A stretch of 64,000 nt of DNA from Pseudomonadota bacterium (GCA_003247575.1 QJZC01000004.1:3103-67102), one strand, 5' to 3'; numbered from the stretch's first letter, positions 1 to 64,000 are shown. Program-made: numbers and translations. The notes: generated by a model from the sequence alone, not told the origin.

Positions 1-1970
1 AGGCCCGCAAGATCGGCGATCAGCTCGGGATCGATCGCGCCGGTGAGGTGACTGGCAAGGGCCACGATCTCGAGTGCCTCCTGCGGAAGGTTCTCGAGGC
101 GGTGGGCGGTGAGCAGGGGTCTTCCCTTCGCGGCAGCGAGCGACTCGATGCGTTCGGGGCTCCACGTCCAGCCCGTGTCTGCGCGGTGCCGTAGCTCCCC
201 CGCCTCGGATAGAAAGAACAAAAGCTCGTGGATCAACCGGGGTTGGCCAGCGGTCTGCCACTGCGTCGCGCGCGCAAGGTCTCGCACGCGTTCTTCCGGG
301 AGATCGAGACGAGCGCCGAGGAGTCGAGAGATGTCTTGCGGGTCGAGGGGGCGTACGGAGAGCTCAGAGATCGCCATCGAGCCGTCCTGAGATGTACTGC
401 GTAGCTCGCTCAGCAGCAGCCGTTCCCGCTCCGAGTCGGTGGCCAGTGACAGAACCACCACCAGGCTACACGGGCTCGCTGATTTCAAGATGCGCCGCAG
501 CAGATAAAGGCTCCCCGAGTCTGCGTAGGTGAGATGGTCGAAGCAAAGGACGAGCGGAGCGTTAGGCCGTGCGATCGCCCGGATGAGGTGGTGGATGGCC
601 GTTCCCAAGCGGGTTCGGCTCTCCTCGGGACCCAGCACGCCCAGCGGAGATTTCGTTCGTACGAGCGTGGATAGCTCAGGCAAGAACTCGGTGAGTACGC
701 CGCCGAGCTCTCCGAGCTCTGCCTGCAGTGCTCGCGACGTGTCGCTCTGGTTGCTTGCGTCGGACATCGAGCTCTCGTGGTTGCCGTCGCTCCCGAGGGA
801 CACGGCCAGGAGTTGCGCGACGAGCCGTTGGAGGCAGTCTCTGATTCCCGCGTAGGGCTCGGCTTCGCGCTCGGGCTCGAATGAGGTGCGCACGAGATGG
901 CCGCCGGCTCGCACGGTGTCGGCGCGGAGCGACGGACCCAGCGCAGATTTTCCGCTGCCGCTGGGACCGCGGACGAGTACGAGCTGAGGTTCACCGTGAA
1001 GAGCGCGCGCTAGAGCGGCACTCAGCTCAGTGAGCTGGGGTTCGCGCCCGTACAGGTGGTCGTCGATTCTCGGAAGCTCATCGATCGGCTCGCGCGGGTC
1101 CGTGTCCGTGTCCGTGCCCGTGTCGTTGGAGCCGGCTCTGGGCGATCCGCAGATGACCTTGCGGCAGCTCTCCAGATCTGCGAGTACGTCCGCCGCGGAT
1201 GCGTAACGATGCTCCGGGCGGCGTTCGATCAAACGCATGATCAGCCGAGACAGGGACACCGGGATCTCGGAACGAGCGTCGGCTACGGAACGCGTGCGCC
1301 TCGAGAGCTGCGCGTAGATCCTCTCTCGCGGTTCGCCCTCGCCGAACGGGGGGGTGCCGGTCAGGGCTCGATACAGGATTGCCCCGAGTGCGTACAGATC
1401 GCTGCGGATGTCCGCGTGCCCATCCAGCAGGCCACTCGCTTCGGGAGCCCCATACGCCTGCGAGCGTGAGTCCGGTCGAGCCTTCCGGGCCGCACGCCCC
1501 CGAGGGGCCAGGGCGCCCGGTTCGAATGCGTGTCCGAACCCGACCAGGGCGAGGGTGTGCGTCCCCGGGTTGACCAGAACGTGAGTCGGGCTGAGCGAAG
1601 CGTGAATGATCCCGGATGTGTGTACGCCGACGAGCGCATCGGTGAGCTCGATCGCCAGCTCCAGGATCTCGACGGTAGACGGCGCGGTTTCGTCGGCCCA
1701 GCGGTCGAGGGGGACGCCGGGCATGAGCTCGAGGGCCAGATACGTGAAGCCGTCTGCGTTTCCTCGCTCCAGCGCTCGCGGAATGCGACGGTCGCGGAGG
1801 CGGTGCAGCAGCTGGAACTCCGTGTCGAGCCAGTACGCGGGATCGCTGTCGGCTAGGCACCATCGGACCAGGACGTGTTCTTCCGTGTCCTCCCGGATGG
1901 CCAGGTGAAGACGCTCATCGCTCTTGCACGAGAGAGCTCGGACCAGGGTGTATCCGGGTGGGTGGAACAT
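1..1970 (-). CDS. Ser/Thr pseudokinase fused to an AAA/STAND-type ATPase domain (C-terminus runs off the window)
   Basis: Absent from the ORF track because it has no stop in the window; translated by hand from ATG 1970. Kinase-fold segments YGAPE, DIRSDLYALGAILYRALTGTPPF are present, followed by LYGRE, Walker A GPSGSGKS and Walker B-like PLVLCFDHLTYAD. Confidence 0.85.
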   Translation of the reverse strand, partial: MFHPPGYTLVRALSCKSDERLHLAIREDTEEHVLVRWCLADSDPAYWLDTEFQLLHRLRDRRIPRALERGNADGFTYLALELMPGVPLDRWADETAPSTVEILELAIELTDALVGVHTSGIIHASLSPTHVLVNPGTHTLALVGFGHAFEPGALAPRGRAARKARPDSRSQAYGAPEASGLLDGHADIRSDLYALGAILYRALTGTPPFGEGEPRERIYAQLSRRTRSVADARSEIPVSLSRLIMRLIERRPEHRYASAADVLADLESCRKVICGSPRAGSNDTGTDTDTDPREPIDELPRIDDHLYGREPQLTELSAALARALHGEPQLVLVRGPSGSGKSALGPSLRADTVRAGGHLVRTSFEPEREAEPYAGIRDCLQRLVAQLLAVSLGSDGNHESSMSDASNQSDTSRALQAELGELGGVLTEFLPELSTLVRTKSPLGVLGPEESRTRLGTAIHHLIRAIARPNAPLVLCFDHLTYADSGSLYLLRRILKSASPCSLVVVLSLATDSERERLLLSELRSTSQDGSMAISELSVRPLDPQDISRLLGARLDLPEERVRDLARATQWQTAGQPRLIHELLFFLSEAGELRHRADTGWTWSPERIESLAAAKGRPLLTAHRLENLPQEALEIVALASHLTGAIDPELIADLAG

Positions 1971-1988
1971 CTGGAGTCTCTCGAGCCT

Positions 1989-2015
1989 GCATCGGCAGGA
2001 GAGACAGCTGGGTGA
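1989..2015 (-). promoter_or_regulatory. Candidate sigma28 (FliA) promoter of the pseudokinase gene
   Basis: Minus strand TCAC-N15-GCCGATGC, 18 nt upstream of the ATG; consensus TAAA-N15-GCCGATAA. Confidence 0.4.
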
Positions 2016-2076
2016 AGCACCTCGGGGGCTCCGAAGTCAGGCTCACTCCGCGCCTTCGAGCCCGGGAGCTACAGGG

Positions 2077-3123
2077 CTACATGCGTCGTGCCTCGGGTTT
2101 GGAAGTGGCTGCACGCAGCACCGTCCAGTAGCCGTTGGCGACGCAGGCATCGTCGAGGACGCCACGCTCCCCGAGGAGTCGGTGCAGACGGGGCAGCTTG
2201 TCGTGGGGCACCGTCATCATCAGGTGATGCTCGAGGTGGTAGTTGACGAAGTTGGGTGCGATGAGCAGGCGCTCCCACCAACTCGCGAGAGTCGTGCGGG
2301 TCTGTCCAAGGGGGTCGGATGCATTCGGGGTGAGCGCATGCTCCGCGATCGAGCGGATGCGCATGCACACCCGGTACGTGGTCAGCCAAGCGCCGATCCA
2401 GAGCAGATAGAGCATGGGGTGGCCGGCTACCGCCAAGCCCGCCAGCAAGATGGCGTTGGTGAGCGCGACCGACCTGAGCGTCTTCCAACGGCCCAGAGTG
2501 CCCATCGGTCGCCTGGCTGCGCGGAGATCGCGGCGCAGCACCGAGCGGGCTTGTTTGATGCCGGTGCGGCCGGACAGGTCGCGCCCGAGCTTGCGCAGGA
2601 AGCTGCTACGCGTGATCGGAAAGCGAGCCACCAAGTGGAGGTCGGGATCCCCGCTGGTGCCCGTCTTGGCGTGGTGGAGGAGGTGGTAGGGGCGATAGCC
2701 GTCGAGATCGGCCCAGATCGGGTAGCCAGCCAGCCAGCGTCCGACCCGGTCGTTCCAGCGTCGATCCGGGAGCAAGGTGCGATGCGCCGCTTCGTGCATC
2801 AGGATGGCGAGACCGAGCTGGCGCGCACCGATGACGACCAAGGCCACCAGGACGCTCGAGATTCCCGGCAGCGCGGCAACGAGCGCGAAGCTCGCGAAGA
2901 TCAGTCCCCAGTTGACTGCGAGCGAACGAATTGCGGGCAAGCGGTCGACCTGCAAGAGCGCTCTGCGCTCTTCATTCGAGAGAGCGTCCAGCCAGCGCGC
3001 TTGGGGTCGGTTGGAGCGCGTGTGGGGTAGGCTGGCCGCGGGTGGGGGCTCCGCGCGTCGAGGTTCGGAGCCGGCCTCCGGGGGGGCCGCGGCTACGGCT
3101 GAAGCGCGCCGCGGCTTCGTCAT
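2077..3123 (-). CDS. Membrane fatty acid desaturase family protein
   Basis: Three His boxes HEAAH, HLLHH and HLEHH plus hydrophobic segments. ATG 3123 preferred over TTG 3147. Confidence 0.9.
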   Translation of the reverse strand: MTKPRRASAVAAAPPEAGSEPRRAEPPPAASLPHTRSNRPQARWLDALSNEERRALLQVDRLPAIRSLAVNWGLIFASFALVAALPGISSVLVALVVIGARQLGLAILMHEAAHRTLLPDRRWNDRVGRWLAGYPIWADLDGYRPYHLLHHAKTGTSGDPDLHLVARFPITRSSFLRKLGRDLSGRTGIKQARSVLRRDLRAARRPMGTLGRWKTLRSVALTNAILLAGLAVAGHPMLYLLWIGAWLTTYRVCMRIRSIAEHALTPNASDPLGQTRTTLASWWERLLIAPNFVNYHLEHHLMMTVPHDKLPRLHRLLGERGVLDDACVANGYWTVLRAATSKPEARRM

Positions 3124-3292
3124 CGTCGAGGCTTCCCTTGCGGGCAACTCACGGCTCTCTGGCTCCCTTCGTCGTCCGCATGTTACGCGGAAGTCTGTAG
3201 GAATGCATCCGCGCCTCGGATGTCGTCTGCGTCGGGGGGCGCTCGGCGGTAAGGGTTCTGGTGACGTGGGTGGCGGGCGGCGTCGGCCACTT

Positions 3293-3318
3293 GCGAAAGG
3301 CGAAAATATAGCGAAAAT
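3293..3318 (+). promoter_or_regulatory. Direct-repeat operator candidate (possible SOS/LexA-type box) upstream of dnaE2
   Basis: GCGAAAAT at 3300 and 3311 (11-bp period) plus GCGAAA at 3293, in an AT-rich patch immediately before the start codon. Confidence 0.45.
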
Positions 3319-3324
3319 GGCATC

Positions 3325-6300
3325 GTGTCCAAGCCTACCTACGTCGAGCTAGGGATCCAGAGCGCGTTCAGCTTTCTGGAAGGAGGCGCACTCCCCGAAG
3401 ACCTGGTGGCGCGCGCAGCTGATCGTGGACATGGGGTGCTCGCGCTCAGTGACGTCGATGGGGTCTACGGTATTCCTCGCTTCCATCGCGCGGCAGTGTC
3501 GCAAGGGGTACGTGCAATCGTGGGCGCGCGAATCCATCTGGCGGCGGAAGAAGCGGACTCGGCGATGTTGCATCGGAACGCCACAGCGCGTTCCTGGCGA
3601 CATCGTCAACGGACGGGGCGAGCGTCGGACGATCGGGGGGATTCGCCGCGCGCACCCGCGGGGGCCCCGCCTTCTCGCGGCCGTGTCACGTTGTTGGTGA
3701 AGTCGGCGCTCGGGTACCGCAATTTGTGTCGCCTGTTGACCCTGGGGCATGCGGAGCATCCCAAGCCCCATGCTCGCGTGCGATTGGATCAGCTGCGCGA
3801 GCACGCGCAAGGACTGATCGCCTTGGTGCGTTTACCGGCGCTCGTCGCACCGCTGCGCGAGATGTTTCCTGGCGAGATCTATGGGGAGCTCTGGAGGCTG
3901 CTCGACCCCGACGAAGAGCGCCTCAACCGCGTGCTGTTGGCCACGGGGGTGCCTCCGCTGGCGACGGGTGCGGTGCTCTACGCCAAGCCAGAGGATCGGC
4001 GTCATGTCGACGCCTTTACGTGTCTACGTCACAAGCTGGCCCTCGATGCAGCTGGCCGGCGTTTGCTGCCGAATGCCGAGCGTCACGTGAAGGCTCCCGA
4101 CGAAATGTGTGCGCGCTTCGGTGACCTGCCCGAAGCGCTCAGTAATACGCTGCGCGTCTCCGAGCGCTGCGAATTCTCGCTCGAGCATCTCGGCTATCGG
4201 TTTCCCGACTTTCCGCTCGGCCCCGGCGAGACGGCCGCTGCGAAGCTCCGGCAGCTGTCCGAGCAAGGATTGCGCGATCGATTCGGCCCGCGGATTTCGC
4301 AGCGTGTCTCGAAGCAGCTTGCTCACGAGCTCGCGGTCATTCGTCGGCTCGAGCTCGAAGGGTACTTCCTCATTGTTTGGGACATCGTCTGTGCCTGCAG
4401 AGAGAAAGGGATTCTGGTGCAGGGGCGAGGCTCTGCAGCGAACAGCCTGGTCTGCTACGCGCTCGGGATCACCGCGATCGATCCGATTCGCTACGAGCTG
4501 CTCTTCGAGCGCTTTCTCTCCGAGGAGCGCGGAGAGTGGCCCGACATCGATTTGGATCTGCCGTCGGGTGATCGCAGGGAAGAGATCTTGCAGTACGTCT
4601 ACGCGCGCTATGGTCCCCATGGTGCTGGGATGACGGCGAACGTCATCACGTATCGACCGCGGAGTGCTGTGCGTGAAATGGGCAAGGTGCTCGGGTTCTC
4701 CGAGCCTCAGCTGGGACGGCTCGCGAGCATGCTGTCGCGCTTCGAGTACGTGGAAGAAGACGCCGGCGACGAGATCGTTCGTCGCGCTACGGAATCGGGA
4801 ATGTCGCTGCGGGCTGCGCGCGTACGCCATCTACTGGATCTGGTTTGCCGCATCCAGCATCTTCCGCGGCACCTGAGCCAGCATTCGGGGGGCATGATCG
4901 TGGCACAGGGGCGTCTCGACGAAGTCGTTCCACTCGAGCCCGCACGCATGCCCGGACGTTCGGTCATTCAGTGGGACAAAGAGGACTGTGCAGATCTGGG
5001 TATCATCAAGATCGATCTCCTCGGTCTCGGGATGATGGCCGTTTTGCAGGACGTCATCCCCTTGATTCGAACGCATGACCACGTCGAGATCGATCTCGCA
5101 CAGCTCCCCGCGGATGACCCCCTGACGTATTCCATGCTGCAGAAGGCCGATACCGTCGGAGTCTTTCAGGTCGAGAGTCGCGCTCAGATGGCGACCTTGC
5201 CGCGCATGAAGCCCGCGTGCTTCTACGATCTGGTCGTCGAGGTAGCGATCATTCGCCCCGGGCCGATCGTCGGTGAGATGGTGCAGCCCTACCTACGCCG
5301 TCGGTCGAGCGAGGAACCTGTGACCTATCCGCATCCCGATCTCGAGCCGATCCTCGCGCGAACCTTGGGTGTGCCCTTGTTTCAGGAGCAGCTGCTGCGG
5401 GTGGCCATGGTGATTGCAGGCTTCAGTGGTGGTGAAGCCGAAGAGCTGCGCCGCGCCATGGGGTTCAAACGCTCCGTGGAGCGAATGCGTGCCGTGGTTC
5501 AGCAGCTCCAGCGTGGGATGACGGCGCGCGGGATCGATCCTGCGGTACAAGAGGAGCTGATCAAGCAGATCCGCTCCTTCGCCCTGTACGGGTTTCCCGA
5601 GAGTCATGCGGCCAGCTTCGCCCTGTTGGCCTACGCCTCGGCGTATCTGCGTGCGCACCATCCAGCGTGCTTCTTGGTCGCCATGCTGAACAATGCTCCG
5701 CTCGGGTTCTACAGCCCTGCGACGTTGGTGCACGATGCGCAGCGGCATGGAGTACGGGTGCTTCCCATCGATGTGCAGCGAAGCGAGGTCGCTGCCACGG
5801 TCGATCCCGATGGTGCGGTGCGAATCGGTTTGGAGTATGTCACCGGACTACGTAGGTCGGCTGCGGAGCGCATAGCGCGCGGGCGTCCCTATGGCTCGCT
5901 GGCCGACCTGGCACGCCGCGCGCAGCTAGGGCGTGAGGAGCTCGAGAAGCTGGCCGAGGTGGGAGCCTGCCAGTCTCTGGGGCTCGAGCGCCGTGCTGCA
6001 CTCTGGCAAGTGGCTGCTCTGCGTGGGGACCTCTTGGCCGAGGTGCGCTCGGAGGGCGCATCTCCTCTGCCCGAGATGGGGGCGCTAGAGGAGACGCTCG
6101 CGGACTACCGAGGCTCGGGTCTGACCGTGGCTGCGCACTTGATGCACCATTTTCGGTCTCGGCTGGAAGCTCGCGGCGCGTTGACGGCGCGCGCGCTCGC
6201 GCAGGTTCCGGATGGCCACTGGGTGCGGGTTGCCGGGGCTGTGATCGTTCGCCAGCGGCCGGGAACCGCCAAGGGCTTCCTGTTCCTGACGCTCGAAGAC

Positions 6301-6495
6301 GAGACGGGGATGGCCAATGTCGTGGTGGTCCCCAAGCTCTTCGCGCGCTTCCGGCACGTCCTGTTGGGATCGGGCCTGATCTGGGTCGAAGGCCCGTTGC
6401 AAAACGTACAGGGAGTGATTCATGTGCGTGGACGTCGTTTTCGCGAGCTCGAATTCGGCCGGGAGCCGCTGCCCCCATCTTATGACTTTCGCTGA
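3325..6495 (+). CDS. dnaE2: Error-prone DNA polymerase DnaE2 (ImuC)
   Basis: PHP start SAFSFLEG; GRGSAANS; PDIDLD; HLSQHSGG; FQVESRAQ; YGFPESHAASFA; RQRPGTAKG; DnaE2-type C-terminus SYDFR. Confidence 0.96.
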   Translation: MSKPTYVELGIQSAFSFLEGGALPEDLVARAADRGHGVLALSDVDGVYGIPRFHRAAVSQGVRAIVGARIHLAAEEADSAMLHRNATARSWRHRQRTGRASDDRGDSPRAPAGAPPSRGRVTLLVKSALGYRNLCRLLTLGHAEHPKPHARVRLDQLREHAQGLIALVRLPALVAPLREMFPGEIYGELWRLLDPDEERLNRVLLATGVPPLATGAVLYAKPEDRRHVDAFTCLRHKLALDAAGRRLLPNAERHVKAPDEMCARFGDLPEALSNTLRVSERCEFSLEHLGYRFPDFPLGPGETAAAKLRQLSEQGLRDRFGPRISQRVSKQLAHELAVIRRLELEGYFLIVWDIVCACREKGILVQGRGSAANSLVCYALGITAIDPIRYELLFERFLSEERGEWPDIDLDLPSGDRREEILQYVYARYGPHGAGMTANVITYRPRSAVREMGKVLGFSEPQLGRLASMLSRFEYVEEDAGDEIVRRATESGMSLRAARVRHLLDLVCRIQHLPRHLSQHSGGMIVAQGRLDEVVPLEPARMPGRSVIQWDKEDCADLGIIKIDLLGLGMMAVLQDVIPLIRTHDHVEIDLAQLPADDPLTYSMLQKADTVGVFQVESRAQMATLPRMKPACFYDLVVEVAIIRPGPIVGEMVQPYLRRRSSEEPVTYPHPDLEPILARTLGVPLFQEQLLRVAMVIAGFSGGEAEELRRAMGFKRSVERMRAVVQQLQRGMTARGIDPAVQEELIKQIRSFALYGFPESHAASFALLAYASAYLRAHHPACFLVAMLNNAPLGFYSPATLVHDAQRHGVRVLPIDVQRSEVAATVDPDGAVRIGLEYVTGLRRSAAERIARGRPYGSLADLARRAQLGREELEKLAEVGACQSLGLERRAALWQVAALRGDLLAEVRSEGASPLPEMGALEETLADYRGSGLTVAAHLMHHFRSRLEARGALTARALAQVPDGHWVRVAGAVIVRQRPGTAKGFLFLTLEDETGMANVVVVPKLFARFRHVLLGSGLIWVEGPLQNVQGVIHVRGRRFRELEFGREPLPPSYDFR

Positions 6496-6570
6496 GGTTC
6501 CATCTGCGCGATCCTGATCGAGTTCCTTCGGTCTACCCCCGAGGCGCGGAGGATCGTCCGGCGCCAGCCT

Positions 6571-8805
6571 ATGAGTGAGTACAGTCCAGATTCCGTGATG
6601 AACGAAGCCTTTGGCCTCCTGGAAGCGGGGCAGGCTGCACTGTGGCTCGAACTCTACGCTGCCTTTCCCGAGGAGACGCGCACGGAGTTTCCGGACGTAG
6701 TCCACCAGATGCTCGATCGGGAGGATGCGATCCCCACCGCGACCCTCGTGGCGCCGCTCTACGGTGAGGAGTCGGACCCTTCGGTGCGCGAGCACTTCAT
6801 CCAGATGCTCGCGTTCGAGTCCTGTATCGAGAGCGCGCAAGTGCTGCAGCTGTGGAAGGGCCTAGCCCCCACGCGACGCGAGAGACGCGCGATTCGCGCT
6901 GCTCTCGCGCAGCTCGGCCGTAGGGGCATCGAGATCCCTTCGGGCGAGGAGCGCGCATGGGAGTCGCAGATCTCCGCCCGCATGTCCAGCGCCGATGGAA
7001 TGGGCTCGTACCGCATCGTGATCGAGTTTCGGATCGGCCGCTCCTCGGTGTTTCTCGCCTTTGCGATCAATGTGGATGCAGGGCTCCGCGAGGCCGAGCG
7101 CATGGGAGCCGATGCAGCCGAGTTCTTGATGAGATTCGGCGAAGACTACGGACTTGCGGATGCCGAGGTGTCTCCGTCCATGGCAGCCCTCACCGTGCGT
7201 CAGGCGGTGCGCTGTTCCCGGTCACTCGGGCGGGAGCTGCCAGAAGGGTGGAGCGACGCCTCCGCGTGGCTCGACAAGATCCCGAGCGCCACGATCCTCA
7301 CGAATGGTTCCGAAAGCGCGGAGAGTGAGGTGCAGCGCCCGCGCGTCCCATCCGCGGCAATCGAGATGAAGCCGCAGGAGCCCAAGGCTGAACGCGTGCG
7401 TCTCACCACGCGTCAGCTCGCCCTGCGACGAGAGTTCGAGACCTGGTTCCTGCCCCCGGTCGCCGAGCTTCGGCGGCGCGCGGACGCCTATCTGACCGAG
7501 ATGGGTGGGCGCCGAACGGGAACGTACGCGAATCGTACCGGGCTTCTGCAGATCGTGTCCGAGTACGTGATCCGTCCCGCGTACCGCGAGCGTCTGGTGG
7601 CGATGCTGCGCCATCAAGCCGAGCTCTATCTCTTGCGCGGAGACGTGCCCGCGATGCGAGCCGCGCGTCGTAGCATCGATGAGGTCGAGCTCGGCCAGGT
7701 CGGGCGGGGCTTCTTGAAAGTCTTCGCAGAGCGCAGCCTCGAATGCCTGTCGGACGAGCTGTCCCGTTCGGACCCGCTGCCGCCCGACGAGCGCAGGCCG
7801 GCGTGGGTCGAGGCGCTGCGACCCCTGGAGCCTCCCCGCCGCCGGGACGTCGTCCGCGCGGACTTCGCGGTGCTGCTGGATCACGTGTTGGCCACGGAGC
7901 TCGATTTGGTGCCGCTGGTGCAGCGACCGACGGAGTCGCAGCTGATCGAGGTGATCACCAACTGCGCTGACGCGGTGGTCGAACGTCTCGAGCTGCGGGC
8001 GCGAGCCGCGCGCAGTTCCAGGACGATCCTGACGCAGCAGGACGCACGCCTGCTGGCGAGTGAGTTCACCCGCTTGTTGCGTCTCCGGACAGCTCTCGGA
8101 CGTGGCGATACGGCCGCGATCGGGCGTGTGCTGGCCGAGCGTACGCGCGCATTCGCGAATCAGGCGTGTGGGCAGTATTGCACGCACGCATGCCCGGCCG
8201 CCCTCGATGCCTGTGGGGAAGCCCTGTACGACATCGAGGGGCATCCTGCGCGACTCTCGGGGGACACCTTCGACCCTGCGCTGGCGCTCGACGCGGTGGG
8301 GCCTCGTACGAAGTCCGCACTGCCTGGCGCGTTGCTCGATGAGCTGCGCCGCCTCGAGCGCGCCTGCCGGGTCGTCGGTCTCCACACGAGCGACCTAGCG
8401 CAATCTTTCGCCCGGTGGGAGCGTCGCTTCGCGATCTCGGAGGGTCTCCAACCCTGGAGTGAGCTGGGACGAGAGGCGGCGCACGATCTCTGTACCGCCT
8501 TGCGTGCTGCTCTCGAGCGTCTGCCGCGGCTGTCCCCCTCGTCGGATCCGGAGACCCGCTCCGCATGGGAGGCCTTCGCGTCCGTTTATCCGGTTCTTCC
8601 GGTAGAGCTCGTGAGCCGCATGATCGCACGCAGCGAGCGCTCGACCGATGTGCTCGCGGTCCTGCTCGGGGCCGCGGAGGGCTTCGAACGCCGCGCCTTG
8701 CCGCTGGCCGAGGTGAGGCCCGCACTGGAGAGGCTATGGAACGCGACCCCGCGCCCCGAGCTTCATGGCAGGACCCCCAACCAGGTGGAGGACTCGGGCC
8801 GCTGA
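6571..8805 (+). CDS. Hypothetical protein, 744 aa
   Basis: Long ORF with normal composition filling the gap between dnaE2 and fxsA; Cys cluster CGQYCTHACPAALDAC; C-terminal LWNATPRPELHGRTP. Confidence 0.8.
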   Translation: MSEYSPDSVMNEAFGLLEAGQAALWLELYAAFPEETRTEFPDVVHQMLDREDAIPTATLVAPLYGEESDPSVREHFIQMLAFESCIESAQVLQLWKGLAPTRRERRAIRAALAQLGRRGIEIPSGEERAWESQISARMSSADGMGSYRIVIEFRIGRSSVFLAFAINVDAGLREAERMGADAAEFLMRFGEDYGLADAEVSPSMAALTVRQAVRCSRSLGRELPEGWSDASAWLDKIPSATILTNGSESAESEVQRPRVPSAAIEMKPQEPKAERVRLTTRQLALRREFETWFLPPVAELRRRADAYLTEMGGRRTGTYANRTGLLQIVSEYVIRPAYRERLVAMLRHQAELYLLRGDVPAMRAARRSIDEVELGQVGRGFLKVFAERSLECLSDELSRSDPLPPDERRPAWVEALRPLEPPRRRDVVRADFAVLLDHVLATELDLVPLVQRPTESQLIEVITNCADAVVERLELRARAARSSRTILTQQDARLLASEFTRLLRLRTALGRGDTAAIGRVLAERTRAFANQACGQYCTHACPAALDACGEALYDIEGHPARLSGDTFDPALALDAVGPRTKSALPGALLDELRRLERACRVVGLHTSDLAQSFARWERRFAISEGLQPWSELGREAAHDLCTALRAALERLPRLSPSSDPETRSAWEAFASVYPVLPVELVSRMIARSERSTDVLAVLLGAAEGFERRALPLAEVRPALERLWNATPRPELHGRTPNQVEDSGR

Positions 8806-8850
8806 AGCACGCTGCCGGCGCCCCCATCGGGGGTATGCCATGCTGTGCGG

Positions 8851-9552
8851 ATGGCCGTGCTGGCATTTCTCTTCATCGCGATTCCAGCTCTGGAGCTGGC
8901 GCTCCTGATCGAGGTGGGATCGCGCATCGGTACGCTGCCCACCTTTCTGCTGATCGTTGCGACGGGAGTCGCAGGTGCAGCGCTTGCGCGGGCGCAGGGC
9001 TTGGGGGTATTGGCACGGATCCAACGAGAGCTCGCAGAAGGCCGCGCGCCTGCGACCGCTCTGGTCGATGCGGCGATCGTGTTGGTATCGGCGGCGCTGC
9101 TCTTGACCCCTGGACTGCTGACCGATCTGGTGGGGCTCGCAGGCCTGATTCCGCCCGTGCGGGCGATCCTGCGTCGTCTGGGTTGGAAGTACGTCGAGCA
9201 CGCGATCGCCACGCGGCGAATCCATGTGCAGACCTTCTCCTCGCAGACGGGAGTCGGTGGACCTCGTGCAGCGGGGAGCGCGCGAGACGGCGAGATCCTC
9301 GAGCCAGACTACGTCGCCGTGCCCGAGACGGATCCACCCGAGGCGGATCTGCGGGAGCCCGACACCCGCGGGGCGGGACCCGCAGCCGAGGGCGCCCGTG
9401 CGAGTGGTTCTCGGGGTACGGCTTCGAGACAGGCCGGAGGAGAGGAATTCGAGCGGAGGCCTCTCGATGATCTCGATGACGGGGGATCCCGGTCACGGGC
9501 GCCTGGTCGTCTGCAGCGGGGTCCGCGCGGCTCGCGATCGGCTCGCGACTGA
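8851..9552 (+). CDS. fxsA: FxsA family membrane protein with a long low-complexity tail
   Basis: IPALELALLIEVGSRIG and LLLTPGLLTDLVGL match the FxsA signature. Confidence 0.9.
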   Translation: MAVLAFLFIAIPALELALLIEVGSRIGTLPTFLLIVATGVAGAALARAQGLGVLARIQRELAEGRAPATALVDAAIVLVSAALLLTPGLLTDLVGLAGLIPPVRAILRRLGWKYVEHAIATRRIHVQTFSSQTGVGGPRAAGSARDGEILEPDYVAVPETDPPEADLREPDTRGAGPAAEGARASGSRGTASRQAGGEEFERRPLDDLDDGGSRSRAPGRLQRGPRGSRSARD

Positions 9553-12500
9553 AGTCGTCGCCCAGCTGGATGTGGCACAGGGTGAGGGTGTGCTCGCACG
9601 ACCCGCGGCACTCGCCCGGCCAGTCTGGGTGTTGGTCCCTTCGCGCGCCCTGCGCCAGCAGCTGCTCGCGGATTGGGTCCAGCAGACGCGCCGGCCGCTC
9701 CTGGGACTGCGCGTGGAGACATTCGCGGCTGCGGCTGCCGAGGTCCTGCGACGTTCGGGGATCGATCTCGCACCTGCCGACGCGCTGTTCCCGGTTCTGA
9801 TCCAGCGAGCGTTGTCGCTGCAAACGGATTTGGCTCATGACGTCGGCCGACTGCGCGCACGCGCTTCGATCGTGGCCGCCTCGGTCGCCGATCTGCTGGA
9901 TGCCGGGTTGGAGGACTCGAGCGCAGAGGCCTGCGAGGAAGCGCTCTCCGGTCTGCAAGGGGAGCCCGCGCGCCGTGCTCGCGGAGTCGTGCGCGTGGCG
10001 CTTCAGGTACGAAGATGGCTAGGTGCGTTGGGATGGGCCCGGCCGGGAGATCGCCTCGACCGAGCCGGCCGTATGCTCGACCAGTTCGGTGCGGAGGTCC
10101 TGCCCGCCTCTCGGGTGTGGATCTACGGAGTGGTCGATGCGACAGGGAGGCTCTACGACTTCCTGGATGCCGTCGTCCGGACGCACGACGCACGCATCAT
10201 CGTCGATGCCCCCCCCGATCCGATGCGCTCAGGGCAGCTGCTCACGGACTATGTCGAGAGCTTCGTGGTGCGGATGGGAGGGACCCTTTCGAAGCGGGCG
10301 CAGCCGGCGGGCGAGATCCCCGATCCGAGCGCGAGCGGAGTGCTCTCGTCACGAGCAGACTCCGCGCTCCCGCCCGCGCGAGACGCGCGCATCGAGGGGA
10401 TCTGCGCAGCAGGAGCCGAGGGCGAGGTGCGAGCGGTCGCTGCGCGTGTGCGAGCGCAGCTGGACGCGGGGTGCGCACCAGAGTCGATCGCGGTGGTGGC
10501 GCGCAACCTGGAGAGCTACTCGGTGCCCCTGCGGACGCACTTCGGGCGGCTCGGAATTCCGTTCTCCGGCCTGGATCTTGCGGGTCCATCGGACCCCGCG
10601 GGCATGCGCACGCTCGTCGTGCCCGAGCTGATCCGGCGGGGGCCGGAGACGCCGCTCGATCGTTGGCTCGATGCGCTCGGGTACATCGAGGAGCTCGGGT
10701 CGGCGGAGCGCCCCGAGCCTCGACGCAACCCGCTGCGTCGAGACCTGGCGACCGCGTTCCATGCGCTCGGGCTGGGACGACTCCGCGACCTGGCCGAGCT
10801 GGATCTAGGCGAGCGCCTCGGCGAGCGCAGCGTTCTGCGCCTTCCGGGGCCTGCTCGCCAGTTTGCGCCGCTCGATCCGGGCGCGGACGCGTTGGACTTC
10901 GAGGAGGCGGATGGTCTCATGGACTCCGATCGGCCTCCCGCTGCTCACGTCACGCGCGCGCAGCTCGAGCTGGCGCGCCTGCGCGCCGCACGCTTGCTGC
11001 GTTGCTTCGAGATCTGGGGCTCGGTGCGCAGCGCAGCAGACCACGCACGGCTGCTGCAGCGGTTGCTGAGTGAGGAGCTCGGCCATGACGAGGCGGTTCC
11101 CGGCTTCGATCGTCTGTCCGAAGCGATCGAGCTGCTGTTCGCGTGGCTACCCGAAGACTTCGAACTCGATCGGGTGGAGCTCGCGGACGCACTCGAGCAA
11201 CAGCTGCGTGCGCGCGCGGCTACGGCGTTCGGTGGTGTGGGCGGCGGAGTGCAGATTCTCGAGGTGACCGCGGCGCGAGCGCTCGCATGGGAGTCGCTGT
11301 TCGTCCTCGGCCTCAATCGCAACGTGTTCCCGCGAGTCGTGAGCGAGGATCCTCTACTGCCCGATTCCTTGCGCCGAGCTCTGCTATCCGTACTGCCGGA
11401 GCTACCCATCAAGGCGCGCGGTCACGTCGAGGAGGAGCATCTCTTCGCGCAGCTGCTCTCGGCGAGCGCGAGGGTCACGCTCGCCTACCAGAACGTATCG
11501 GACGACGGAGATGAGCGACCTGCCTCGGTGCTGCTGCGCCGCTACCAGCTTGCTCATCCAGGCTTCCGAGCCGAGGTCTTCGAGCCGCCGCTCTCGCTGC
11601 GCTCGGAGCTTGCGACTCGCCCAGCCTTCGAGCATGCGGTGCGTGCGGCTCTGCACGCGTCTGGCCAAGAAGCGGAGCTGGTCTTGCGTCTGATGCTAGA
11701 GGACGAGCCGAACTACGCTGTGGGTGCCGCTGGCGCGCTGCTCGGAAGCACGGAGCTCGCGTCGGCACGATCCGCCGTGGTTGCCGCCTTGGACACTCCA
11801 CCGCATCGTGCCGTCGACTTCGGAGGGTTCTTGGGGAGAGTCGGCGAATTCTCCTCGCCGCGAGAGGTCGTTGCGATCACTACACTCGAAGGTGTAGCGC
11901 GCTGCCCTTGGCAGACGTTCCTGCGCAAGGTGCTGCGCTTGCAAGCTCCCCCTGATGCGCTCGATGTGTTGCCGGCCCTCGATCCGCGTTGGGTAGGAAT
12001 CGCGGTGCACGCGACCTTCGAGCTGATCGTCGCGCGCGCCGCCAGCGGATCGTCGCACAGGCGCGCTCCGACCTTTGCGGTCGCTTGGCCGTCAGCGGAC
12101 GAACGAGGCGCGATCATCCTCGAGGCCTGTCGCCGCACCCTGATCGACGCGGGCATCGCTTTCACCGGACTGATGCGTGCCCTCGCAGCGCTGGTGCAGC
12201 CGCAGGTCGAGTCCGCGCATGCGCTGCTGTGGCCACAGGATGGTAGCGCCCTCGAAGTCTACGGCGCAGAGGTCCCGGGTAGCTTCGGCATCGAGCGGTC
12301 GGATCAGAGCGCACGCCAAATTCACTTCCGCGCAGATCTCGCAGTGGTCCAGGCTGGACGCCGCCGTTGGATCGACCTCAAGACGGGCAGGCCGCTCTCG
12401 ACCGCGGCCAAGCCGGACACGCGCCGCAAGCACCTGCTGCAGTCCGTCGCCAAGGGCACGCACCTGCAGGCCCTCGCCTATGCATCTGCGGCCGCGCCAA

Positions 12501-12850
12501 GCGAGGATGGGCCCGATGGAACGCAGACACAGGGTGCGTACGTATTTCTGGCTCCGGAGCTTCCGCGCGAGCATGCGCTCTGGGTCATGGACCTGGACGA
12601 CGACGAGCTCCGCCGGACCTTCGAGCGGACCACCCGCGCGCTCGCCGGCGCTTGGGAGTCCGGATGCTTCTTCCCGCGCTTGATCGAGCCCGATCGCGAT
12701 CAAGCGCCGACTGCATGCGGGTACTGCGAGGTGGCGGAGGCCTGTCACCAGGGGGACTCCGGAGCGCGGCTCCGACTGCGCGAGGTGACCAAGCGCGCTA
12801 CCGAGCGTGCCTTCCTCGACGTCTGGCAGCTCCCGCACGGTCGTTGGTAG
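9467..12850 (+). CDS. addB: AddB/RexB-like helicase-nuclease subunit (inactive helicase fold plus PD-(D/E)XK nuclease)
   Basis: C-terminal RCPWQ...RADL...IDLKTG...LQALAY...CGYCEVAEAC (four-Cys iron-staple pattern); adjacent to addA. Start estimated at ATG 9467 or 9476. Confidence 0.82.
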   Translation: MISMTGDPGHGRLVVCSGVRAARDRLATEVVAQLDVAQGEGVLARPAALARPVWVLVPSRALRQQLLADWVQQTRRPLLGLRVETFAAAAAEVLRRSGIDLAPADALFPVLIQRALSLQTDLAHDVGRLRARASIVAASVADLLDAGLEDSSAEACEEALSGLQGEPARRARGVVRVALQVRRWLGALGWARPGDRLDRAGRMLDQFGAEVLPASRVWIYGVVDATGRLYDFLDAVVRTHDARIIVDAPPDPMRSGQLLTDYVESFVVRMGGTLSKRAQPAGEIPDPSASGVLSSRADSALPPARDARIEGICAAGAEGEVRAVAARVRAQLDAGCAPESIAVVARNLESYSVPLRTHFGRLGIPFSGLDLAGPSDPAGMRTLVVPELIRRGPETPLDRWLDALGYIEELGSAERPEPRRNPLRRDLATAFHALGLGRLRDLAELDLGERLGERSVLRLPGPARQFAPLDPGADALDFEEADGLMDSDRPPAAHVTRAQLELARLRAARLLRCFEIWGSVRSAADHARLLQRLLSEELGHDEAVPGFDRLSEAIELLFAWLPEDFELDRVELADALEQQLRARAATAFGGVGGGVQILEVTAARALAWESLFVLGLNRNVFPRVVSEDPLLPDSLRRALLSVLPELPIKARGHVEEEHLFAQLLSASARVTLAYQNVSDDGDERPASVLLRRYQLAHPGFRAEVFEPPLSLRSELATRPAFEHAVRAALHASGQEAELVLRLMLEDEPNYAVGAAGALLGSTELASARSAVVAALDTPPHRAVDFGGFLGRVGEFSSPREVVAITTLEGVARCPWQTFLRKVLRLQAPPDALDVLPALDPRWVGIAVHATFELIVARAASGSSHRRAPTFAVAWPSADERGAIILEACRRTLIDAGIAFTGLMRALAALVQPQVESAHALLWPQDGSALEVYGAEVPGSFGIERSDQSARQIHFRADLAVVQAGRRRWIDLKTGRPLSTAAKPDTRRKHLLQSVAKGTHLQALAYASAAAPSEDGPDGTQTQGAYVFLAPELPREHALWVMDLDDDELRRTFERTTRALAGAWESGCFFPRLIEPDRDQAPTACGYCEVAEACHQGDSGARLRLREVTKRATERAFLDVWQLPHGRW

Positions 12851-12865
12851 CGCGAGCGGAGCCAC

Positions 12866-15800
12866 ATGAGCGGATCGAGCAGGATCTCTCCCACCCCCCA
12901 CCGAAGCGAGCTTGCGGAGTCCGATGCGTTCGCACGCCGGCTGGCCCAGACCGAATTCGAGCAGCCGCTCGTGCTCGAGGCGGGAGCGGGTACAGGCAAG
13001 ACGCACACCTTGGTCGCGCGCATCGTCGCCTGGATGCTCGGCCTGGGCTGGGCTCGGGCGAGCGCACATTGCGGAGACGATGCACGGCCCGAGCGAATCG
13101 CCGCTCGCGTCGTCGAGCGCATCGTGGCGCTCACGTTCACGGAGGCCGCTGCCTCCGAGATGTGTACGCGCGTGGCGGCGACGCTCGCCATGCTCGCGGA
13201 CGGCCGTCTTCCGCAGGGGATCGAGCGGGACTCGCTGCCCTCCGAGGTAGCCGAGCGTAGCGCGCGGGCGCGCGCGTTGTTGGCGCAGAGCGATCGTCTG
13301 GGTGCTCGGACCCTACATTCGTACTCTCGTCATTTGCTGTCGGAACGTCCGCTCGAGGCTGGGCTGGTTCCTGGATTCGAGATCGACGCTGACGGGAGCC
13401 TGCAACGTGCGGTCGTGCGCGAGCTGATCGAGAGTCGTCTGCCGGTCTGGTACGGGGAGCCCGGAGACGAGCACGCGCTCGCGCTCGCTCGGCGTGGGAT
13501 CGCGGCGCGCGAGCTCGAGGGCGCCCTGCTGACCCTGCTCGCGGCGGGTGCCGCGCCTCGAGACCTCGAACGCGACGCGTTCTCGCCGGAGGCGCTCGCA
13601 TCGCTCTGGTCCACGGGCATTGAGCGTATGGAGTGCGTGTACGCAGCCGGTCTGGATCGCCTATCCGCGGCTAGAGGAAAGCGCACGCGCGAGCTGGTCT
13701 CGGCGCTCGATCGGCTGCGGCAGATCCTCGAGCAGCCTCCGCCGATGGCTCCGGCTCTGGCACAGGTCGCGGAGCGGATCCGAGAGCTGTTCGATGACTC
13801 GCAGTTGGGCCGTCTGGCCGAGTGGTCGCGAGCGAGGTTCAATCAGGGAGAGTCCGAGCTGATCGAGCACGATGCGGAGAGCTTGGCGCAGCAGTGTCGT
13901 GCGCTTCGCAGCTGGATCGCACATGTGGCTTCGCTCGATCCCGACTCGTTCGAGCCGGCCCGCGCGCTCCTCTCCCCGCTCCTCGGTGACGCGACGGACG
14001 AGCTCGTCGCGCGCGGAGTGCAAACCTACTCCGGCTTGATTCGAGATGCGGTCGAGCTCCTCGAGCATCCGGAGATTGCCACTCAGGTGCGCGCGCAGAT
14101 CGACCAGTTGTTGGTGGACGAGTTTCAGGATACCGACGCATTACAGTGTCGAATGCTCCGCTGTCTGGCGCTGGACCCACGCCTGGGCCCGCGCCCCGGC
14201 CTGTTCCTGGTGGGTGATCCGAAGCAGTCGATCTACGGCTGGCGTCAGGCCGATCTGGCAGCGTACGAGGGCTTCGTCAGCGAGGTGATCGCAGCCGGCG
14301 GAGCGAAGCAACGCCTCTCGCTCAACTTTCGCTCGCTGCCGGCAATCCTCGACGAGGTCGAGACGGCGATCGCACCGGTGATGCGCTACGAGCGGGGTGT
14401 CCAGCCAGGCTTCGAGCCGTTGATTGCGCACCGAGTCGCGGCCGAAGATTCATCACAAGCCGCCTCTGAGAGAGAGTCTTCGCGTGGCTGTGTCGAGTAC
14501 TGGATCCCATGCGAGATGGATGCAAACGATGCACGCCCCGTGCAGACGTCGCGGGAACGAGCGATCCAGCTGGAAGCGCGCGCCGTCGCCTTGGACATGT
14601 GCCGGCAGCACGCCGAGTGTGGGGTCGCATGGGGGCGCATGGCGCTGCTGCTGCGTGCGCGCACGGATCAGGAGGCGTTTCTGGCCGCGCTGCGTGAGCA
14701 TGCCGTCCCGTTCGAGGTACAGGGCGATCGCGGCTACTATCGGCGACGTGAAGTCATCGAGGCGGCTGCATGGGTCCGTTGTATCGTGGATGCGCGCGAC
14801 TCGGTCGCTCTGGTTGCCTGGCTGCGCTCGTCTCCGGTCGGCGTGCCCGATTCCGCGCTGCTCCCCCTTTGGAAGATGGGTCTCCCCGAGCGGCTCGCCG
14901 AGCTCTCGCGGCCGGATCCTGTTCGGCTCGCGGCGCTGTTTGCCGACATTCGCGCTTGCGGCCGCGCTGTTCCCGCCAGCGCAGCCCTCGACCCTGTGCT
15001 CGCGCAGGCCTGGCCGGCCACGTTGTGTGCGGCCGTCGAGACGCTCGCGCGACTACGCGAATCGTTCGAGACCGAGCCGGCCGACCACTTCGTCGAGAAG
15101 CTGCGCACCTTGTCCTTGCTGGAAGTGAGCGAGGGCCGGCGCTATCTCGGTGCGTATCGGGTGGCGAATCTGGATCGGTACTTCCGGACTCTCGTGCGCG
15201 ATCTCGGTGCTGGCACGGGCGACGTGGCGCACGTCTTGAGGCGTCTGCGGCAGCGCGTTCGCGATGCCGAGGAAGCCGAGGAGAGTCGAATCGCCGAGTC
15301 TCAGCGCGACGCGGTGTCCGTTCTGACGATTCATCAAGCGAAGGGCCTGGACTTCGATCACGTCTATCTGGCGCAGCTCTACAAGGGCAGTCGCCGTGCG
15401 GACGTCCCGAGTGTCGCGGCCATACGCATTGGGGACGTGCTCGAGTACGTGTTGTTTCGCGCACCTACACCCGGCTGGTTCCACAGCGCGGAACGCGCCC
15501 TCGCCGTCGAGCGCGCGGAGCAGGTTCGTACGTTCTATGTCGCGCTGACGCGGGCGCGCGATCGCCTGGTGCTCTCCGGAGTGGGCCCGGTGGGTGTGCG
15601 CGGCGGCGGACCCTCGGCGCATGCTGCGAGCTACGCGGATCTACTGGCGACGCGCGCGCGCGGGCTCCCGAGCCTCGACGAACTCGCGGCGCAGGATCCT
15701 GCTGCCGAGACCGTCTGGGACGATGTGCGCTGGTGTTTTCTGGCGCGGCGTGTTCTCGCCAGCAAACCCACGAGCGGCGCAGGGCCCACGCTCACATCTC

Positions 15801-16501
15801 CAGCCGAGCAGGCTCGCCGCGATCTCCCGCGACTGCGCGAGTTGCGGGCGAGTGCCCAGCGTCGTTCGGCCCGCGCCTTGGGGGCGCCGGTCACGCAAGC
15901 TCGACTGTCGGAGCCGACTTTCGCCGACCTTCGCAGTGGGAAGCGGCGCGGCAGTGGCCTGAGTGCCTTCGGCGCGCGCGCGCTCGGTAGCATCGTGCAC
16001 GGTCTGCTCGAAGAGCTCGATCTCGCGGCCGAGGTGGATGCAATCGATGCGGGGCTCGAGCGCGGGCTCCGGGCTCACGCGCGGGCGGATGAACGCGAGG
16101 ATGTGAGGCAGGCAGTGGTGGAGTTCTGGCACCGTTTCCAGCAGGGCCCGCTGCGCGCTCGCCTGCGCGAGCTTGCGAGTTGCGTGGTGGCGCGCGAGCT
16201 ACCCTTCGTGATGCCCGTTGCGAACGACCTTCGGAGCGAGGATGCGCCGCTCTACTACAACTCGGGGACCATCGACCTGGTGTACCGCGATCTCGGCCTC
16301 GGGACTCTGGTGGTGGTCGACTTCAAGACGGAGTCGGCTCATGGCGAGGGCGAAGCTTCGAAGTCGGAAGGTCCGCGGTCTGCCGCGATCCGTCAGGTCC
16401 AGGCGTACATGATCGCGCTGCGAGATGGGTTGCGGCTCGATCCGCCGCCTCGTGGCGAGCTGTGGTATCTCGCGACGGGACAGATCGTCGAAGTCAGCTG
16501 A
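12866..16501 (+). CDS. addA: AddA/RecB-like UvrD helicase with C-terminal nuclease
   Basis: EAGAGTGKT, LTFTEAAASEM, VDEFQDT, VGDPKQSIYGWR, LTIHQAKGL, YVALTRARD; nuclease GTIDL...VDFKT...QVQAY. Confidence 0.9.
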   Translation: MSGSSRISPTPHRSELAESDAFARRLAQTEFEQPLVLEAGAGTGKTHTLVARIVAWMLGLGWARASAHCGDDARPERIAARVVERIVALTFTEAAASEMCTRVAATLAMLADGRLPQGIERDSLPSEVAERSARARALLAQSDRLGARTLHSYSRHLLSERPLEAGLVPGFEIDADGSLQRAVVRELIESRLPVWYGEPGDEHALALARRGIAARELEGALLTLLAAGAAPRDLERDAFSPEALASLWSTGIERMECVYAAGLDRLSAARGKRTRELVSALDRLRQILEQPPPMAPALAQVAERIRELFDDSQLGRLAEWSRARFNQGESELIEHDAESLAQQCRALRSWIAHVASLDPDSFEPARALLSPLLGDATDELVARGVQTYSGLIRDAVELLEHPEIATQVRAQIDQLLVDEFQDTDALQCRMLRCLALDPRLGPRPGLFLVGDPKQSIYGWRQADLAAYEGFVSEVIAAGGAKQRLSLNFRSLPAILDEVETAIAPVMRYERGVQPGFEPLIAHRVAAEDSSQAASERESSRGCVEYWIPCEMDANDARPVQTSRERAIQLEARAVALDMCRQHAECGVAWGRMALLLRARTDQEAFLAALREHAVPFEVQGDRGYYRRREVIEAAAWVRCIVDARDSVALVAWLRSSPVGVPDSALLPLWKMGLPERLAELSRPDPVRLAALFADIRACGRAVPASAALDPVLAQAWPATLCAAVETLARLRESFETEPADHFVEKLRTLSLLEVSEGRRYLGAYRVANLDRYFRTLVRDLGAGTGDVAHVLRRLRQRVRDAEEAEESRIAESQRDAVSVLTIHQAKGLDFDHVYLAQLYKGSRRADVPSVAAIRIGDVLEYVLFRAPTPGWFHSAERALAVERAEQVRTFYVALTRARDRLVLSGVGPVGVRGGGPSAHAASYADLLATRARGLPSLDELAAQDPAAETVWDDVRWCFLARRVLASKPTSGAGPTLTSPAEQARRDLPRLRELRASAQRRSARALGAPVTQARLSEPTFADLRSGKRRGSGLSAFGARALGSIVHGLLEELDLAAEVDAIDAGLERGLRAHARADEREDVRQAVVEFWHRFQQGPLRARLRELASCVVARELPFVMPVANDLRSEDAPLYYNSGTIDLVYRDLGLGTLVVVDFKTESAHGEGEASKSEGPRSAAIRQVQAYMIALRDGLRLDPPPRGELWYLATGQIVEVS

Positions 16502-16856
16502 CGACCTTTGCCACCGTGCGCAGCAGCTGCTCGGGGTCGAAGGGCTTGACGATCCATCCGGTCGCGCCCGCCGCCTTGCCGCGCTGCTTCTGCTCGGCGC
16601 TCGAGTCCGTCGTCAGCACCAGGATCGGCGTGAACTTGTAGGCGGGCAGGGTGCGCAGCTCGCCTACCAGAGTGATCCCATCCATGCGCGGCATGTTGAT
16701 GTCGGTGATCACCAGATCGAATGACTCGGCCGCCGCGATCTCGAGCGCCTCCACGCCATCTTCCGCACAGCGGGGCTGGTGGCCGCCACTCTCGAGTGTG
16801 TATTGAACCATCTCACGCATCGACTTGGAGTCGTCGACACAAAGTATGCGGGCCAT
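16494..16856 (-). CDS. cheY: Chemotaxis response regulator CheY-like (single receiver domain)
   Basis: VDDS, DINMPRMDG, PILVLTT, GATGWIVKPF. Confidence 0.9.
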   Translation of the reverse strand: MARILCVDDSKSMREMVQYTLESGGHQPRCAEDGVEALEIAAAESFDLVITDINMPRMDGITLVGELRTLPAYKFTPILVLTTDSSAEQKQRGKAAGATGWIVKPFDPEQLLRTVAKVVS

Positions 16857-16917
16857 CCCCACCCACTCCCGTCGTTAGCGAACGAAGTGCTTTCGTGCGG
16901 CTGAACTTCTAGGGGTC

Positions 16918-16944
16918 TCTTCGGCTGCTACAGGGTGGTCTTGA
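16918..16944 (-). promoter_or_regulatory. Sigma28 (FliA) promoter of cheY
   Basis: Minus strand TCAAG-N14-GCCGAAGA with canonical spacing, upstream of a chemotaxis gene. Confidence 0.6.
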
Positions 16945-17178
16945 ACTCTAACTCGCCCGGTGCGGAGAAGAGGCGCTCTGCTGGGCCGGTGATCTAGGCT
17001 GGCGCCTGCGGGTATTGCACAGGCGTGCCAGCGGTGGCCAGCATGTGCACGGGCGGATCAGCGGGGAAAGAGTGCGTTCCGCGCGAGAGCCTCCTGCCAA
17101 GGCGGCTGCGAGCGCACCTTGCAACGCGGAGTGCCGTCCCCTGTACGGTTCTCCGCGGACAGAGCCGATAGCGAGGCC

Positions 17179-18294
17179 ATGCCTGCAGTCCCGTCGTCAT
17201 CTTCACCGGAGTGCGAAGCAGAGACGTGCGCCAATCTGGACTCCACCCGTTCGGGCGGTTCTGATCGGGTGGGAGGCTCTGAGCTGGCGTACGAATCTCG
17301 TCCGGAGTCGCTGATGGATGTGATCGGCGCGATCAGTCGCTTCTCCTGTGTGGAGATTGGCGAGGTCAGTCGGATGTCGGTCGGGCTGCGCAAGCTACTC
17401 GCCGACGCGGTGGTCACCATGCGTGAGAGCTTTCACGGGATGCGCGAGGGTGCGGAGGGCCAAGCTGCGCTCGTCGAGCAGATGGTGGGGGAGCTTGCGA
17501 CCGACACCGAGGATCTCGTCAGGCGGGAGCGCGGCTTTCAGCACTTCGCAGCAGAGCTCGATGAGGTGTTGAGGGGCCTGGTCGACCGGCTCGAGCTGAT
17601 GGGAGCCACCAGCTGTCGCATGACCGCACTCGCCCATCGCGGCTTCGCGTACGTCGAGGAGATCAGCCAGATTGCGAAGCGCGTCGGGGATATCGCCGAC
17701 CAGACGCGTTGGCTGTCCCTGAACGCGCGTATCGAGGCCGCTCACGCGGGCGATGCGGGCTCGGGCTTCGAGGTCGTGGCTACCGAGGTCAAGAATCTGG
17801 CGAACGATGCCGCCGATGCGGCACAACGCATCTCCGACGCGGTCGACGAGGCGAAGAAGGTTTCCGAGCAGATGTCGCATCGCTCTGCCGAGGTGGCGCT
17901 CGGCGAGGCTCGCGGCGCACTCGAGGCCGGGGAGCGTGTCGGCGAGATCATGCGCGAGGTGAGCGAGCTCAATGGCCGCGCCATGCACGCCTTCGAGCAG
18001 ATCTCACAGCTCGCGCAGAAGCTCAAGCGTGATGCCGCGCGGGCGGTGATGAGCCTGCAGTTCGAGGACATCGCGCGCCAGCAGCTCGAATTCGTGGAGG
18101 CGACCCTGAGTCGCGTGACCGACGTTCTCACGGTCCTCGACTGCGCTTGTCGTGAATCGGACGGGAGTTCGACGGACTCCGCGCGCCTGGCCGCCGATCT
18201 ACGCGGCGTCCTCGAGCGCACTCGCGGGAGCGAGATTCGCAATGTCGCGCACCAGACCGACGTAAGCGGCGGCGGGGGCTGCGACTTCTTCTAG
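17179..18294 (+). CDS. Soluble methyl-accepting chemotaxis protein
   Basis: IADQTRWLSLNARIEAAHAGDAGSGFEVVATEVKNLA signalling hairpin; AVMSLQFED; no transmembrane segment. Start uncertain (17179 or 17313). Confidence 0.88.
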   Translation: MPAVPSSSSPECEAETCANLDSTRSGGSDRVGGSELAYESRPESLMDVIGAISRFSCVEIGEVSRMSVGLRKLLADAVVTMRESFHGMREGAEGQAALVEQMVGELATDTEDLVRRERGFQHFAAELDEVLRGLVDRLELMGATSCRMTALAHRGFAYVEEISQIAKRVGDIADQTRWLSLNARIEAAHAGDAGSGFEVVATEVKNLANDAADAAQRISDAVDEAKKVSEQMSHRSAEVALGEARGALEAGERVGEIMREVSELNGRAMHAFEQISQLAQKLKRDAARAVMSLQFEDIARQQLEFVEATLSRVTDVLTVLDCACRESDGSSTDSARLAADLRGVLERTRGSEIRNVAHQTDVSGGGGCDFF

Positions 18295-18520
18295 CAGCCG
18301 CGGCGCAGCCGGGTAGCATTCGAAGGGCAGGGCCGGTGGCACGGTCGAGCACGTGCGCAGATCGAGATCCGTCGTTCCAAGGAGGCTGGAGCGGCACAGA
18401 TCCGAAAGCCGATCTCAGCGGGTAGCTGGAGGCGCGGGCCCGTGGGCGGCGGACGGCCTGGCGGGTCCGTACTCGTCGGCCTGCTCGCCGAGCGTGCGCC
18501 TGCGGTACACTGCGCAGCCT

Positions 18521-19681
18521 ATGGATCTGGAGCTTCTCGATCTCTCGCAGCTGCGCCAGCGCCGTGGCGAGAAGTGGCGCCGATATCCGGAAGATGTGCT
18601 GCCCGCCTGGGTGGCCGACATGGATTTCGGCCTCGCCGCCCCCTTGCGCGAGTGCCTCCGCAGAGCCGTCGAGCTCTCGGACGTCGGCTACCCGCAGTAT
18701 GCCTCGGATCACGGCGTGCAAGCGGTGCTGGCAGCGCGCATGCAGCGACTCTACGGGTGGCGCATCGAAGCCGAGAGAGTCGAGGTTCTGAGCGATGTGG
18801 TTCAGGGTCTGTACCTCGGGCTGATTGCCTTTTCCGGTCCCGGAGACGGCGTCATTACTCCGCTGCCCGTATATCCTCCGTTTCTGAGCGCTGTGGGCGA
18901 ACTCGGGCGGAAGCGGGTCCCACTGCACCTCGTGCCGGGAAAGGATCGCTTCGAACTCGACTTCGACCGGCTCGAGGCCGCGCTCGATCCGTCGCCGAAG
19001 GTGCTGATGCTCTGCCATCCGCACAATCCAACAGGGCGCGTGCTGGAGCGTTCGGAGCTCGAGCGTCTGGCAGAGCTGACCCTGCGCCATGGCTGGGTCG
19101 TGCTGTCCGACGAGATTCACGCCGACCTCTGTTACACGCCGCATACGCACGTGCCGTTCGCATGTCTCTCGCCCGAGGTCGAGGCGCGCACGATCACGCT
19201 CACGTCGGCGAGCAAGGCGTTCAATTTGGCTGGCCTGCGCTGTGCCGTAGCGGTCTTCGGCAGTGCCGAGCTGCAGCGTGACTTCCAAGCGCAGATCGGC
19301 CGGCACACGCGTGGTGGGCTCGGAATTCTCGGACTGGAGACGACGCGGGTCGCGTGGACCGAGTGCGACGCCTGGCTTGCCGAGCTGCGGAGCTACTTGC
19401 GGGGCAACCGGGATGCCGTCGCCGACTTCCTCGCGAGTCGTTGGCCCGACGTGAGTCATCATCCCCCGGAGGCAACCTATCTGGCTTGGCTCGATTGTCG
19501 GGAGCTGGACCTGCCCGAGGGTGCCTATCGATTCTTTCTGCGTCGCGCCAAGGTCGCGCTTTCTCCCGGAGAAGCGTATGGGGCCGAGGGCACTGGCTAT
19601 GTGCGGCTCAACTTCGCGACGTCGCGTCGAGTGCTACACGAAATACTGGAGCGGATGGATTCCGCGCTCGAGCGACTCTGA
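18521..19681 (+). CDS. PLP-dependent cystathionine beta-lyase, MalY/PatB family
   Basis: KW...DVLPAWVADMDF, LCHPHNPTGRV, SDEIHADL, SASKAFNLAGL, RLNFAT. Confidence 0.93.
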   Translation: MDLELLDLSQLRQRRGEKWRRYPEDVLPAWVADMDFGLAAPLRECLRRAVELSDVGYPQYASDHGVQAVLAARMQRLYGWRIEAERVEVLSDVVQGLYLGLIAFSGPGDGVITPLPVYPPFLSAVGELGRKRVPLHLVPGKDRFELDFDRLEAALDPSPKVLMLCHPHNPTGRVLERSELERLAELTLRHGWVVLSDEIHADLCYTPHTHVPFACLSPEVEARTITLTSASKAFNLAGLRCAVAVFGSAELQRDFQAQIGRHTRGGLGILGLETTRVAWTECDAWLAELRSYLRGNRDAVADFLASRWPDVSHHPPEATYLAWLDCRELDLPEGAYRFFLRRAKVALSPGEAYGAEGTGYVRLNFATSRRVLHEILERMDSALERL

Positions 19682-19708
19682 TCGCTCGACCGCAGAGGAG
19701 GGAAGACG

Positions 19709-21409
19709 ATGGGAGAAATGTCGCTCGAGGAGGTCCAGGCCCAGCTCGTCGCGCCTGGCTCGGCCTTCGAGATCGAAGAGGTCGAGATCCGCGGGATTCG
19801 AACGAAGACGTGGAAGAATGCGATTCCCACCTTGCGTGCGCTCACCGAGAACATGCGGGGATACGCAGACCGGATCTTCCTTGTGTACGAGGACGAGCGG
19901 GTCACCTACGCGCAAGCCTACGCCCGCATTGCCGCGTTGGCGCACTATCTGCGGGCCCAGCTCGGGGTTGCGCCAGGTGATCGCGTCGCCATCGCCATGC
20001 GCAACTACCTCGAATGGCCGATCGCGTTCTATGCGGTGACGTCGATCGGAGCCATTGCGGTGCCGATCAATGCATGGTGGAAGGGAGATGAGATCGAGTA
20101 CGGACTCGCGGATTCCGGCGCAGCGGTGCTGATCGCCGACCACGAGCGAGCGGAGCTCTTGGAGCCGCACTACCCGAAGCTCGAGCTGCGCGGTGTGCTG
20201 GTGGCGCGGCCCGCGAGTGCTCTGCGACCCGGGTTCGTCGATCTCGCGCAGGCGATGTCGAGTGCCACACCCGCGTTGCAGCTGCCGGAGGCGGACGTCA
20301 CTCCCGATATGGATGCGACGATCTTCTACACGTCTGGTACCACCGGGAATCCCAAGGGTGCGCTCGGAACCCATCGCAACCTGCTGACGAACGTAATCAG
20401 TGCGGCGTACTCCCAGGCGCGCGCTCAGATGCGTCGAGAGGGGACCGCTCCCGACCTGACACAGGAGCGTCCCCAGCGTTCCATACTGGTGTCCGTGCCC
20501 TTCTTCCACGTGACCGGAAGCCACTCCGTGCTGGCCGCGAATACAGCTGGTGGGAACAAGCTGGTGCTCATGCATCGTTGGAATCCCGAGCGGGCGCTCG
20601 AGCTGATCGAGCGGGAGCGGGTGAACCAGTTCGGCGGCGTACCGTCGATGGTGTGGCAGGTGCTCGAGTCTCCCGACTTTCACAAGCGTGATACCTCGAG
20701 TATCGCCGTCGTTGGTTACGGCGGCGCTCCCGCATCGCCCGAGCTCGTTCGGCGTATCAACGAGTCGTTTCGAACCGCGACGCCGAGCAATGGCTACGGT
20801 ATGACGGAGACCTCCGCGATCAGCACCGTGAACAATGGGCTCGACTACGTACGCAAGCCCGACAGCATCGGCACGCCCGTAGCGGTCGTCGACGTCAAGG
20901 TGGTGGACGAGTCAGGCAACGTCCTTCCGTGCGGCGAGGTTGGCGAGCTGTGCATTCGCGGCCCCAACATCGTGCGGGGCTACTGGAACAAGCCCGAAGC
21001 GACGGCAGCGACCTTCCGCGATGGATGGTGTCACTCTGGGGACGTCGCGAGGATAGACGAAGAGGGCTTCGTCTATATCGTGGACCGCGCCAAAGACATG
21101 TTGATTCGCGGTGGCGAGAACATCTACTGCGTCGAGGTCGAGGACGTCCTCTACAGTCACCCCGCGATCATGGATGCCGCCGTCGTGGGCATTCCGCACC
21201 CGGTCCTCGGGGAGGAGGTGGGGGCGGTGGTTCAGGTCGTCCCCGGTGCCCGCGTGAGTGAGCGCGAGCTCCGAGACTTCGTCGCGGAGCGCTTGGCGCG
21301 CTTCAAGGTGCCCGTGCGGATCGACCTGAGGATGGAGCCGCTCCCTCGCAATGCCAACGGCAAGATCTTGAAGCGGGAGCTGCGCGAGAGCATGATCGCG
21401 ACGACCTGA
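19709..21409 (+). CDS. Long-chain acyl-CoA synthetase (AMP-binding family)
   Basis: YTSGTTGNPKG, GYGMTET, SGD, DRAKDMLIRGGENI, LPRNANGK; purine-rich RBS. Confidence 0.93.
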   Translation: MGEMSLEEVQAQLVAPGSAFEIEEVEIRGIRTKTWKNAIPTLRALTENMRGYADRIFLVYEDERVTYAQAYARIAALAHYLRAQLGVAPGDRVAIAMRNYLEWPIAFYAVTSIGAIAVPINAWWKGDEIEYGLADSGAAVLIADHERAELLEPHYPKLELRGVLVARPASALRPGFVDLAQAMSSATPALQLPEADVTPDMDATIFYTSGTTGNPKGALGTHRNLLTNVISAAYSQARAQMRREGTAPDLTQERPQRSILVSVPFFHVTGSHSVLAANTAGGNKLVLMHRWNPERALELIERERVNQFGGVPSMVWQVLESPDFHKRDTSSIAVVGYGGAPASPELVRRINESFRTATPSNGYGMTETSAISTVNNGLDYVRKPDSIGTPVAVVDVKVVDESGNVLPCGEVGELCIRGPNIVRGYWNKPEATAATFRDGWCHSGDVARIDEEGFVYIVDRAKDMLIRGGENIYCVEVEDVLYSHPAIMDAAVVGIPHPVLGEEVGAVVQVVPGARVSERELRDFVAERLARFKVPVRIDLRMEPLPRNANGKILKRELRESMIATT

Positions 21410-21608
21410 GGGGGACGTGCATGCTCCCATTCTGCTTCCGCTTCGGCCGGCGGTCTGACTATGATGCTTTGGGTCAGGTTTCTATCCCGGAGAGACCTAA
21501 GGGAAACTAACAGAGCCAAGTGCGGGTCGAGCAGACGGCTCGGGGTCCGAGCCGTGTCCTTCATCGGGTCTAGCTTGATTATGTTGAGGTTGAATTTATG
21601 CAAGGTGG

Positions 21609-24600
21609 ATGGATTTGATCTATCGCTTTGATGAGTTCGAGCTCGACGGGCATCACTACGAGCTGCGTTGTCGAGGTGAGGTGCGGCCCCTGCCGCGGAA
21701 GGGGTTCGATCTTCTCCGCTATCTGTTGTCCCAGGCTGGGCGTGTGGTCAGCAAGGAGGAGATCTTCGAGCAGATCTGGCCTTCGCTCGCTGTCAGCGAA
21801 AACGTGCTGCCCGTGACGATCCGGACGATCCGCCGCGTCCTGCGGGACGAGGGCGGAGTGCTTTTGCGCACCGTGAGGGGGCGCGGCTACTCGATCGTGT
21901 GTCCCGTAACCGAAGAGAGTCCCGAGCGCGCCCAAGCGGGACCGGAGCCCGCGCCTGAGCGCGGTTTCGTAGGGCGCGAAGCGCTCATGCAAGACCTCGA
22001 AGCGCAGTTCCGCGCTGCGCAGGCCGGCGAGGGACGCATCCTCTTGATCCACGGTGATGCCGGGGTCGGGAAGAGCCGCGTCCTGGACGAGCTAGTGCAC
22101 CTACTGCGCCCACGCACGCGGCTGATCTTGAGGACGCGTTGCAGCTCCGAGCCGGGAGTTCCCCCGTATTGGCCTTTGAGCCAGGCTCTCGAGCAGGCTC
22201 AGGGCCTCTTCGAGCCGCCTCCGGGCAGCGGTGAGCCCTCCGATGGAGGCGCGGGGAGCGCGCATGCGGCCGGGGGGACCTACGCGAGTCTGGTCGAACT
22301 CCTCGATCCCGAACTGAATCGCGGGGTGCCGCCAGCGGAGGTTCGATTCAGGTTCTCGCGCACGGTGATTCGCTATCTCCAGGAGCTCGGATCGTCGGCT
22401 CCGGTCGCGATTCTGCTCGACGATCTGCACGAGGCCGATCTCGACACGCTCCATGTCGTCGAATCCGTAGTGCGCGAGATCGCTGGCGTGCCCGTGCTCA
22501 TCGCCGCGAGCTACCGACAAGGTGGGAGTCGCCGCGGCGGCGAGCGTTCCTACCTGTTGGCCCGAATCGCGCAGGCTACGAATGCGCACCAGATTCGCCT
22601 CGTGGGCTTCGATGAACGCGAGATCGCGCAGTTCATCCAGCAGGAGGCGGGCGTCGAGCCGCGTGCCGAGTTGGTGGCGGCCTTGCGCGAGAAGACGGAA
22701 GGCAATCCCTTCTTCCTGCGAGAGACGGTGCGATGGCTACTCGAGGAGGGTGGCATCGACGAGAACTGCAACCTCGCGGAGCTCGGACTGCCCGCGACTG
22801 TGCGAGACGTCACTCTGCGCCGTCTCGACGTGTTGTCCGAAGAGTGTCGCTTGCTGCTCAGCTGGGCGTCGGTCATCGGAAGTACCTTCACGATTCCGGT
22901 GCTGGAGCAGGTGACCGAGATGTCGAGTGATACCATTCTGCTTCAGCTAGGGGACGCCGAGAACGCGCGTATCATTTCGAGCCGTGACCCGAGCGGCCCG
23001 CCCCGTCCTCCTGGTGAGTACGGGTTTGCGCACGCTCTGACCGCAGAGGCGCTCTACCAGGAGATCTCGGCTCCAGAGCGCGTGCGGCGTCATCGTCGCG
23101 TAGCCATTGCCCTCGAGGTGGTGAGTGGCCGCTCGATCACGGAGAGAGTGGGCGAGCTCGCGCACCACTTCTTCCAGGCCGCGCCAGCAGGTGAGGTCGA
23201 CCGTGCTGGATATTATGCGATCCAGGCGGCGGAACGTGCGCTCGAGATGTTTGCCTACGACGACGCTGTCACCCAGTTCCGCAATCTGCTCACGATCGAG
23301 GAGATGCGTGTGCCGCGAGATGACGTGCGCTACTGCAATGGCCTCCTCCGGTTGGGAGATGCACTGTCACGCACCGGTCGCTACGCGGACTCCGAGCAGA
23401 CCTTCCTGCGGGCTGCGGAGCTTGCGAGCCACCTGGATTCTGCGGAGCTGTATGCCCGAGCGGCACTGGGGGTCGCGGGCGATCCGTTCCGACGCGTTGG
23501 CCCCGAGTTCAAGGAGGATCCGGCACGCCCTTCGGCGCGCGAGCTCCTGGAACGCGCAGTGGAGTGGATGGCGGAGGGGAGTCTCGAAGTGCGCGCGCGC
23601 ACTTGTGCCGCGTTGGCGCGACGCATGGTCGGGTCTGGCACCCGCGCCGAAGAGCTCGCACAGCGCGCGGTAGAGCTGGCTCGTGACGCGGATAGTCGCA
23701 CGGCCTTGTTCGACGCGCTGATGGCGCAGCTCACGGTCCTGGTGGGACCCGAGCACACGGAGGCCCGCCTCCTCCTGGCGGACGAGGGTGTGCAGCTCGC
23801 GAAGTCACTGGATGCAAAGCCGCTGCTGGCGCAGGCCTACGCGGCTCGAATTTCGCTGCTCATCGCCATAGGGGATATGGACGCCGCCGATCGTGATATT
23901 GCAGCTTTCGTTGCGCTAGCGAAGCGCCTGCGCGTGTCGCGCTACATGTACGACGCGCTTCGATTTCGTGTATGCCGTGCCGTGGGGAGCGGCAGATTCG
24001 AAGAGGGCCGCCAGCTGACGAATCGACTGCTGGAGCTGGGTCGCGAAGTCGGCGATCCCGCGGCGGGTTGGATCGCCGGCTCGAATGGGATGGCGATGCT
24101 CAGCTTCGTGGAGAGAAAGCGCGAGATTCTGCGCGCTGCAGCCGAGTCCATCGCCTCGCAAGAGCATATGGAGGGGCCTACGGCTGATACGTTCGCCGCG
24201 TACTTCGCGATGAGCTCGGGCGACAAGCAAGTGGCTCGAGCGAGGTTGGAGCGAGTGGCCGCTGATGGGTTCGCGCACTACCCGAAGACGGAGGACTGGC
24301 TCTGGAATCTCTCGCTCTTGGCGGACGTATGCGTGAGCCTGAGAGACGTGAAGCGCTCCGAGCAGCTGTATGAGCTACTGCTCCCTTACGCGCACCTGAA
24401 CGTCGTGAACCGGCTGTCCAACTATCGAGGCTCGCTAGCCAGTGTCCTCGGCCGGCTTGCACTCATTCTGGGGGACCGAGAAGCTGCGAAGGCCCACATG
24501 CAGGCTGCGATCGAATTCAATCGCAAGCTCGGCGCGTCGGTCACGGTGCTCGTGAACCGATTTTTCTATGCGGTGGCACTCCGACTGGGAGCGCCTGCAG

Positions 24601-24710
24601 AGCGTGCTGAAGCGCGGACGATCTTCAAGGAGGTTCTCGCCGAGGCGCCGCGCTACGGAGTGCTTCCATTCATCGAGAGGATGCGGCGAGAGGCCGGTGT
24701 CGCGTTCTGA
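21609..24710 (+). CDS. Winged-helix (OmpR/CadC-type) + AAA/STAND ATPase + TPR-like transcriptional regulator
   Basis: N-terminal YRFDEFELD...TVRGRGY; FVGRE; GDAGVGKS; LLDDLHEAD; TEGNPFF; helical repeats. Confidence 0.9.
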   Translation: MDLIYRFDEFELDGHHYELRCRGEVRPLPRKGFDLLRYLLSQAGRVVSKEEIFEQIWPSLAVSENVLPVTIRTIRRVLRDEGGVLLRTVRGRGYSIVCPVTEESPERAQAGPEPAPERGFVGREALMQDLEAQFRAAQAGEGRILLIHGDAGVGKSRVLDELVHLLRPRTRLILRTRCSSEPGVPPYWPLSQALEQAQGLFEPPPGSGEPSDGGAGSAHAAGGTYASLVELLDPELNRGVPPAEVRFRFSRTVIRYLQELGSSAPVAILLDDLHEADLDTLHVVESVVREIAGVPVLIAASYRQGGSRRGGERSYLLARIAQATNAHQIRLVGFDEREIAQFIQQEAGVEPRAELVAALREKTEGNPFFLRETVRWLLEEGGIDENCNLAELGLPATVRDVTLRRLDVLSEECRLLLSWASVIGSTFTIPVLEQVTEMSSDTILLQLGDAENARIISSRDPSGPPRPPGEYGFAHALTAEALYQEISAPERVRRHRRVAIALEVVSGRSITERVGELAHHFFQAAPAGEVDRAGYYAIQAAERALEMFAYDDAVTQFRNLLTIEEMRVPRDDVRYCNGLLRLGDALSRTGRYADSEQTFLRAAELASHLDSAELYARAALGVAGDPFRRVGPEFKEDPARPSARELLERAVEWMAEGSLEVRARTCAALARRMVGSGTRAEELAQRAVELARDADSRTALFDALMAQLTVLVGPEHTEARLLLADEGVQLAKSLDAKPLLAQAYAARISLLIAIGDMDAADRDIAAFVALAKRLRVSRYMYDALRFRVCRAVGSGRFEEGRQLTNRLLELGREVGDPAAGWIAGSNGMAMLSFVERKREILRAAAESIASQEHMEGPTADTFAAYFAMSSGDKQVARARLERVAADGFAHYPKTEDWLWNLSLLADVCVSLRDVKRSEQLYELLLPYAHLNVVNRLSNYRGSLASVLGRLALILGDREAAKAHMQAAIEFNRKLGASVTVLVNRFFYAVALRLGAPAERAEARTIFKEVLAEAPRYGVLPFIERMRREAGVAF

Positions 24711-24778
24711 AACGGGGTGGCTGATCACTCTGCTCGAGGTCGGCCGCGCGTCGTCGTACCCCGAGATCCGCCGTACGC

Positions 24779-25819
24779 CTACACCCGTTGCTCGTGTGCA
24801 GTCGCCTCCGCTTGCTGTGCGCTGAGCTGGATCGCCCGCTCCGTCCTATATCGATGCGGAGTCTCGTTATACCAGCGTTTGAAGGCGCGATGAAATGCCG
24901 CGACCTCAGCGAACCCGAGCAGTTGGGCGACCTCGGCAACACTGAGCCCATCCTCGACCAGATATCGCGTGGCCAGACTTCGTCGAAGCTCGTCCAAGAG
25001 CGCGCGAAAGCCAGTGCCTTCCTGGTCGAGGCGCCGGCTCAGGGTCCGACGACTCATGCGCAGACGTGCGGCGACCGTGTCGGCACAGACGCGACCCTCG
25101 CGAATCTGCTCCGATAGGATCCGTTGAACGCGATGAGAGAAGCTCGGCTGGGAGCGTAGGGTGCTGACCTCGCGGTCTGCCCAGCGCCTCAGCAGGTCGT
25201 GTAGGCGCGGATCGGCCGTGGGTTGAGGTACGTCCAAGAGCTCGGATGGGATCGCGAAGCCGTCGAACCGGGAGCAGAAGACCAGATTGCAGTCGCCGAA
25301 GGTCTTGCGGTACTCCGAGAGATCGGCCGGTGCGGAGTGTCGGAACGAAACGCTGATGCTGGGGTGAATCGGTTGGCGCCACCAGTGTCGAATGACTTCG
25401 AAGAGAAGTGCGCTCTTGAACTCCGTCGCGACTCGGTTCAACGGGACGCCGCTGTCGAAGCAGACATGGGTAGTCTCCCCCTGGTCGCTCAGCTTGAAGC
25501 TGCAGGCGTCGCTGATCAGGCGGACGTATTCCGACAGTACCTGGAAGCCGTGGCGAACACTCCGCGAGGAGAACGCCAGATACTCGAGCAAGTCGTAGTC
25601 TCCGCGCTTGACCTCGCGAGCAGCTCGTAGCCCCAAGGTGAGGTCTCCCGTCGCCTGCTGTGCCTGGTCCAAAAAGTGAATCGCCGTGGAGATCGAGATA
25701 CGCTGTTCCGGCTGGACGCCCTCGAACTCTTCGAGCAAGTATGCGGGGGCTCGAGCCTCTCGCTTGAGCAGCGAGATGAACGGCGCGAGAACGCGCATGG
25801 ATACGCATGTTTCTGACAT
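24779..25819 (-). CDS. AraC family transcriptional regulator
   Basis: C-terminal VAARLRMSRRTLSRRL...VAQLLGFAEVAAFHRAFKRW..TP; N-terminal ligand-binding domain. Start set at ATG 25819. Confidence 0.92.
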   Translation of the reverse strand: MSETCVSMRVLAPFISLLKREARAPAYLLEEFEGVQPEQRISISTAIHFLDQAQQATGDLTLGLRAAREVKRGDYDLLEYLAFSSRSVRHGFQVLSEYVRLISDACSFKLSDQGETTHVCFDSGVPLNRVATEFKSALLFEVIRHWWRQPIHPSISVSFRHSAPADLSEYRKTFGDCNLVFCSRFDGFAIPSELLDVPQPTADPRLHDLLRRWADREVSTLRSQPSFSHRVQRILSEQIREGRVCADTVAARLRMSRRTLSRRLDQEGTGFRALLDELRRSLATRYLVEDGLSVAEVAQLLGFAEVAAFHRAFKRWYNETPHRYRTERAIQLSAQQAEATAHEQRV

Positions 25820-26292
25820 GGAGCAGGACCTCCTCGGTTCGGTCGCAGGCAGGGCACGTCCGCTTCGAACCCTGTGCGACCGCCGAGCAGTGCGATCGCC
25901 GACCACGGACGCGCCGGCCATCTGACACCGGACGAGGCGTCGACCGGACGCGTCGTTGGAGTCTAGATGACATGCTGCAAGTCGAGCCTATCAGCTATCC
26001 ACCTTCGAGCGGGGCTCGCTACTGCAATACGCAGCATCTTTTCATCTACTGAATGGGGCCGGAATATTGAGGATTTGCGGGTATTTATGGGGTTTTCATC
26101 GAAACCTCATCGATTCGGTGTGTAAGTCGCATCAACGGGTCCAGGGCGCGACACCGGCGTCGTACACGGAAGCCAGCCACACTGGGTGCTGTTCAAAGGT
26201 AGCTGCGTGTTGGGGCCCACGACGGGTCTGTCCGTACTGACGGCCGCTGGCTGGCTTCGGCTCGAGTTGCGCTCACCTTGCTTGGTAGAGGG

Positions 26293-26320
26293 TAAACCCG
26301 CGCTCACTGCGGGCCGATAG
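26293..26320 (+). promoter_or_regulatory. Candidate sigma28 promoter of the degenerate IOR gene
   Basis: TAAA-N16-GCCGATAG, ending 10 nt before ATG 26331. Confidence 0.45.
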
Positions 26321-26330
26321 AACCCGCAGA

Positions 26331-29300
26331 ATGGCGGAAACGTCGCGCACTTGGCCCGTTCTCTGGGACCGTTTTCACAAAGCCGAGGGACGGGTTCATC
26401 TTACCGGCTACGAGGCGGTCGTTCGGCTGATGCTCGACCACGTGCGGCTCGAACGCAGGGCAGGGCGACGTGTAGCCGCGCTCTACTCTGGCTGTCCTGG
26501 TAGCTCGATGGACGCGCTCGTCGATCTACTCGATGCGCTCGAGCCCTTGCTCACGGATCATGATACGCGCTTCGTTCCTGCGCTGGACGAGGCCCTGGCA
26601 GCGGAAGCGATCGTCGGCACTCAGGCGCTGGATCTATTTCCGCACTCGCACCACGACGGCGTGCTCGGTGCGTGGATCGGGTCGGCCTCTGGGCTGGAAC
26701 GCGCCCTGAGTGTCGTGCGGCGCGCCAGCTATCAGGGAGTGTCGCGCTTCGGGGGTGCGCTCGTACTCGTGGGCGACGATCCATCCGGGGCGAGCACGGG
26801 GATGCCGACCTACTCCGAGAGTGCGCTCGCTCACGCCTTCGTACCGGTCTTCTATCCCGCGGACGCTGCGGAGATCCTGAGCTTGGGACGTCACGCATTG
26901 GCGATCTCTCGCTTTGCTGGAACCTGGGTCTCGCTCAAGCTCGTGCGCGACGTCGTGGCTGGCGGCATGATCGTGACACTCGAACGGAATCCGTTCGAGC
27001 CTCAGCTTCCGAAGCTCGAATTCGCGGGACGAGCATTCGAGAAGCGCCTCGAGCCCTCGCTGCGGCGCGCCGCGATCCGCCGCAGCGAGCATGAGTTGGT
27101 CTATGAGCGCCTCGAGGCGGTCCAGAGATACGCCGATCTGAATGAGCTGAATCCAGTCGAGCATCGTCATGCGCGCGATCGCCTCGGGATCGTCGCCAGC
27201 GGTCGCCTGTATCGGGAGCTCCAGAGCGCCTTCGAGCTGTTGGGCCTCGATGCGGCGGCGCTCGGAAAGCTGGGGATTCGGGTTCTGCGTCTGCAGCTGC
27301 TCTATCCCATCCCCAAGCGTCGTCTGCGTGAATTTGCCGAGGGGCTCAGCGAAGTCATCGTGCTCGATGATCGACGCGGGTTCATCGAGGATCAGATTCG
27401 GATCGGACTGTGCGATCTGACTTCGCCGCCGCGCGTGCTGGGCCAGCGCGATCGCCGTGGGGCACCCTGGCTTGCTCGTCATGCCGAGGTCACTGCGGAG
27501 TCGCTCGCGCTCGATTTGGGGCCCTACCTGGCGCGGCAGTACGCGCCTTCGGGAAGCGACCTGCCGGTCCTTCAGCGGCTTCACAAGAAGGTCGATCCAG
27601 AGACGGGAGAGGCGCGCATCGTTCCCGTTCAGGGACCCGACGTGGTGCGGGATGCCCTCGTGAGCCGCATCGCGGAGCTCGGAATCGCGCGCCATCGCCT
27701 GCCGAGCGCGTGGAGCGTGTCGGAGGCGTGTTCACGCGCCGAAGAAAGCAGTGCCGCCTGCCCATCGGGGGAGATGGGGCCCCTCTCCGAAGAGGTGTAT
27801 GGCGTCGGATCGGTGTCGAGCTGGATCGGGCTTGCTCCCTACATCCACACGCGGCATCGCTTCGTGCGGCTGCCACGAACCCTGCCCTGGCACAGATCAC
27901 GGCTCGTGATCCAGGCAGCGATCGATGCGGGGGTCACCGTGACCTACGTGTTGCAGCTGCATTCGATCTCCGGGGGGCGTGACGAACGTCGCGCAGGAAA
28001 ACCCGTCGGCGACGCAAGCGCCGTTGCGAGCGAGAGACGCTGTCGGCCATCGCGTGCCGATTGCATCCGCGCACTCCTCGCCGAGGGGGTCGCGCACGTA
28101 GTCGCTCGGATTCACGACCCAGCGATCGATGCATTGGCCGAGCGAGATCCGAGAGTCGAGGTCGTGCGCACGCAGAACATCGAGCAGATGCAGCAGCGGT
28201 TGGCCGCTCAGTCTGGGGTCAGCCTGTGGATCGAGCAGGAGCCGGCGGATTCCCTCACCGAGCTGCAGCGGCGCGTGCCCGTTTGGGCCTTCCCCCCGGA
28301 ATCGTTCGGGCCGAGCTGGTCAGAGCTGTTCGACATCGAGGGGGAGTGGGCTCCTGGGCCGGCGTATCGAGAGCTCGAACAGCTCGTCCTGGATGAGCCT
28401 GATCTCCCGACGGAGGGTGCGAGGCGCGTTCAGCTGTGCGCTTCCGGTCCTTCTGCGGAACGCATCATCGACGTCATCGTGCGAGCGGCCGAGATCGAGG
28501 GGCTTCATGCTGTGCATCTGGCCTGCCCGCACGGGCCTCAGCCCGCTGCGTCCGACTGGGCCAGCTGTATCCTGAGCTCTACACCGATCCCGGGATCCGC
28601 GCGGGTCGTGCTCGAAGGGGCGAGCTGCGTGTTCGCATCGAGCTTCGAGCTCCCGCCCAGCGCCTCAGGTGATCGCGTACTGTCACCGGAGAGGTCGCTG
28701 GTGCTTCTGCACCGGCCAGCAGCTCCGGATCGGATCGTCGGCACCCGGAGCTCCGCGACGGACGTGCAACACAGCTGGGATGCGCGTTGCCGGGAGCTCC
28801 AGGTGATAGACGCGCGCGAGCTCTGTCGCAGCGTGCTCGGGGCACCGCAGCACCATCCGATGGTGCTCCTTGGGATGGCTGCCCAGCGGGGTAGGCTGCC
28901 CTTTGCAAGTGCTGGGCTCGAGTGTGCGATTCGCGACCGCGAGTCCGATCTGGAAGGGAGCCTGCTGGCCCTGCGGCTGGGCCGGGCCGTTGTCGCGGCC
29001 CCCGAGGTCGTGGAGAGATGGATGCGCGCGGCGCTGGATCATGACAGTGCCCACTCTCTCCGGACGGCCTCCGCGTCTGCGGGCCGCCCCGATGATCCAC
29101 ATGCGATTCTCGAGCGAGCGTTGGCGCCTTTCACGGATCGACGAGTGGCCACCGGTGCGCTGGAAGCGCTGTCCAGGCAGGCCCGCGAGCTGGCGGACTA
29201 CCAGGACCTTGCCTACGCCACCCGGTTCGCGTCCGTCGTCGAGGTTCTACTCGCTTCAGAGGCCCGAAGTTCGGAGCTTCGCCAGCCTCTGCTCTCGGTT

Positions 29301-29834
29301 CGAGCTGCCGACGTCTTGGCTGAGCTGATGCTGACCCCGGACTTCTACGAATCTGCTCGGCAGCGTCTGCGGGGGAGGTATCGGCTCTGGCTCGAAGGGC
29401 GCTCGAAGCGCCTCAGGCTCCGCCACCGCCTACGATCCGCGCTCTGGCCTACGCTCCAGCGAACAAAGTCCGCGTGGGAGGGCGCCGGAAGCCCGCTGCC
29501 CACCGCCGAGATCTCCGTCTCAGCACGCTGGGGGGATTGGCTGCTGGCGGTCGTCGTTTCCGCACGTCGGCTGCGCAACTCGGTGCTCGACCCTGCGCGA
29601 CTGAGTCCGCGGGTCAGGTTGCTGCGCGCACGGCGCGAGTTCGGGGTCGCGTGTCTGGGACGTCTCGGTGAGCTGTGGGCGCGGAGATCCTCCGAGGGGA
29701 TCGAGAGCGACAACGTGGTCGGGTTCTGCATCGAACAGCTCCACCATCTGGCGGCGCTCGATCCGAGTGAGGTGGACTCAGTCCGCCGCATCGAGGCGCG
29801 CATCGAGACCCGCCTGGAAGGCGAGCGCGAATGA
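26331..29834 (+). CDS. Indolepyruvate ferredoxin oxidoreductase (fused alpha/beta) homologue, catalytically degenerate
   Basis: LTGYEAVVR, GGALVLVGDD, AISRFAGTWVSLK, RLGIVASG, FAEGLSEVIV, LADYQDLAYA retain the IOR scaffold over about 1170 aa. TPP and Fe-S motifs are not recognisable. Confidence 0.8.
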   Translation: MAETSRTWPVLWDRFHKAEGRVHLTGYEAVVRLMLDHVRLERRAGRRVAALYSGCPGSSMDALVDLLDALEPLLTDHDTRFVPALDEALAAEAIVGTQALDLFPHSHHDGVLGAWIGSASGLERALSVVRRASYQGVSRFGGALVLVGDDPSGASTGMPTYSESALAHAFVPVFYPADAAEILSLGRHALAISRFAGTWVSLKLVRDVVAGGMIVTLERNPFEPQLPKLEFAGRAFEKRLEPSLRRAAIRRSEHELVYERLEAVQRYADLNELNPVEHRHARDRLGIVASGRLYRELQSAFELLGLDAAALGKLGIRVLRLQLLYPIPKRRLREFAEGLSEVIVLDDRRGFIEDQIRIGLCDLTSPPRVLGQRDRRGAPWLARHAEVTAESLALDLGPYLARQYAPSGSDLPVLQRLHKKVDPETGEARIVPVQGPDVVRDALVSRIAELGIARHRLPSAWSVSEACSRAEESSAACPSGEMGPLSEEVYGVGSVSSWIGLAPYIHTRHRFVRLPRTLPWHRSRLVIQAAIDAGVTVTYVLQLHSISGGRDERRAGKPVGDASAVASERRCRPSRADCIRALLAEGVAHVVARIHDPAIDALAERDPRVEVVRTQNIEQMQQRLAAQSGVSLWIEQEPADSLTELQRRVPVWAFPPESFGPSWSELFDIEGEWAPGPAYRELEQLVLDEPDLPTEGARRVQLCASGPSAERIIDVIVRAAEIEGLHAVHLACPHGPQPAASDWASCILSSTPIPGSARVVLEGASCVFASSFELPPSASGDRVLSPERSLVLLHRPAAPDRIVGTRSSATDVQHSWDARCRELQVIDARELCRSVLGAPQHHPMVLLGMAAQRGRLPFASAGLECAIRDRESDLEGSLLALRLGRAVVAAPEVVERWMRAALDHDSAHSLRTASASAGRPDDPHAILERALAPFTDRRVATGALEALSRQARELADYQDLAYATRFASVVEVLLASEARSSELRQPLLSVRAADVLAELMLTPDFYESARQRLRGRYRLWLEGRSKRLRLRHRLRSALWPTLQRTKSAWEGAGSPLPTAEISVSARWGDWLLAVVVSARRLRNSVLDPARLSPRVRLLRARREFGVACLGRLGELWARRSSEGIESDNVVGFCIEQLHHLAALDPSEVDSVRRIEARIETRLEGERE

Positions 29835-29897
29835 GGTCTACTTCATCCGAGCTCGCATGAGGTGGATCCCCGAGTCTGCGGGGAACACGCGTTTCTC

Positions 29898-29940
29898 AAA
29901 AAACGAGAATCGCCGCCACGAGACTCCGTGGCGGCGATTC
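29898..29940 (-). terminator. Rho-independent terminator of the TonB/Ttp operon
   Basis: Perfect 14-bp stem GAATCGCCGCCACG / CGTGGCGGCGATTC with a 6-nt loop; the A-tract at 29898-29903 gives a U-tract on the minus strand. Confidence 0.75.
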
Positions 29941-30022
29941 AGTCAGTCTTCTGCGAGTCAGTGGAGCGCGAGGCGTGCGAGATCGGTCCGAGCTTGCACG
30001 CGGCGCGGCATTCAGGCTAGAG

Positions 30023-31294
30023 CTACTCGGCGGAGTCCGCAGCCTTCTTCGTGTCGATGAACTTGACCCACTGGCTGCCCTTCTTGCGAGTGTCGTCGAA
30101 CTTCTGTGCTCGAACGAACTCCTTCCGAGCAGTGTCCAGCTTGCCGAGGTTGAAGAGCGCGATTCCACGCAGGAAGTGCGTTTCGCCACGGCTCTTCAGC
30201 TTGCCTCGCTTGACGCCTGAGTCGATCGCCTCGATGGCGTCGTTCCAGCGCTCGCCATCGATGTGCACCTTGGCCAATCGAACGAAGAGCTCGCCATCGG
30301 ACGAGAGCTTCGCGGCTTCGGTGAGCGGCTGGATGCTCTTGTCGAACTCACGTGCCTGTAGCCAGGCATCTGCGAGCAGCTCCCAGTTCCTCTCGGACTT
30401 TTCCATGCGGCCGGCCGCGATCTCCGTCTCGATGAGTTTCGCACCCTTGAAGGGGATCTCGAGAAAGAGGTACGTCTCCGCAAGGCGACGGAGGTCCGTG
30501 TTGCTGGTGAGGAAGCCCTGCTTGTAAGCCAGCTCCTGGGCTACGAGTGCGCCCTTGTCATCCTTGAGCTCCGAGTAGACGGCTGCCAGCTGCTTCCAGT
30601 AGGAGGCCTTCGGGAACCGAAGAGCCATCGACTCGAGCAGAGGTGCAGCCTTCTTGTACGCCTTCTTGTCGATGTAGAGCGCGACCGCCAGATTCATCCA
30701 GCTCTCTTCTGGATCGGGCCGAGTGGCGAGCGCCTTCTCGATCAGCTCGAGCGAACGGCCGAACTTCTCGGCCTGATAGTAGGTGCTCGAGATCGCGTAG
30801 AACTGGGTTCCGGTGGGACTCTCAGCGCCTTGCAGCCAGGTTTCGAAGGTGCGGATGCTCTCGGGGAGCTTCTCCAGGGCTCGGTACATCTGGGCGACGT
30901 TGAACTGGAAGTCCAGGGTCTGCCCGGGGCTCAGCTGGCCCGTCGCGATTGCCTTCTCGAAGAACGAGATTGCCTTGTCGTACTTTTCCTGGGCGCTGTA
31001 GGCATACCCGAACATCTGGTACGTGACGGCGGTCTCGTAACCATTCAGGCTCTCGACGTCGATCGCCTGGAGGCACTTGAGGGCCTCGTTCGTCTTGTCC
31101 TCGGCCAGCATCTCCTGGCACGGCAGGATCTTCTTGTAGGTGTTCGGGCGCATGACCTGAGCCTTGCGCGTCTCTGGCGGCGGTCGCTGCCCTTCCTTCT
31201 GAGCGTTGGCGGCGGACAGAGGCAGGAGGACGCAGAGCCCTCCGACCCACACGAACCGAAGCAATGCGAAACCGCGTGTCGATGTTCTCATCAC
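30023..31294 (-). CDS. Periplasmic TPR protein of a TonB system (TtpD-like)
   Basis: Signal peptide, multiple TPR repeats, last gene after tonB. Confidence 0.85.
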   Translation of the reverse strand: MMRTSTRGFALLRFVWVGGLCVLLPLSAANAQKEGQRPPPETRKAQVMRPNTYKKILPCQEMLAEDKTNEALKCLQAIDVESLNGYETAVTYQMFGYAYSAQEKYDKAISFFEKAIATGQLSPGQTLDFQFNVAQMYRALEKLPESIRTFETWLQGAESPTGTQFYAISSTYYQAEKFGRSLELIEKALATRPDPEESWMNLAVALYIDKKAYKKAAPLLESMALRFPKASYWKQLAAVYSELKDDKGALVAQELAYKQGFLTSNTDLRRLAETYLFLEIPFKGAKLIETEIAAGRMEKSERNWELLADAWLQAREFDKSIQPLTEAAKLSSDGELFVRLAKVHIDGERWNDAIEAIDSGVKRGKLKSRGETHFLRGIALFNLGKLDTARKEFVRAQKFDDTRKKGSQWVKFIDTKKAADSAE

Positions 31295-31312
31295 CTTAGT
31301 CTCCTAGGTCGC

Positions 31313-31936
31313 TCAGCCGCGCTCTTCGCCCGCGATCTTGAAGGTCAGCACGACCTGCACACCGGTGCGTGCGACCGGAACCCCATCGACCACCTTGGGC
31401 TTGTACTTCCAGCGCTCGACCGCCCGAATCGCTGCGCGATTGAAGATCGAGGAGGGCTCGGAGTCGATCACCTGCGGATCGATCACCGCGCCGGTTTCCG
31501 ACACCGTGAACTCGAGCTGGACCCAGCCCTCGATTCCGCGCGAGAGCGCGCGTGGCGGATAGCGCGGCTCGATGCGGACCAGGGGAACCTCTTCGCCGTC
31601 GCTGGGAGGGCCACCGAGGCTTGGACCACCCACGAGGCTCACCTGCGAGACCATCACGCCCAGGTTGGTCATACCCTGATTGGTGGGCTTCGGGACGTTG
31701 CTCAGGTCGATCTCCGGCGGCTCGGGTGGCTGCTCGTTCTCGACCTTGTCCGGGAGCTTGCGCTCGCGGACCTGGGTCTGCGTGTCCTGGATGGTGCGCG
31801 AGAACTCGACGATGGTCGTTTCGACCTTCTTCAGCTCGCGATCACCGGAGTTGGCGATGAGCGACTGCATCGTGAAGAAGAGGCCGACCGTGATCGAGAA
31901 GCCCGCCAGACCGGTGATTGCATAGCGACCTGTCAT
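31313..31936 (-). CDS. tonB: Energy transducer TonB
   Basis: N-terminal TM anchor, Pro-rich spacer, PRYPPRALSRGIEGWV...WKYKP. Confidence 0.93.
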   Translation of the reverse strand: MTGRYAITGLAGFSITVGLFFTMQSLIANSGDRELKKVETTIVEFSRTIQDTQTQVRERKLPDKVENEQPPEPPEIDLSNVPKPTNQGMTNLGVMVSQVSLVGGPSLGGPPSDGEEVPLVRIEPRYPPRALSRGIEGWVQLEFTVSETGAVIDPQVIDSEPSSIFNRAAIRAVERWKYKPKVVDGVPVARTGVQVVLTFKIAGEERG

Positions 31937-32349
31937 AGGTTCCCCTCGAGGGCGGAGATCGCAACTTCCTTTACGCCCGCCTGCTTGGCTTGATCGAATA
32001 CCTTTACGAAGACTCCGTTCTTGGACCGGCGATCGGCCTGGATCACGACCGACGCCTCCGGCGTCTCGCTGAGTAGACGCTCGACGTTGGAGCGCACCTG
32101 ATCCGGCTCGATCCGCCGCTTCTGGACCCAGACCTCGCCGGTCTGACTGATCGCGATCAAGATGTTTCCTCGAGGCTTCGGGATGCTCTTGGCTGCGACC
32201 GGGCGATCGATCTGGATGCCCGCCTCCTTGACGAACGAAGCGGTGACGATGAAGAAGATCAGCATGATGAACACGACGTCCAGCATGGGCGTCACGTTCA
32301 CCTCCGACTCCTCGTCGGCCGCTGCGGATTGTCGTGTGCGTATGCTCAT
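31933..32349 (-). CDS. exbD: Biopolymer transport protein ExbD
   Basis: VNVTPMLDVVFIMLIFFIVT; VVIQAD. Confidence 0.95.
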   Translation of the reverse strand: MSIRTRQSAAADEESEVNVTPMLDVVFIMLIFFIVTASFVKEAGIQIDRPVAAKSIPKPRGNILIAISQTGEVWVQKRRIEPDQVRSNVERLLSETPEASVVIQADRRSKNGVFVKVFDQAKQAGVKEVAISALEGNL

Positions 32350-32356
32350 GTTGGGC

Positions 32357-32884
32357 TCACTTCTGCACGAGGAGGTCTGCCGTCCGCTGGGTCTCGGATC
32401 GCGCGCGCTGGAGTAGGGACACGCTCGGGTAGAACCCGGAGATGGCTGCGACCATGCCGGCCATGGTGGGAATGGTCGCCTTGGTGACGCCCGACGCCAT
32501 GGCTCGAGCGCTTCCGCTCCCTGTGATGGCCATGATGTCGAACACCTCGATCATGCCGGTCACGGTGCCGAGCAGGCCGAGCAGCGGACAGACGGCCACC
32601 AGGGTATTGATCGTCCCCAGTGAGCGGCTGAGCTTCTCGTTCACCTCGGCGATCAGCTTGCGCCGAATACACGAGGCGTGCCAGGAGCGGGTGTCGTCGC
32701 GCGAGGTCCACTCTTCGACGACCCGCTGGACCTCCTTTGGATGCCCCGTGCGCATGTACCAGTATCGCTCCAGCAGCAGGGTCCACATCATGAACAGGAC
32801 CACTCCGATCCAGTTGAGGATGGGACCGCCGGCTACGCGGAAGTCCTGAATCGCGATCCAGGCTTCAGACAGACTTACCAGCAC
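32357..32884 (-). CDS. exbB: MotA/TolQ/ExbB proton channel (ExbB)
   Basis: PLLGLLGTVTGMI...MASGV..ATIPTMAGM. Confidence 0.9.
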   Translation of the reverse strand: MLVSLSEAWIAIQDFRVAGGPILNWIGVVLFMMWTLLLERYWYMRTGHPKEVQRVVEEWTSRDDTRSWHASCIRRKLIAEVNEKLSRSLGTINTLVAVCPLLGLLGTVTGMIEVFDIMAITGSGSARAMASGVTKATIPTMAGMVAAISGFYPSVSLLQRARSETQRTADLLVQK

Positions 32885-34268
32885 CGCTCGACTCCCTCTC
32901 GGCGCGCTGGGCGATCATGCCCGCCGCCTGCTCCTCGAGAATCTGAACCAGCGACTTGCTCCGGTCCCGGAGGAAGCTGTGTGCGAGCACCATCGGGATG
33001 GCCACGATCAGACCCTGTGTCGTGGTGACCAGAGCCGTGGAGATGCCGCCTGCCATCAGCTTGGGATCACCGGTACCGAACAGGGTGATCTGCTGGAACG
33101 TAACGATCATACCGGTAACCGTGCCGAGGAGTCCCAGCAGGGGGGCGATGACCGACAGCACCTTCAGTGTGCTGAGGCCACGCTCAAGCGACGGAACCTC
33201 CTTGATGATGATCTCGTCCAGCTTGAGCTCGAGCGTCTCGACGTCGACGTCCTTGTTCTGCTCGTAGATCGCCATCACCCGGCCCAACGGGTTGTTCATG
33301 TTGGGCGAGTTCGACTTCATCTGGCTGCGCATCTTGCTCCCGGTAGTAGAGAGGGCGAGCAGCCTGAACAGCAGGATCAGGGTTCCGAAGGCACCGAGTC
33401 CGATGATCACGTAGCCGACCAAGCCGCCCTGGTCTACGCGCTCCATGAAGTCTGGAGCGGAAACCAGCAGGCCCAGGATCGTGCCGCGCGACGGATCGAC
33501 CGACATGCGCACGACCTCTCCCGGGGCTGCAGACAGGATGGTGGATGCCGCAGCCGTGTGGCGCGAAGGCGGCTGCCGCTCGAGTTCGGCCAGGGTCTCG
33601 GTGTCGGGCTTCCAGACCAGGAACTTGTCGTCGGCAACCGCGCTGAAGGGGCCGACGCGCACCACGGGGAGTGTCTCCGCGGTGCCGTCCGTGCGAACCA
33701 CCGCGGCTTCGAACTTGCTGACCTGGCCCGTGTAGGCCATTTCGCCGAGCAGGGTCTCCCAGAGGAGCTTGAGCTCGGAAACCTTGGGCAGGCTCTGCGC
33801 CGCAGCCATCTTGTCCATCTCTTCGATGCGACCCGGGTACTCGGCCGAGGTCATCGAACCGCGCAGCTTCTCGCGCGTGTCACCGGCCACCTGGCGGAAG
33901 ACCCCGAAGAGCTCGCCCAAGTTCCCCTGCCGCTCCGTCAACCGTGCCTCGAGCTCGGTGAGTGCCTGCTCGTTCTCACGGAAGGTCGTCTCGAGGGCGG
34001 TCGTCGCGGCCTCTTGACGCGCGCGCTCCTGCTGGGCTCGGCCCAGGGTGGCGCGTAGCTTCTCGAGGTTGGCGCGGAACTCCTTCTCGCGCTCCTGGTT
34101 GAGACGCTTGTCCCCGCTGTTCTCGTCGCGTACCGCCTTCAGAAGGTCCTTGATCGACGTGCCTTCCTGTGCGAACGCCGGGCCGTGCGGCAGGGTAAGG
34201 GCCAGCGTCGCCACCGCGGCTCCGAGCCCTCGGGCTCCGATCCATCGAAGTGTATGAAGCGGATTCAT
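32865..34268 (-). CDS. TtpC-like large MotA/TolQ/ExbB protein
   Basis: Signal peptide, coiled coil, VVRVGPF, VDPSRG, C-terminal APLLGLLGTVTGMI..F...GTGDPKLMAGGIS. Confidence 0.9.
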   Translation of the reverse strand: MNPLHTLRWIGARGLGAAVATLALTLPHGPAFAQEGTSIKDLLKAVRDENSGDKRLNQEREKEFRANLEKLRATLGRAQQERARQEAATTALETTFRENEQALTELEARLTERQGNLGELFGVFRQVAGDTREKLRGSMTSAEYPGRIEEMDKMAAAQSLPKVSELKLLWETLLGEMAYTGQVSKFEAAVVRTDGTAETLPVVRVGPFSAVADDKFLVWKPDTETLAELERQPPSRHTAAASTILSAAPGEVVRMSVDPSRGTILGLLVSAPDFMERVDQGGLVGYVIIGLGAFGTLILLFRLLALSTTGSKMRSQMKSNSPNMNNPLGRVMAIYEQNKDVDVETLELKLDEIIIKEVPSLERGLSTLKVLSVIAPLLGLLGTVTGMIVTFQQITLFGTGDPKLMAGGISTALVTTTQGLIVAIPMVLAHSFLRDRSKSLVQILEEQAAGMIAQRAERESSGAGKSV

Positions 34269-34269
34269 C

Positions 34270-35055
34270 TTAGTTTCCCCCCGCGCTAGGAGCTGCGATG
34301 GGCAGGCTGATCAGGTCGGGTGGAGCCTGCTTGCGAGCGATGCGGAAGCCATCCTCGATCTCGTTGCGATACGAGCCGTCGACCTCCTTCCAGCTGCGAC
34401 TGGTGTTGTCCCAGTACGCGATCTCGTCCGCATCGGGTGTGCGGTAGATCAGCAGCACGCGGCCGACCTGGAGGAACTCGACCGTGCGGCCGTCGGGGAG
34501 CGTGTCGTTGTATGCGCTCATCGTGCGGGCGTAGTCGTTCTCGATCTGATAGGCCTCCGTGAGTCGTCGGTACTTCTCGGCGGTGGTCACATCGGGCTGG
34601 TCCATCAGGTCTTTGAGCAGAGCCACGCGGGTCTCTCGTTCCTCGAGCAGGAACGGTACGTCGCGCTTGATGAACTCATCGAGCGTACTGATCATGTCGT
34701 CCATCAGCGGAAGGATGTTTCGCTCGACCTCTTTGACGCCGTCGATGTCGCCACTGATCCGGACCTTGTCCTGCTCCTGGGTCGCGATCAGGCTCCGCAG
34801 ACGATCGTTGTAGCGCTTGAGGTTCTCGATGGTCTCGAGCTCCTGCTTCAACTTCGCGATCTTGTCGTCCGTTTCATTGCTCATCTTGTCGATCGCAGCT
34901 TGTGATCTCGCGTTCGACACGTTCTGAGCGATGCGCGGTCCGAGGATGCTGTCTCGCAGTTGCTCGTCAGCCTGTGCATTCACACTGAGCAGGCCCGTAG
35001 CAGCGGCCGCCGTCAGCGCGAACGTCGTGCTCCGTAGTATCTTGATCTTGCGCAA
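34270..35055 (-). CDS. DUF3450 family protein (TtpB-like)
   Basis: Signal peptide, coiled coil, DVPFLLEER, AEKYRR..EAYQIE..Y, LQVGRV; TTG start with GGGAG upstream. Confidence 0.85.
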   Translation of the reverse strand: MRKIKILRSTTFALTAAAATGLLSVNAQADEQLRDSILGPRIAQNVSNARSQAAIDKMSNETDDKIAKLKQELETIENLKRYNDRLRSLIATQEQDKVRISGDIDGVKEVERNILPLMDDMISTLDEFIKRDVPFLLEERETRVALLKDLMDQPDVTTAEKYRRLTEAYQIENDYARTMSAYNDTLPDGRTVEFLQVGRVLLIYRTPDADEIAYWDNTSRSWKEVDGSYRNEIEDGFRIARKQAPPDLISLPIAAPSAGGN

Positions 35056-35814
35056 TTCCAGTGTACTCCCAGCTGATGTGCCCCGATTCTGCCACGGGTG
35101 CACTCGAAAGTGGAAACTCAACCTCGGGCAAGTCACGCTTGGCTTGCTCGCGACGGCAGCGAATCTGTACGCCTTATCGGGTCGTCTGCCCCGAGACCAG
35201 AGCCCATCGGTCCAGGATGCGGATCTGCTCGCGCGCATCATCGCAGAATCTTGCGAGTTCTGCGCGATGGGAATGAATGGATCCGGCAGTGCAGCGGACG
35301 AATTCACTGTGGCCTGGCCGGGATGTTCGACCGGCGAACGGATACCGTGTGAGGACCAAACGGGCGTTCGACTGTCAGCCGCCGGCGGAACGCGTTCGAC
35401 CATTCGGGCGCGCACGTTCAGGCTTGCGCTCGCGGTGGCTGCGGACGCGCAACTCTCCGGCAGCGCTCGCACGACCGAGCGTCGTCGAGCCCTGTCGCTC
35501 GTGCTGCGTGGCGAGTTCCGGGTCGGAGTGAGCGCGCCTGGCTGCTTTTGTGCTTTTTTCGCTTCTTGCGGCGTACGCGTGCTCGAGGGATCCGCCGAGG
35601 GATCGGTCAGACCAACCCAGGGCGCGGCGTGAGCGTGGCCGCAAACCCCGCCGCCGCCCTCGTTCCGAGCCCGCCGGGACGTGGCTGATTCGGGAGCCAT
35701 CAAGGTTCGGATGCGCGAGGTCGGCCCAAGATTCATCCAGGGATCGAACGTACGCAATATTCGGTTGGGTCGCCGGCGCTCCCGCGGAGGCGCCGGGGGC
35801 CGGCGCCGCAGAGA

Positions 35815-36642
35815 TCAGATCTCGTATCCGGAACCGGGCTCGCGCCCGGAGTCGGTGCGCAGGTGGAGGCGCGGCTGTTCGATCGCCACGCGGGTATTCG
35901 GCGGAAGCGAGTGCGTGAGCCAGACGTTGCCCCCGACCACGCAGTTCCTACCCACCACGGTGTCACCCCCCAGAATGGTGGCGTTCGGATAGATGGTTAC
36001 GTCGTCCTCGATGGTCGGATGCCGCTTCTTGCCGAGGTCGGCGCGACCTTGGCGGTTGGAGAAGGCTCCCAGCGTGACCCCGTGGTAGAGCTTTACTCGG
36101 TTCCCAATGTGAGTCGTTTCGCCAATCACGACGCCTGTCCCGTGGTCGATGAAGAAGTGGCAGCCGATCTGGGCGCCCGGGTGGATATCGATTCCAGTGC
36201 GGTTGTGGGCCTCTTCTGCCATGATCCGGGAGATCACCGCATGTCCTTGTTGGTAGAACGCGTGAGCGATCCGATGGGTCGAGACTGCGGCCATGGACGG
36301 GTAGGCGGCGACGATCTCGGAGAAGGTCTTCGCGGCGGGGTCACCGTCGAAGGCGGCTTGCAGATCCATCGCGATGCAGTGGCGGATGTCGGGCAGCTCT
36401 TCGATCAGGCGCGATGCGTCGCTGCGGCCGCATGCGGCGGCGATCAGCCCGTGAATGACTTCGAGGTCGGCGCGTAGGTGGCGAGTCGGCGTGCGGTCGA
36501 ACAGAACGGCGCGCAGGCGCTCGAGGATCTCGTAGGCGCGCCGAGAGTCCGGGGCATCCTCGCGGGATGCCTGGCAGAGCGCGTCCGGCTTCTCCCGCTG
36601 CGCGGCCAAGTGCTGAGCGACTCGATCGATCTCGTTTTCCAT
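35815..36642 (-). CDS. cysE: Serine O-acetyltransferase
   Basis: GDPAA, TGIDIHPGAQIG, FFIDHGTGVVIGET, KRHPT; GGAGG RBS. Confidence 0.95.
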   Translation of the reverse strand: MENEIDRVAQHLAAQREKPDALCQASREDAPDSRRAYEILERLRAVLFDRTPTRHLRADLEVIHGLIAAACGRSDASRLIEELPDIRHCIAMDLQAAFDGDPAAKTFSEIVAAYPSMAAVSTHRIAHAFYQQGHAVISRIMAEEAHNRTGIDIHPGAQIGCHFFIDHGTGVVIGETTHIGNRVKLYHGVTLGAFSNRQGRADLGKKRHPTIEDDVTIYPNATILGGDTVVGRNCVVGGNVWLTHSLPPNTRVAIEQPRLHLRTDSGREPGSGYEI

Positions 36643-36831
36643 CAGGCAGCCTCCATCCTCGAAGCGAAGAGTTGCGCGAGCGACGGCTTAACATCAAGAC
36701 CTCTGATGCTGCTTGGATCTCGCCGCGTCTCGCGAGGTTTCATCGACGTCGGTCCCCGGGAGCCCGCCCGAGCGCTCAGGCCGCGCCGACGCATTCGGAG
36801 ACCCTCCCGCGGAGCCGCAGCCTGCACGCGG

Positions 36832-36861
36832 TTGACGTGCAAGCGCCCGCCCCACCATACT
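36832..36861 (+). promoter_or_regulatory. Candidate sigma70 promoter
   Basis: TTGACG-N18-CATACT upstream of the nuclease gene. Confidence 0.3.
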
Positions 36862-36936
36862 CCTGGCGCCCCCCCGACAACCGGAAACACAGAGCGCGAG
36901 CGCGGCTCTACCGCTGACGCTCGAGTGGGCTTCTGC

Positions 36937-37839
36937 TTGGTCGCATTCAGTCATTCGAGGCTCTCGTCCTACGAGAACTGCCCCGCGCAGTACCGCTACC
37001 GATACATCGACAAGATCGAGGTTCCCTACGAAGGCGTCGAAGCGTTCATGGGGAAGCGCGTGCACGAGGTACTCGAGCGGTTGTACCACCACGTGGCGCG
37101 CCACGGGCGCCCCCCGAGCCTGGCGCAGGTACTGTCGCGCTTCCAGAAGGACTGGCGCTTTCACTGGCACGAAAACGTGCGCATCGTGCGGGTCGAGAAC
37201 AGCGAGAGCTTCTACCAGGACCAGGGGGCGCGCTGCTTGGAGAACTACTACCGCTCGCACTACCCCTTCGATGCCGACGAGACGGTCGCGCTCGAGCATG
37301 CGGTTCAGCTGGTGCTCGATGAGCACGGGAGGTACCGGATGCGAGGCGTGATCGATCGCCTCGTCCGGACGGGTGAGGGGAGCTACGAGGTCCACGACTA
37401 CAAGACGTCGGGCTCGCTCCCTCCTCGTCGGCGCTTGGAGCAGGATCGCCAGCTCCCGCTCTACCAGATCGCCGTCCAGCAGGCATTTCCGGATGCGCGC
37501 GAGGTGGGACTCGTCTGGCACTACCTCGCATTCAATCGAACCCTCCGCCAGGGGCGTACCGAGGAGCAGCTCGAGACCCTGCGCGCGGACACGATCGCCC
37601 TGATCGACGAGGTCACTACTGCAGCCGAGTTTCCGGCGCGCACGGGCCCGCTCTGCCGCTGGTGCGACTACCGCGAGCTGTGCCCAGCGGTATCGGGGGC
37701 CGACGTGGCCGAGCTGGCGGAAGCCGCGGCTGCGGACGGGCCGGGCGAAACGGGCTCGCCCGAGGAGCGGACTGCAGTGCAAGCGTCGGAATCCGGGCAG
37801 CCCGATTCCGCCCGTCGAGGCCAGCTCTCGCTGCTCTAG
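36937..37839 (+). CDS. Stand-alone RecB-family PD-(D/E)XK nuclease with Fe-S staple
   Basis: FSHSRLSSYENCP, G..VHEVLE, RGVIDRL, HDYKT, QLPLY, CRWCDYRELC. Start estimated (TTG 36937). Confidence 0.9.
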   Translation: MVAFSHSRLSSYENCPAQYRYRYIDKIEVPYEGVEAFMGKRVHEVLERLYHHVARHGRPPSLAQVLSRFQKDWRFHWHENVRIVRVENSESFYQDQGARCLENYYRSHYPFDADETVALEHAVQLVLDEHGRYRMRGVIDRLVRTGEGSYEVHDYKTSGSLPPRRRLEQDRQLPLYQIAVQQAFPDAREVGLVWHYLAFNRTLRQGRTEEQLETLRADTIALIDEVTTAAEFPARTGPLCRWCDYRELCPAVSGADVAELAEAAAADGPGETGSPEERTAVQASESGQPDSARRGQLSLL

Positions 37840-37940
37840 CGACGCTCCGAGCGGATCGCGAACACCACCGCGGCGGGGTGGTGGACGGCGACCCGTGTGT
37901 CATACCCACGTGAAACGCTGCTACCGTTACAATGAGAGCC

Positions 37941-38738
37941 ATGCAGGTCGAGAGAATCCCCACTCTGAATGACAACTATACGTATCTGGTGATCGACCCC
38001 GAGACTCGTAAGGCCGCGGTGATCGACGCGCCCGAGGCCGACCCGGTAGTACGCCGGGTCGACGAGCTCGGCGTGCAGCTCACGAAGGTTTTGTCCACGC
38101 ATCACCACTGGGACCACAGCGGAGCCAATCAGGCACTCGCCAAGCGCTACGATGCCCCCGTCTACGGCCACAGCTCCGATGCGGGACGCGTCCCTGCCCT
38201 GAGCGAAGGCCTCGAGGAGGGAGACGCGGTGCGCGTGGGCAACCTCGAGGCCCGCGTCCTTTTCATTCCCGCGCACACTCGGGGGCACATTGCATACGCC
38301 TTTCCGGGGGCCGTTTTCTGTGGCGACACGCTCTTCGCTGGCGGATGTGGACGGCTCTTCGAAGGAACCCCCGAAATGATGCATCGCGCTCTGAACGAGG
38401 TCCTCGCCAAGCTACCCGATGAGACGCTCGTCTACTGTGGCCACGAGTACACGGAATCGAATCTCCGCTTTGCACTCACGCTAGAGCCGGGCAATGCAGC
38501 GCTCCAGGAGAAATTTCGGCGCGTCCAAGCCCAGCGGGCGAGTCGGGCGACGGATTGGCACGACGCAACACCCGCGGAGATGACGATCCCCTCGACCTTG
38601 GCCGAGGAGAAGGCCACGAACCCGTTCATGCGCGCGCACTCGGTCGAGCTGCAGGCATCGGTGCATCGCACTCATCCGGGAGCGACGGACCCTGTAGCGA
38701 TCCTCGGGGCAGTGCGCGAGCTCAAGGATCGGTTCTAG
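37941..38738 (+). CDS. gloB: Hydroxyacylglutathione hydrolase (glyoxalase II)
   Basis: DNYTY, THHHWDHSG, HTRGH, GDTLFAGGCGR, CGHEYT, EKATNPFMR. Confidence 0.95.
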   Translation: MQVERIPTLNDNYTYLVIDPETRKAAVIDAPEADPVVRRVDELGVQLTKVLSTHHHWDHSGANQALAKRYDAPVYGHSSDAGRVPALSEGLEEGDAVRVGNLEARVLFIPAHTRGHIAYAFPGAVFCGDTLFAGGCGRLFEGTPEMMHRALNEVLAKLPDETLVYCGHEYTESNLRFALTLEPGNAALQEKFRRVQAQRASRATDWHDATPAEMTIPSTLAEEKATNPFMRAHSVELQASVHRTHPGATDPVAILGAVRELKDRF

Positions 38739-38740
38739 CC

Positions 38741-39421
38741 ATGTGGTCCCTGCGACACGCTCGGTGGGTGGGAACCTTGGCTTTGTTCGCCTTCCTCTGC
38801 ATGGGCCAGTCCAGTTCCCGCATTTTCCCGGGCACTCCGGTCGAAGATCAGCTGGATCTGTTCCAGGTCGATCGACGCGTGCTGTTGATCGACTCGAAGA
38901 ATCAGCGCACGCAGGAGTTCGATCTAGAGGTGGGCGAGGAGATCCTGGGGCTCGAGAGCCGCGGCCTGATGGCGGTGGTACGCACGACCGCCCGGCTGAT
39001 GGGAACCACCACCGAACAGCAGAACTGGAAGGAGGCGCGCTACCGGATTCGTGAGCGCGCCCAGCCGCCTTCGCGCAGCTTCGTCGGCGACCGGGTGGCG
39101 CTCGTCGTGCTTCAGAACCGGCTGCTCGGCATGAGCACCACGAGTCAGAACTGGCAGGAGTTCGCGCTCGGTCCGCGCGAGCCGCGCGGACGGGTCGAGC
39201 TCGGGGCCAACCTCGCCATCATGCTGACGGGGCGCCGCGCCATCGCCTACGGGCCAGCGATCTCGTCCTTCGTGGAGATCAATCTGACGCCGAACGAGGA
39301 GATTGAACGGACCCAAGTGCGAGACAACTCCGCGACGGTCACGACCTCGCGTCGAATTCTGATCTTCCGGGCCACTGCGGGCCAGTGGACGGAGTTACGA
39401 CGCTCCGCGCGCGGGAACTAG
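38741..39421 (+). CDS. Hypothetical exported protein with approx. 39-aa beta-rich repeats
   Basis: ATG 2 nt after the gloB stop, signal-like N-terminus, repeated A-h-V-x-T-x-x-R-h-h...W-x-E pattern. Confidence 0.75.
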   Translation: MWSLRHARWVGTLALFAFLCMGQSSSRIFPGTPVEDQLDLFQVDRRVLLIDSKNQRTQEFDLEVGEEILGLESRGLMAVVRTTARLMGTTTEQQNWKEARYRIRERAQPPSRSFVGDRVALVVLQNRLLGMSTTSQNWQEFALGPREPRGRVELGANLAIMLTGRRAIAYGPAISSFVEINLTPNEEIERTQVRDNSATVTTSRRILIFRATAGQWTELRRSARGN

Positions 39422-39429
39422 TCCCGTAC

Positions 39430-39466
39430 TGTCAGACTTCTGACACTCGACGTCAGTCGGCTGACA
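39430..39466. promoter_or_regulatory. Tandem palindromic enhancer (UAS) sites
   Basis: TGTCAGacttCTGACA (39430-39445) and cGTCAGtcggCTGACA (39451-39466), 21-bp period. Confidence 0.65.
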
Positions 39467-39560
39467 AATTTTGCGGCGCCGATCTGCCGAGAGGTTGCCG
39501 AGAATTCTGATTTTACTGGATTTTCGGGGGTCGACGTCCGCTGGCCGAAACTCTCGTCCT

Positions 39561-39576
39561 TGGTACGTGAAATGCA
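39561..39576 (+). promoter_or_regulatory. Sigma54 (-24/-12) promoter
   Basis: TGGTACGtgaaATGCA: GG-N10-GC, close to the TGGCACG-N4-TTGCW consensus. Confidence 0.7.
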
Positions 39577-39622
39577 TATCCGGTGCGTGGCTGTGCATGA
39601 CGCGCGCAAAGGAGAGCACGAC

Positions 39623-39844
39623 ATGTTTGACGTCGGAGTTTCGATCCAGACAGCGCCCATCGGAGCCTTCGCACAGGACCTCCCTAGCGAGAAGAGAACG
39701 GGGCGCTCGCCGTCGCTGACTCTCCTCGATCTAGTAGAGGCGGTCGCGGAGAGCTGCGAGAGCGAGATCGAGGTCATCGCGACGATTCGCCACCTGCTTT
39801 CGAGCGGTCGCGTACGTCTCCAAGCCTGTGAGCTACCTCTCTGA
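39623..39844 (+). CDS. Small hypothetical protein (73 aa)
   Basis: GGAGAG RBS, own sigma54 promoter, amphipathic core TLLDLVEAVAESCESEIEVIATIRHLLSSGRVRL. Confidence 0.7.
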   Translation: MFDVGVSIQTAPIGAFAQDLPSEKRTGRSPSLTLLDLVEAVAESCESEIEVIATIRHLLSSGRVRLQACELPL

Positions 39845-40976
39845 ACGCAACGTAGACGTGGTACACCGTCGTCGCGTTCATGGCATCGCTGTGGATGCGT
39901 CCTGCGCGGTCTGCGTGCTCATTCCAGCCTCCGTGGCTGGCGTCGATGTAGCGCTCGAAACACAGGTCCAGACTTCGGCCTAGGCGCTGTTCGGTCTGCG
40001 AGGCCGGAGCCCATGCGTGATCGGAGTCGAGCAGAATGGCCAGCGCCTTCTGATATTCGGTCTGGGGCCAGACGCGCTTGTTCGTGTCACGTGGGCGTCC
40101 ATCGAGCTCGACCCGATCGAAGACCGCACCGTCCGCCGGATCCACTCCGTGGGACTCTCCAAACTGGAAGAGCGCCCGAAGCAGCGCCTCTGGCAGTTCG
40201 CGCAGTCGCATGCGTCGCGCCCGCTCGAGAAGCCAGAACCACTCGAAGTGGTGCCCTGGCTCGCTGTGCGTGCCCGCGGCCGGAGTCCAATCCTGGTCGT
40301 AGGTTTCTGCGAGGCCAACATAGGGTGGGGGATAGAGTCGTTCGAGCATCAGGTCGAGCAACTCCTGAGCCAGCGCTTCGAAGCGAGTCGTGTAGCCGAG
40401 CTCGCAGGCGGCCAGAGCCGCCTCGAACAGGTGCATGTGGGGATCGTGACGCCGTACCCGCGATTGTGGGGCCCAGGTGTTGCTGGTCGCCTCCAGAAAG
40501 CCTCCATACCGCGAGTCCCTGAGGTAGCGGTCCATCAGGTCGAGCGTTCGTATGGCCAGTTCGAGGGCCCCCGCCTCCGGACGCAGATGGTGGTAGTGGG
40601 TGAGGCCCAGGATCGCGAAGGCGTGAGAATACGTGTCCTTGGTGCGATCGAGCGGCTTCCCCTGTGGAGTCGTGGTGAAGAACCAGCCACCGTGTTCAGA
40701 GTCCCAGAAGCGTGCGAGCGCATGTCGGAAGGTCGCATCTGCACGCGGACCTGCGATCGGATCGTCCGGGCTCGCGAGAGCAGCCAGAGAGTAGACGTAG
40801 AGCTGCCGCATCTGCACGGTGAGCCGCTTGAAACCATCCGGGACCGGCTGGAGTCTGGGATCGAGACGCGAATGGAAGCCGCCATGGGTCGCATCCCAGC
40901 CGAAGCGATCCCAGAGCGGCAGCAGCCGCTGGGTCAGGTGGTCCCGCAGCCGGCTGAGGTCAAGAGACTGCGGCAA
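39774..40976 (-). CDS. AGE family (N-acylglucosamine 2-epimerase / mannose isomerase) protein
   Basis: QMRQLYVYS, YSHAFA, PHMHLFEA, EPGHHFEW, WPQTE, YHV. Confidence 0.92.
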   Translation of the reverse strand: MPQSLDLSRLRDHLTQRLLPLWDRFGWDATHGGFHSRLDPRLQPVPDGFKRLTVQMRQLYVYSLAALASPDDPIAGPRADATFRHALARFWDSEHGGWFFTTTPQGKPLDRTKDTYSHAFAILGLTHYHHLRPEAGALELAIRTLDLMDRYLRDSRYGGFLEATSNTWAPQSRVRRHDPHMHLFEAALAACELGYTTRFEALAQELLDLMLERLYPPPYVGLAETYDQDWTPAAGTHSEPGHHFEWFWLLERARRMRLRELPEALLRALFQFGESHGVDPADGAVFDRVELDGRPRDTNKRVWPQTEYQKALAILLDSDHAWAPASQTEQRLGRSLDLCFERYIDASHGGWNEHADRAGRIHSDAMNATTVYHVYVAFREVAHRLGDVRDRSKAGGESSR

Positions 40977-41024
40977 CGGGATCCCCAGTGCGGGCGCCTG
41001 GATCGGCGCCGGGCATCTCCAGCG

Positions 41025-41255
41025 CTAGGTGGGTGCGATCAGCAGCTCGAGCGCGTCCAGCGGATCCGGGGGTAGGGCAGACGCTCGATGCAGCTGCAGC
41101 TCGTGCTCCAGGATCTCTTCCACGGCGGGGCTGCAGCCCCCACATCCGCCGCCGGCGCCGCAGGCGCGTTCCACGTCGTCGAGGCAACGGGCGCCCGAGC
41201 GGATCGTGCTGCGAATTTGCTTCTCGCAAACCGAGTTGCAGTGGCAGACCAACAT
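41025..41255 (-). CDS. bfd: Bacterioferritin-associated (2Fe-2S) ferredoxin
   Basis: MLVCHCNSV...CGAGGGCGGC. Confidence 0.9.
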   Translation of the reverse strand: MLVCHCNSVCEKQIRSTIRSGARCLDDVERACGAGGGCGGCSPAVEEILEHELQLHRASALPPDPLDALELLIAPT

Positions 41256-41275
41256 TGCCCCGTAGTATCGGTTCT

Positions 41276-41292
41276 TTGAGAATGAAAATCAA
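41276..41292. promoter_or_regulatory. Fur box upstream of bfd
   Basis: TTGAGAATGAAAATCAA, an imperfect palindrome resembling the deltaproteobacterial Fur motif WTGAAAATNATTTTCAW, located between fur and bfd. Confidence 0.7.
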
Positions 41293-41330
41293 CGCTGGAA
41301 TCGGCCTGGGCGAGTTCGAAGCCTCCCGCA

Positions 41331-41786
41331 TCAGCGGGAGTCCAATCCTTGTCGCTGACACTTGCCGCAATATCCGAACAGGTGGTGCCGGTGGCGAGTC
41401 AGTCGGTAGCCGTGCTCGTTCGCGATTTCGAGCTGTCTCGCCTCGATCGACGGGCATTCAAACTCGATGATCTCTCCACAGCCCAAGCAGACGAGGTGAT
41501 CGTGGTGCTCGGTATCGCTCTCGTAGACCGTGACGCCCTCGCGAAAGGTGCTCGCGTTTGCCAGTCCTGCGTCGACCAGTAGCTTCAGGGTCCGGTACAC
41601 GGTGGCCGTGCCGATGTCCGGATGATCCTGACGCACGCGCTCGTACACGTCCTCGCTGGTCACGTGCCCCCTGGCGTCGAGAAAGGCGTCGAGGATCGCT
41701 TCCCGCTGTCGGGTCTGTTTCAGGCCGTGTCGGGACAGGTATTCCGCGAGACGCGATCTTGCGTCCTCGTACGCTTCTTCCGCCAT
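41331..41786 (-). CDS. fur: Ferric uptake regulator
   Basis: TRQREAIL, ATVYRTLKLL, HHDHLVCLGCG, FGYCGKC. Confidence 0.93.
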   Translation of the reverse strand: MAEEAYEDARSRLAEYLSRHGLKQTRQREAILDAFLDARGHVTSEDVYERVRQDHPDIGTATVYRTLKLLVDAGLANASTFREGVTVYESDTEHHDHLVCLGCGEIIEFECPSIEARQLEIANEHGYRLTRHRHHLFGYCGKCQRQGLDSR

Positions 41787-41863
41787 GGCAGCACACGCTA
41801 TCGAGGCCAGGTGCGGCCTGTCAACGCTTGCTCAGCCAGGTGTCGGCGCAGCTGCCGATCGGC

Positions 41864-42130
41864 TCAGTCGAGGAAGACTTCGCCCTTCTGCTCGAATGGA
41901 ATTCCCAGCGCCAGAAGGATCTTGCGCTTGGTGTCCATGCGGCAGTTCATGCCCTTCTCGACCGAGTGGATCGTTCGCAGTGCGACGCGGGCCTTGCGGG
42001 CCAGCTGCGCTTGGGTCATCAGCTTGTCTTCGCGAAGCTCCCGCACACGATTCCGCTTCCGCCCGCCACTCTGCTGGTCCTGAGACTCGCCACTCATCTG
42101 CTGCTGGTTCGGGTAGCTCGACTGCTCCAT
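41864..42130 (-). CDS. XRE-family HTH protein
   Basis: NRVRELREDKLMTQAQLARKARVALRTIHSVEKG. Start uncertain (42130 or 42097). Confidence 0.85.
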   Translation of the reverse strand: MEQSSYPNQQQMSGESQDQQSGGRKRNRVRELREDKLMTQAQLARKARVALRTIHSVEKGMNCRMDTKRKILLALGIPFEQKGEVFLD

Positions 42131-42367
42131 TCCTTGGAGCTCCTTTCCGCGTTGGAGGAGACCCCCCCAGGCACTCCATTGGGGTTTCACCGCAATGATT
42201 CGGGCCCGCGAAATGGATTCTTTAGAGCGGTTCAGGGTTTAGGTGTGGCGTTCACCTGATGGGCGCGGGGCCGCGGAGAGCGCCGCGCGGGGCGCGAGCG
42301 TACGATCTGCCAGAGGCTTCGCGGACAAGCTGCGTGTCGGAGTACCCTTGGCTGCGCTCGTGCGTAG

Positions 42368-45070
42368 ATGCTAGTTGGGGGAGTGATTTCACCGTTGCAT
42401 GAGTTCGAGACGAAGCGGCCACGCAGGCGGCGCTGGATTCGGATCGCGCTCTCCGCCTTCGTAATCCTGGCCTTCGGAGCTGGCGCCGCCGGATCCGTCT
42501 GGCTGCTGCGCAGAGCGCCGGAGCTGACGGCGGAGGCCATCGGAAGCGCGCTCGGGCGCAAGGTCGAGATGCGACAGATCGAGGTGCGTCTCGGCTGGCG
42601 CGTTCGGGTCGAGGTGCGCGAGCTACGCGTCTACGAAACACTCCAGGCCTTCGGTGATCCCCTCCTCGAAGCCCCGCTCGCGCGGGGATATCAGTCTTGG
42701 CCGCGCGTGCTGCTCGGACAGCTGGTTCCGCAGGATTGGGAGCTCGATTCGCCTGTGGCAAGGATTCGTCTGGACGAGTCCGCATCGGGCTCGGAGATCC
42801 CCGCGTTTCCCCTGGGGTCGCTCGCTGTCTCCGACGCCGTGCTGGAGATCGATGCGGGTTCGCGCGGCGCGTTTCGCATCGACCAGCTCAGCATGGAGCT
42901 CGGTCAACCACGCTTGCTGTCGGCGTTGATCTCGGGTGTCCGCGGCGAGGGCGCGGGTCGGATCTCGAACGCGAGCGGTGTACTCGGGCGCGCGAAGCTC
43001 GAGTTCTCTGCGGCGGGTGACAGCCTGAGCGTATCGGGACGCGTGGACAATGTGATCCTGTCGCGTGTGCGTCCCCTGCTCGGCATCGACGATCGCGTGC
43101 CGAGCCTGCGCGGTAGAGCAGCGGGCAGGATCGGTTTCGAGCGTGAGGGGAGCCAAGTGCAGATCGAGCTCGACCTCGAGCTGCGAAGTCTCCGCGCGGA
43201 GCTCACGGGGATCGAGTCCCAGCTCGTGACACCGAACGCCCGCATCGCCGCCCGGATCGACTACAGCCGTGGCTTCTGGCGAATCCGGCCGCGCCCTCTC
43301 ACGCTCGGGGACTTCAGTGTGCGCGGAGAGCTGAGTGTCGATCCGCGGACGGACGGGCGTGTGCGCGCCGAGCTCGAGGTTGCCGACTTCTCGGCGAAAC
43401 GAGGCGAGGCGAAGGCTTTGAACCTGATCTCGTTGCTCGGGCTCCGCCTCGCTACCTGGCGCTCGCTCGACGAGCGACTGCTAGCGGGCGATTTCGAGGG
43501 TGTGTCGCTGAGCTTGGATCTTCCACGGGAGGGCTTCTGGCAGTCCTTTGCGTTTCCGCGCCCGCTCGCGGAGGATGAGTTTCGTTTCCGCGCGAAGGTC
43601 AGCGGGGGAGTTCTGGAGACGGGTCCTCGGTCCGCTCCGCTCGAGTCCCTATCCGGCAGCTTTGCGCTCCTCGGCGACGCGTTTCGCGTCGAGCAACTGA
43701 GGGTCGCACGTAGCGGTCAGCGCTATCCCGAGCTCAACCTCGAGATCGACGGGTTTGCTCGCTACACCAAGCTCCCGCCTGAGGACCGCGCGATTCCGAG
43801 CGGTCCGGGGCGCTCGCTTCCCGGCATCGGTCCCGCACTGGGCGCCCTGCGCGGCGACCCGGATCCGGCGACCGAGGTGGTCGGGCGAGCCGCGGCAGCC
43901 AGCGAACCACTCCGGATCGACTTCGAGAACCTGTCGATCGATTACCCCGGGCTTCTGTTCCAGATCCGGGACGCGAGGGGCCGAATGCTCTTCCCGAAGA
44001 CGGGCCTCGAGATCCGCAAGGCACGGGCGGTGATCGCCGGGGGGCTGGCGGACCTCGACATCTCGTGGAACCAGGTCGCCGATCGGATCGATGCTCGCAT
44101 CGGATACGTCTCCGGCCCGACGCCCAGGCGTCGCATCCCTGCTGGGCAATGGCTGTCGGCCGAGCTCTCCATTCCCCACCTGCTGGTCGGCCCGTGGAAG
44201 CTCCGCGATGTCTCCACTCGCCTGACCGGCCGCGAGGGTCTGGTGCGCTTTGGAGCGCTGGAGGGTTCCACCAGCGGAGGACTGCTGGCTGGACGCGGCG
44301 AGCTCGACCTCACCCGAGACGAGCGTGCACCGATCCGCTTCCAGCTCAGCCTGAAGAACGCCGATGCGGCGCAGGCGACGGCGTTCATGAAGATCGAACG
44401 CGGCGCGATCAGTGGCGAGGCCAATGCCGAGGTGCGCATCGACGGCGTGCTCGACTCGACGCAAGAGTTCATGCCGTCCGCGGATCTCGACGTCACCTTC
44501 CTGATGACGAATGGCACCCTCGTGGATCTGCCGATTGCACTCCAGATCGCGCGTCTGCTCTCACTCGAGGGCATTCGAGGCCTGTTCGGGCAGGCGCTCC
44601 CCTATCGGCAGCTGAGTGGACAGGTACTGCTACGCAAGGGACTGCTCTCACTCGAGGATCTGGTATTGACGGGTCCGCAGCTGCGCGCGCTCGCGGCGGG
44701 CCGGATGGACTTGAACACGGAGTCGCTCGAGAGTGACCTCGTCGTTGCGATTCTCTTCCTGCAGACGCTCGATCGGGTCATCGGCAGGGTGCCCCTGCTG
44801 GGACAGATGCTGCTCGGGGACGACGGCAGTCTACTGAGTTTGGGCTTTCGCGTCCGCGGTCCGTTCGCCAGCCCATCCGTGACTCCTGCAACCCCCGAGA
44901 CCCTGCAGAGTGCTGCCGATTGGACTGGGGGCTGGCTGCGGCGTGTAGGCGACCTGATTCCCGGGTTGCGCTCCGGCGACGGGACGGAGGAGACTCCCCC
45001 TGCACCGCGGGTGGAGAAGCTGCGCCCATTGCTGCCCGCAGTGCCCGAGCCAGCTCCGGGAGGTCCATGA
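42368..45070 (+). CDS. AsmA-like (YhdP/TamB superfamily) envelope protein
   Basis: N-terminal TM anchor, beta-rich body, C-terminal LDRVIGRVPLLGQMLLG...FRVRGP. Confidence 0.8.
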   Translation: MLVGGVISPLHEFETKRPRRRRWIRIALSAFVILAFGAGAAGSVWLLRRAPELTAEAIGSALGRKVEMRQIEVRLGWRVRVEVRELRVYETLQAFGDPLLEAPLARGYQSWPRVLLGQLVPQDWELDSPVARIRLDESASGSEIPAFPLGSLAVSDAVLEIDAGSRGAFRIDQLSMELGQPRLLSALISGVRGEGAGRISNASGVLGRAKLEFSAAGDSLSVSGRVDNVILSRVRPLLGIDDRVPSLRGRAAGRIGFEREGSQVQIELDLELRSLRAELTGIESQLVTPNARIAARIDYSRGFWRIRPRPLTLGDFSVRGELSVDPRTDGRVRAELEVADFSAKRGEAKALNLISLLGLRLATWRSLDERLLAGDFEGVSLSLDLPREGFWQSFAFPRPLAEDEFRFRAKVSGGVLETGPRSAPLESLSGSFALLGDAFRVEQLRVARSGQRYPELNLEIDGFARYTKLPPEDRAIPSGPGRSLPGIGPALGALRGDPDPATEVVGRAAAASEPLRIDFENLSIDYPGLLFQIRDARGRMLFPKTGLEIRKARAVIAGGLADLDISWNQVADRIDARIGYVSGPTPRRRIPAGQWLSAELSIPHLLVGPWKLRDVSTRLTGREGLVRFGALEGSTSGGLLAGRGELDLTRDERAPIRFQLSLKNADAAQATAFMKIERGAISGEANAEVRIDGVLDSTQEFMPSADLDVTFLMTNGTLVDLPIALQIARLLSLEGIRGLFGQALPYRQLSGQVLLRKGLLSLEDLVLTGPQLRALAAGRMDLNTESLESDLVVAILFLQTLDRVIGRVPLLGQMLLGDDGSLLSLGFRVRGPFASPSVTPATPETLQSAADWTGGWLRRVGDLIPGLRSGDGTEETPPAPRVEKLRPLLPAVPEPAPGGP

Positions 45071-45540
45071 AAGCACGCGACAAGATCCTGAGCCGACAGA
45101 AGCTGCGGCCGGTACTGGCGCGTGCCCAGGCGCGCGGCAAGCGGATCGTGTTCACGAACGGATGCTTCGATCTGCTTCACGTAGGCCATCTGCGTAGTTT
45201 CGAGCAGGCGCGCAGCCATGGAGACGTGCTCGTGGTGGGAGTGAATCGCGATCGCCGAGTGCGCGAGCTCAAAGGGCCGGCACGTCCGATCATTCCGGAG
45301 GCACAGCGCGCGGAGATGGTGGCTGGGTTCGGCGTCGTAGACTACGTCGTGCTGTTCTCCGAGGATACCCCGAGTGCGTTGATCCGAGCGCTGCGCCCGG
45401 ATGTGATCTGCAAGGGGAGCGAGTACCGGGGCCAGCCGACCGAAGAGCGTCGTACCATCGAGGCGCTCGGCGGGCGTTGCGTCTTTCTGCGTCAGACCCC
45501 CGGGGTGCGAACTTCGCGGATCCTCGCGAAACTCGCCTGA
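45067..45540 (+). CDS. rfaE2: D-glycero-beta-D-manno-heptose 1-phosphate adenylyltransferase (RfaE domain II)
   Basis: VFTNGCFDLLHVGH, LKGPARP, PDVICKG; ATGA overlap with the upstream gene. Confidence 0.92.
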   Translation: MKARDKILSRQKLRPVLARAQARGKRIVFTNGCFDLLHVGHLRSFEQARSHGDVLVVGVNRDRRVRELKGPARPIIPEAQRAEMVAGFGVVDYVVLFSEDTPSALIRALRPDVICKGSEYRGQPTEERRTIEALGGRCVFLRQTPGVRTSRILAKLA

Positions 45541-45553
45541 GCCAGAGACTCCG

Positions 45554-46471
45554 ATGCAGGACACGATCGCGCGTTTGCGCAAAGAGATGGGACGGGTACT
45601 GGTCGGGCAAACGGGGCTGCTCGATGGGCTGCTGATCTCGCTCCTGTGTGGTGGTCATGTGTTGGTCGAGGGTGTGCCCGGGCTTGCGAAGACGACCGCG
45701 GTCAAGGCCTTTGCGCGCGTGCTCGGACTGTCGTTCCGCCGCATTCAGTTCACACCCGACCTGTTGCCCGCAGATCTGCTCGGAACGCAGATCCTCGATC
45801 CGGCCACCGCCGAGTTTCGTCTGCATCGAGGCCCGCTGTTCCAGCAGATCGTGCTCGCAGACGAGATCAATCGCGCTCCAGCCAAGGTGCAAAGTGCGTT
45901 GCTCGAGGCCATGGAGGAGCGACAGGTGACTTTGGCGGGACAGACGCTCGCGCTGCCCAAGCCGTTTCTCGTCATGGCTACACAGAATCCTGTAGAGCAG
46001 GAAGGCGTATATCCTCTGCCCGAAGCGCAGGTGGATCGCTTCATGCTCAAGGTTCGCGTCTCGTATCCGACTCCCGAAGAAGAGCTTCGCGTGGTCGAGC
46101 AGCGCAGTCGCGGAGCGGTGGAACTCGAGCCGATCCTGGATGCCGAGCGAATCGAGCGACTGATCCAGGCCGTCGCCCAGGTGCACGTCGAGCGCTCGAT
46201 TGCGGCCTATGCGATCAGCTTGGTGGGGGCGACCCGCGCGCGCGAACGCGTGCGGCTCGGGGGATCGCCGCGCGCGTCGATCTATCTGGTGGATGCGGCG
46301 CGCGCCCGGGCCTTTCTCGAAGGACGCGACTACGTGCTGCCCGAAGACGTGAAGCAGGTCGCCATGAGCGTGCTGCGTCACCGCATCTTGCTCAGCTACG
46401 AGGCCGAGGCAGAGGGAGGGGAGCCCGAGGCGGAGATCGAAGCGGTCCTCGCCAAAGTGCCCGTTCCATGA
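45554..46471 (+). CDS. moxR: MoxR family AAA+ ATPase
   Basis: EGVPGLAKT, RIQFTPDLLPAD, DEINRAPAKVQSALLEAMEE, ATQNPVE. Confidence 0.96.
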   Translation: MQDTIARLRKEMGRVLVGQTGLLDGLLISLLCGGHVLVEGVPGLAKTTAVKAFARVLGLSFRRIQFTPDLLPADLLGTQILDPATAEFRLHRGPLFQQIVLADEINRAPAKVQSALLEAMEERQVTLAGQTLALPKPFLVMATQNPVEQEGVYPLPEAQVDRFMLKVRVSYPTPEEELRVVEQRSRGAVELEPILDAERIERLIQAVAQVHVERSIAAYAISLVGATRARERVRLGGSPRASIYLVDAARARAFLEGRDYVLPEDVKQVAMSVLRHRILLSYEAEAEGGEPEAEIEAVLAKVPVP

Positions 46472-47301
46472 GGGTGCGCGCGAGTCGGGACGCGCGTGGC
46501 CTGTTCGTCGGAGCGCGGCGCGACGTCACGCGGCCCTTCGCGGGGGCCTATCGCAGCGCGTTTCGCGGCCACGGATTGATCTTCGATGAGCTACGCGACT
46601 ACGTCCCCGGCGACGACGCCCAGTGGATCGAGTGGAACGCGACCGCGCGCCTGGCCCGGCCGATCACGAAGCAGATGCGCGAGGAGCGTGAGGCCGCGGT
46701 TGCGCTTTTGGTCGATGTCTCCGATTCAGGTCTGCCCGGGCATGGCGAGTCCTCGCGCAAGGCGGTGTGTGTTCGTGCCGCTGCCGCGCTCGCCTACGCG
46801 GCGGTACAGGTGGGCGACCCGGTGGCGCTCTGCTGCTTCGGGGGGCCGACCTTGCGCACCTGGCCCGCGCGCACGGGCCAGGCTCATCTCGAGCGACTGC
46901 TCCAGGGGATGGCTCACGCACCGGGTGGTTCGGACAGCGACCTGCGCGCGCCGCTTCACTGGGCGTGTGAGCGCTTGCCGCGTCATTCCATCGTGATCCT
47001 GTTGAGTGACGGCTACTGCGAGGACCCTGGCGCCCTGCTGGCCCTGTGCGCGCGCCGGCACGAGCTGATCGTACTGAGGCTCGAGGACGCCATCGATCAC
47101 CTCGCACCGAACGGTGCCCAGGCGCGGGTCGTGGCGGCCGAAGACGGACGTCTCGGGAGCTGGCGCGCGCGGGGACCGGTCGCCCGGCTGTCGCTCGAGC
47201 GTCTGCGGTCTCGCGGTGCAGTCGCCGGCTCGCTCGAGGGCACGCATGTGATCGCGGATCTGCGCCGCTTCTTCGCGCGTCGAGCGGGTTTGGTCGCGTG
47301 A
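46468..47301 (+). CDS. DUF58 family protein
   Basis: FRGHGLIFDELRDYVPGDD...IEWNATAR; follows moxR with ATGA overlap. Confidence 0.9.
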   Translation: MRVRASRDARGLFVGARRDVTRPFAGAYRSAFRGHGLIFDELRDYVPGDDAQWIEWNATARLARPITKQMREEREAAVALLVDVSDSGLPGHGESSRKAVCVRAAAALAYAAVQVGDPVALCCFGGPTLRTWPARTGQAHLERLLQGMAHAPGGSDSDLRAPLHWACERLPRHSIVILLSDGYCEDPGALLALCARRHELIVLRLEDAIDHLAPNGAQARVVAAEDGRLGSWRARGPVARLSLERLRSRGAVAGSLEGTHVIADLRRFFARRAGLVA

Positions 47302-48263
47302 GCCTCCGGATCGCCTGTCTGTGTGCATTCGCAGCTCTTGCGTGCGCGGATTTCCGAGAGCGCGCGCAGGCGCCGCTCGAGCCCTTCGAAGTGCGCTCGG
47401 CCGTGGATCGGGTCGAAGCCTATGTCGGCGATTCCATCGGTGTGTCGATCGAACTCGACCTACCCGACGGCTATGTTGCGAGCCTCCCGCGACCGGATGC
47501 GAGCGCAGAGTTCGAGACCGAGGCTTTGGAGCCGGTCACGCCCTTCCGAGTAGAGGGGGGCGTGCGCTATGCCTTCAAGTGGCGACTGCGCGCGCGTTCT
47601 CCCGGAGTCCAGGCCATTCCGAGTCTGCGCGTCCCGGTGCGTCTCGAGGCGCCGGCGCCCACCGGAGGTTCCTCCGCTTCGCCCCTCTCTCCCGCAGCTG
47701 GGAGCGACGGTAGAGCTGGGGATGCTTACGCAGATCTGCGTACTGCATCGCTGCCACTCAACGTGCGCTCGGTGCGAGCGGAGCTCGCAGCACGAGATGT
47801 GCTGTTCGATATCCGCGCCGCGCCGCGCGGCTCGAACGAGGTGACCTACGCGATGCTGGCGGGGATCCTCGTCGCCTTCGGCTGGGCGGGGTGGGCGATG
47901 CTACGGAGCCGTCCGAGTGTGAACTCGGCCCAGCTCGAACGGCTGCGGGAGGAGATCCTGGCGCGGCTGGAGTCCGCTCCGGACGACATCACCTCCGAGC
48001 GGCTGCGCGATCTGCGAGGGATGCTGCGGCGCTTCGTGCAGCTCCGCTTCGGGCTCCAGGGCGCGAGCTGGACGCCGGCAGAGCTGTCGCTCGGGGTCGA
48101 TGCGAGAACCCGTGCGCTGATCGCCGAGCTCGAGCAGGTCTGCTTCGCGCCGACCAAGGACGGAGCGCGGACGCGTGATCTGCTCGTCGCCTGGAGCGTC
48201 ATGTTGCGTGCGGGTACGGCTACGGACGTCTCCTCAGTGCCGAGCGGAGGGCTCGATGGCTGA
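47298..48263 (+). CDS. Bat-operon accessory membrane/lipoprotein (BatD-like Ig domain)
   Basis: Signal with ALAC, VDRVEAYVGDSI, DIR motif then a TM segment; operon position. Confidence 0.65.
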   Translation: MSLRIACLCAFAALACADFRERAQAPLEPFEVRSAVDRVEAYVGDSIGVSIELDLPDGYVASLPRPDASAEFETEALEPVTPFRVEGGVRYAFKWRLRARSPGVQAIPSLRVPVRLEAPAPTGGSSASPLSPAAGSDGRAGDAYADLRTASLPLNVRSVRAELAARDVLFDIRAAPRGSNEVTYAMLAGILVAFGWAGWAMLRSRPSVNSAQLERLREEILARLESAPDDITSERLRDLRGMLRRFVQLRFGLQGASWTPAELSLGVDARTRALIAELEQVCFAPTKDGARTRDLLVAWSVMLRAGTATDVSSVPSGGLDG

Positions 48264-49302
48264 CGCGTTTGCAGCGGTGGAGTGGACGCGTGTGATCGGA
48301 AGCTTCGCCTGTGAGCGCCCGGAACTCCTCGTCTGCGTGTCCGTCTCTCTTCTGTGTCTAGGGCGCTTGGCGGTTTGCCGCGGCCCCTGGCGAGTGCGCG
48401 TGCCGGCAGTCGCGTCTTCCGAGGTGGAGCCGGGCCCGAGCGCGGATCTGGCTTGGCGCATCGGCATGGGACTGCGTGTGCTCGTGCTGATTCTCCTGGG
48501 ACTCGCGCTCGCTGGGCCGAGCATCCGCTTGCCCGAGCAGCCGGCTGCCGGCTCTGGAGTCGACCTCGTCATTGCGCTCGACGCGTCGGGTAGCATGGAA
48601 GCGCTCGATGGACAGCTCGACGGAGCGCGCGTGACTCGTCTGGAGCTCGCGAAGCGGGCCGTGGCGGAGCTGATCCGAGAGCGCGCGGGAGATCGCATCG
48701 GCTTGGTGGTCTTCGGACAGCGTGCCTACACGCAGTGTCCGCTGACCCTCGACCACGATCTGGTGCTGCGAGCCCTGGCGCGCGTTCGCATCGGAGATGC
48801 GGGAGACTCGACGGCAATCGGCGACGCGGTCGGACTCGCGGTGCGACGGCTACGTGCCGATGGCGCACGGAGCGACGCGGAACGGGTGCTCGTGTTGTTG
48901 ACGGATGGCCGCCAGAACTCCGGCGAGATCTCGCCCACGACGGGTGCGAGGCTCGCGGTGCGCGAGGGGATTCGAGCGCATACCGTGGGAATCGGGACCT
49001 CCGGTGTGGTGCCATTCGCGTCCGAACGAAGCCCGCAGCCGTTGCGCTTCGAACGCATCGACCTGGATCGTGAAGCGCTGATTCGATTGGCGCAGGCGAC
49101 CGGTGGCGAGTTTTTCGCAGCGCGACGTCCTGAGGACGTGCTGGCGGTTGCCGACTCGATCCATCGGCTCGAGGCGCGTCCAATCCAGGAGCTGGGTCCT
49201 GAGCGCCAAGTCTCCGCCGTTCCCTGGATTCTGTGGGCCGCGCTGCTCGCGCTCGGGCTCGATGCTTCGAGCCAGTACGCGCTCTTGCGGAGGCTCCCGT
49301 GA
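48256..49302 (+). CDS. batA: VWA domain protein BatA
   Basis: ALAGP, MIDAS DASGSM, DRIGLVVFG..AYTQCPLTLD, TAIGDA, LLTDG. Confidence 0.88.
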   Translation: MADAFAAVEWTRVIGSFACERPELLVCVSVSLLCLGRLAVCRGPWRVRVPAVASSEVEPGPSADLAWRIGMGLRVLVLILLGLALAGPSIRLPEQPAAGSGVDLVIALDASGSMEALDGQLDGARVTRLELAKRAVAELIRERAGDRIGLVVFGQRAYTQCPLTLDHDLVLRALARVRIGDAGDSTAIGDAVGLAVRRLRADGARSDAERVLVLLTDGRQNSGEISPTTGARLAVREGIRAHTVGIGTSGVVPFASERSPQPLRFERIDLDREALIRLAQATGGEFFAARRPEDVLAVADSIHRLEARPIQELGPERQVSAVPWILWAALLALGLDASSQYALLRRLP

Positions 49303-50897
49303 TCTGGGCCGCAGGCGGGCTCGTACTCGGCGTGCTGGCGATGGGGGTGCACTTCGCCAGGCGAAACAACCAGGAAATGCACGCGTGGCTTGCCAGCGAT
49401 CCCTATGCGCGACGTCGCTGGGCTCGAGTGACAGCGACCTCGGTCGCCGCTCTGCTGTGTGCGCTCGCTTGGATGCTGTCACAGCGGATCCCTCCGGGAC
49501 TCGGACGCGGTGCGGGCGACACCGTGCTGGTGATCGACGTCTCACGGAGCATGCGCGCCCAGGACGTTCCGCCCAGCCGGCTACGCCGCGCGGCGCGTCT
49601 GGCCGAACGGCTCGTCGCACAGGAGTCGGGGCAGCGTGTGGGGCTCGTGCTCTTCGCGGGTGATGCCTTTGCGGCGCTGCCGCTCACGCTCGACCGCGAT
49701 GCTGCGTTGCCCTATCTGCGCGCCTTGGATACCGAGCTGATCTCCCGTCGCGGAAGCGATGTGGCCCGCGCACTCGAGGTCGCCGCCCGTCTGTTCGACG
49801 CCGAGTCCGAGCGTCCCCGGCGCATCCTGCTGATGTCGGACGGCGAGCATGCGGGGCCACCGCTGGCGGGCGTGCTCTCGCGGCTCAGAACGGCCGGTAT
49901 CCGGATCTCGGTCGTCGGTTTGGGCACACCGCTACCGGTTGCACTTCCGGCCGATCGCGACAGCCAGGTGCTCGTGGATGCGGCCGGCCGCGAGGTTCGA
50001 TCGGCCTTGCAGGCGGATCTGCTGCGCGAGATCGCACGCGAGGGGAGCGGGCGGTACTGGGACGAATGGCGCGAACGTCCCAGCGAGGCCGAGATCGGAA
50101 ATTCGCTGCAGAGGTCTGCCGCGGCCTCGTCGAGTGGCAGCGAGAGTTTCGTGCGGGTCCTTGCGCTGCTCGTCTTCTGCCTGCTCGCGTTGGAATGGCG
50201 TGCGAGCATGGCCCTGGCGCCGAGAGCTCGTGTGGGGCGACCGGGGCCCGCGCTCGCGCTGCTGGTCGGGGCGCTGCTGACCCTCGGTGCGAGCTACGAG
50301 GAACAGCTTCTGGCGGCGGACCATGCGCTCGAGGAGGGCGACGCCCAGTCCGCACTGCGGATCTATCGAGGTCTGGAGGACTCGCGCAAGCCGCACCCCG
50401 ACCTGGAGCTACGCATCGGGAACGCGCTCTATCGGTTGGGACGCTTCGAGGAGGCAGCTGCGTACTACCTCGCGCTCACTCGAGCGGACGTCGTGTCTGC
50501 GCCGCGGCTACGCTTCCGAGCACAGTTCAATCTGGGCAATGCCTTCGCCGAGCTCGGGCGCTACGGAGAGGCGGCGAACGCCTTCTTTGCCGCGCTGCGC
50601 GAACAGCCAGGGCACCGAGAGACGCTCTTCAACTACGAGTGGGTGCTCGAGCGTGTCGAGGCCGGTGGGGGGGGAGAGGGAGAGCTCGATCCGAGCGCCG
50701 ACTCCGAGGAGGCGTTGGCTGCGCTCCCGTCGGATGGAGCGGGCAGCTCCGAGCTCGCGCCCATGGGCGATCTGGAAGCAGAGCGCTGGCTCGCAGGGCT
50801 CGAGGATCGACTCGACGACGTGCTCCGCGATCAGATCGAGCGCGAGCTATCAATGAGCGGACAGGAGGGTGAGCCCCCAGGAGGTCAAGCCTGGTGA
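49299..50897 (+). CDS. VWA + TPR protein (BatB-BatC fusion)
   Basis: DVSRSM..QDV.PSRL, LPLTLD, MSDGE, then TPRs IGNALYRLGRFEEA and FNLGNA. Confidence 0.85.
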   Translation: MIWAAGGLVLGVLAMGVHFARRNNQEMHAWLASDPYARRRWARVTATSVAALLCALAWMLSQRIPPGLGRGAGDTVLVIDVSRSMRAQDVPPSRLRRAARLAERLVAQESGQRVGLVLFAGDAFAALPLTLDRDAALPYLRALDTELISRRGSDVARALEVAARLFDAESERPRRILLMSDGEHAGPPLAGVLSRLRTAGIRISVVGLGTPLPVALPADRDSQVLVDAAGREVRSALQADLLREIAREGSGRYWDEWRERPSEAEIGNSLQRSAAASSSGSESFVRVLALLVFCLLALEWRASMALAPRARVGRPGPALALLVGALLTLGASYEEQLLAADHALEEGDAQSALRIYRGLEDSRKPHPDLELRIGNALYRLGRFEEAAAYYLALTRADVVSAPRLRFRAQFNLGNAFAELGRYGEAANAFFAALREQPGHRETLFNYEWVLERVEAGGGGEGELDPSADSEEALAALPSDGAGSSELAPMGDLEAERWLAGLEDRLDDVLRDQIERELSMSGQEGEPPGGQAW

Positions 50898-52360
50898 GAT
50901 CGGCGTGCGTCGCGGCGGCGTGCGCAGTCGTGCTGGCGGTGTCGGGGTTCAGCTCTGCCGAGGAGCCTACGGTCCCTCCAGCACCGTCAGCGGTACCGTC
51001 CGCGACTCAGGCGGAGTCGCGACGGCGCGAGGCTTTTCCTGAGGTGCCAGAGCCTTCTGCTGCGCAGATCCGTTGGTCGCGAAGCCCGGTACGCGTCGGG
51101 CAGCAGGTGATGCTCGAAGTGATGCTTCAGCACTCGGTCACGCAGGAGCCACGCTGGCGAGCCCCCGAGTTCGCCGGCTTCCTGGTCGAACGTCTACCCG
51201 CCCAGGGCAGCGCTCTGGAGCGGGACCTTCGTGGGCGCGCGGTGCGCACCACGAGGTTTTTCCGTGTGCTGTTTCCGACTCGTCCCGGCCATCTCGAGGT
51301 GCCGGAGTCAGCCATCGTGCTGCAGGATCGTCGCGGAGTCGAAGTGCGTGTGGTCGTGCCCTCAGCCGCACTGACTGCGGAGTCCCCGCCACTCGAGGGT
51401 CGCCCCTCGGACTTCCGCGGTGCGGTCGGGGACGTGAGTGTTCGCATTGCGCGGCTGGAGGACAACGTGAGCTTGCGAGGGTATATCCCGCTGCGTGTCG
51501 ACGTCGTCGCGACCGCGCATCCTGCGCAGCTAGCGGAGCCGGACTTTGCCGAGCTCCTGAGCGAAGCTGGGGAGGTGTTTCCCGAGCGCACCCAGACCTC
51601 GATGGCAGTGCGACAGGGAGAGCTGGTCAGCCGACGAACGTATCGCTTTTCGCTCGTACCGCGCCGAGTCGGCGAGCTCACCATTCCGGCGCTCTCGCTC
51701 GCGTACTTCGATCCGATGCTGGAGCGCTACCGCTTTGCCACCACTGCACCGCTAACCGTCGAGGTCGTGCGAGACCCGGCCGTCGAGCCGCCGCCGGCGG
51801 AGTCTCTCGACGCCCGTGACCCCGTTGGACGAGAGGCTGCGGACGACGATGCGAGCGCCGCGGGCGGGGCGGGCGACGTCATGCCGATCCTCGCCGTGGG
51901 CTGGACCGTGCTGCGCAGCGTCGCCCTCGCTTGTGCGCTGATCGGACTCTTCCTGGTGCAGCGCCGGCGGCGGAGAAACTCCTCGATGGATCAGGCGCGA
52001 ACCGCAAAGCCGACTTCCCGGGCGCGCGCAGAGCCTGCTGAGGCGGTGGGCTCCTCAGCGACAGAGCTCTCGGCGCGCGAACGCGTGCGCGCTGTGCGAG
52101 CCGATCTACGCGAGTACCTTGCGGTGCTGCACGGTCTGGAGCTGTCGGCCGTGAGCACGTCCGAGCTCGCGCGGCGTATTCGAGACGACGAGGCCATCGA
52201 GATCCTGCAGCGCCTCGACCGGCTGGCATTCGCTTCCGAATGCTCCGAAGCGGAGCTCTCCAGCTGGGCCGAGCGTGCTCGGAGGTATCTCGAGTCCGCG
52301 GATACGACGGCGCGACACCCCCTACACGAGTGCACGCCTCCGGTGTCCGGCGGACACTAG
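50894..52360 (+). CDS. BatD family protein
   Basis: Signal peptide, LFPTRPG, RPSDFRGAVG, IPALSLAYFDP, C-terminal TM. Confidence 0.8.
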   Translation: MRSACVAAACAVVLAVSGFSSAEEPTVPPAPSAVPSATQAESRRREAFPEVPEPSAAQIRWSRSPVRVGQQVMLEVMLQHSVTQEPRWRAPEFAGFLVERLPAQGSALERDLRGRAVRTTRFFRVLFPTRPGHLEVPESAIVLQDRRGVEVRVVVPSAALTAESPPLEGRPSDFRGAVGDVSVRIARLEDNVSLRGYIPLRVDVVATAHPAQLAEPDFAELLSEAGEVFPERTQTSMAVRQGELVSRRTYRFSLVPRRVGELTIPALSLAYFDPMLERYRFATTAPLTVEVVRDPAVEPPPAESLDARDPVGREAADDDASAAGGAGDVMPILAVGWTVLRSVALACALIGLFLVQRRRRRNSSMDQARTAKPTSRARAEPAEAVGSSATELSARERVRAVRADLREYLAVLHGLELSAVSTSELARRIRDDEAIEILQRLDRLAFASECSEAELSSWAERARRYLESADTTARHPLHECTPPVSGGH

Positions 52361-52428
52361 TGCACTGTCGTCCTCTCGGCGTCTCGGCGTCGTGCTGCAT
52401 GGCGGGCGCGGAGAGGTGTCGCGGCTAT

Positions 52429-52455
52429 TTCAGCCGGGATCGACGAGGCCGATAA
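52429..52455 (+). promoter_or_regulatory. Candidate sigma28 promoter of the FHA-cyclase gene
   Basis: TTCAG-N14-GCCGATAA; perfect -10 element. Confidence 0.55.
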
Positions 52456-52527
52456 GCTCCTGGTGCCGGTGCGACCTCTGCTGCGGCACACGAGCTGGTG
52501 CAGAACCGGGTCTTGTGGGGGGGCTGA

Positions 52528-53571
52528 GTGTCGGCGTCGCGAGCCCAGATCGTCGTGATCATCGAGGGACAGACAGAGCGCGTCCTCGACGTGACGGAGG
52601 TCTTCACGATCGGGAGATCGTCGAAGAGCGATCTCGTGATCGACCAGCTGGACTGCTCGCGACAGCACGCCGAGCTGCGCCGCTTGGGGGAGGGCAAGGT
52701 CGTGCTGGTCGATCTCGGTAGCCGCAACGGCTGCTACGTGAATGGTGTACGCATCGAGGGGCGACATACACTCGAGGATGGAGACCGGATCGACATCGCC
52801 GAGGTGATCCTGCGCTTCGCTTGTGACCCACCCGAGAGTGCCTCGGCGAGGGGTCCAGCCGGGGTCGATCTCGGGGTCTCACTCGACGAGTCGACCGCCG
52901 TGCTCGCAGGTACGGGCCCGGATCTCTTCGAGGGTGTTGCTCCGCTCTCCGATCGAGACGATGGCGTATGTGCGATCGTCGTGGTCGCGGACATCACGGA
53001 CCGCAAGGAGATTGGACCCGAGCGCGCGAGCGATCCGCGCGAGGCCTTCGTGGTCGATTGGATTCGCGATGTGGACCGCGTGCTGGAGCGCTCGGGGGCC
53101 GCTCGTTATCACTCGCACCCAGATTCGGGTGCGCGCATGTCGATCGGCTACTGGCTTGTGGATCAACCAGAGAACCCAAAGCCCGATGTGCGGCTGGCGC
53201 TACGCGCTGTGCGCCAGGCGATCGCCCTGGCTGTCGAGGCAGCTCCGCTGGTCGCAGCCGGTCTCGGCGGTGCTTCATTGGTGCCGGCGATCGGGATGCA
53301 CCTCGGCACGATGTATCTCGACCCACTGCCCGGCGCGCGAAACGGGAGCTGGGAGATCTCGGGAGAAGCCCTCGACTCGGCTGCGTCGCTCCGGCGCACG
53401 TGCGAGCGTCTTCGGGCCGGGGTGCTGGTCAGTGGCGAGATCGTCGGCGCGCTGCCCGGGCTCGCGCCTTGTACGGCTCCCTGCGCGGAGCGGATGAACG
53501 GAGCTGACGCGGGGGTGGTTCCGCTCGGCTACAGCATCGATTTGGCACGCGTGGGCTCCGTCCTGGCCTGA
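52528..53571 (+). CDS. FHA domain + degenerate class III nucleotide cyclase domain protein
   Basis: FHA motifs IGRS, SRQHA, DLGSRNG; cyclase-like VVVADI, IGMHLG, ISGEALDSAASL. Confidence 0.8.
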   Translation: MSASRAQIVVIIEGQTERVLDVTEVFTIGRSSKSDLVIDQLDCSRQHAELRRLGEGKVVLVDLGSRNGCYVNGVRIEGRHTLEDGDRIDIAEVILRFACDPPESASARGPAGVDLGVSLDESTAVLAGTGPDLFEGVAPLSDRDDGVCAIVVVADITDRKEIGPERASDPREAFVVDWIRDVDRVLERSGAARYHSHPDSGARMSIGYWLVDQPENPKPDVRLALRAVRQAIALAVEAAPLVAAGLGGASLVPAIGMHLGTMYLDPLPGARNGSWEISGEALDSAASLRRTCERLRAGVLVSGEIVGALPGLAPCTAPCAERMNGADAGVVPLGYSIDLARVGSVLA

Positions 53572-53588
53572 GCCCGCAGCCCGTCGGA

Positions 53589-54113
53589 CTAGCGATCGAC
53601 GGGCGCGGGCTCCGAGCGCGTGCACACATCGAGTGTGTAGTCGAGCATCCGGTCGCCATCGAACAGAAAGCGGCCCGAGAACCGCCGCTCCTCGAATAGC
53701 CAAGGCAGCCAGACGCTCGTGTCTTCCCACATTTCTGTGTAGGGTATGGCGCCGATGGGGAACCAGTGAGGGCGCGCTTCGTCGGTCTCCGAGGGGACGC
53801 CTCGAATCGAGTCGGCGCGGAAGACGTCGAGGTGAAGTGATAGTCCGGTCAGGAACTGGATGCGGTGTTCACCTGCCCAGACCAGGTTCTGGGGGGTTAC
53901 GCAAAGCTCTTCCTCGACCTCACGGATTCCGCATGCCTCCAGCGATTCGTCGGGTTCGAGACGACCTCCGGGGCCGTTGATCTTGCCGGCTCCGAGGCCC
54001 CGCTTCTTGCGGATGAGGAGGATGCGGTCGTTCTCTATGACCAGAACCTCTGCCGCCCGCATCTCCGCGCGCCAGCGTTCCCAGTCTATGTCCGACACCC
54101 TGCGCCAGTGCAT
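53589..54113 (-). CDS. NUDIX hydrolase, 8-oxo-dGTP diphosphatase (MTH1-like)
   Basis: KKRGLGAGKINGPGGRLEPDES...REVEEE, IPYTEMW. Confidence 0.9.
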   Translation of the reverse strand: MHWRRVSDIDWERWRAEMRAAEVLVIENDRILLIRKKRGLGAGKINGPGGRLEPDESLEACGIREVEEELCVTPQNLVWAGEHRIQFLTGLSLHLDVFRADSIRGVPSETDEARPHWFPIGAIPYTEMWEDTSVWLPWLFEERRFSGRFLFDGDRMLDYTLDVCTRSEPAPVDR

Positions 54114-54195
54114 CCGCGCACTTTGCCACAGTCCCGCTGGTGTCGTGCCTCCGAAATGAGCGTCTCTCCCCGTTGTTGGCCCGCGGTCGAGACGT

Positions 54196-54792
54196 TCAGG
54201 CGTAGGCTTCGGCGTGTTCTGACTGGCGCGCTCTGTGCCGCGCGACCTTGGTTCGGTTGCCGCAGATCTGCATGCTGCACCAGCGCCGCGCGTGATTTCG
54301 GCTGGTGTCATAGAAGAGGAGTTCGCAGGGATCCTTCTGGCACACGCGAAGCAGGGAGGTCTCGGCCTCGACGACGAAGCTGGCGAAATCCTCGGCGATT
54401 GCGGCCAGAATACCGTCCGCCCCCGAGCTGACGAGCTCCGATTGGGAGCTCCATTCTCCACTGCGCTTGCGCAGCTGGATGATCCGTGGATGATCGCGCA
54501 GTAGGCCATTGACCCGCGAGATGGTGGAGGGGCGGGGCCGAGCCCCGTCTAACATCTGTTTTGCCGCGCCGACCAAGGTGGTTCGCAGGGCGCGCGCGTC
54601 GCGTAAGATGCGCTTCTGCTCTGTGCGCGATACGGACTTCGGGAGCGAACGCTTCGTGCCGAGGTCGATCACACCGGCTTCGAGTGCCCAAGCCAGTAGA
54701 TCCTCGAAGGTAGTTAGACACTCTTCATCGTGACTGACTCTGGTGTTCACGAAATCGATCCAGACCGAGTTTCCGATGAATTGAAAGTCCAT
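54196..54792 (-). CDS. ABATE domain / CGNR zinc-finger protein
   Basis: IDFVNT at the N-terminus; C....C...FYDTSRN..RRWCSMQICGNR.K. Confidence 0.93.
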   Translation of the reverse strand: MDFQFIGNSVWIDFVNTRVSHDEECLTTFEDLLAWALEAGVIDLGTKRSLPKSVSRTEQKRILRDARALRTTLVGAAKQMLDGARPRPSTISRVNGLLRDHPRIIQLRKRSGEWSSQSELVSSGADGILAAIAEDFASFVVEAETSLLRVCQKDPCELLFYDTSRNHARRWCSMQICGNRTKVARHRARQSEHAEAYA

Positions 54793-55336
54793 TCGCCCGC
54801 TGCCCCCTGAATCTGTTGTCTCTACACGTTTTGCTCGGGTTTGCGGCCGAGGTGGAGGGTCTCGCGCCGACCTCCCCCCGCCATGTCGCAGACCCTGAAA
54901 GCGCCGACCCTGAATCGCGCCTTGATTCTACGCACTCGATCCGTATGAACTCCTGCAGCGCTCGAGCATGCGCGATGGCCTTCACGCGAGCAACCCACGA
55001 CAGCATCCGAGCACTATAAGTGAAGCAACGATGGTACGGAAGCGGAAGGAGTCATTCGGTGAGTAGATGGTCAGTCGATCGACGCGAGACTACTGCGAAG
55101 CTGGGCGGCGCCACCACTGCGTGTACGACCTGGTGAGTCGGTGGTCGGTGTGCCGGATCTAAGCATTTTCTCTCGAAACTCTTTGCGGTTGTCCGTTTGG
55201 GAAGCCGAGAGGGGTCCCAATGCCAGTGACTCACCCGATCTATCCCTGGGTTGCTCGGCGAGACACGCCAGGAGGGGACCAGGGTCAATCGCGAGCAGCT
55301 GCCTCGAGCGCAGCGGCCGCGAGCAGGGTCGCAGGC

Positions 55337-56023
55337 TCAGGGTTGTGTTGGCGCCTCGCTCTTTGAACGCTGGGAGGCGCGAATGAGGCTTGCCGCGATG
55401 TCGGCCGCATCCAGCGCACGTACGACGTCTCGGCGCTCGGTCCAGCCGCGCGCTGCGAGTTCTGACTCAATTTGACCTGCCCCCTTGCCCTGAAACAGCA
55501 GGTAGAGAACGAACTCCGTGACTTCGGTCGGCACCGAATGGAGGCGGACCTGGGCCAGCGCTCGATTGGCTAGCCGCAGGGCGACGTATGTGGTCAGACC
55601 AATTTCGCCAATCCACAGACTGAGATTCATCCAAGTGCCGGGGCGCAAGCCGAAGACCACGGACTGCTCGGCGGCGCGATACGCCATGAACGCAAAGAAG
55701 CTCGGATAGCTCCCCGATACGCCCGAGATCGACTGTAGATACAGGCCGACGTCGAACAGCAGGTAGATCAGGGTGCTCGCTGCCCACGCCATGCGCCCAA
55801 CGGAGACCGGGTAGCGCCCGAGGCGGATTCCCAGGGCGAGTGCGCCACCGAGGACCAGCCCGAGCCCGACGTTGTAGACGAAGAAGACGTAACCGAACTG
55901 GGCGAGTCCGAGCAGGACGAGTGCCAGTACGCAAGCGGACGAGAAGCTGAGCACGTACAGCGGGAGCGCGCTCGGCGGCGCGAGGTCGAGGGGTTCGGGT
56001 AGACGCTTGGGCGCTTCGTACAT
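55337..56023 (-). CDS. Hypothetical integral membrane protein
   Basis: About four hydrophobic segments and a C-terminal helical cytoplasmic domain. Confidence 0.75.
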   Translation of the reverse strand: MYEAPKRLPEPLDLAPPSALPLYVLSFSSACVLALVLLGLAQFGYVFFVYNVGLGLVLGGALALGIRLGRYPVSVGRMAWAASTLIYLLFDVGLYLQSISGVSGSYPSFFAFMAYRAAEQSVVFGLRPGTWMNLSLWIGEIGLTTYVALRLANRALAQVRLHSVPTEVTEFVLYLLFQGKGAGQIESELAARGWTERRDVVRALDAADIAASLIRASQRSKSEAPTQP

Positions 56024-56043
56024 TGAACGAGGACGATCCTATT

Positions 56044-56580
56044 CTACATGGTCGCTCGCGTGGAGTGCGAAGCGGGAGCCCCGAGCCCAGAGGCTCTGGA
56101 TTCGCGCCATTGGCGGCGCACTTCGTAGGCTGCGACGGCCGCACTATTCGACAGATTGAGTGAGCGCAGCTCGGGGTCCTCCATCGGAATCTTGAGCAGC
56201 TGATCGGTGTAGCGGTCGCGGATCGCCGGCGGAAGCCCGGTGCTCTCACGGCCGAGGACGAGCACGGCGGGGCGCGGATACTCGACGTCGAGATAGCTCC
56301 GATTTCCTTCCGAGCTCAGAAAGAAGGCCGTTCCGAGGCTGCCCATCTCGGCTTCGAAGCTGCGCCAGTCTTCCCATACGCGAGGTTTCACGCGTGGCCA
56401 ATAATCGAGTCCGGCGCGTCTCACCTGGCGGGCGTCGAGCGAGAACCCGAGCGGCTCGATCAGGTGCAGCTGCGCACCGACCGCGAGGCAGGTGCGACCG
56501 ATGGCTCCAGTGTTGAAGTGGATCTCTGGGTGAACCAGGGCAATGTGGAGCTCGCGCGCGGTCTGCGGCAGGGGAGGCAC
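56044..56580 (-). CDS. trmL: tRNA (cytidine(34)-2'-O)-methyltransferase
   Basis: PEIHFNTGAIGR, PLGF, RRAGLDYW, GRESTGL, RSLNLS. Confidence 0.95.
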   Translation of the reverse strand: MPPLPQTARELHIALVHPEIHFNTGAIGRTCLAVGAQLHLIEPLGFSLDARQVRRAGLDYWPRVKPRVWEDWRSFEAEMGSLGTAFFLSSEGNRSYLDVEYPRPAVLVLGRESTGLPPAIRDRYTDQLLKIPMEDPELRSLNLSNSAAVAAYEVRRQWRESRASGLGAPASHSTRATM

Positions 56581-57234
56581 CTAGCCGCGCTCGCGCCGCC
56601 CTCGCGCTGCTTCGACGCGACGGAGGTCCTCGGGGTCGTTTACGTTCGCGAGACACTCCAGGCTCGCATCGATCTGCGCGAGGATCGAGAGCGGCACCTC
56701 CACCCGCTCGCACTGCGTGACCAGGCTCTTCAGGCCAAGCTGGCCTGCCGCAATTCGCTCGAGTACTCGGGGGAGCAGCCGGCGCCGGTAGATCGCCAGA
56801 AGCGGCTCGGGTCCGTGCTCGCCGATCGGAATCACGACATCGTATGCGGTCGAGTCTGCAGCCAGCGACAGCAAGCCGAGGAGGACGGACGCAGACAGGT
56901 TCGGCATGTCGCAGGCGGTGACCAGTACCCAGGGCGCCCGCGCGGCCGCCAGCGCGACTGCGACACCGACGATCGGGGCCCGCACGGGTTCCACTCCCAT
57001 GAGATGGCGGTTCCAGAGCTCGTGGTCCCGCAGGAGTGGGCGGGTCACGTCCGCAGGAGCGGAGGCCGCTCCGTCGTGCAGCACCAGTGAGACGTGCGCG
57101 AGGCAGTCGCCGAGCGCCGTGGTCACATGATAGGCCAGCGAGTGATCACCGAGCACGACCGCCGCCTTGTCCGATCCCATTCGGCTCGAGCGGCCTCCGG
57201 CGAGCACCGCACCTTCGACGTGGGTCAGGATCAA
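56581..57234 (-). CDS. mobA: Molybdenum cofactor guanylyltransferase
   Basis: LAGGRSSRMGSDKA, ACDMP, EPLLAIY, NVNDPEDL; TTGA overlap with the moeA stop. Confidence 0.92.
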   Translation of the reverse strand: MILTHVEGAVLAGGRSSRMGSDKAAVVLGDHSLAYHVTTALGDCLAHVSLVLHDGAASAPADVTRPLLRDHELWNRHLMGVEPVRAPIVGVAVALAAARAPWVLVTACDMPNLSASVLLGLLSLAADSTAYDVVIPIGEHGPEPLLAIYRRRLLPRVLERIAAGQLGLKSLVTQCERVEVPLSILAQIDASLECLANVNDPEDLRRVEAARGRRERG

Positions 57235-58514
57235 AACCCGGGAGTGCGCCGCATGTCGCTGCGGTCGAGCATCTGCACCTGGACCCGCGTGCCAGCCGGA
57301 ATGTGGGTCGCCTCCTCGGGAAGAATCATCAGGCCCTGCGCCTGCACCATCGAGAGCAGGATGCCGGAGCTCTGATCCCCCGAGACGAACGCGTAGACCT
57401 GTCCCTCGCGTATGCGCAGGAGCACGCGCACGAAGTGCATGCGCCCAGCGGCCTTCTCGAAGTCCTCGGCGAGGATCGCGCTTTCGACGGGTCGGAAGAT
57501 CTCGTTGTGCCCCATCATGCGGAGCAGCGCTGGACGTACGAACTGCTCGAAGCTGACCAGGGTCGAGACCGGGTTGCCGGGGAGGCCGAACACGGGGACT
57601 GCACCCACCATGACGAAGGCCAGAGGAGCGCCCGGCTTCATGCGCACGCGCCACAATCGGAGAGTTCCGCCGAGTTCCGCCAGCACCTGCTTGATGAAGT
57701 CGTGGTCGCCGACGGATACGCCACCGGTGGACACGATCGCGTCGAAGCGCAGCGCGTCCCGGAATGTCTCACGCAGCGCATCCGGACGGTCCGGCGCGAT
57801 GCCGAGGTAGATCGGATCAGCCCCCGCCTCTTCGATGCAAGCGCGCAAGCCGTAGCTATTCGAGTTTCCGATTCGCCCGTCGTCGATGAGCCGATCCGGC
57901 TCCACGAGTTCGTCGCCCGTCGCGATGATCGCGACCCGCGGGCGGCGGAAGACGCGGACTTGCGTGCGTCCGAGTGCGGCGAGCATGCCGATCAGGGCGG
58001 GCCGTAGCCGAGTACCCGTGGCTGCAATGGGTGCGTCGGGAGCGACGTCGGACCCCGCGCGCCGAATGTGGTCACCGCTGCGCGCGGCCTTGAGCACCAA
58101 CACCTCGCCGTCGCCGGCTTCGGTGTGCTCCTGCATGACGACGGCATCGGCTCCCGGCGGAATCGGTGCGCCCGTGAAGATGCGCATCGCCTCGTTAGGG
58201 CCGAGGGCGCGCGAGGTTGCGTGGCCGGCGGGGATCGTGTCCACGACCCGCAGGGTCGCGGGCACGCGCGCCGTGTCGTCGGAGCGCACGGCATACCCGT
58301 CCATGGCCGAGTTGTCGCGGGGGGGAATCGTGCGCTCCGAGACGATCGCCTCCGCGAGCACGCGTCCCGTGGCGTGGCCCAGCCCGACCGTCTCGGTACC
58401 CAGGGGGCGCAGGGAGCCCAGCATGATGTCCCGCGCCTCGGCGACCTCGACGGCAGTCCGCTCGGCGGCCTGAGGGGATTGTCCATGACCGGGCTCTCGT
58501 GCGGGCTCGCGCAT
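57231..58514 (-). CDS. moeA: Molybdopterin molybdenumtransferase
   Basis: NSAMDGYA, RIFTGAPIP, TGDEL, GGVSVGD, GLPGNPVS. Confidence 0.96.
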   Translation of the reverse strand: MREPAREPGHGQSPQAAERTAVEVAEARDIMLGSLRPLGTETVGLGHATGRVLAEAIVSERTIPPRDNSAMDGYAVRSDDTARVPATLRVVDTIPAGHATSRALGPNEAMRIFTGAPIPPGADAVVMQEHTEAGDGEVLVLKAARSGDHIRRAGSDVAPDAPIAATGTRLRPALIGMLAALGRTQVRVFRRPRVAIIATGDELVEPDRLIDDGRIGNSNSYGLRACIEEAGADPIYLGIAPDRPDALRETFRDALRFDAIVSTGGVSVGDHDFIKQVLAELGGTLRLWRVRMKPGAPLAFVMVGAVPVFGLPGNPVSTLVSFEQFVRPALLRMMGHNEIFRPVESAILAEDFEKAAGRMHFVRVLLRIREGQVYAFVSGDQSSGILLSMVQAQGLMILPEEATHIPAGTRVQVQMLDRSDMRRTPGF

Positions 58515-58534
58515 GATCTCTCCCGAGGGTAACC

Positions 58535-58583
58535 TGCCTAGTTAGTAGGCAATCTAGTTTTCGATGCGCCCGAATTTCGGGCG
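58535..58583. promoter_or_regulatory. Tandem NtrC-type enhancer sites
   Basis: TGCCTAgttagTAGGCA (58535-58551) and CGCCCGAAtTTCGGGCG (58567-58583); two 17-bp palindromes 32 bp apart. Confidence 0.7.
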
Positions 58584-58701
58584 TTCCAAAGGCTCGCAGG
58601 TACCCACCGAGCGGCTCGCCTCCGCCGCGAAGCTCCCCAAAAGCCGCCTCTCTGGGCTGGAGCGTCGCCTCTGGCGGAGAAATGAGCAAGAACGCTCAGA
58701 G

Positions 58702-58717
58702 TGGTTTGAAGCTTGCA
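58702..58717 (+). promoter_or_regulatory. Sigma54 promoter of dusB-ntrB-ntrC
   Basis: TGGtttgaagcTTGCA, GG-N10-GC, about 30 nt before dusB. Confidence 0.6.
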
Positions 58718-58745
58718 GCGCCAGTGTGGGAGTCCAACGGCCGTG

Positions 58746-59756
58746 ATGCAACAAGAGCGCAGTTCAATACATCCGCGTGTGTGCCCGCTTCGCGTCGGAG
58801 GGGTCACGCTCGCTCGTAACCTTCTGCTGGCGCCCATGGCGGGTGTGACCAACCTGCCGTTTCGGTTGATCGCGCGCGAGACGGGTGCATCGCTCGTCTT
58901 CACCGAGACCGTTTCGGCAAAGGGATTGGTCCGCGGGGGCAAGAAGAGCTGGGGGCTCGTGGAGACGGCTCCGGGCTCCGAGCCGCTGGCCTATCAACTG
59001 TTCGGTCGCGAGCCCGAGTTCGTCGGGGAGGCGACGCGGCTGCTGGCCGATCGCGGTGCAGAATTCGTAGATCTCAATCTGGGGTGTCCGGTGAAGAAGT
59101 TCCTGAAGCATGGGGCGGGTGCTTGCCTGTTGCGCGAGCCCGAGGCGATCGCGCCGATCGTGCGCGCGATGCGCAAGGCGCTGCCCCAGGGCGTGCTCTC
59201 GGTGAAGATCCGCCTGGGCTGGGACTCGCGCTCGATCAACGCACCCACGGTCGCGCGCCTCGTGGAGTCGGAGGGCGTGGACTTCGTGAGCGTCCACGGT
59301 CGTACGCGCGCGCAGCTGTACCGCGGCAGAGCCGATCGCGGGCGCATCGCCGAGGTCGTCGAGGCGGTGAGCATCCCCGTGATCGCCAACGGGGACATCG
59401 TGATTGCGCAGGATGCGCTGGACATGCTCGATGAGACCGGAGCCGCCGGAGTCATGATCGGCCGCGGCGCCCTGAACAACCCGTGGATCTTCTCCCAGAT
59501 CGCGGAACTGGCCGAGGGCCGCCCAGCACCGGAGCCCTCTGTGGGGCAGCGCGCCGAGCTCGTCGAGCGCCATCTGGAACTGATGCTCGGGTACTTCCCG
59601 GAAGACGCCTCGGCCGTTCACATGCTCAAGAAGTACCTGTCCGCGTACTCGACTGGGCTGCCCGGTGCGCACGCGTTTCGCGATCGAGTCAACCGCGCGC
59701 AGCAGCTCGACGCCGTCCTGGCGGATGCGCGCGACTTCTTTCGGGTGGCCGCATGA
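58746..59756 (+). CDS. dusB: tRNA-dihydrouridine synthase B (NifR3)
   Basis: LAPMAGVT, DLNLGCP, KIRLGW, VHGRT, ANGDI, GVMIGRG. Confidence 0.94.
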   Translation: MQQERSSIHPRVCPLRVGGVTLARNLLLAPMAGVTNLPFRLIARETGASLVFTETVSAKGLVRGGKKSWGLVETAPGSEPLAYQLFGREPEFVGEATRLLADRGAEFVDLNLGCPVKKFLKHGAGACLLREPEAIAPIVRAMRKALPQGVLSVKIRLGWDSRSINAPTVARLVESEGVDFVSVHGRTRAQLYRGRADRGRIAEVVEAVSIPVIANGDIVIAQDALDMLDETGAAGVMIGRGALNNPWIFSQIAELAEGRPAPEPSVGQRAELVERHLELMLGYFPEDASAVHMLKKYLSAYSTGLPGAHAFRDRVNRAQQLDAVLADARDFFRVAA

Positions 59757-60832
59757 GGATATCGCTCGATCGGATGGCCGCTGCGCTCGATGCCGTTCGC
59801 GTCGGGATTCTCGCGCTCGATGGAGAGGGGCGTGTGGAGTTCCAGAACTCGGAGACGAGCCGCATCTTGGGTCTCTCGTCGGGCACCTCTACCGGGCGGT
59901 CGCTGACGAAGCTCCTCGGCGACACACACCCCGCGGTGTCGCTCGTAGGTGAGGTGCTGAAGTCGGGACGCGAGAAGGCTCAGAACGCCTGCATGCTCCC
60001 TTCGCAGACCGAGGAGCGCCCGCTGTGGGTCGACATGATCGCCTCGCCGGCGGTGGACGGTGGCCGGGGCTGCGTGCTGACCCTGCACGATCGCACCATC
60101 GGCCAGGAGCTCGAGGCGCTCGTCGCTCAGCGCACGAGCGACCGGCTGTTCCAGCACCTGGCGGCCGGGATCGCCCATGAGATTCGCAATCCCCTCTCCG
60201 GTATCAGTGGTGCCGCCCAGCTACTGCAGCAGCGTCTCTCCGAGCCCGCGCTGCGCCGCTATCCCGATCTGATCGCGGAGGAGATCGACCGCATTCGTCG
60301 CTTGCTGGACGACCTGGCCCAGTTGACCTGGGGGCGTGAGGACGAGCGTCGCATGGTCAACCTGCACCAGGTGCTCGATCACATCCTCGAGCTGCAGATG
60401 TCGGCCAGTGGCGACGAGCGCCCCCACATCGTGCGGGAGTACGATCCGAGCTTGCCCGAGCTCTGGGTAGACCGCGATCGCATGACGCAGGTGTTCTTGA
60501 ATCTAGTGCGCAATGCGGTGCATGCGGCGGGTCCCGAGGGACGCGTGACCGTGCGGACGCGGATCGAGGCGCTGTTCCAGATCGCCGCCGAAGACGGCAC
60601 CCGCCACCGCATGGTTCGCATCGACGTCGAGGACTCGGGACCGGGTATCTCGGAAGAGGATCTGCCGCACATCTTCACGCCGTTCTTCACGACGAAACCG
60701 GATGGCACCGGATTGGGCTTGGCGATTGCTCAGCACTGGGTCGTACGTCACGGCGGCCGCATTCACGCCGCGCGTGGACACGCGGGAGGAGCGCGAATGC
60801 GCGTTCTGCTTCCCGTAGGGAGGGGTACATGA
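59753..60832 (+). CDS. ntrB: NtrB-like PAS histidine kinase
   Basis: PAS domain, AHEIRNPL, YDPSLP, NLVRNA, DSGPG, FFTTK, GTGLGL; lies between dusB and ntrC. Confidence 0.88.
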   Translation: MRISLDRMAAALDAVRVGILALDGEGRVEFQNSETSRILGLSSGTSTGRSLTKLLGDTHPAVSLVGEVLKSGREKAQNACMLPSQTEERPLWVDMIASPAVDGGRGCVLTLHDRTIGQELEALVAQRTSDRLFQHLAAGIAHEIRNPLSGISGAAQLLQQRLSEPALRRYPDLIAEEIDRIRRLLDDLAQLTWGREDERRMVNLHQVLDHILELQMSASGDERPHIVREYDPSLPELWVDRDRMTQVFLNLVRNAVHAAGPEGRVTVRTRIEALFQIAAEDGTRHRMVRIDVEDSGPGISEEDLPHIFTPFFTTKPDGTGLGLAIAQHWVVRHGGRIHAARGHAGGARMRVLLPVGRGT

Positions 60833-62277
60833 GTCGGATTCTGGTAGCGGACGACGAGAACTCGATCCGCTTCGTACTGCGCGAAGCACTGGAGGAGACC
60901 GGTGCCGAGGTGATCGAGGCGGTGAGCGGCGATGACGCGCGCAAGCGCTTGAGCGAGGAGCCCTTCGACTTCGCCTTTCTCGATATCCGGATGCCCGGGG
61001 CGAGCGGGCTCGAGCTGCTCGACGAGATCGCCGCGGCGGGTCCGAATGGTCCGGTCGTGATCATCATGACCGCTCAGAACACCTACGACAACGCCATCGA
61101 AGCGATGAAGCGTGGCGCCTTCGACTACCTGACGAAGCCGTTCGACCTGAAGCAGGTGCAGGCGCTGGTCGAGAAGGCGACGCGTTTGCGCAAGCTGCGC
61201 ACCGAGGTGGTCACCTTGCGCCGCAAGGTCGGTGAGATGTTCCGCGGCGGCGAGACGCTCGTGGGCACCAGCCCCGCCATGGTGGAGACCTTCAAGACCA
61301 TTGGTCGGGTGGCACAGAGTGAGGCCGCGGTCCTGGTCCGCGGGGAGAGTGGTACGGGCAAGGAACTGGTCGCGCGCGCGATCCACTATCATAGTCGTCG
61401 CCGCGACGGGCCCTTCATCGCAGTGAACATGTCCGCGATCCCCTCCGAGCTGATGGAGACGGAGCTGTTCGGACACGAGCGCGGCGCGTTCACCGGAGCT
61501 ACGGAGTCGCGCACGGGTCGTTTTCGCGATGCGGAGGGTGGAACGATTCTGCTCGACGAGATCGGCGACCTGAGTCTGCCGCTGCAGGCGAAGCTGCTGC
61601 GCGTGCTGCAGGAGCGGGAGGTGACCCCAGTCGGTGGTCGCCGGCCGATGCGGATCGACGTGCGCATCGTCGCGGCGACCCACAAGGATCTCGAGAGCCT
61701 GATCGAGTCGAACGACTTTCGCGAGGACCTGTACTTCCGGCTGAACGTGGTGCCGATCCGGATTCCCCCGCTACGCGAGCGCACGGAGGACATCCCCTCC
61801 CTCGTGCAGCACTTCGTCGAGCGCTTCTCGAGCGAGATCGGAGTTCCGCAGCGTTGGCCCACTGCTTCGGCGATCGATGCGCTGCGATCGCACGACTGGC
61901 CAGGCAACGTGCGCGAGCTCGAGAACGTGATCAAGCGCGCTCTCGTGCTCTCATCTGGAGACGTGATCACGGCCGAGGACGTGCAGATCGCGAGCGAGAG
62001 CTCGCGGGCGGGGGCGTCCGACTGGCCTTCGCTGGCGCGGAGCGAGTTCGCCGAATGGCTGGACGCGCGATCCGACGAGTGCGAGGAAGACGAAAAGGGG
62101 CCCTACTGGATCTTTGTCGAGCGGCTCGAGCGGTCGGTCATCTCCGAGGCGATGTTGCGCTCGGGGGGGAATCAGATCCAGGCGGCGCGCCTGCTCGGAA
62201 TCAACCGCAACACCTTGCGGAAGAAGCTCGCGGACCTCGAGATCGCCTTGCCCGGTGGGATCGGGGTCGGCCATTGA
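60829..62277 (+). CDS. ntrC: NtrC-like sigma54-dependent response regulator
   Basis: Receiver domain, GESGTGKE, GAFTGA, LDEIGD, FREDLYFRLNV, WPGNVREL, Fis-type HTH LGINRNTLRKK. Confidence 0.9.
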   Translation: MSRILVADDENSIRFVLREALEETGAEVIEAVSGDDARKRLSEEPFDFAFLDIRMPGASGLELLDEIAAAGPNGPVVIIMTAQNTYDNAIEAMKRGAFDYLTKPFDLKQVQALVEKATRLRKLRTEVVTLRRKVGEMFRGGETLVGTSPAMVETFKTIGRVAQSEAAVLVRGESGTGKELVARAIHYHSRRRDGPFIAVNMSAIPSELMETELFGHERGAFTGATESRTGRFRDAEGGTILLDEIGDLSLPLQAKLLRVLQEREVTPVGGRRPMRIDVRIVAATHKDLESLIESNDFREDLYFRLNVVPIRIPPLRERTEDIPSLVQHFVERFSSEIGVPQRWPTASAIDALRSHDWPGNVRELENVIKRALVLSSGDVITAEDVQIASESSRAGASDWPSLARSEFAEWLDARSDECEEDEKGPYWIFVERLERSVISEAMLRSGGNQIQAARLLGINRNTLRKKLADLEIALPGGIGVGH

Positions 62278-62954
62278 AGTCCCCTCGGCGAGGGGATCTG
62301 GCGCAGAGGCTCGCGGGACTCTACGTGATCGCCGACGACCTCCCGGGGCATCGCCACGATGTCCGACGCGTGGTCGAGACGGTATGCAAGCTGGCCGCGG
62401 AGATCGATTTGCACGTGCTCCAACTACGCATCAAGCACCTGCGAGACGGCGATGCGCTGGCCCTCGCGGACTGGGTCGTCGCGCGCGCGCACGCGGCGGA
62501 CGTGAGCGTGATCGTCAATGATCGTTTCGACCTGGCCTGCGCCAGTGGAGCCGACGGCGTCCATCTCGGCGCCGACGATCTACCCGTAGAGCGGATTCCG
62601 AGTGACCTGCGCGAACGGTTGATCGTCGGTCTGTCGACCCACACCTTGGATCAGGTTCGCGCCAGCTCGCAGCGCGGAGTCGACTACATCGGCTTCGGCC
62701 CGATCTTCGCCACGGGTTCCAAGGAGTCCGAGTACAGCCCGCGCGGCCCCGAGATGTTGGAGCGCGCAGTCGCTTTGGCGCAGGTGCCCGTGGTGGCGAT
62801 CGGTGGAATCGATGCGAGCCGCATTCGCGACGTGAAGCGCTGCGGCGCCACAGCGGCGGCGGTGATCTCCGCCGTGAGTGAGGCCGGCGACCCGGCGATG
62901 GCGCTGGTCGAACTGGCGCGCGCCCAGGCGGGACCTCGTCCGGGGACTTGCTAG
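62274..62954 (+). CDS. thiE: Thiamine-phosphate synthase
   Basis: QLRIK, IVNDR, GVHLGADD, GLSTH, GPIFATGSK, AIGGI. Confidence 0.94.
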   Translation: MKSPRRGDLAQRLAGLYVIADDLPGHRHDVRRVVETVCKLAAEIDLHVLQLRIKHLRDGDALALADWVVARAHAADVSVIVNDRFDLACASGADGVHLGADDLPVERIPSDLRERLIVGLSTHTLDQVRASSQRGVDYIGFGPIFATGSKESEYSPRGPEMLERAVALAQVPVVAIGGIDASRIRDVKRCGATAAAVISAVSEAGDPAMALVELARAQAGPRPGTC

Positions 62955-62988
62955 CATCTCGGCTCCGGCCAGCGTTAGAATCGAGCGC

Positions 62989-64000
62989 ATGCATCCACTC
63001 CAGGCCACCGCGGAGAAACCGAGTCTGAAAACTTCGACCTGCGCGGCGCGCATGAGCGGGAGCCCAACGAGTCGCGCTGGCGAAGCACGCAGCTGCGGCA
63101 CTCCGCCTTGGCGCTGGGCCCCGCGAAGTGGGGTCGGCTCTGGGGATACGGTCGGGTGGGGCAGGGTCAAGCCGTGGATCGGCCTGAGCCTGGTGCTCTG
63201 TGTCGGGCTCGTTTCCCTCTCCTGTGCGACGACTCCCGAGGGACAGGTCCGCAACGCAGCCCGGCTCGAGCGCGACGGCAAGCGCGACGAAGCGCGCGAT
63301 CTGCTCGAGAAGACGGTGAAGGAAGCCCCGGAGAACGTAGCGGTTCACGTGGCGCTCGGTGGGATCTATCTGAACCAGGCGCAGGAGGCACTCGGTAAGG
63401 ACGAGGAAGAGCCCTACGTGACCAACCTTGCGCTGTGTCAGCAGGAGGCCTTGCGGGCGTTGGAGCTCGACCCGGACTCGGCCCCCGCTCATACCTTGCT
63501 TGCCATCGTCGCGATCTATCGCGGGGACATCAAGGCGGCCGCTTCCGGCTTCAATCTGGCCGTTCAGCTCGATCCAGTGAACTGGCAGCACTACCTGAAT
63601 CTCGCCGAGATGGAGATCTATCGAGGCAACCTCAATCGCGCACGCCGCAACATTGACCTGGCCCGCCGCTTTCGTGCGCCGGCTGGGGAAGTGGAGCTCG
63701 TCGAGGTGCTGTGCGCTTGGAAGCTCGGTGACTTCACGGAAGCGCGCGACATCTTCGACGACGTCGCGCTCCTCGAACCGGAGGTGGCCCGTACTTGGAA
63801 CGGTGCCAGTGACATCCAGACCTTCGAGGACATGGCCGCCCACTGCTGCAAGCTCGAGTTCTGCGGTCCGTACATGCAGCGCGCCTGCAAGCAGATGGAT
63901 CAGCAGGCGGCCGAGCGGAAGCGCGCGGTCGAGACCGCCCGCAAGGAGCTCGAGCTCGAAGCCGAACGCCAGAGGCGCCTAAAGGATGTGTACCGCGATC
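62989..64000 (+). CDS. TPR-containing putative lipoprotein (3' end runs off the window)
   Basis: Absent from the ORF track; hand-translated frame gives LVLCVGLVSLSCATT then TPR motifs (ALELDPDSAPAHTLLA, AVQLDP). Start uncertain. Confidence 0.75.
   Translation, partial: MHPLQATAEKPSLKTSTCAARMSGSPTSRAGEARSCGTPPWRWAPRSGVGSGDTVGWGRVKPWIGLSLVLCVGLVSLSCATTPEGQVRNAARLERDGKRDEARDLLEKTVKEAPENVAVHVALGGIYLNQAQEALGKDEEEPYVTNLALCQQEALRALELDPDSAPAHTLLAIVAIYRGDIKAAASGFNLAVQLDPVNWQHYLNLAEMEIYRGNLNRARRNIDLARRFRAPAGEVELVEVLCAWKLGDFTEARDIFDDVALLEPEVARTWNGASDIQTFEDMAAHCCKLEFCGPYMQRACKQMDQQAAERKRAVETARKELELEAERQRRLKDVYRD

Follow-up and report, generated by a model that had tools for sequence, protein, structure and literature searches.

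Sigma-28 regulons are usually treated as small sets centred on motility, and in model organisms they comprise a few dozen promoters. The FliA/sigma-28 (SigD, WhiG) regulons of E. coli, Pseudomonas and Bacillus share with the system considered here a CCGAT-containing -10 element, a T(A/C)AA(G) -35 element, flagellin, flgM, flgN, che and PilZ-type targets, and the anti-sigma factor FlgM. According to one report, the P. aeruginosa fliC promoter reads TCTAAAG followed by GCCGATAA, the latter occupying positions -15 to -8 (PMC12784957).

The stretch of DNA analysed here (hereafter the window; 64,000 nucleotides) comes from a genome, G000, whose regulon departs from this scheme: the spacer is mostly one base longer (one or two against the textbook), the bases 3' of CCGAT are barely conserved, and there are ~125 promoters, about a quarter of them on one family of kinase-STAND proteins and many leaderless-looking. 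A sequence-only reading of the window had placed sigma-28 promoters before five genes, encoding a pseudokinase, CheY, a methyl-accepting chemotaxis protein (MCP), a degenerate indolepyruvate ferredoxin oxidoreductase (IOR) and an FHA-cyclase, and had seen in the three enzymes, each with lost catalytic residues, the theme of the programme. Three of the five promoters look real, and the thread that they share is a large sigma-28-type regulon including a 63-member kinase-like family, not catalytic death. The main result is this lineage-specific kinase-STAND family, which appears to lie under sigma-28-type promoters, many of them leaderless-looking.

A FliA-Type Regulon in the Host Genome

The host of the window is a flagellated, high-GC bacterium whose genome encodes three flagellins and FlhA. 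The nearest named database matches, MAGs of Myxococcota or Deltaproteobacteria, give a weak indication of its taxon. A fliA/whiG homologue is present: a profile search found one gene over the curated cut-off (TIGR02479, 275 bits against 189.6; C38:15873-16544) and no second FliA-type gene in this genome, which is 74% complete. The gene for FlgM lies directly downstream of fliA and carries its own site of 22.0 bits.

The sequence-only reading had supposed a sigma-28 programme, and a position matrix built from the genome's own promoters bears out that much. Trained on 101 sites of G000, it describes the motif TCAAG-N16/17-CCGAT and marks ~125 promoters genome-wide; TCAA and CCGAT lie 17 nt apart in 78 of the training sites. 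Exact TMAA and CCGAW cores served as the seed, and the matrix is stiff as a result: it may under-score true variants and cannot alone validate weak sites. Since gene starts were taken from a simple gene caller of our own, distances to start codons are approximate. The flagellin promoters (TAAA/TCAA-N15/16-(G/T/C)CCGA(A/T)) score 13.8, 18.7 and 18.5 bits, and the flgN and cheW sites 21.45 and 22.63 bits. Matches of at least 18 bits are intergenic in 105 of 146 cases, and intergenic matches point towards genes rather than away from them (103 vs 4 at ≥18 bits; 43 vs 9 at 16-18 bits). With orientation as the control, the non-random share of promoter-oriented intergenic matches is ~0.64 at 16-18 bits and ~0.49 at 14-16 bits, and none is detectable at 10-12 bits. 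Of the genes scored from a random draw of 800, 37% reach 3 bits or more, and 23% reach 5 bits or more, somewhere in the 150 nt upstream. In its exact form TCAAG-N16-CCGAT is found 48 times in G000, where the pattern read backwards turns up three times, and 20-52 times in 24 of 25 related genomes; the remaining relative, G010, has two occurrences, and searches of it for FliA, MCP and cheY found none.

The genome therefore holds a real FliA-type regulon. Its 39 annotated targets outside the kinase family include FlgM, FlgN, CheW, six PilZ proteins, three receiver-only regulators, a PP2C phosphatase and a PseB-like enzyme. The regulon also takes in a small FHA protein, a CHASE2-cyclase, two T2SSE ATPases and one MCP; the annotated regulon consists mostly of ordinary signalling or flagellar proteins. 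FliA is presumably the sigma factor that reads these sites, with transcription predicted to start 10 nt past the T of CCGAT, and weaker sites would still fire.

The Candidate Promoters of the Window

All five motif strings of the sequence-only reading sit exactly where it had placed them. It had also cautioned that GCCGAT is fairly common in high-GC DNA, rightly so: the genome has 6906 copies of the word and the window 83, and the word is not enriched between genes (14.8% of occurrences, against 16.5% of bases). The loosest pattern needed to take in all five has 457 matches genome-wide, with 10 in the window, and is too loose to be informative. Scored with the genome matrix the sites fall apart: those of cheY and the IOR-like gene stand on their own score, that of the pseudokinase is at background by itself and counts only via its paralogue family, and those of the MCP and FHA-cyclase genes are not above chance.

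The cheY site (GTTCAAGACCACCCTGTAGCAGCCGAAGAG, 16917..16946, minus strand; TCAA-N15-GCCGAAGA at 16944..16918) scores 16.61 bits, with its end 60 nt upstream of the ATG at 16856. The gene that follows (16494..16856, minus strand) encodes a single-domain response regulator (Pfam Response_reg, 96.3 bits) that reaches only 73.6 bits with the NCBIfam CheY model NF007901, under its cut-off of 189, and is therefore better named a CheY-like single-domain regulator next to an MCP. Its two closest orthologues (71% identity in G015, 63% in G011) have no strong proximal site, with 5.95 bits in the former and 14.74 bits in the latter at a distance of 360 nt. Among the 11 other cheY-type homologues, nine have a site that scores 12.7 bits or more and lies 10-64 nt before the gene. 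Most likely the site of cheY is a true part of the regulon.

cheY and the MCP gene had been offered as internal controls, a role that the MCP gene does not fill. The proposed MCP site (TGTACGGTTCTCCGCGGACAGAGCCGATAGC, 17142..17172, plus strand; TACG-N16-GCCGATAG ending at 17171) has a poor -35 element and a chance-level score of 2.47 bits, and only one of the seven MCP genes in the genome has a strong site. The ATG at 17179, an uncertain start codon, lies 10 nt past the T of CCGAT. This offset in combination with a poor -35 element is over-represented genome-wide (31 cases vs ~13 at other offsets) and recurs at a second MCP gene (C66:54175). The gene itself (17179..18294, plus strand) encodes an MCP (MCPsignal PF00015, cut-off 34.6 bits; 80 bits, and 79.4 bits when the whole genome was searched), and it is doubtful that its site belongs to the regulon.

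The site before the FHA-cyclase gene (ATTTCAGCCGGGATCGACGAGGCCGATAAG, 52427..52456, plus strand; TTCA-N15-GCCGATAA at 52429-52455) has a perfect -10 element, GCCGATAA, and no consensus -35 element, lies ~72 nt before the GTG at 52528 and scores 4.01 bits; between about a quarter and a third of random genes score as high. GCCGATAA is intergenic in 10 of 17 cases, against 36% for control words of the form SSSSATAA. This site is probably due to chance. The protein (52528..53571, plus strand; 347 aa) combines an FHA domain (75.3 bits) with a degenerate class III cyclase-homology domain. Its C-terminal part has no Pfam match at E up to 1, PF00211 included, and the protein has no sequence match to solved cyclases. 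The structural model (mean pLDDT 62; most blocks of residues 141-347 average 67-90, and three average 48-59) points to a cyclase fold: for residues ~145-347, every one of the 35 Foldseek PDB matches listed (within ranks 1-47, with gaps) is an adenylyl or guanylyl cyclase, at probability 1.00, E 2e-7 to 6e-6 and target TM-scores up to 0.74, and a protein-atlas lead agrees. The predicted fold is shared with the class III cyclases CyaB, CyaC, Rv1900c and Ma1120. Manual reading of an alignment against the class consensus suggests that the first metal-binding Asp is kept (VVVADI), that Tyr (IGYW) stands in place of the second, and that neither the transition-state Asn nor the Arg of the helix is retained. 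Only six FHA-bearing matches (its own cluster and five others) were found among 1.84 billion cluster representatives, and a search of related genomes for an orthologue found none.

A further sigma-28-type site, absent from the sequence-only reading, lies at 42196..42226 on the minus strand (TCTAAAGAATCCATTTCGCGGGCCCGAATCA, 14.31 bits), immediately upstream of a gene that begins with the GTG at 42190 and encodes a 108-aa XRE-type HTH protein (41864-42190, minus strand; HTH by profile match). Another HTH_3 gene elsewhere in the genome has a 23.5-bit site, and the one in the window probably belongs to the regulon.

A Degenerate Paralogue of Indolepyruvate Ferredoxin Oxidoreductase

The IOR-like promoter (GGTAAACCCGCGCTCACTGCGGGCCGATAGA, 26291..26321, plus strand; TAAA-N16-GCCGATAG at 26293-26320) scores 15.35 bits, and the 9 nt from the motif end to the ATG at 26331 imply a leader near zero. 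The database start of this gene is 59 codons too short. Its product (26331..29834, plus strand; 1167 aa) is homologous over its full length, including the C-terminal DUF6537 domain, to the fused ~1170-aa IOR family (NF009589), with a score of 414.8 bits that falls short of the cut-off of 816, whereas the canonical IOR of the genome, on C44, scores 1115.6 bits. The protein has lost its TPP motifs, and GCPH, GGGIGCHT, GDGT and MTGGQ are all replaced: NxGDGTxxHS has become RLPRTLPWHRS and LLYNxxxAMTGGQ has become LQLH---SISGGR. A Pfam search found no match to TPP_enzyme_C or POR. The protein keeps 130 of 267 canonical-invariant columns (78 of 102 in the N-terminal 400 aa), and in a quick tree its branch is long (2.31 substitutions per column); the gene may be sister to the C44 copy, a placement of which we are unsure.

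The promoter is also found in related genera, before IOR homologues that retain all four catalytic motifs checked. Sites before homologues in relatives score 20.37 (G011), 19.82 (G009), 14.45 (G008), 10.97 (G007), 8.98 (G012) and 4.94 bits (G015), so that four of seven close homologues reach at least 10.97 bits and two at least 19.8 bits; no upstream motif was found before the G006 homologue or the canonical IOR on C44. The IOR-like site is most likely a genuine regulon member.

The Kinase-STAND Family

The pseudokinase gene runs off the start of the window (3..1970, minus strand), which holds the N-terminal 656 of 1302 aa (Pkinase, 55 bits, and AAA_16); the full gene is G000:C5:1164-5072. Comparison with PknB (3f69) shows VAVK replaced by VLVR, HRD by HAS, PANI by PTHV and DFG by GFG, such that the Lys, the HRD Asp, the Asn and the DFG Asp are all lost (RSHG in the family table). 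Its upstream site (CTTCACCCAGCTGTCTCTCCTGCCGATGCA, 1988..2017, minus strand; TCAC-N15-GCCGATGC at 2015..1989) is a weak one of 10.25 bits, in which the second A of the -35 element is replaced by C, and ends 17 nt before the ATG at 1970. This protein is one of at least 63 paralogues in the genome, aligned from the N-terminus, that consist of a Ser/Thr-kinase domain, AAA_16 (STAND NTPase) and ~780 aa without a Pfam match; a few add GAF and a hybrid histidine kinase, the ~2000-aa ones ending in GAF-HisKA-HATPase_c-REC. Identity between the window pseudokinase and other members is 26-35%. Members share contigs with fliA (C38) and flhA (C12), which speaks against a binning artefact.

The family resembles the trifunctional Ser/Thr-kinase/ATP-binding/sensor histidine kinase proteins of Sorangium, Bradyrhizobium and cyanobacteria in its Pkinase and AAA_16 domains and long helical region (~27-30% identity over 90-96% of length); PknK-like STAND kinases are, we assume, a related comparison. 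Unlike the trifunctional proteins (Pkinase, AAA_16, GAF and histidine kinase), most copies here end at ~1270 aa and lack GAF and histidine kinase domains, at least 63 paralogues share one genome, 29 of 63 are catalytically degenerate, and FliA-type promoters precede them. Among relatives the motif precedes some of the IOR and cheY-type homologues. As to the kinases, at E <= 1e-20 there are no family homologues in 24 relatives and one in the 25th, upstream of which the motif was sought and is absent.

In the 200 nt upstream, 30 of 63 family members have a site scoring 16 bits or more, as do 18 of 600 random genes. Sites of at least 10 bits ending no more than 25 nt from the start codon occur at 33 of 63 against 61 of 4043 other genes, and those of 10-14 bits, the class of the window site, in the same position at eight of 63 against 29 of 4043. 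The pseudokinase is thus probably a member of the FliA-type regulon, by way of its family, and its site would be a weakened, still recognisable copy of the family promoter. At many family promoters the predicted +1 or +2 coincides with the start codon, and the corresponding mRNAs would therefore be leaderless.

Which Sigma Factor, and Why Dead Enzymes?

The best overall explanation, and one that we hold to be probable, is a FliA-type regulon in which catalytic decay is a by-product of duplication. FliA would read TCAAG-N16/17-CCGAT and drive late flagellar, chemotaxis and a broad set of signalling genes, with roughly a quarter of the ~125 promoters driving the kinase-STAND family; decay of kinases and of the IOR-like protein would have followed duplication in families already under FliA control, and would not have been a criterion for recruitment.

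Could another sigma factor read the family and leaderless sites, such as a second FliA/WhiG paralogue missing from the assembly, with an overlapping consensus and a non-flagellar (developmental or stress) programme? In six of the 25 relatives two FliA-family genes pass the cut-off, G000 is incomplete, and the family sites do differ subtly: T is the fifth -35 base in 39% of them against 12% elsewhere (TCAAT being as frequent as TCAAG), spacing is 17 in 27 of 28, and in 12 of 28 a gap of 6-7 nt separates the motif end from the first in-frame start, a leaderless geometry to be compared with the 15 of 105 other sites that have a start 4-10 nt past the motif. Against this, a single FliA-type gene was found, flgM, flgN, the flagellins and cheW share the core and spacing, and the base tables of family and non-family sites have the same core. 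We consider a second sigma factor unlikely.

Nor do the family motifs resemble inert relics copied by duplication, with the window kinase site a decayed one, a reading that we find quite improbable. The duplication is lineage-specific, 10 pairs of members lying within 3 kb of each other, and scores run continuously from 23.6 bits to below 4, with the window copy among the weak ones; at the 26-35% protein identity of the window pseudokinase to other members, however, neutral upstream DNA should be fully decayed, yet the two boxes and their spacing are conserved among flanking and spacer columns near background, and the boxes hold a fixed distance to the start codon.

That sigma-28 specifically controls dead enzymes, repurposed as sensors or scaffolds for motility or development, is highly improbable: all three window enzymes are degenerate (the kinase and the IOR-like protein by their residues, the FHA protein as a degenerate cyclase at the level of the fold), two of the three very probably carry a FliA-type promoter and 29 of 63 kinase-family members lack one or more of the four catalytic residues, but sites of at least 16 bits precede 15 of 34 intact and 15 of 29 degenerate members (Fisher p = 0.62), with no enrichment upstream of the latter, the promoter-bearing IORs of relatives are intact, the FHA-cyclase site is at 4.0 bits, and the annotated part of the regulon is mostly ordinary.

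Implications for Signalling and Gene-Family Expansion

Clusters of "dead enzymes" can be a side effect of duplication and are not necessarily a regulatory theme, and gene callers are misled by leaderless promoters, as exemplified by the database start of the IOR-like gene. The FliA-type motif, with ~125 promoters here, is found across a whole class of uncultured bacteria, and within one genus about half of a 63-member kinase-STAND family carries it. It is possible, if speculative, that FliA or a close paralogue is the master switch for more than 60 fast-diversifying STAND kinase and pseudokinase sensors, expressed from leaderless mRNAs together with PilZ, PP2C and FHA proteins; these might form an NLR-like arsenal present in the motile state only, with the pseudokinases as decoys or scaffolds. 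If FliA control of the family is true, it would tie the flagellar state to a very large network of Ser/Thr phosphorylation and STAND sensing, and would provide a natural example of promoter retention through massive gene-family expansion.

A FliA-Type Promoter Class

The source genome (5.83 Mb in 68 contigs, ~66% G+C, estimated to be 74% complete) carries one FliA/WhiG-family gene above the curated cut-off (C38:15873-16544, 275 bits) with an FlgM gene directly downstream, together with three flagellins, an FlgL-like protein and FlhA. The fliA homologue on which the sequence-only reading depended, in proposing sigma-28 sites at five genes of the window, is thus present. FliA is found above the cut-off in 23 of 26 genomes (the source and 25 relatives from other genera of the same family and class), and six relatives (G001, G002, G011, G012, G015, and G019) have two FliA/WhiG-family genes above it.

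All five proposed motif strings are found exactly as written, and the accompanying caution that GCCGAT is common is borne out by 6906 occurrences in the genome and 83 in the window; the hexamer shows no preference for intergenic DNA (14.8% of occurrences vs. 16.5% of bases, by our own gene calls). The loosest pattern spanning all five sites has 457 genome matches, 10 of them in the window, and as a search pattern is very permissive. From the three flagellin promoters a tighter consensus for this genome was derived, T(C/A)AA(G) ... (G)CCGA(T/A), and T[AC]AA-N15/16-GCCGA[AT] has 106 genome matches, 62 of them intergenic. Sites were scored with a stiff two-block matrix with variable spacer, trained on 101 intergenic sites that scored 18 bits or higher; two earlier refinements with thresholds of 8 and 14 bits were dropped because they drifted to background composition. 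The matrix consensus is TCAAG followed by CCGAT, with 16-17 nt between TCAA and CCGAT (17 in 78/101 sites) and almost no conservation 3′ of the final T among the training sites.

Genome-wide, the intergenic share of matches falls with score, from 72/87 at 20 bits or more through 33/59 (18-20 bits), 51/161 (16-18 bits) and 76/389 (14-16 bits) to a baseline of 14-16% below 14 bits. As a composition-matched control, intergenic matches aimed towards a co-oriented gene, with gene starts taken from a home-made gene caller, were compared with those aimed away. The ratio was 103 to 4 at 18 bits or more (estimated non-random share 0.92-0.95), 43 to 9 at 16-18 bits (~0.64), 63 to 19 at 14-16 bits (~0.49) and 108 to 44 at 12-14 bits (~0.31), with no excess, and so no non-random share, below 12 bits. 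Summing the excess at 16 bits and above gives ~125 promoters of this type in the genome.

The exact pattern TCAAG-N16-CCGAT occurs 48 times in the source genome vs. 3 for its reversed form, and 20-52 times per relative vs. 0-8 reversed. The sole exception among the 25 is G010 (89% complete), which has only two matches and in which no match to FliA, MCP or CheY-like proteins was found; this fits a class-wide FliA-type regulon, with the contrast depending on G010 alone.

According to a study of the Pseudomonas aeruginosa fliC open complex, GCCGATAA occupies -15 to -8 and TCTAAAG -36 to -30 (PMC12784957), and from these box positions the T of CCGAT would be -10, with +1 ten bases later. Start codons concentrate genome-wide 10-11 nt after this T, at the predicted +1/+2 (e.g., 26321-26331 and 17169-17179), and the peak persists where the -35 block is poor, which suggests that many mRNAs of this promoter class may be leaderless.

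A Kinase-STAND Family Carrying the Promoter

The window pseudokinase (C5:1164-5072, 1302 aa) combines Pkinase and AAA_16 domains, and blastp against the genome's own gene set returned 83 related proteins, of which 63 score at least 200 bits in an alignment that begins at the N-terminus. Most of the 63 are 1220-1320 aa long, with Pkinase, AAA_16 and then ~780 aa without a Pfam match; forms of ~2000 aa add GAF-HisKA-HATPase_c-REC. Among named proteins, the closest matches are annotated [quoted passage not shown] The family is spread over 33 contigs, including those bearing fliA and flhA, with ten member pairs less than 3 kb apart, and a genome search of the source in which 50 of 139 candidates were scored gave a match at E <= 1e-20 for all 50. 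The 25 relatives yielded a single match, in G014, with no motif upstream of it.

Sites of at least 16 bits lie within 200 nt upstream of 30/63 family members vs. 18/600 random genes, and at 10 bits or more the same comparison gives 49/63 vs. 61/600. At 12 of 28 family sites the first in-frame start falls 6-7 nt past the motif end (predicted +1 or +2). Low-scoring family sites are recognizable decayed forms (TCAG, TCAC or TCCA ... CCGAT) at an unchanged distance. The pseudokinase site (1988-2017, minus strand), with TCAC for TCAA, scores 10.25 bits and would be background by score alone. Set against this, 8/63 members have a 10-14-bit site whose end lies no more than 25 nt from the start, vs. 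29/4043 other genes, a rate that predicts just 0.45 such members for the family, and we consider the proposed site quite probably a genuine, weakened family promoter.

These promoters would be read by FliA, an assignment kept tentative by the incomplete source genome and by the two FliA paralogues of six relatives. A lexical search of the literature found no paper connecting sigma-28 with either STAND kinases or leaderless promoters in bacteria of this kind, an absence that such a search leaves unproven.

A second STAND-type protein is encoded in the window at 21609-24710 (plus strand; 1033 aa, OmpR-type Trans_reg_C, AAA_16, and TPR), and upstream of it, on its own strand, no sigma-28-type site reaches 8 bits. 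The 13.86-bit site at 21560-21589 (minus strand) lies in the 200-nt gap between an AMP-binding gene and this regulator, reads antisense into the AMP-binding gene, and is probably a chance match.

Other Candidate Sites in the Window

The IOR-like gene encodes a degenerate paralogue of indolepyruvate ferredoxin oxidoreductase and has a 15.35-bit site at 26291-26321, 9 nt ahead of an ATG at 26331. A start 59 codons later, and so too late, is given both in the database (P0121, 1108 aa) and by our own caller (interval 26331-26508). The true start is taken to be 26331 since position 18 of the NCBIfam profile aligns to residue 11 and the relatives' homologues align from residues 5-13; no ribosome-binding site was found upstream of this ATG. 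Homologue starts in relatives carry sites of 20.37 (G011), 19.82 (G009, 125 nt upstream), 14.45 (G008) and 10.97 bits (G007), with weaker ones in G012 (8.98 bits) and G015 (4.94 bits, TAAG ... TCGATAAT), and no motif was found at the homologue of G006 or at the genome's canonical copy on C44. The site proposed here is very likely a real promoter.

The cheY site (16917-16946, minus strand; 16.6 bits, TCAAG ... GCCGAAG) stands 60 nt from its ATG. No proximal strong site was found at the two closest orthologues, G015 (71% identity, 5.95 bits) and G011 (63%, 14.74 bits but 360 nt upstream). Among 11 further CheY-type homologues, from ten other genomes and the source's own C18 paralogue, nine show a match scoring 12.7 bits or higher at a distance of 10-64 nt upstream, and five reach 17.9 bits. 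The proposed cheY promoter is likely real.

The MCP and FHA-gene sites score far under the 12-bit background limit of the matrix, contrary to what had been proposed. At the MCP (17142-17172, 2.47 bits) the -35 block by itself scores -7.7; in the site's favor, the distance from the T of CCGAT to the ATG at 17179 is exactly 10 nt, an offset at which CCGAT with a poor -35 occurs 31 times genome-wide vs. ~13 at neighboring offsets, and another MCP (C66:54175) is arranged likewise. A promoter here is conceivable but somewhat doubtful. Nor do MCP genes serve as the internal control suggested for them, as a strong site stands at just one of the seven recovered by genome search.

The FHA-gene site (52427-52456, 4.0 bits) has a perfect GCCGATAA and no consensus -35, ~72 nt from the GTG. 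Enrichment of GCCGATAA was rejected as support for it: 10/17 occurrences are intergenic, yet 36% of SSSSATAA control words are too, and the signal is mostly compositional. No orthologue of the protein was found, and the best upstream score at its C26 paralogue, 6.8 bits, was counted as nothing. That this predicted promoter is real seems unlikely. A Bat-like operon (VWA, TPR, BatD) ends just ahead of the gene; together with a DnaE-type polymerase and an AddAB-like pair (PD-(D/E)XK nuclease and UvrD-type helicase) it occupies 3325-16501 and 45554-52360.

One site had not been listed: at 42196-42226 (minus strand; 14.31 bits, TCTAAAG ... CCCGAAT) a match abuts the GTG of a 108-aa XRE/HipB-like HTH gene (41864-42190, minus strand). 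Elsewhere, a small HTH_3 gene (C38:64749-65000) has a 23.5-bit site.

On the promoter evidence, then, the sigma-28 regulon is real, with cheY and the IOR-like gene as likely members and the pseudokinase as a probable one. The matrix places cheY and the IOR-like gene above background, whereas by score the pseudokinase, FHA gene and MCP are at background; conservation is mixed, with sites of at least 10.97 bits at four of seven close IOR homologues in relatives and sites at most of the further CheY homologues, no strong proximal site at the closest cheY orthologues, and no motif at the G014 kinase.

Degenerate Enzymes and the Promoter

The kinase, the IOR-like protein and the FHA protein had all been described as catalytically dead, correctly in each case, although for the FHA protein this comes from manual reading against the cyclase consensus. 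Compared with PknB, the window kinase has Arg for the VAIK Lys, HAS for HRD, His for the catalytic-loop Asn and GFG for DFG, and by these residues qualifies as a true pseudokinase. In the family as a whole the Lys is retained in 58/63 members, the HRD Asp in 41/63, the Asn in 47/63 and the DFG Asp in 44/63; 34 members retain every one of the four residues, and 29 are degenerate.

On NF009589 (cut-off 816) the IOR-like protein reaches 414.8 bits, and its only Pfam domain is DUF6537; the C44 paralogue reaches 1115.6 bits, and TPP_enzyme_C, POR and DUF6537 are present in it. The window protein keeps 130 of the 267 columns invariant in six canonical proteins, and each of the motifs GCPH, GGGIGCHT, GDGT and MTGGQ has given way to other residues. 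Of seven close database homologues, six retain 242-249 of these columns; the seventh, P0122, retains 122 and is equally degenerate. A quick tree puts the protein beside C44 (branch 2.31, aLRT 94), an unsure placement for so long a branch. Named database IOR matches are from Myxococcota or Deltaproteobacteria MAGs at 35-36% identity, a slight hint of the taxon. Matches to the genome's FlhA, at 37-47% identity, all came from other phyla.

The FHA protein has no Pfam or NCBIfam match besides its FHA domain. Seven matches were obtained among 1.84 billion cluster representatives, six of them FHA-bearing (its own cluster and five others); the FHA plus degenerate cyclase-fold family is very small (52528-53571 and the database proteins P0242-P0246), with one paralogue in the source genome at C26:21663-22478. 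The FHA-protein alignment also includes P0247, an unrelated TMP-TENI protein. A single-sequence AlphaFold model was useless (pLDDT 35.8), and one from a seven-row alignment reached pLDDT 62, with C-terminal block means mostly 67-90 and dips below 60. All Foldseek PDB matches listed for the predicted structure are class III adenylyl or guanylyl cyclases; phmmer of the C-terminal part against PDB found nothing relevant, and Pfam Guanylate_cyc matches one of the seven aligned proteins (E = 0.028). Read manually against the cyclase consensus, the protein appears to lack the second metal Asp and the Asn/Arg pair.

The proposed link between the motif and degenerate enzymes does not hold. Sites of at least 16 bits precede 15 of the 34 intact kinases and 15 of the 29 degenerate ones (p = 0.62), with the same outcome at 14 and 10 bits, and the relatives' IOR homologues that have the promoter all retain the four catalytic motifs. 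The “dead enzyme” theme is incidental: on the simplest reading, families already under FliA-type control would have been duplicated, some copies keeping the promoter and losing catalysis. The original observation is thus partly confirmed, and its interpretation partly supported.

Content of the Regulon

The 39 best-scoring downstream genes outside the kinase family were annotated. They include FlgM, FlgN and CheW; six PilZ proteins; a sigma-54 activator along with three regulators that consist of a receiver alone; a 98-aa FHA protein, a CHASE2-cyclase and two T2SSE ATPases; and a PseB-like Polysacc_synt_2 enzyme with two GT2 transferases. Others are Roadblock and DivIVA proteins and assorted regulators and enzymes. 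Also among the 39 is a PP2C phosphatase gene (C38:14708-15430), divergent from flgM-fliA, with a 21.65-bit site at 14572-14602. Beyond these, one MCP (20.5 bits) and two of the flagellins (18.7 and 18.5 bits) are targets.

The main feature would be the lineage-specific kinase-STAND family, at least 63 proteins strong, with its FliA-type and often leaderless promoter. Taken with the PP2C phosphatase and the small FHA proteins, this family suggests that Ser/Thr phosphosignaling as a whole may be under FliA-type control.
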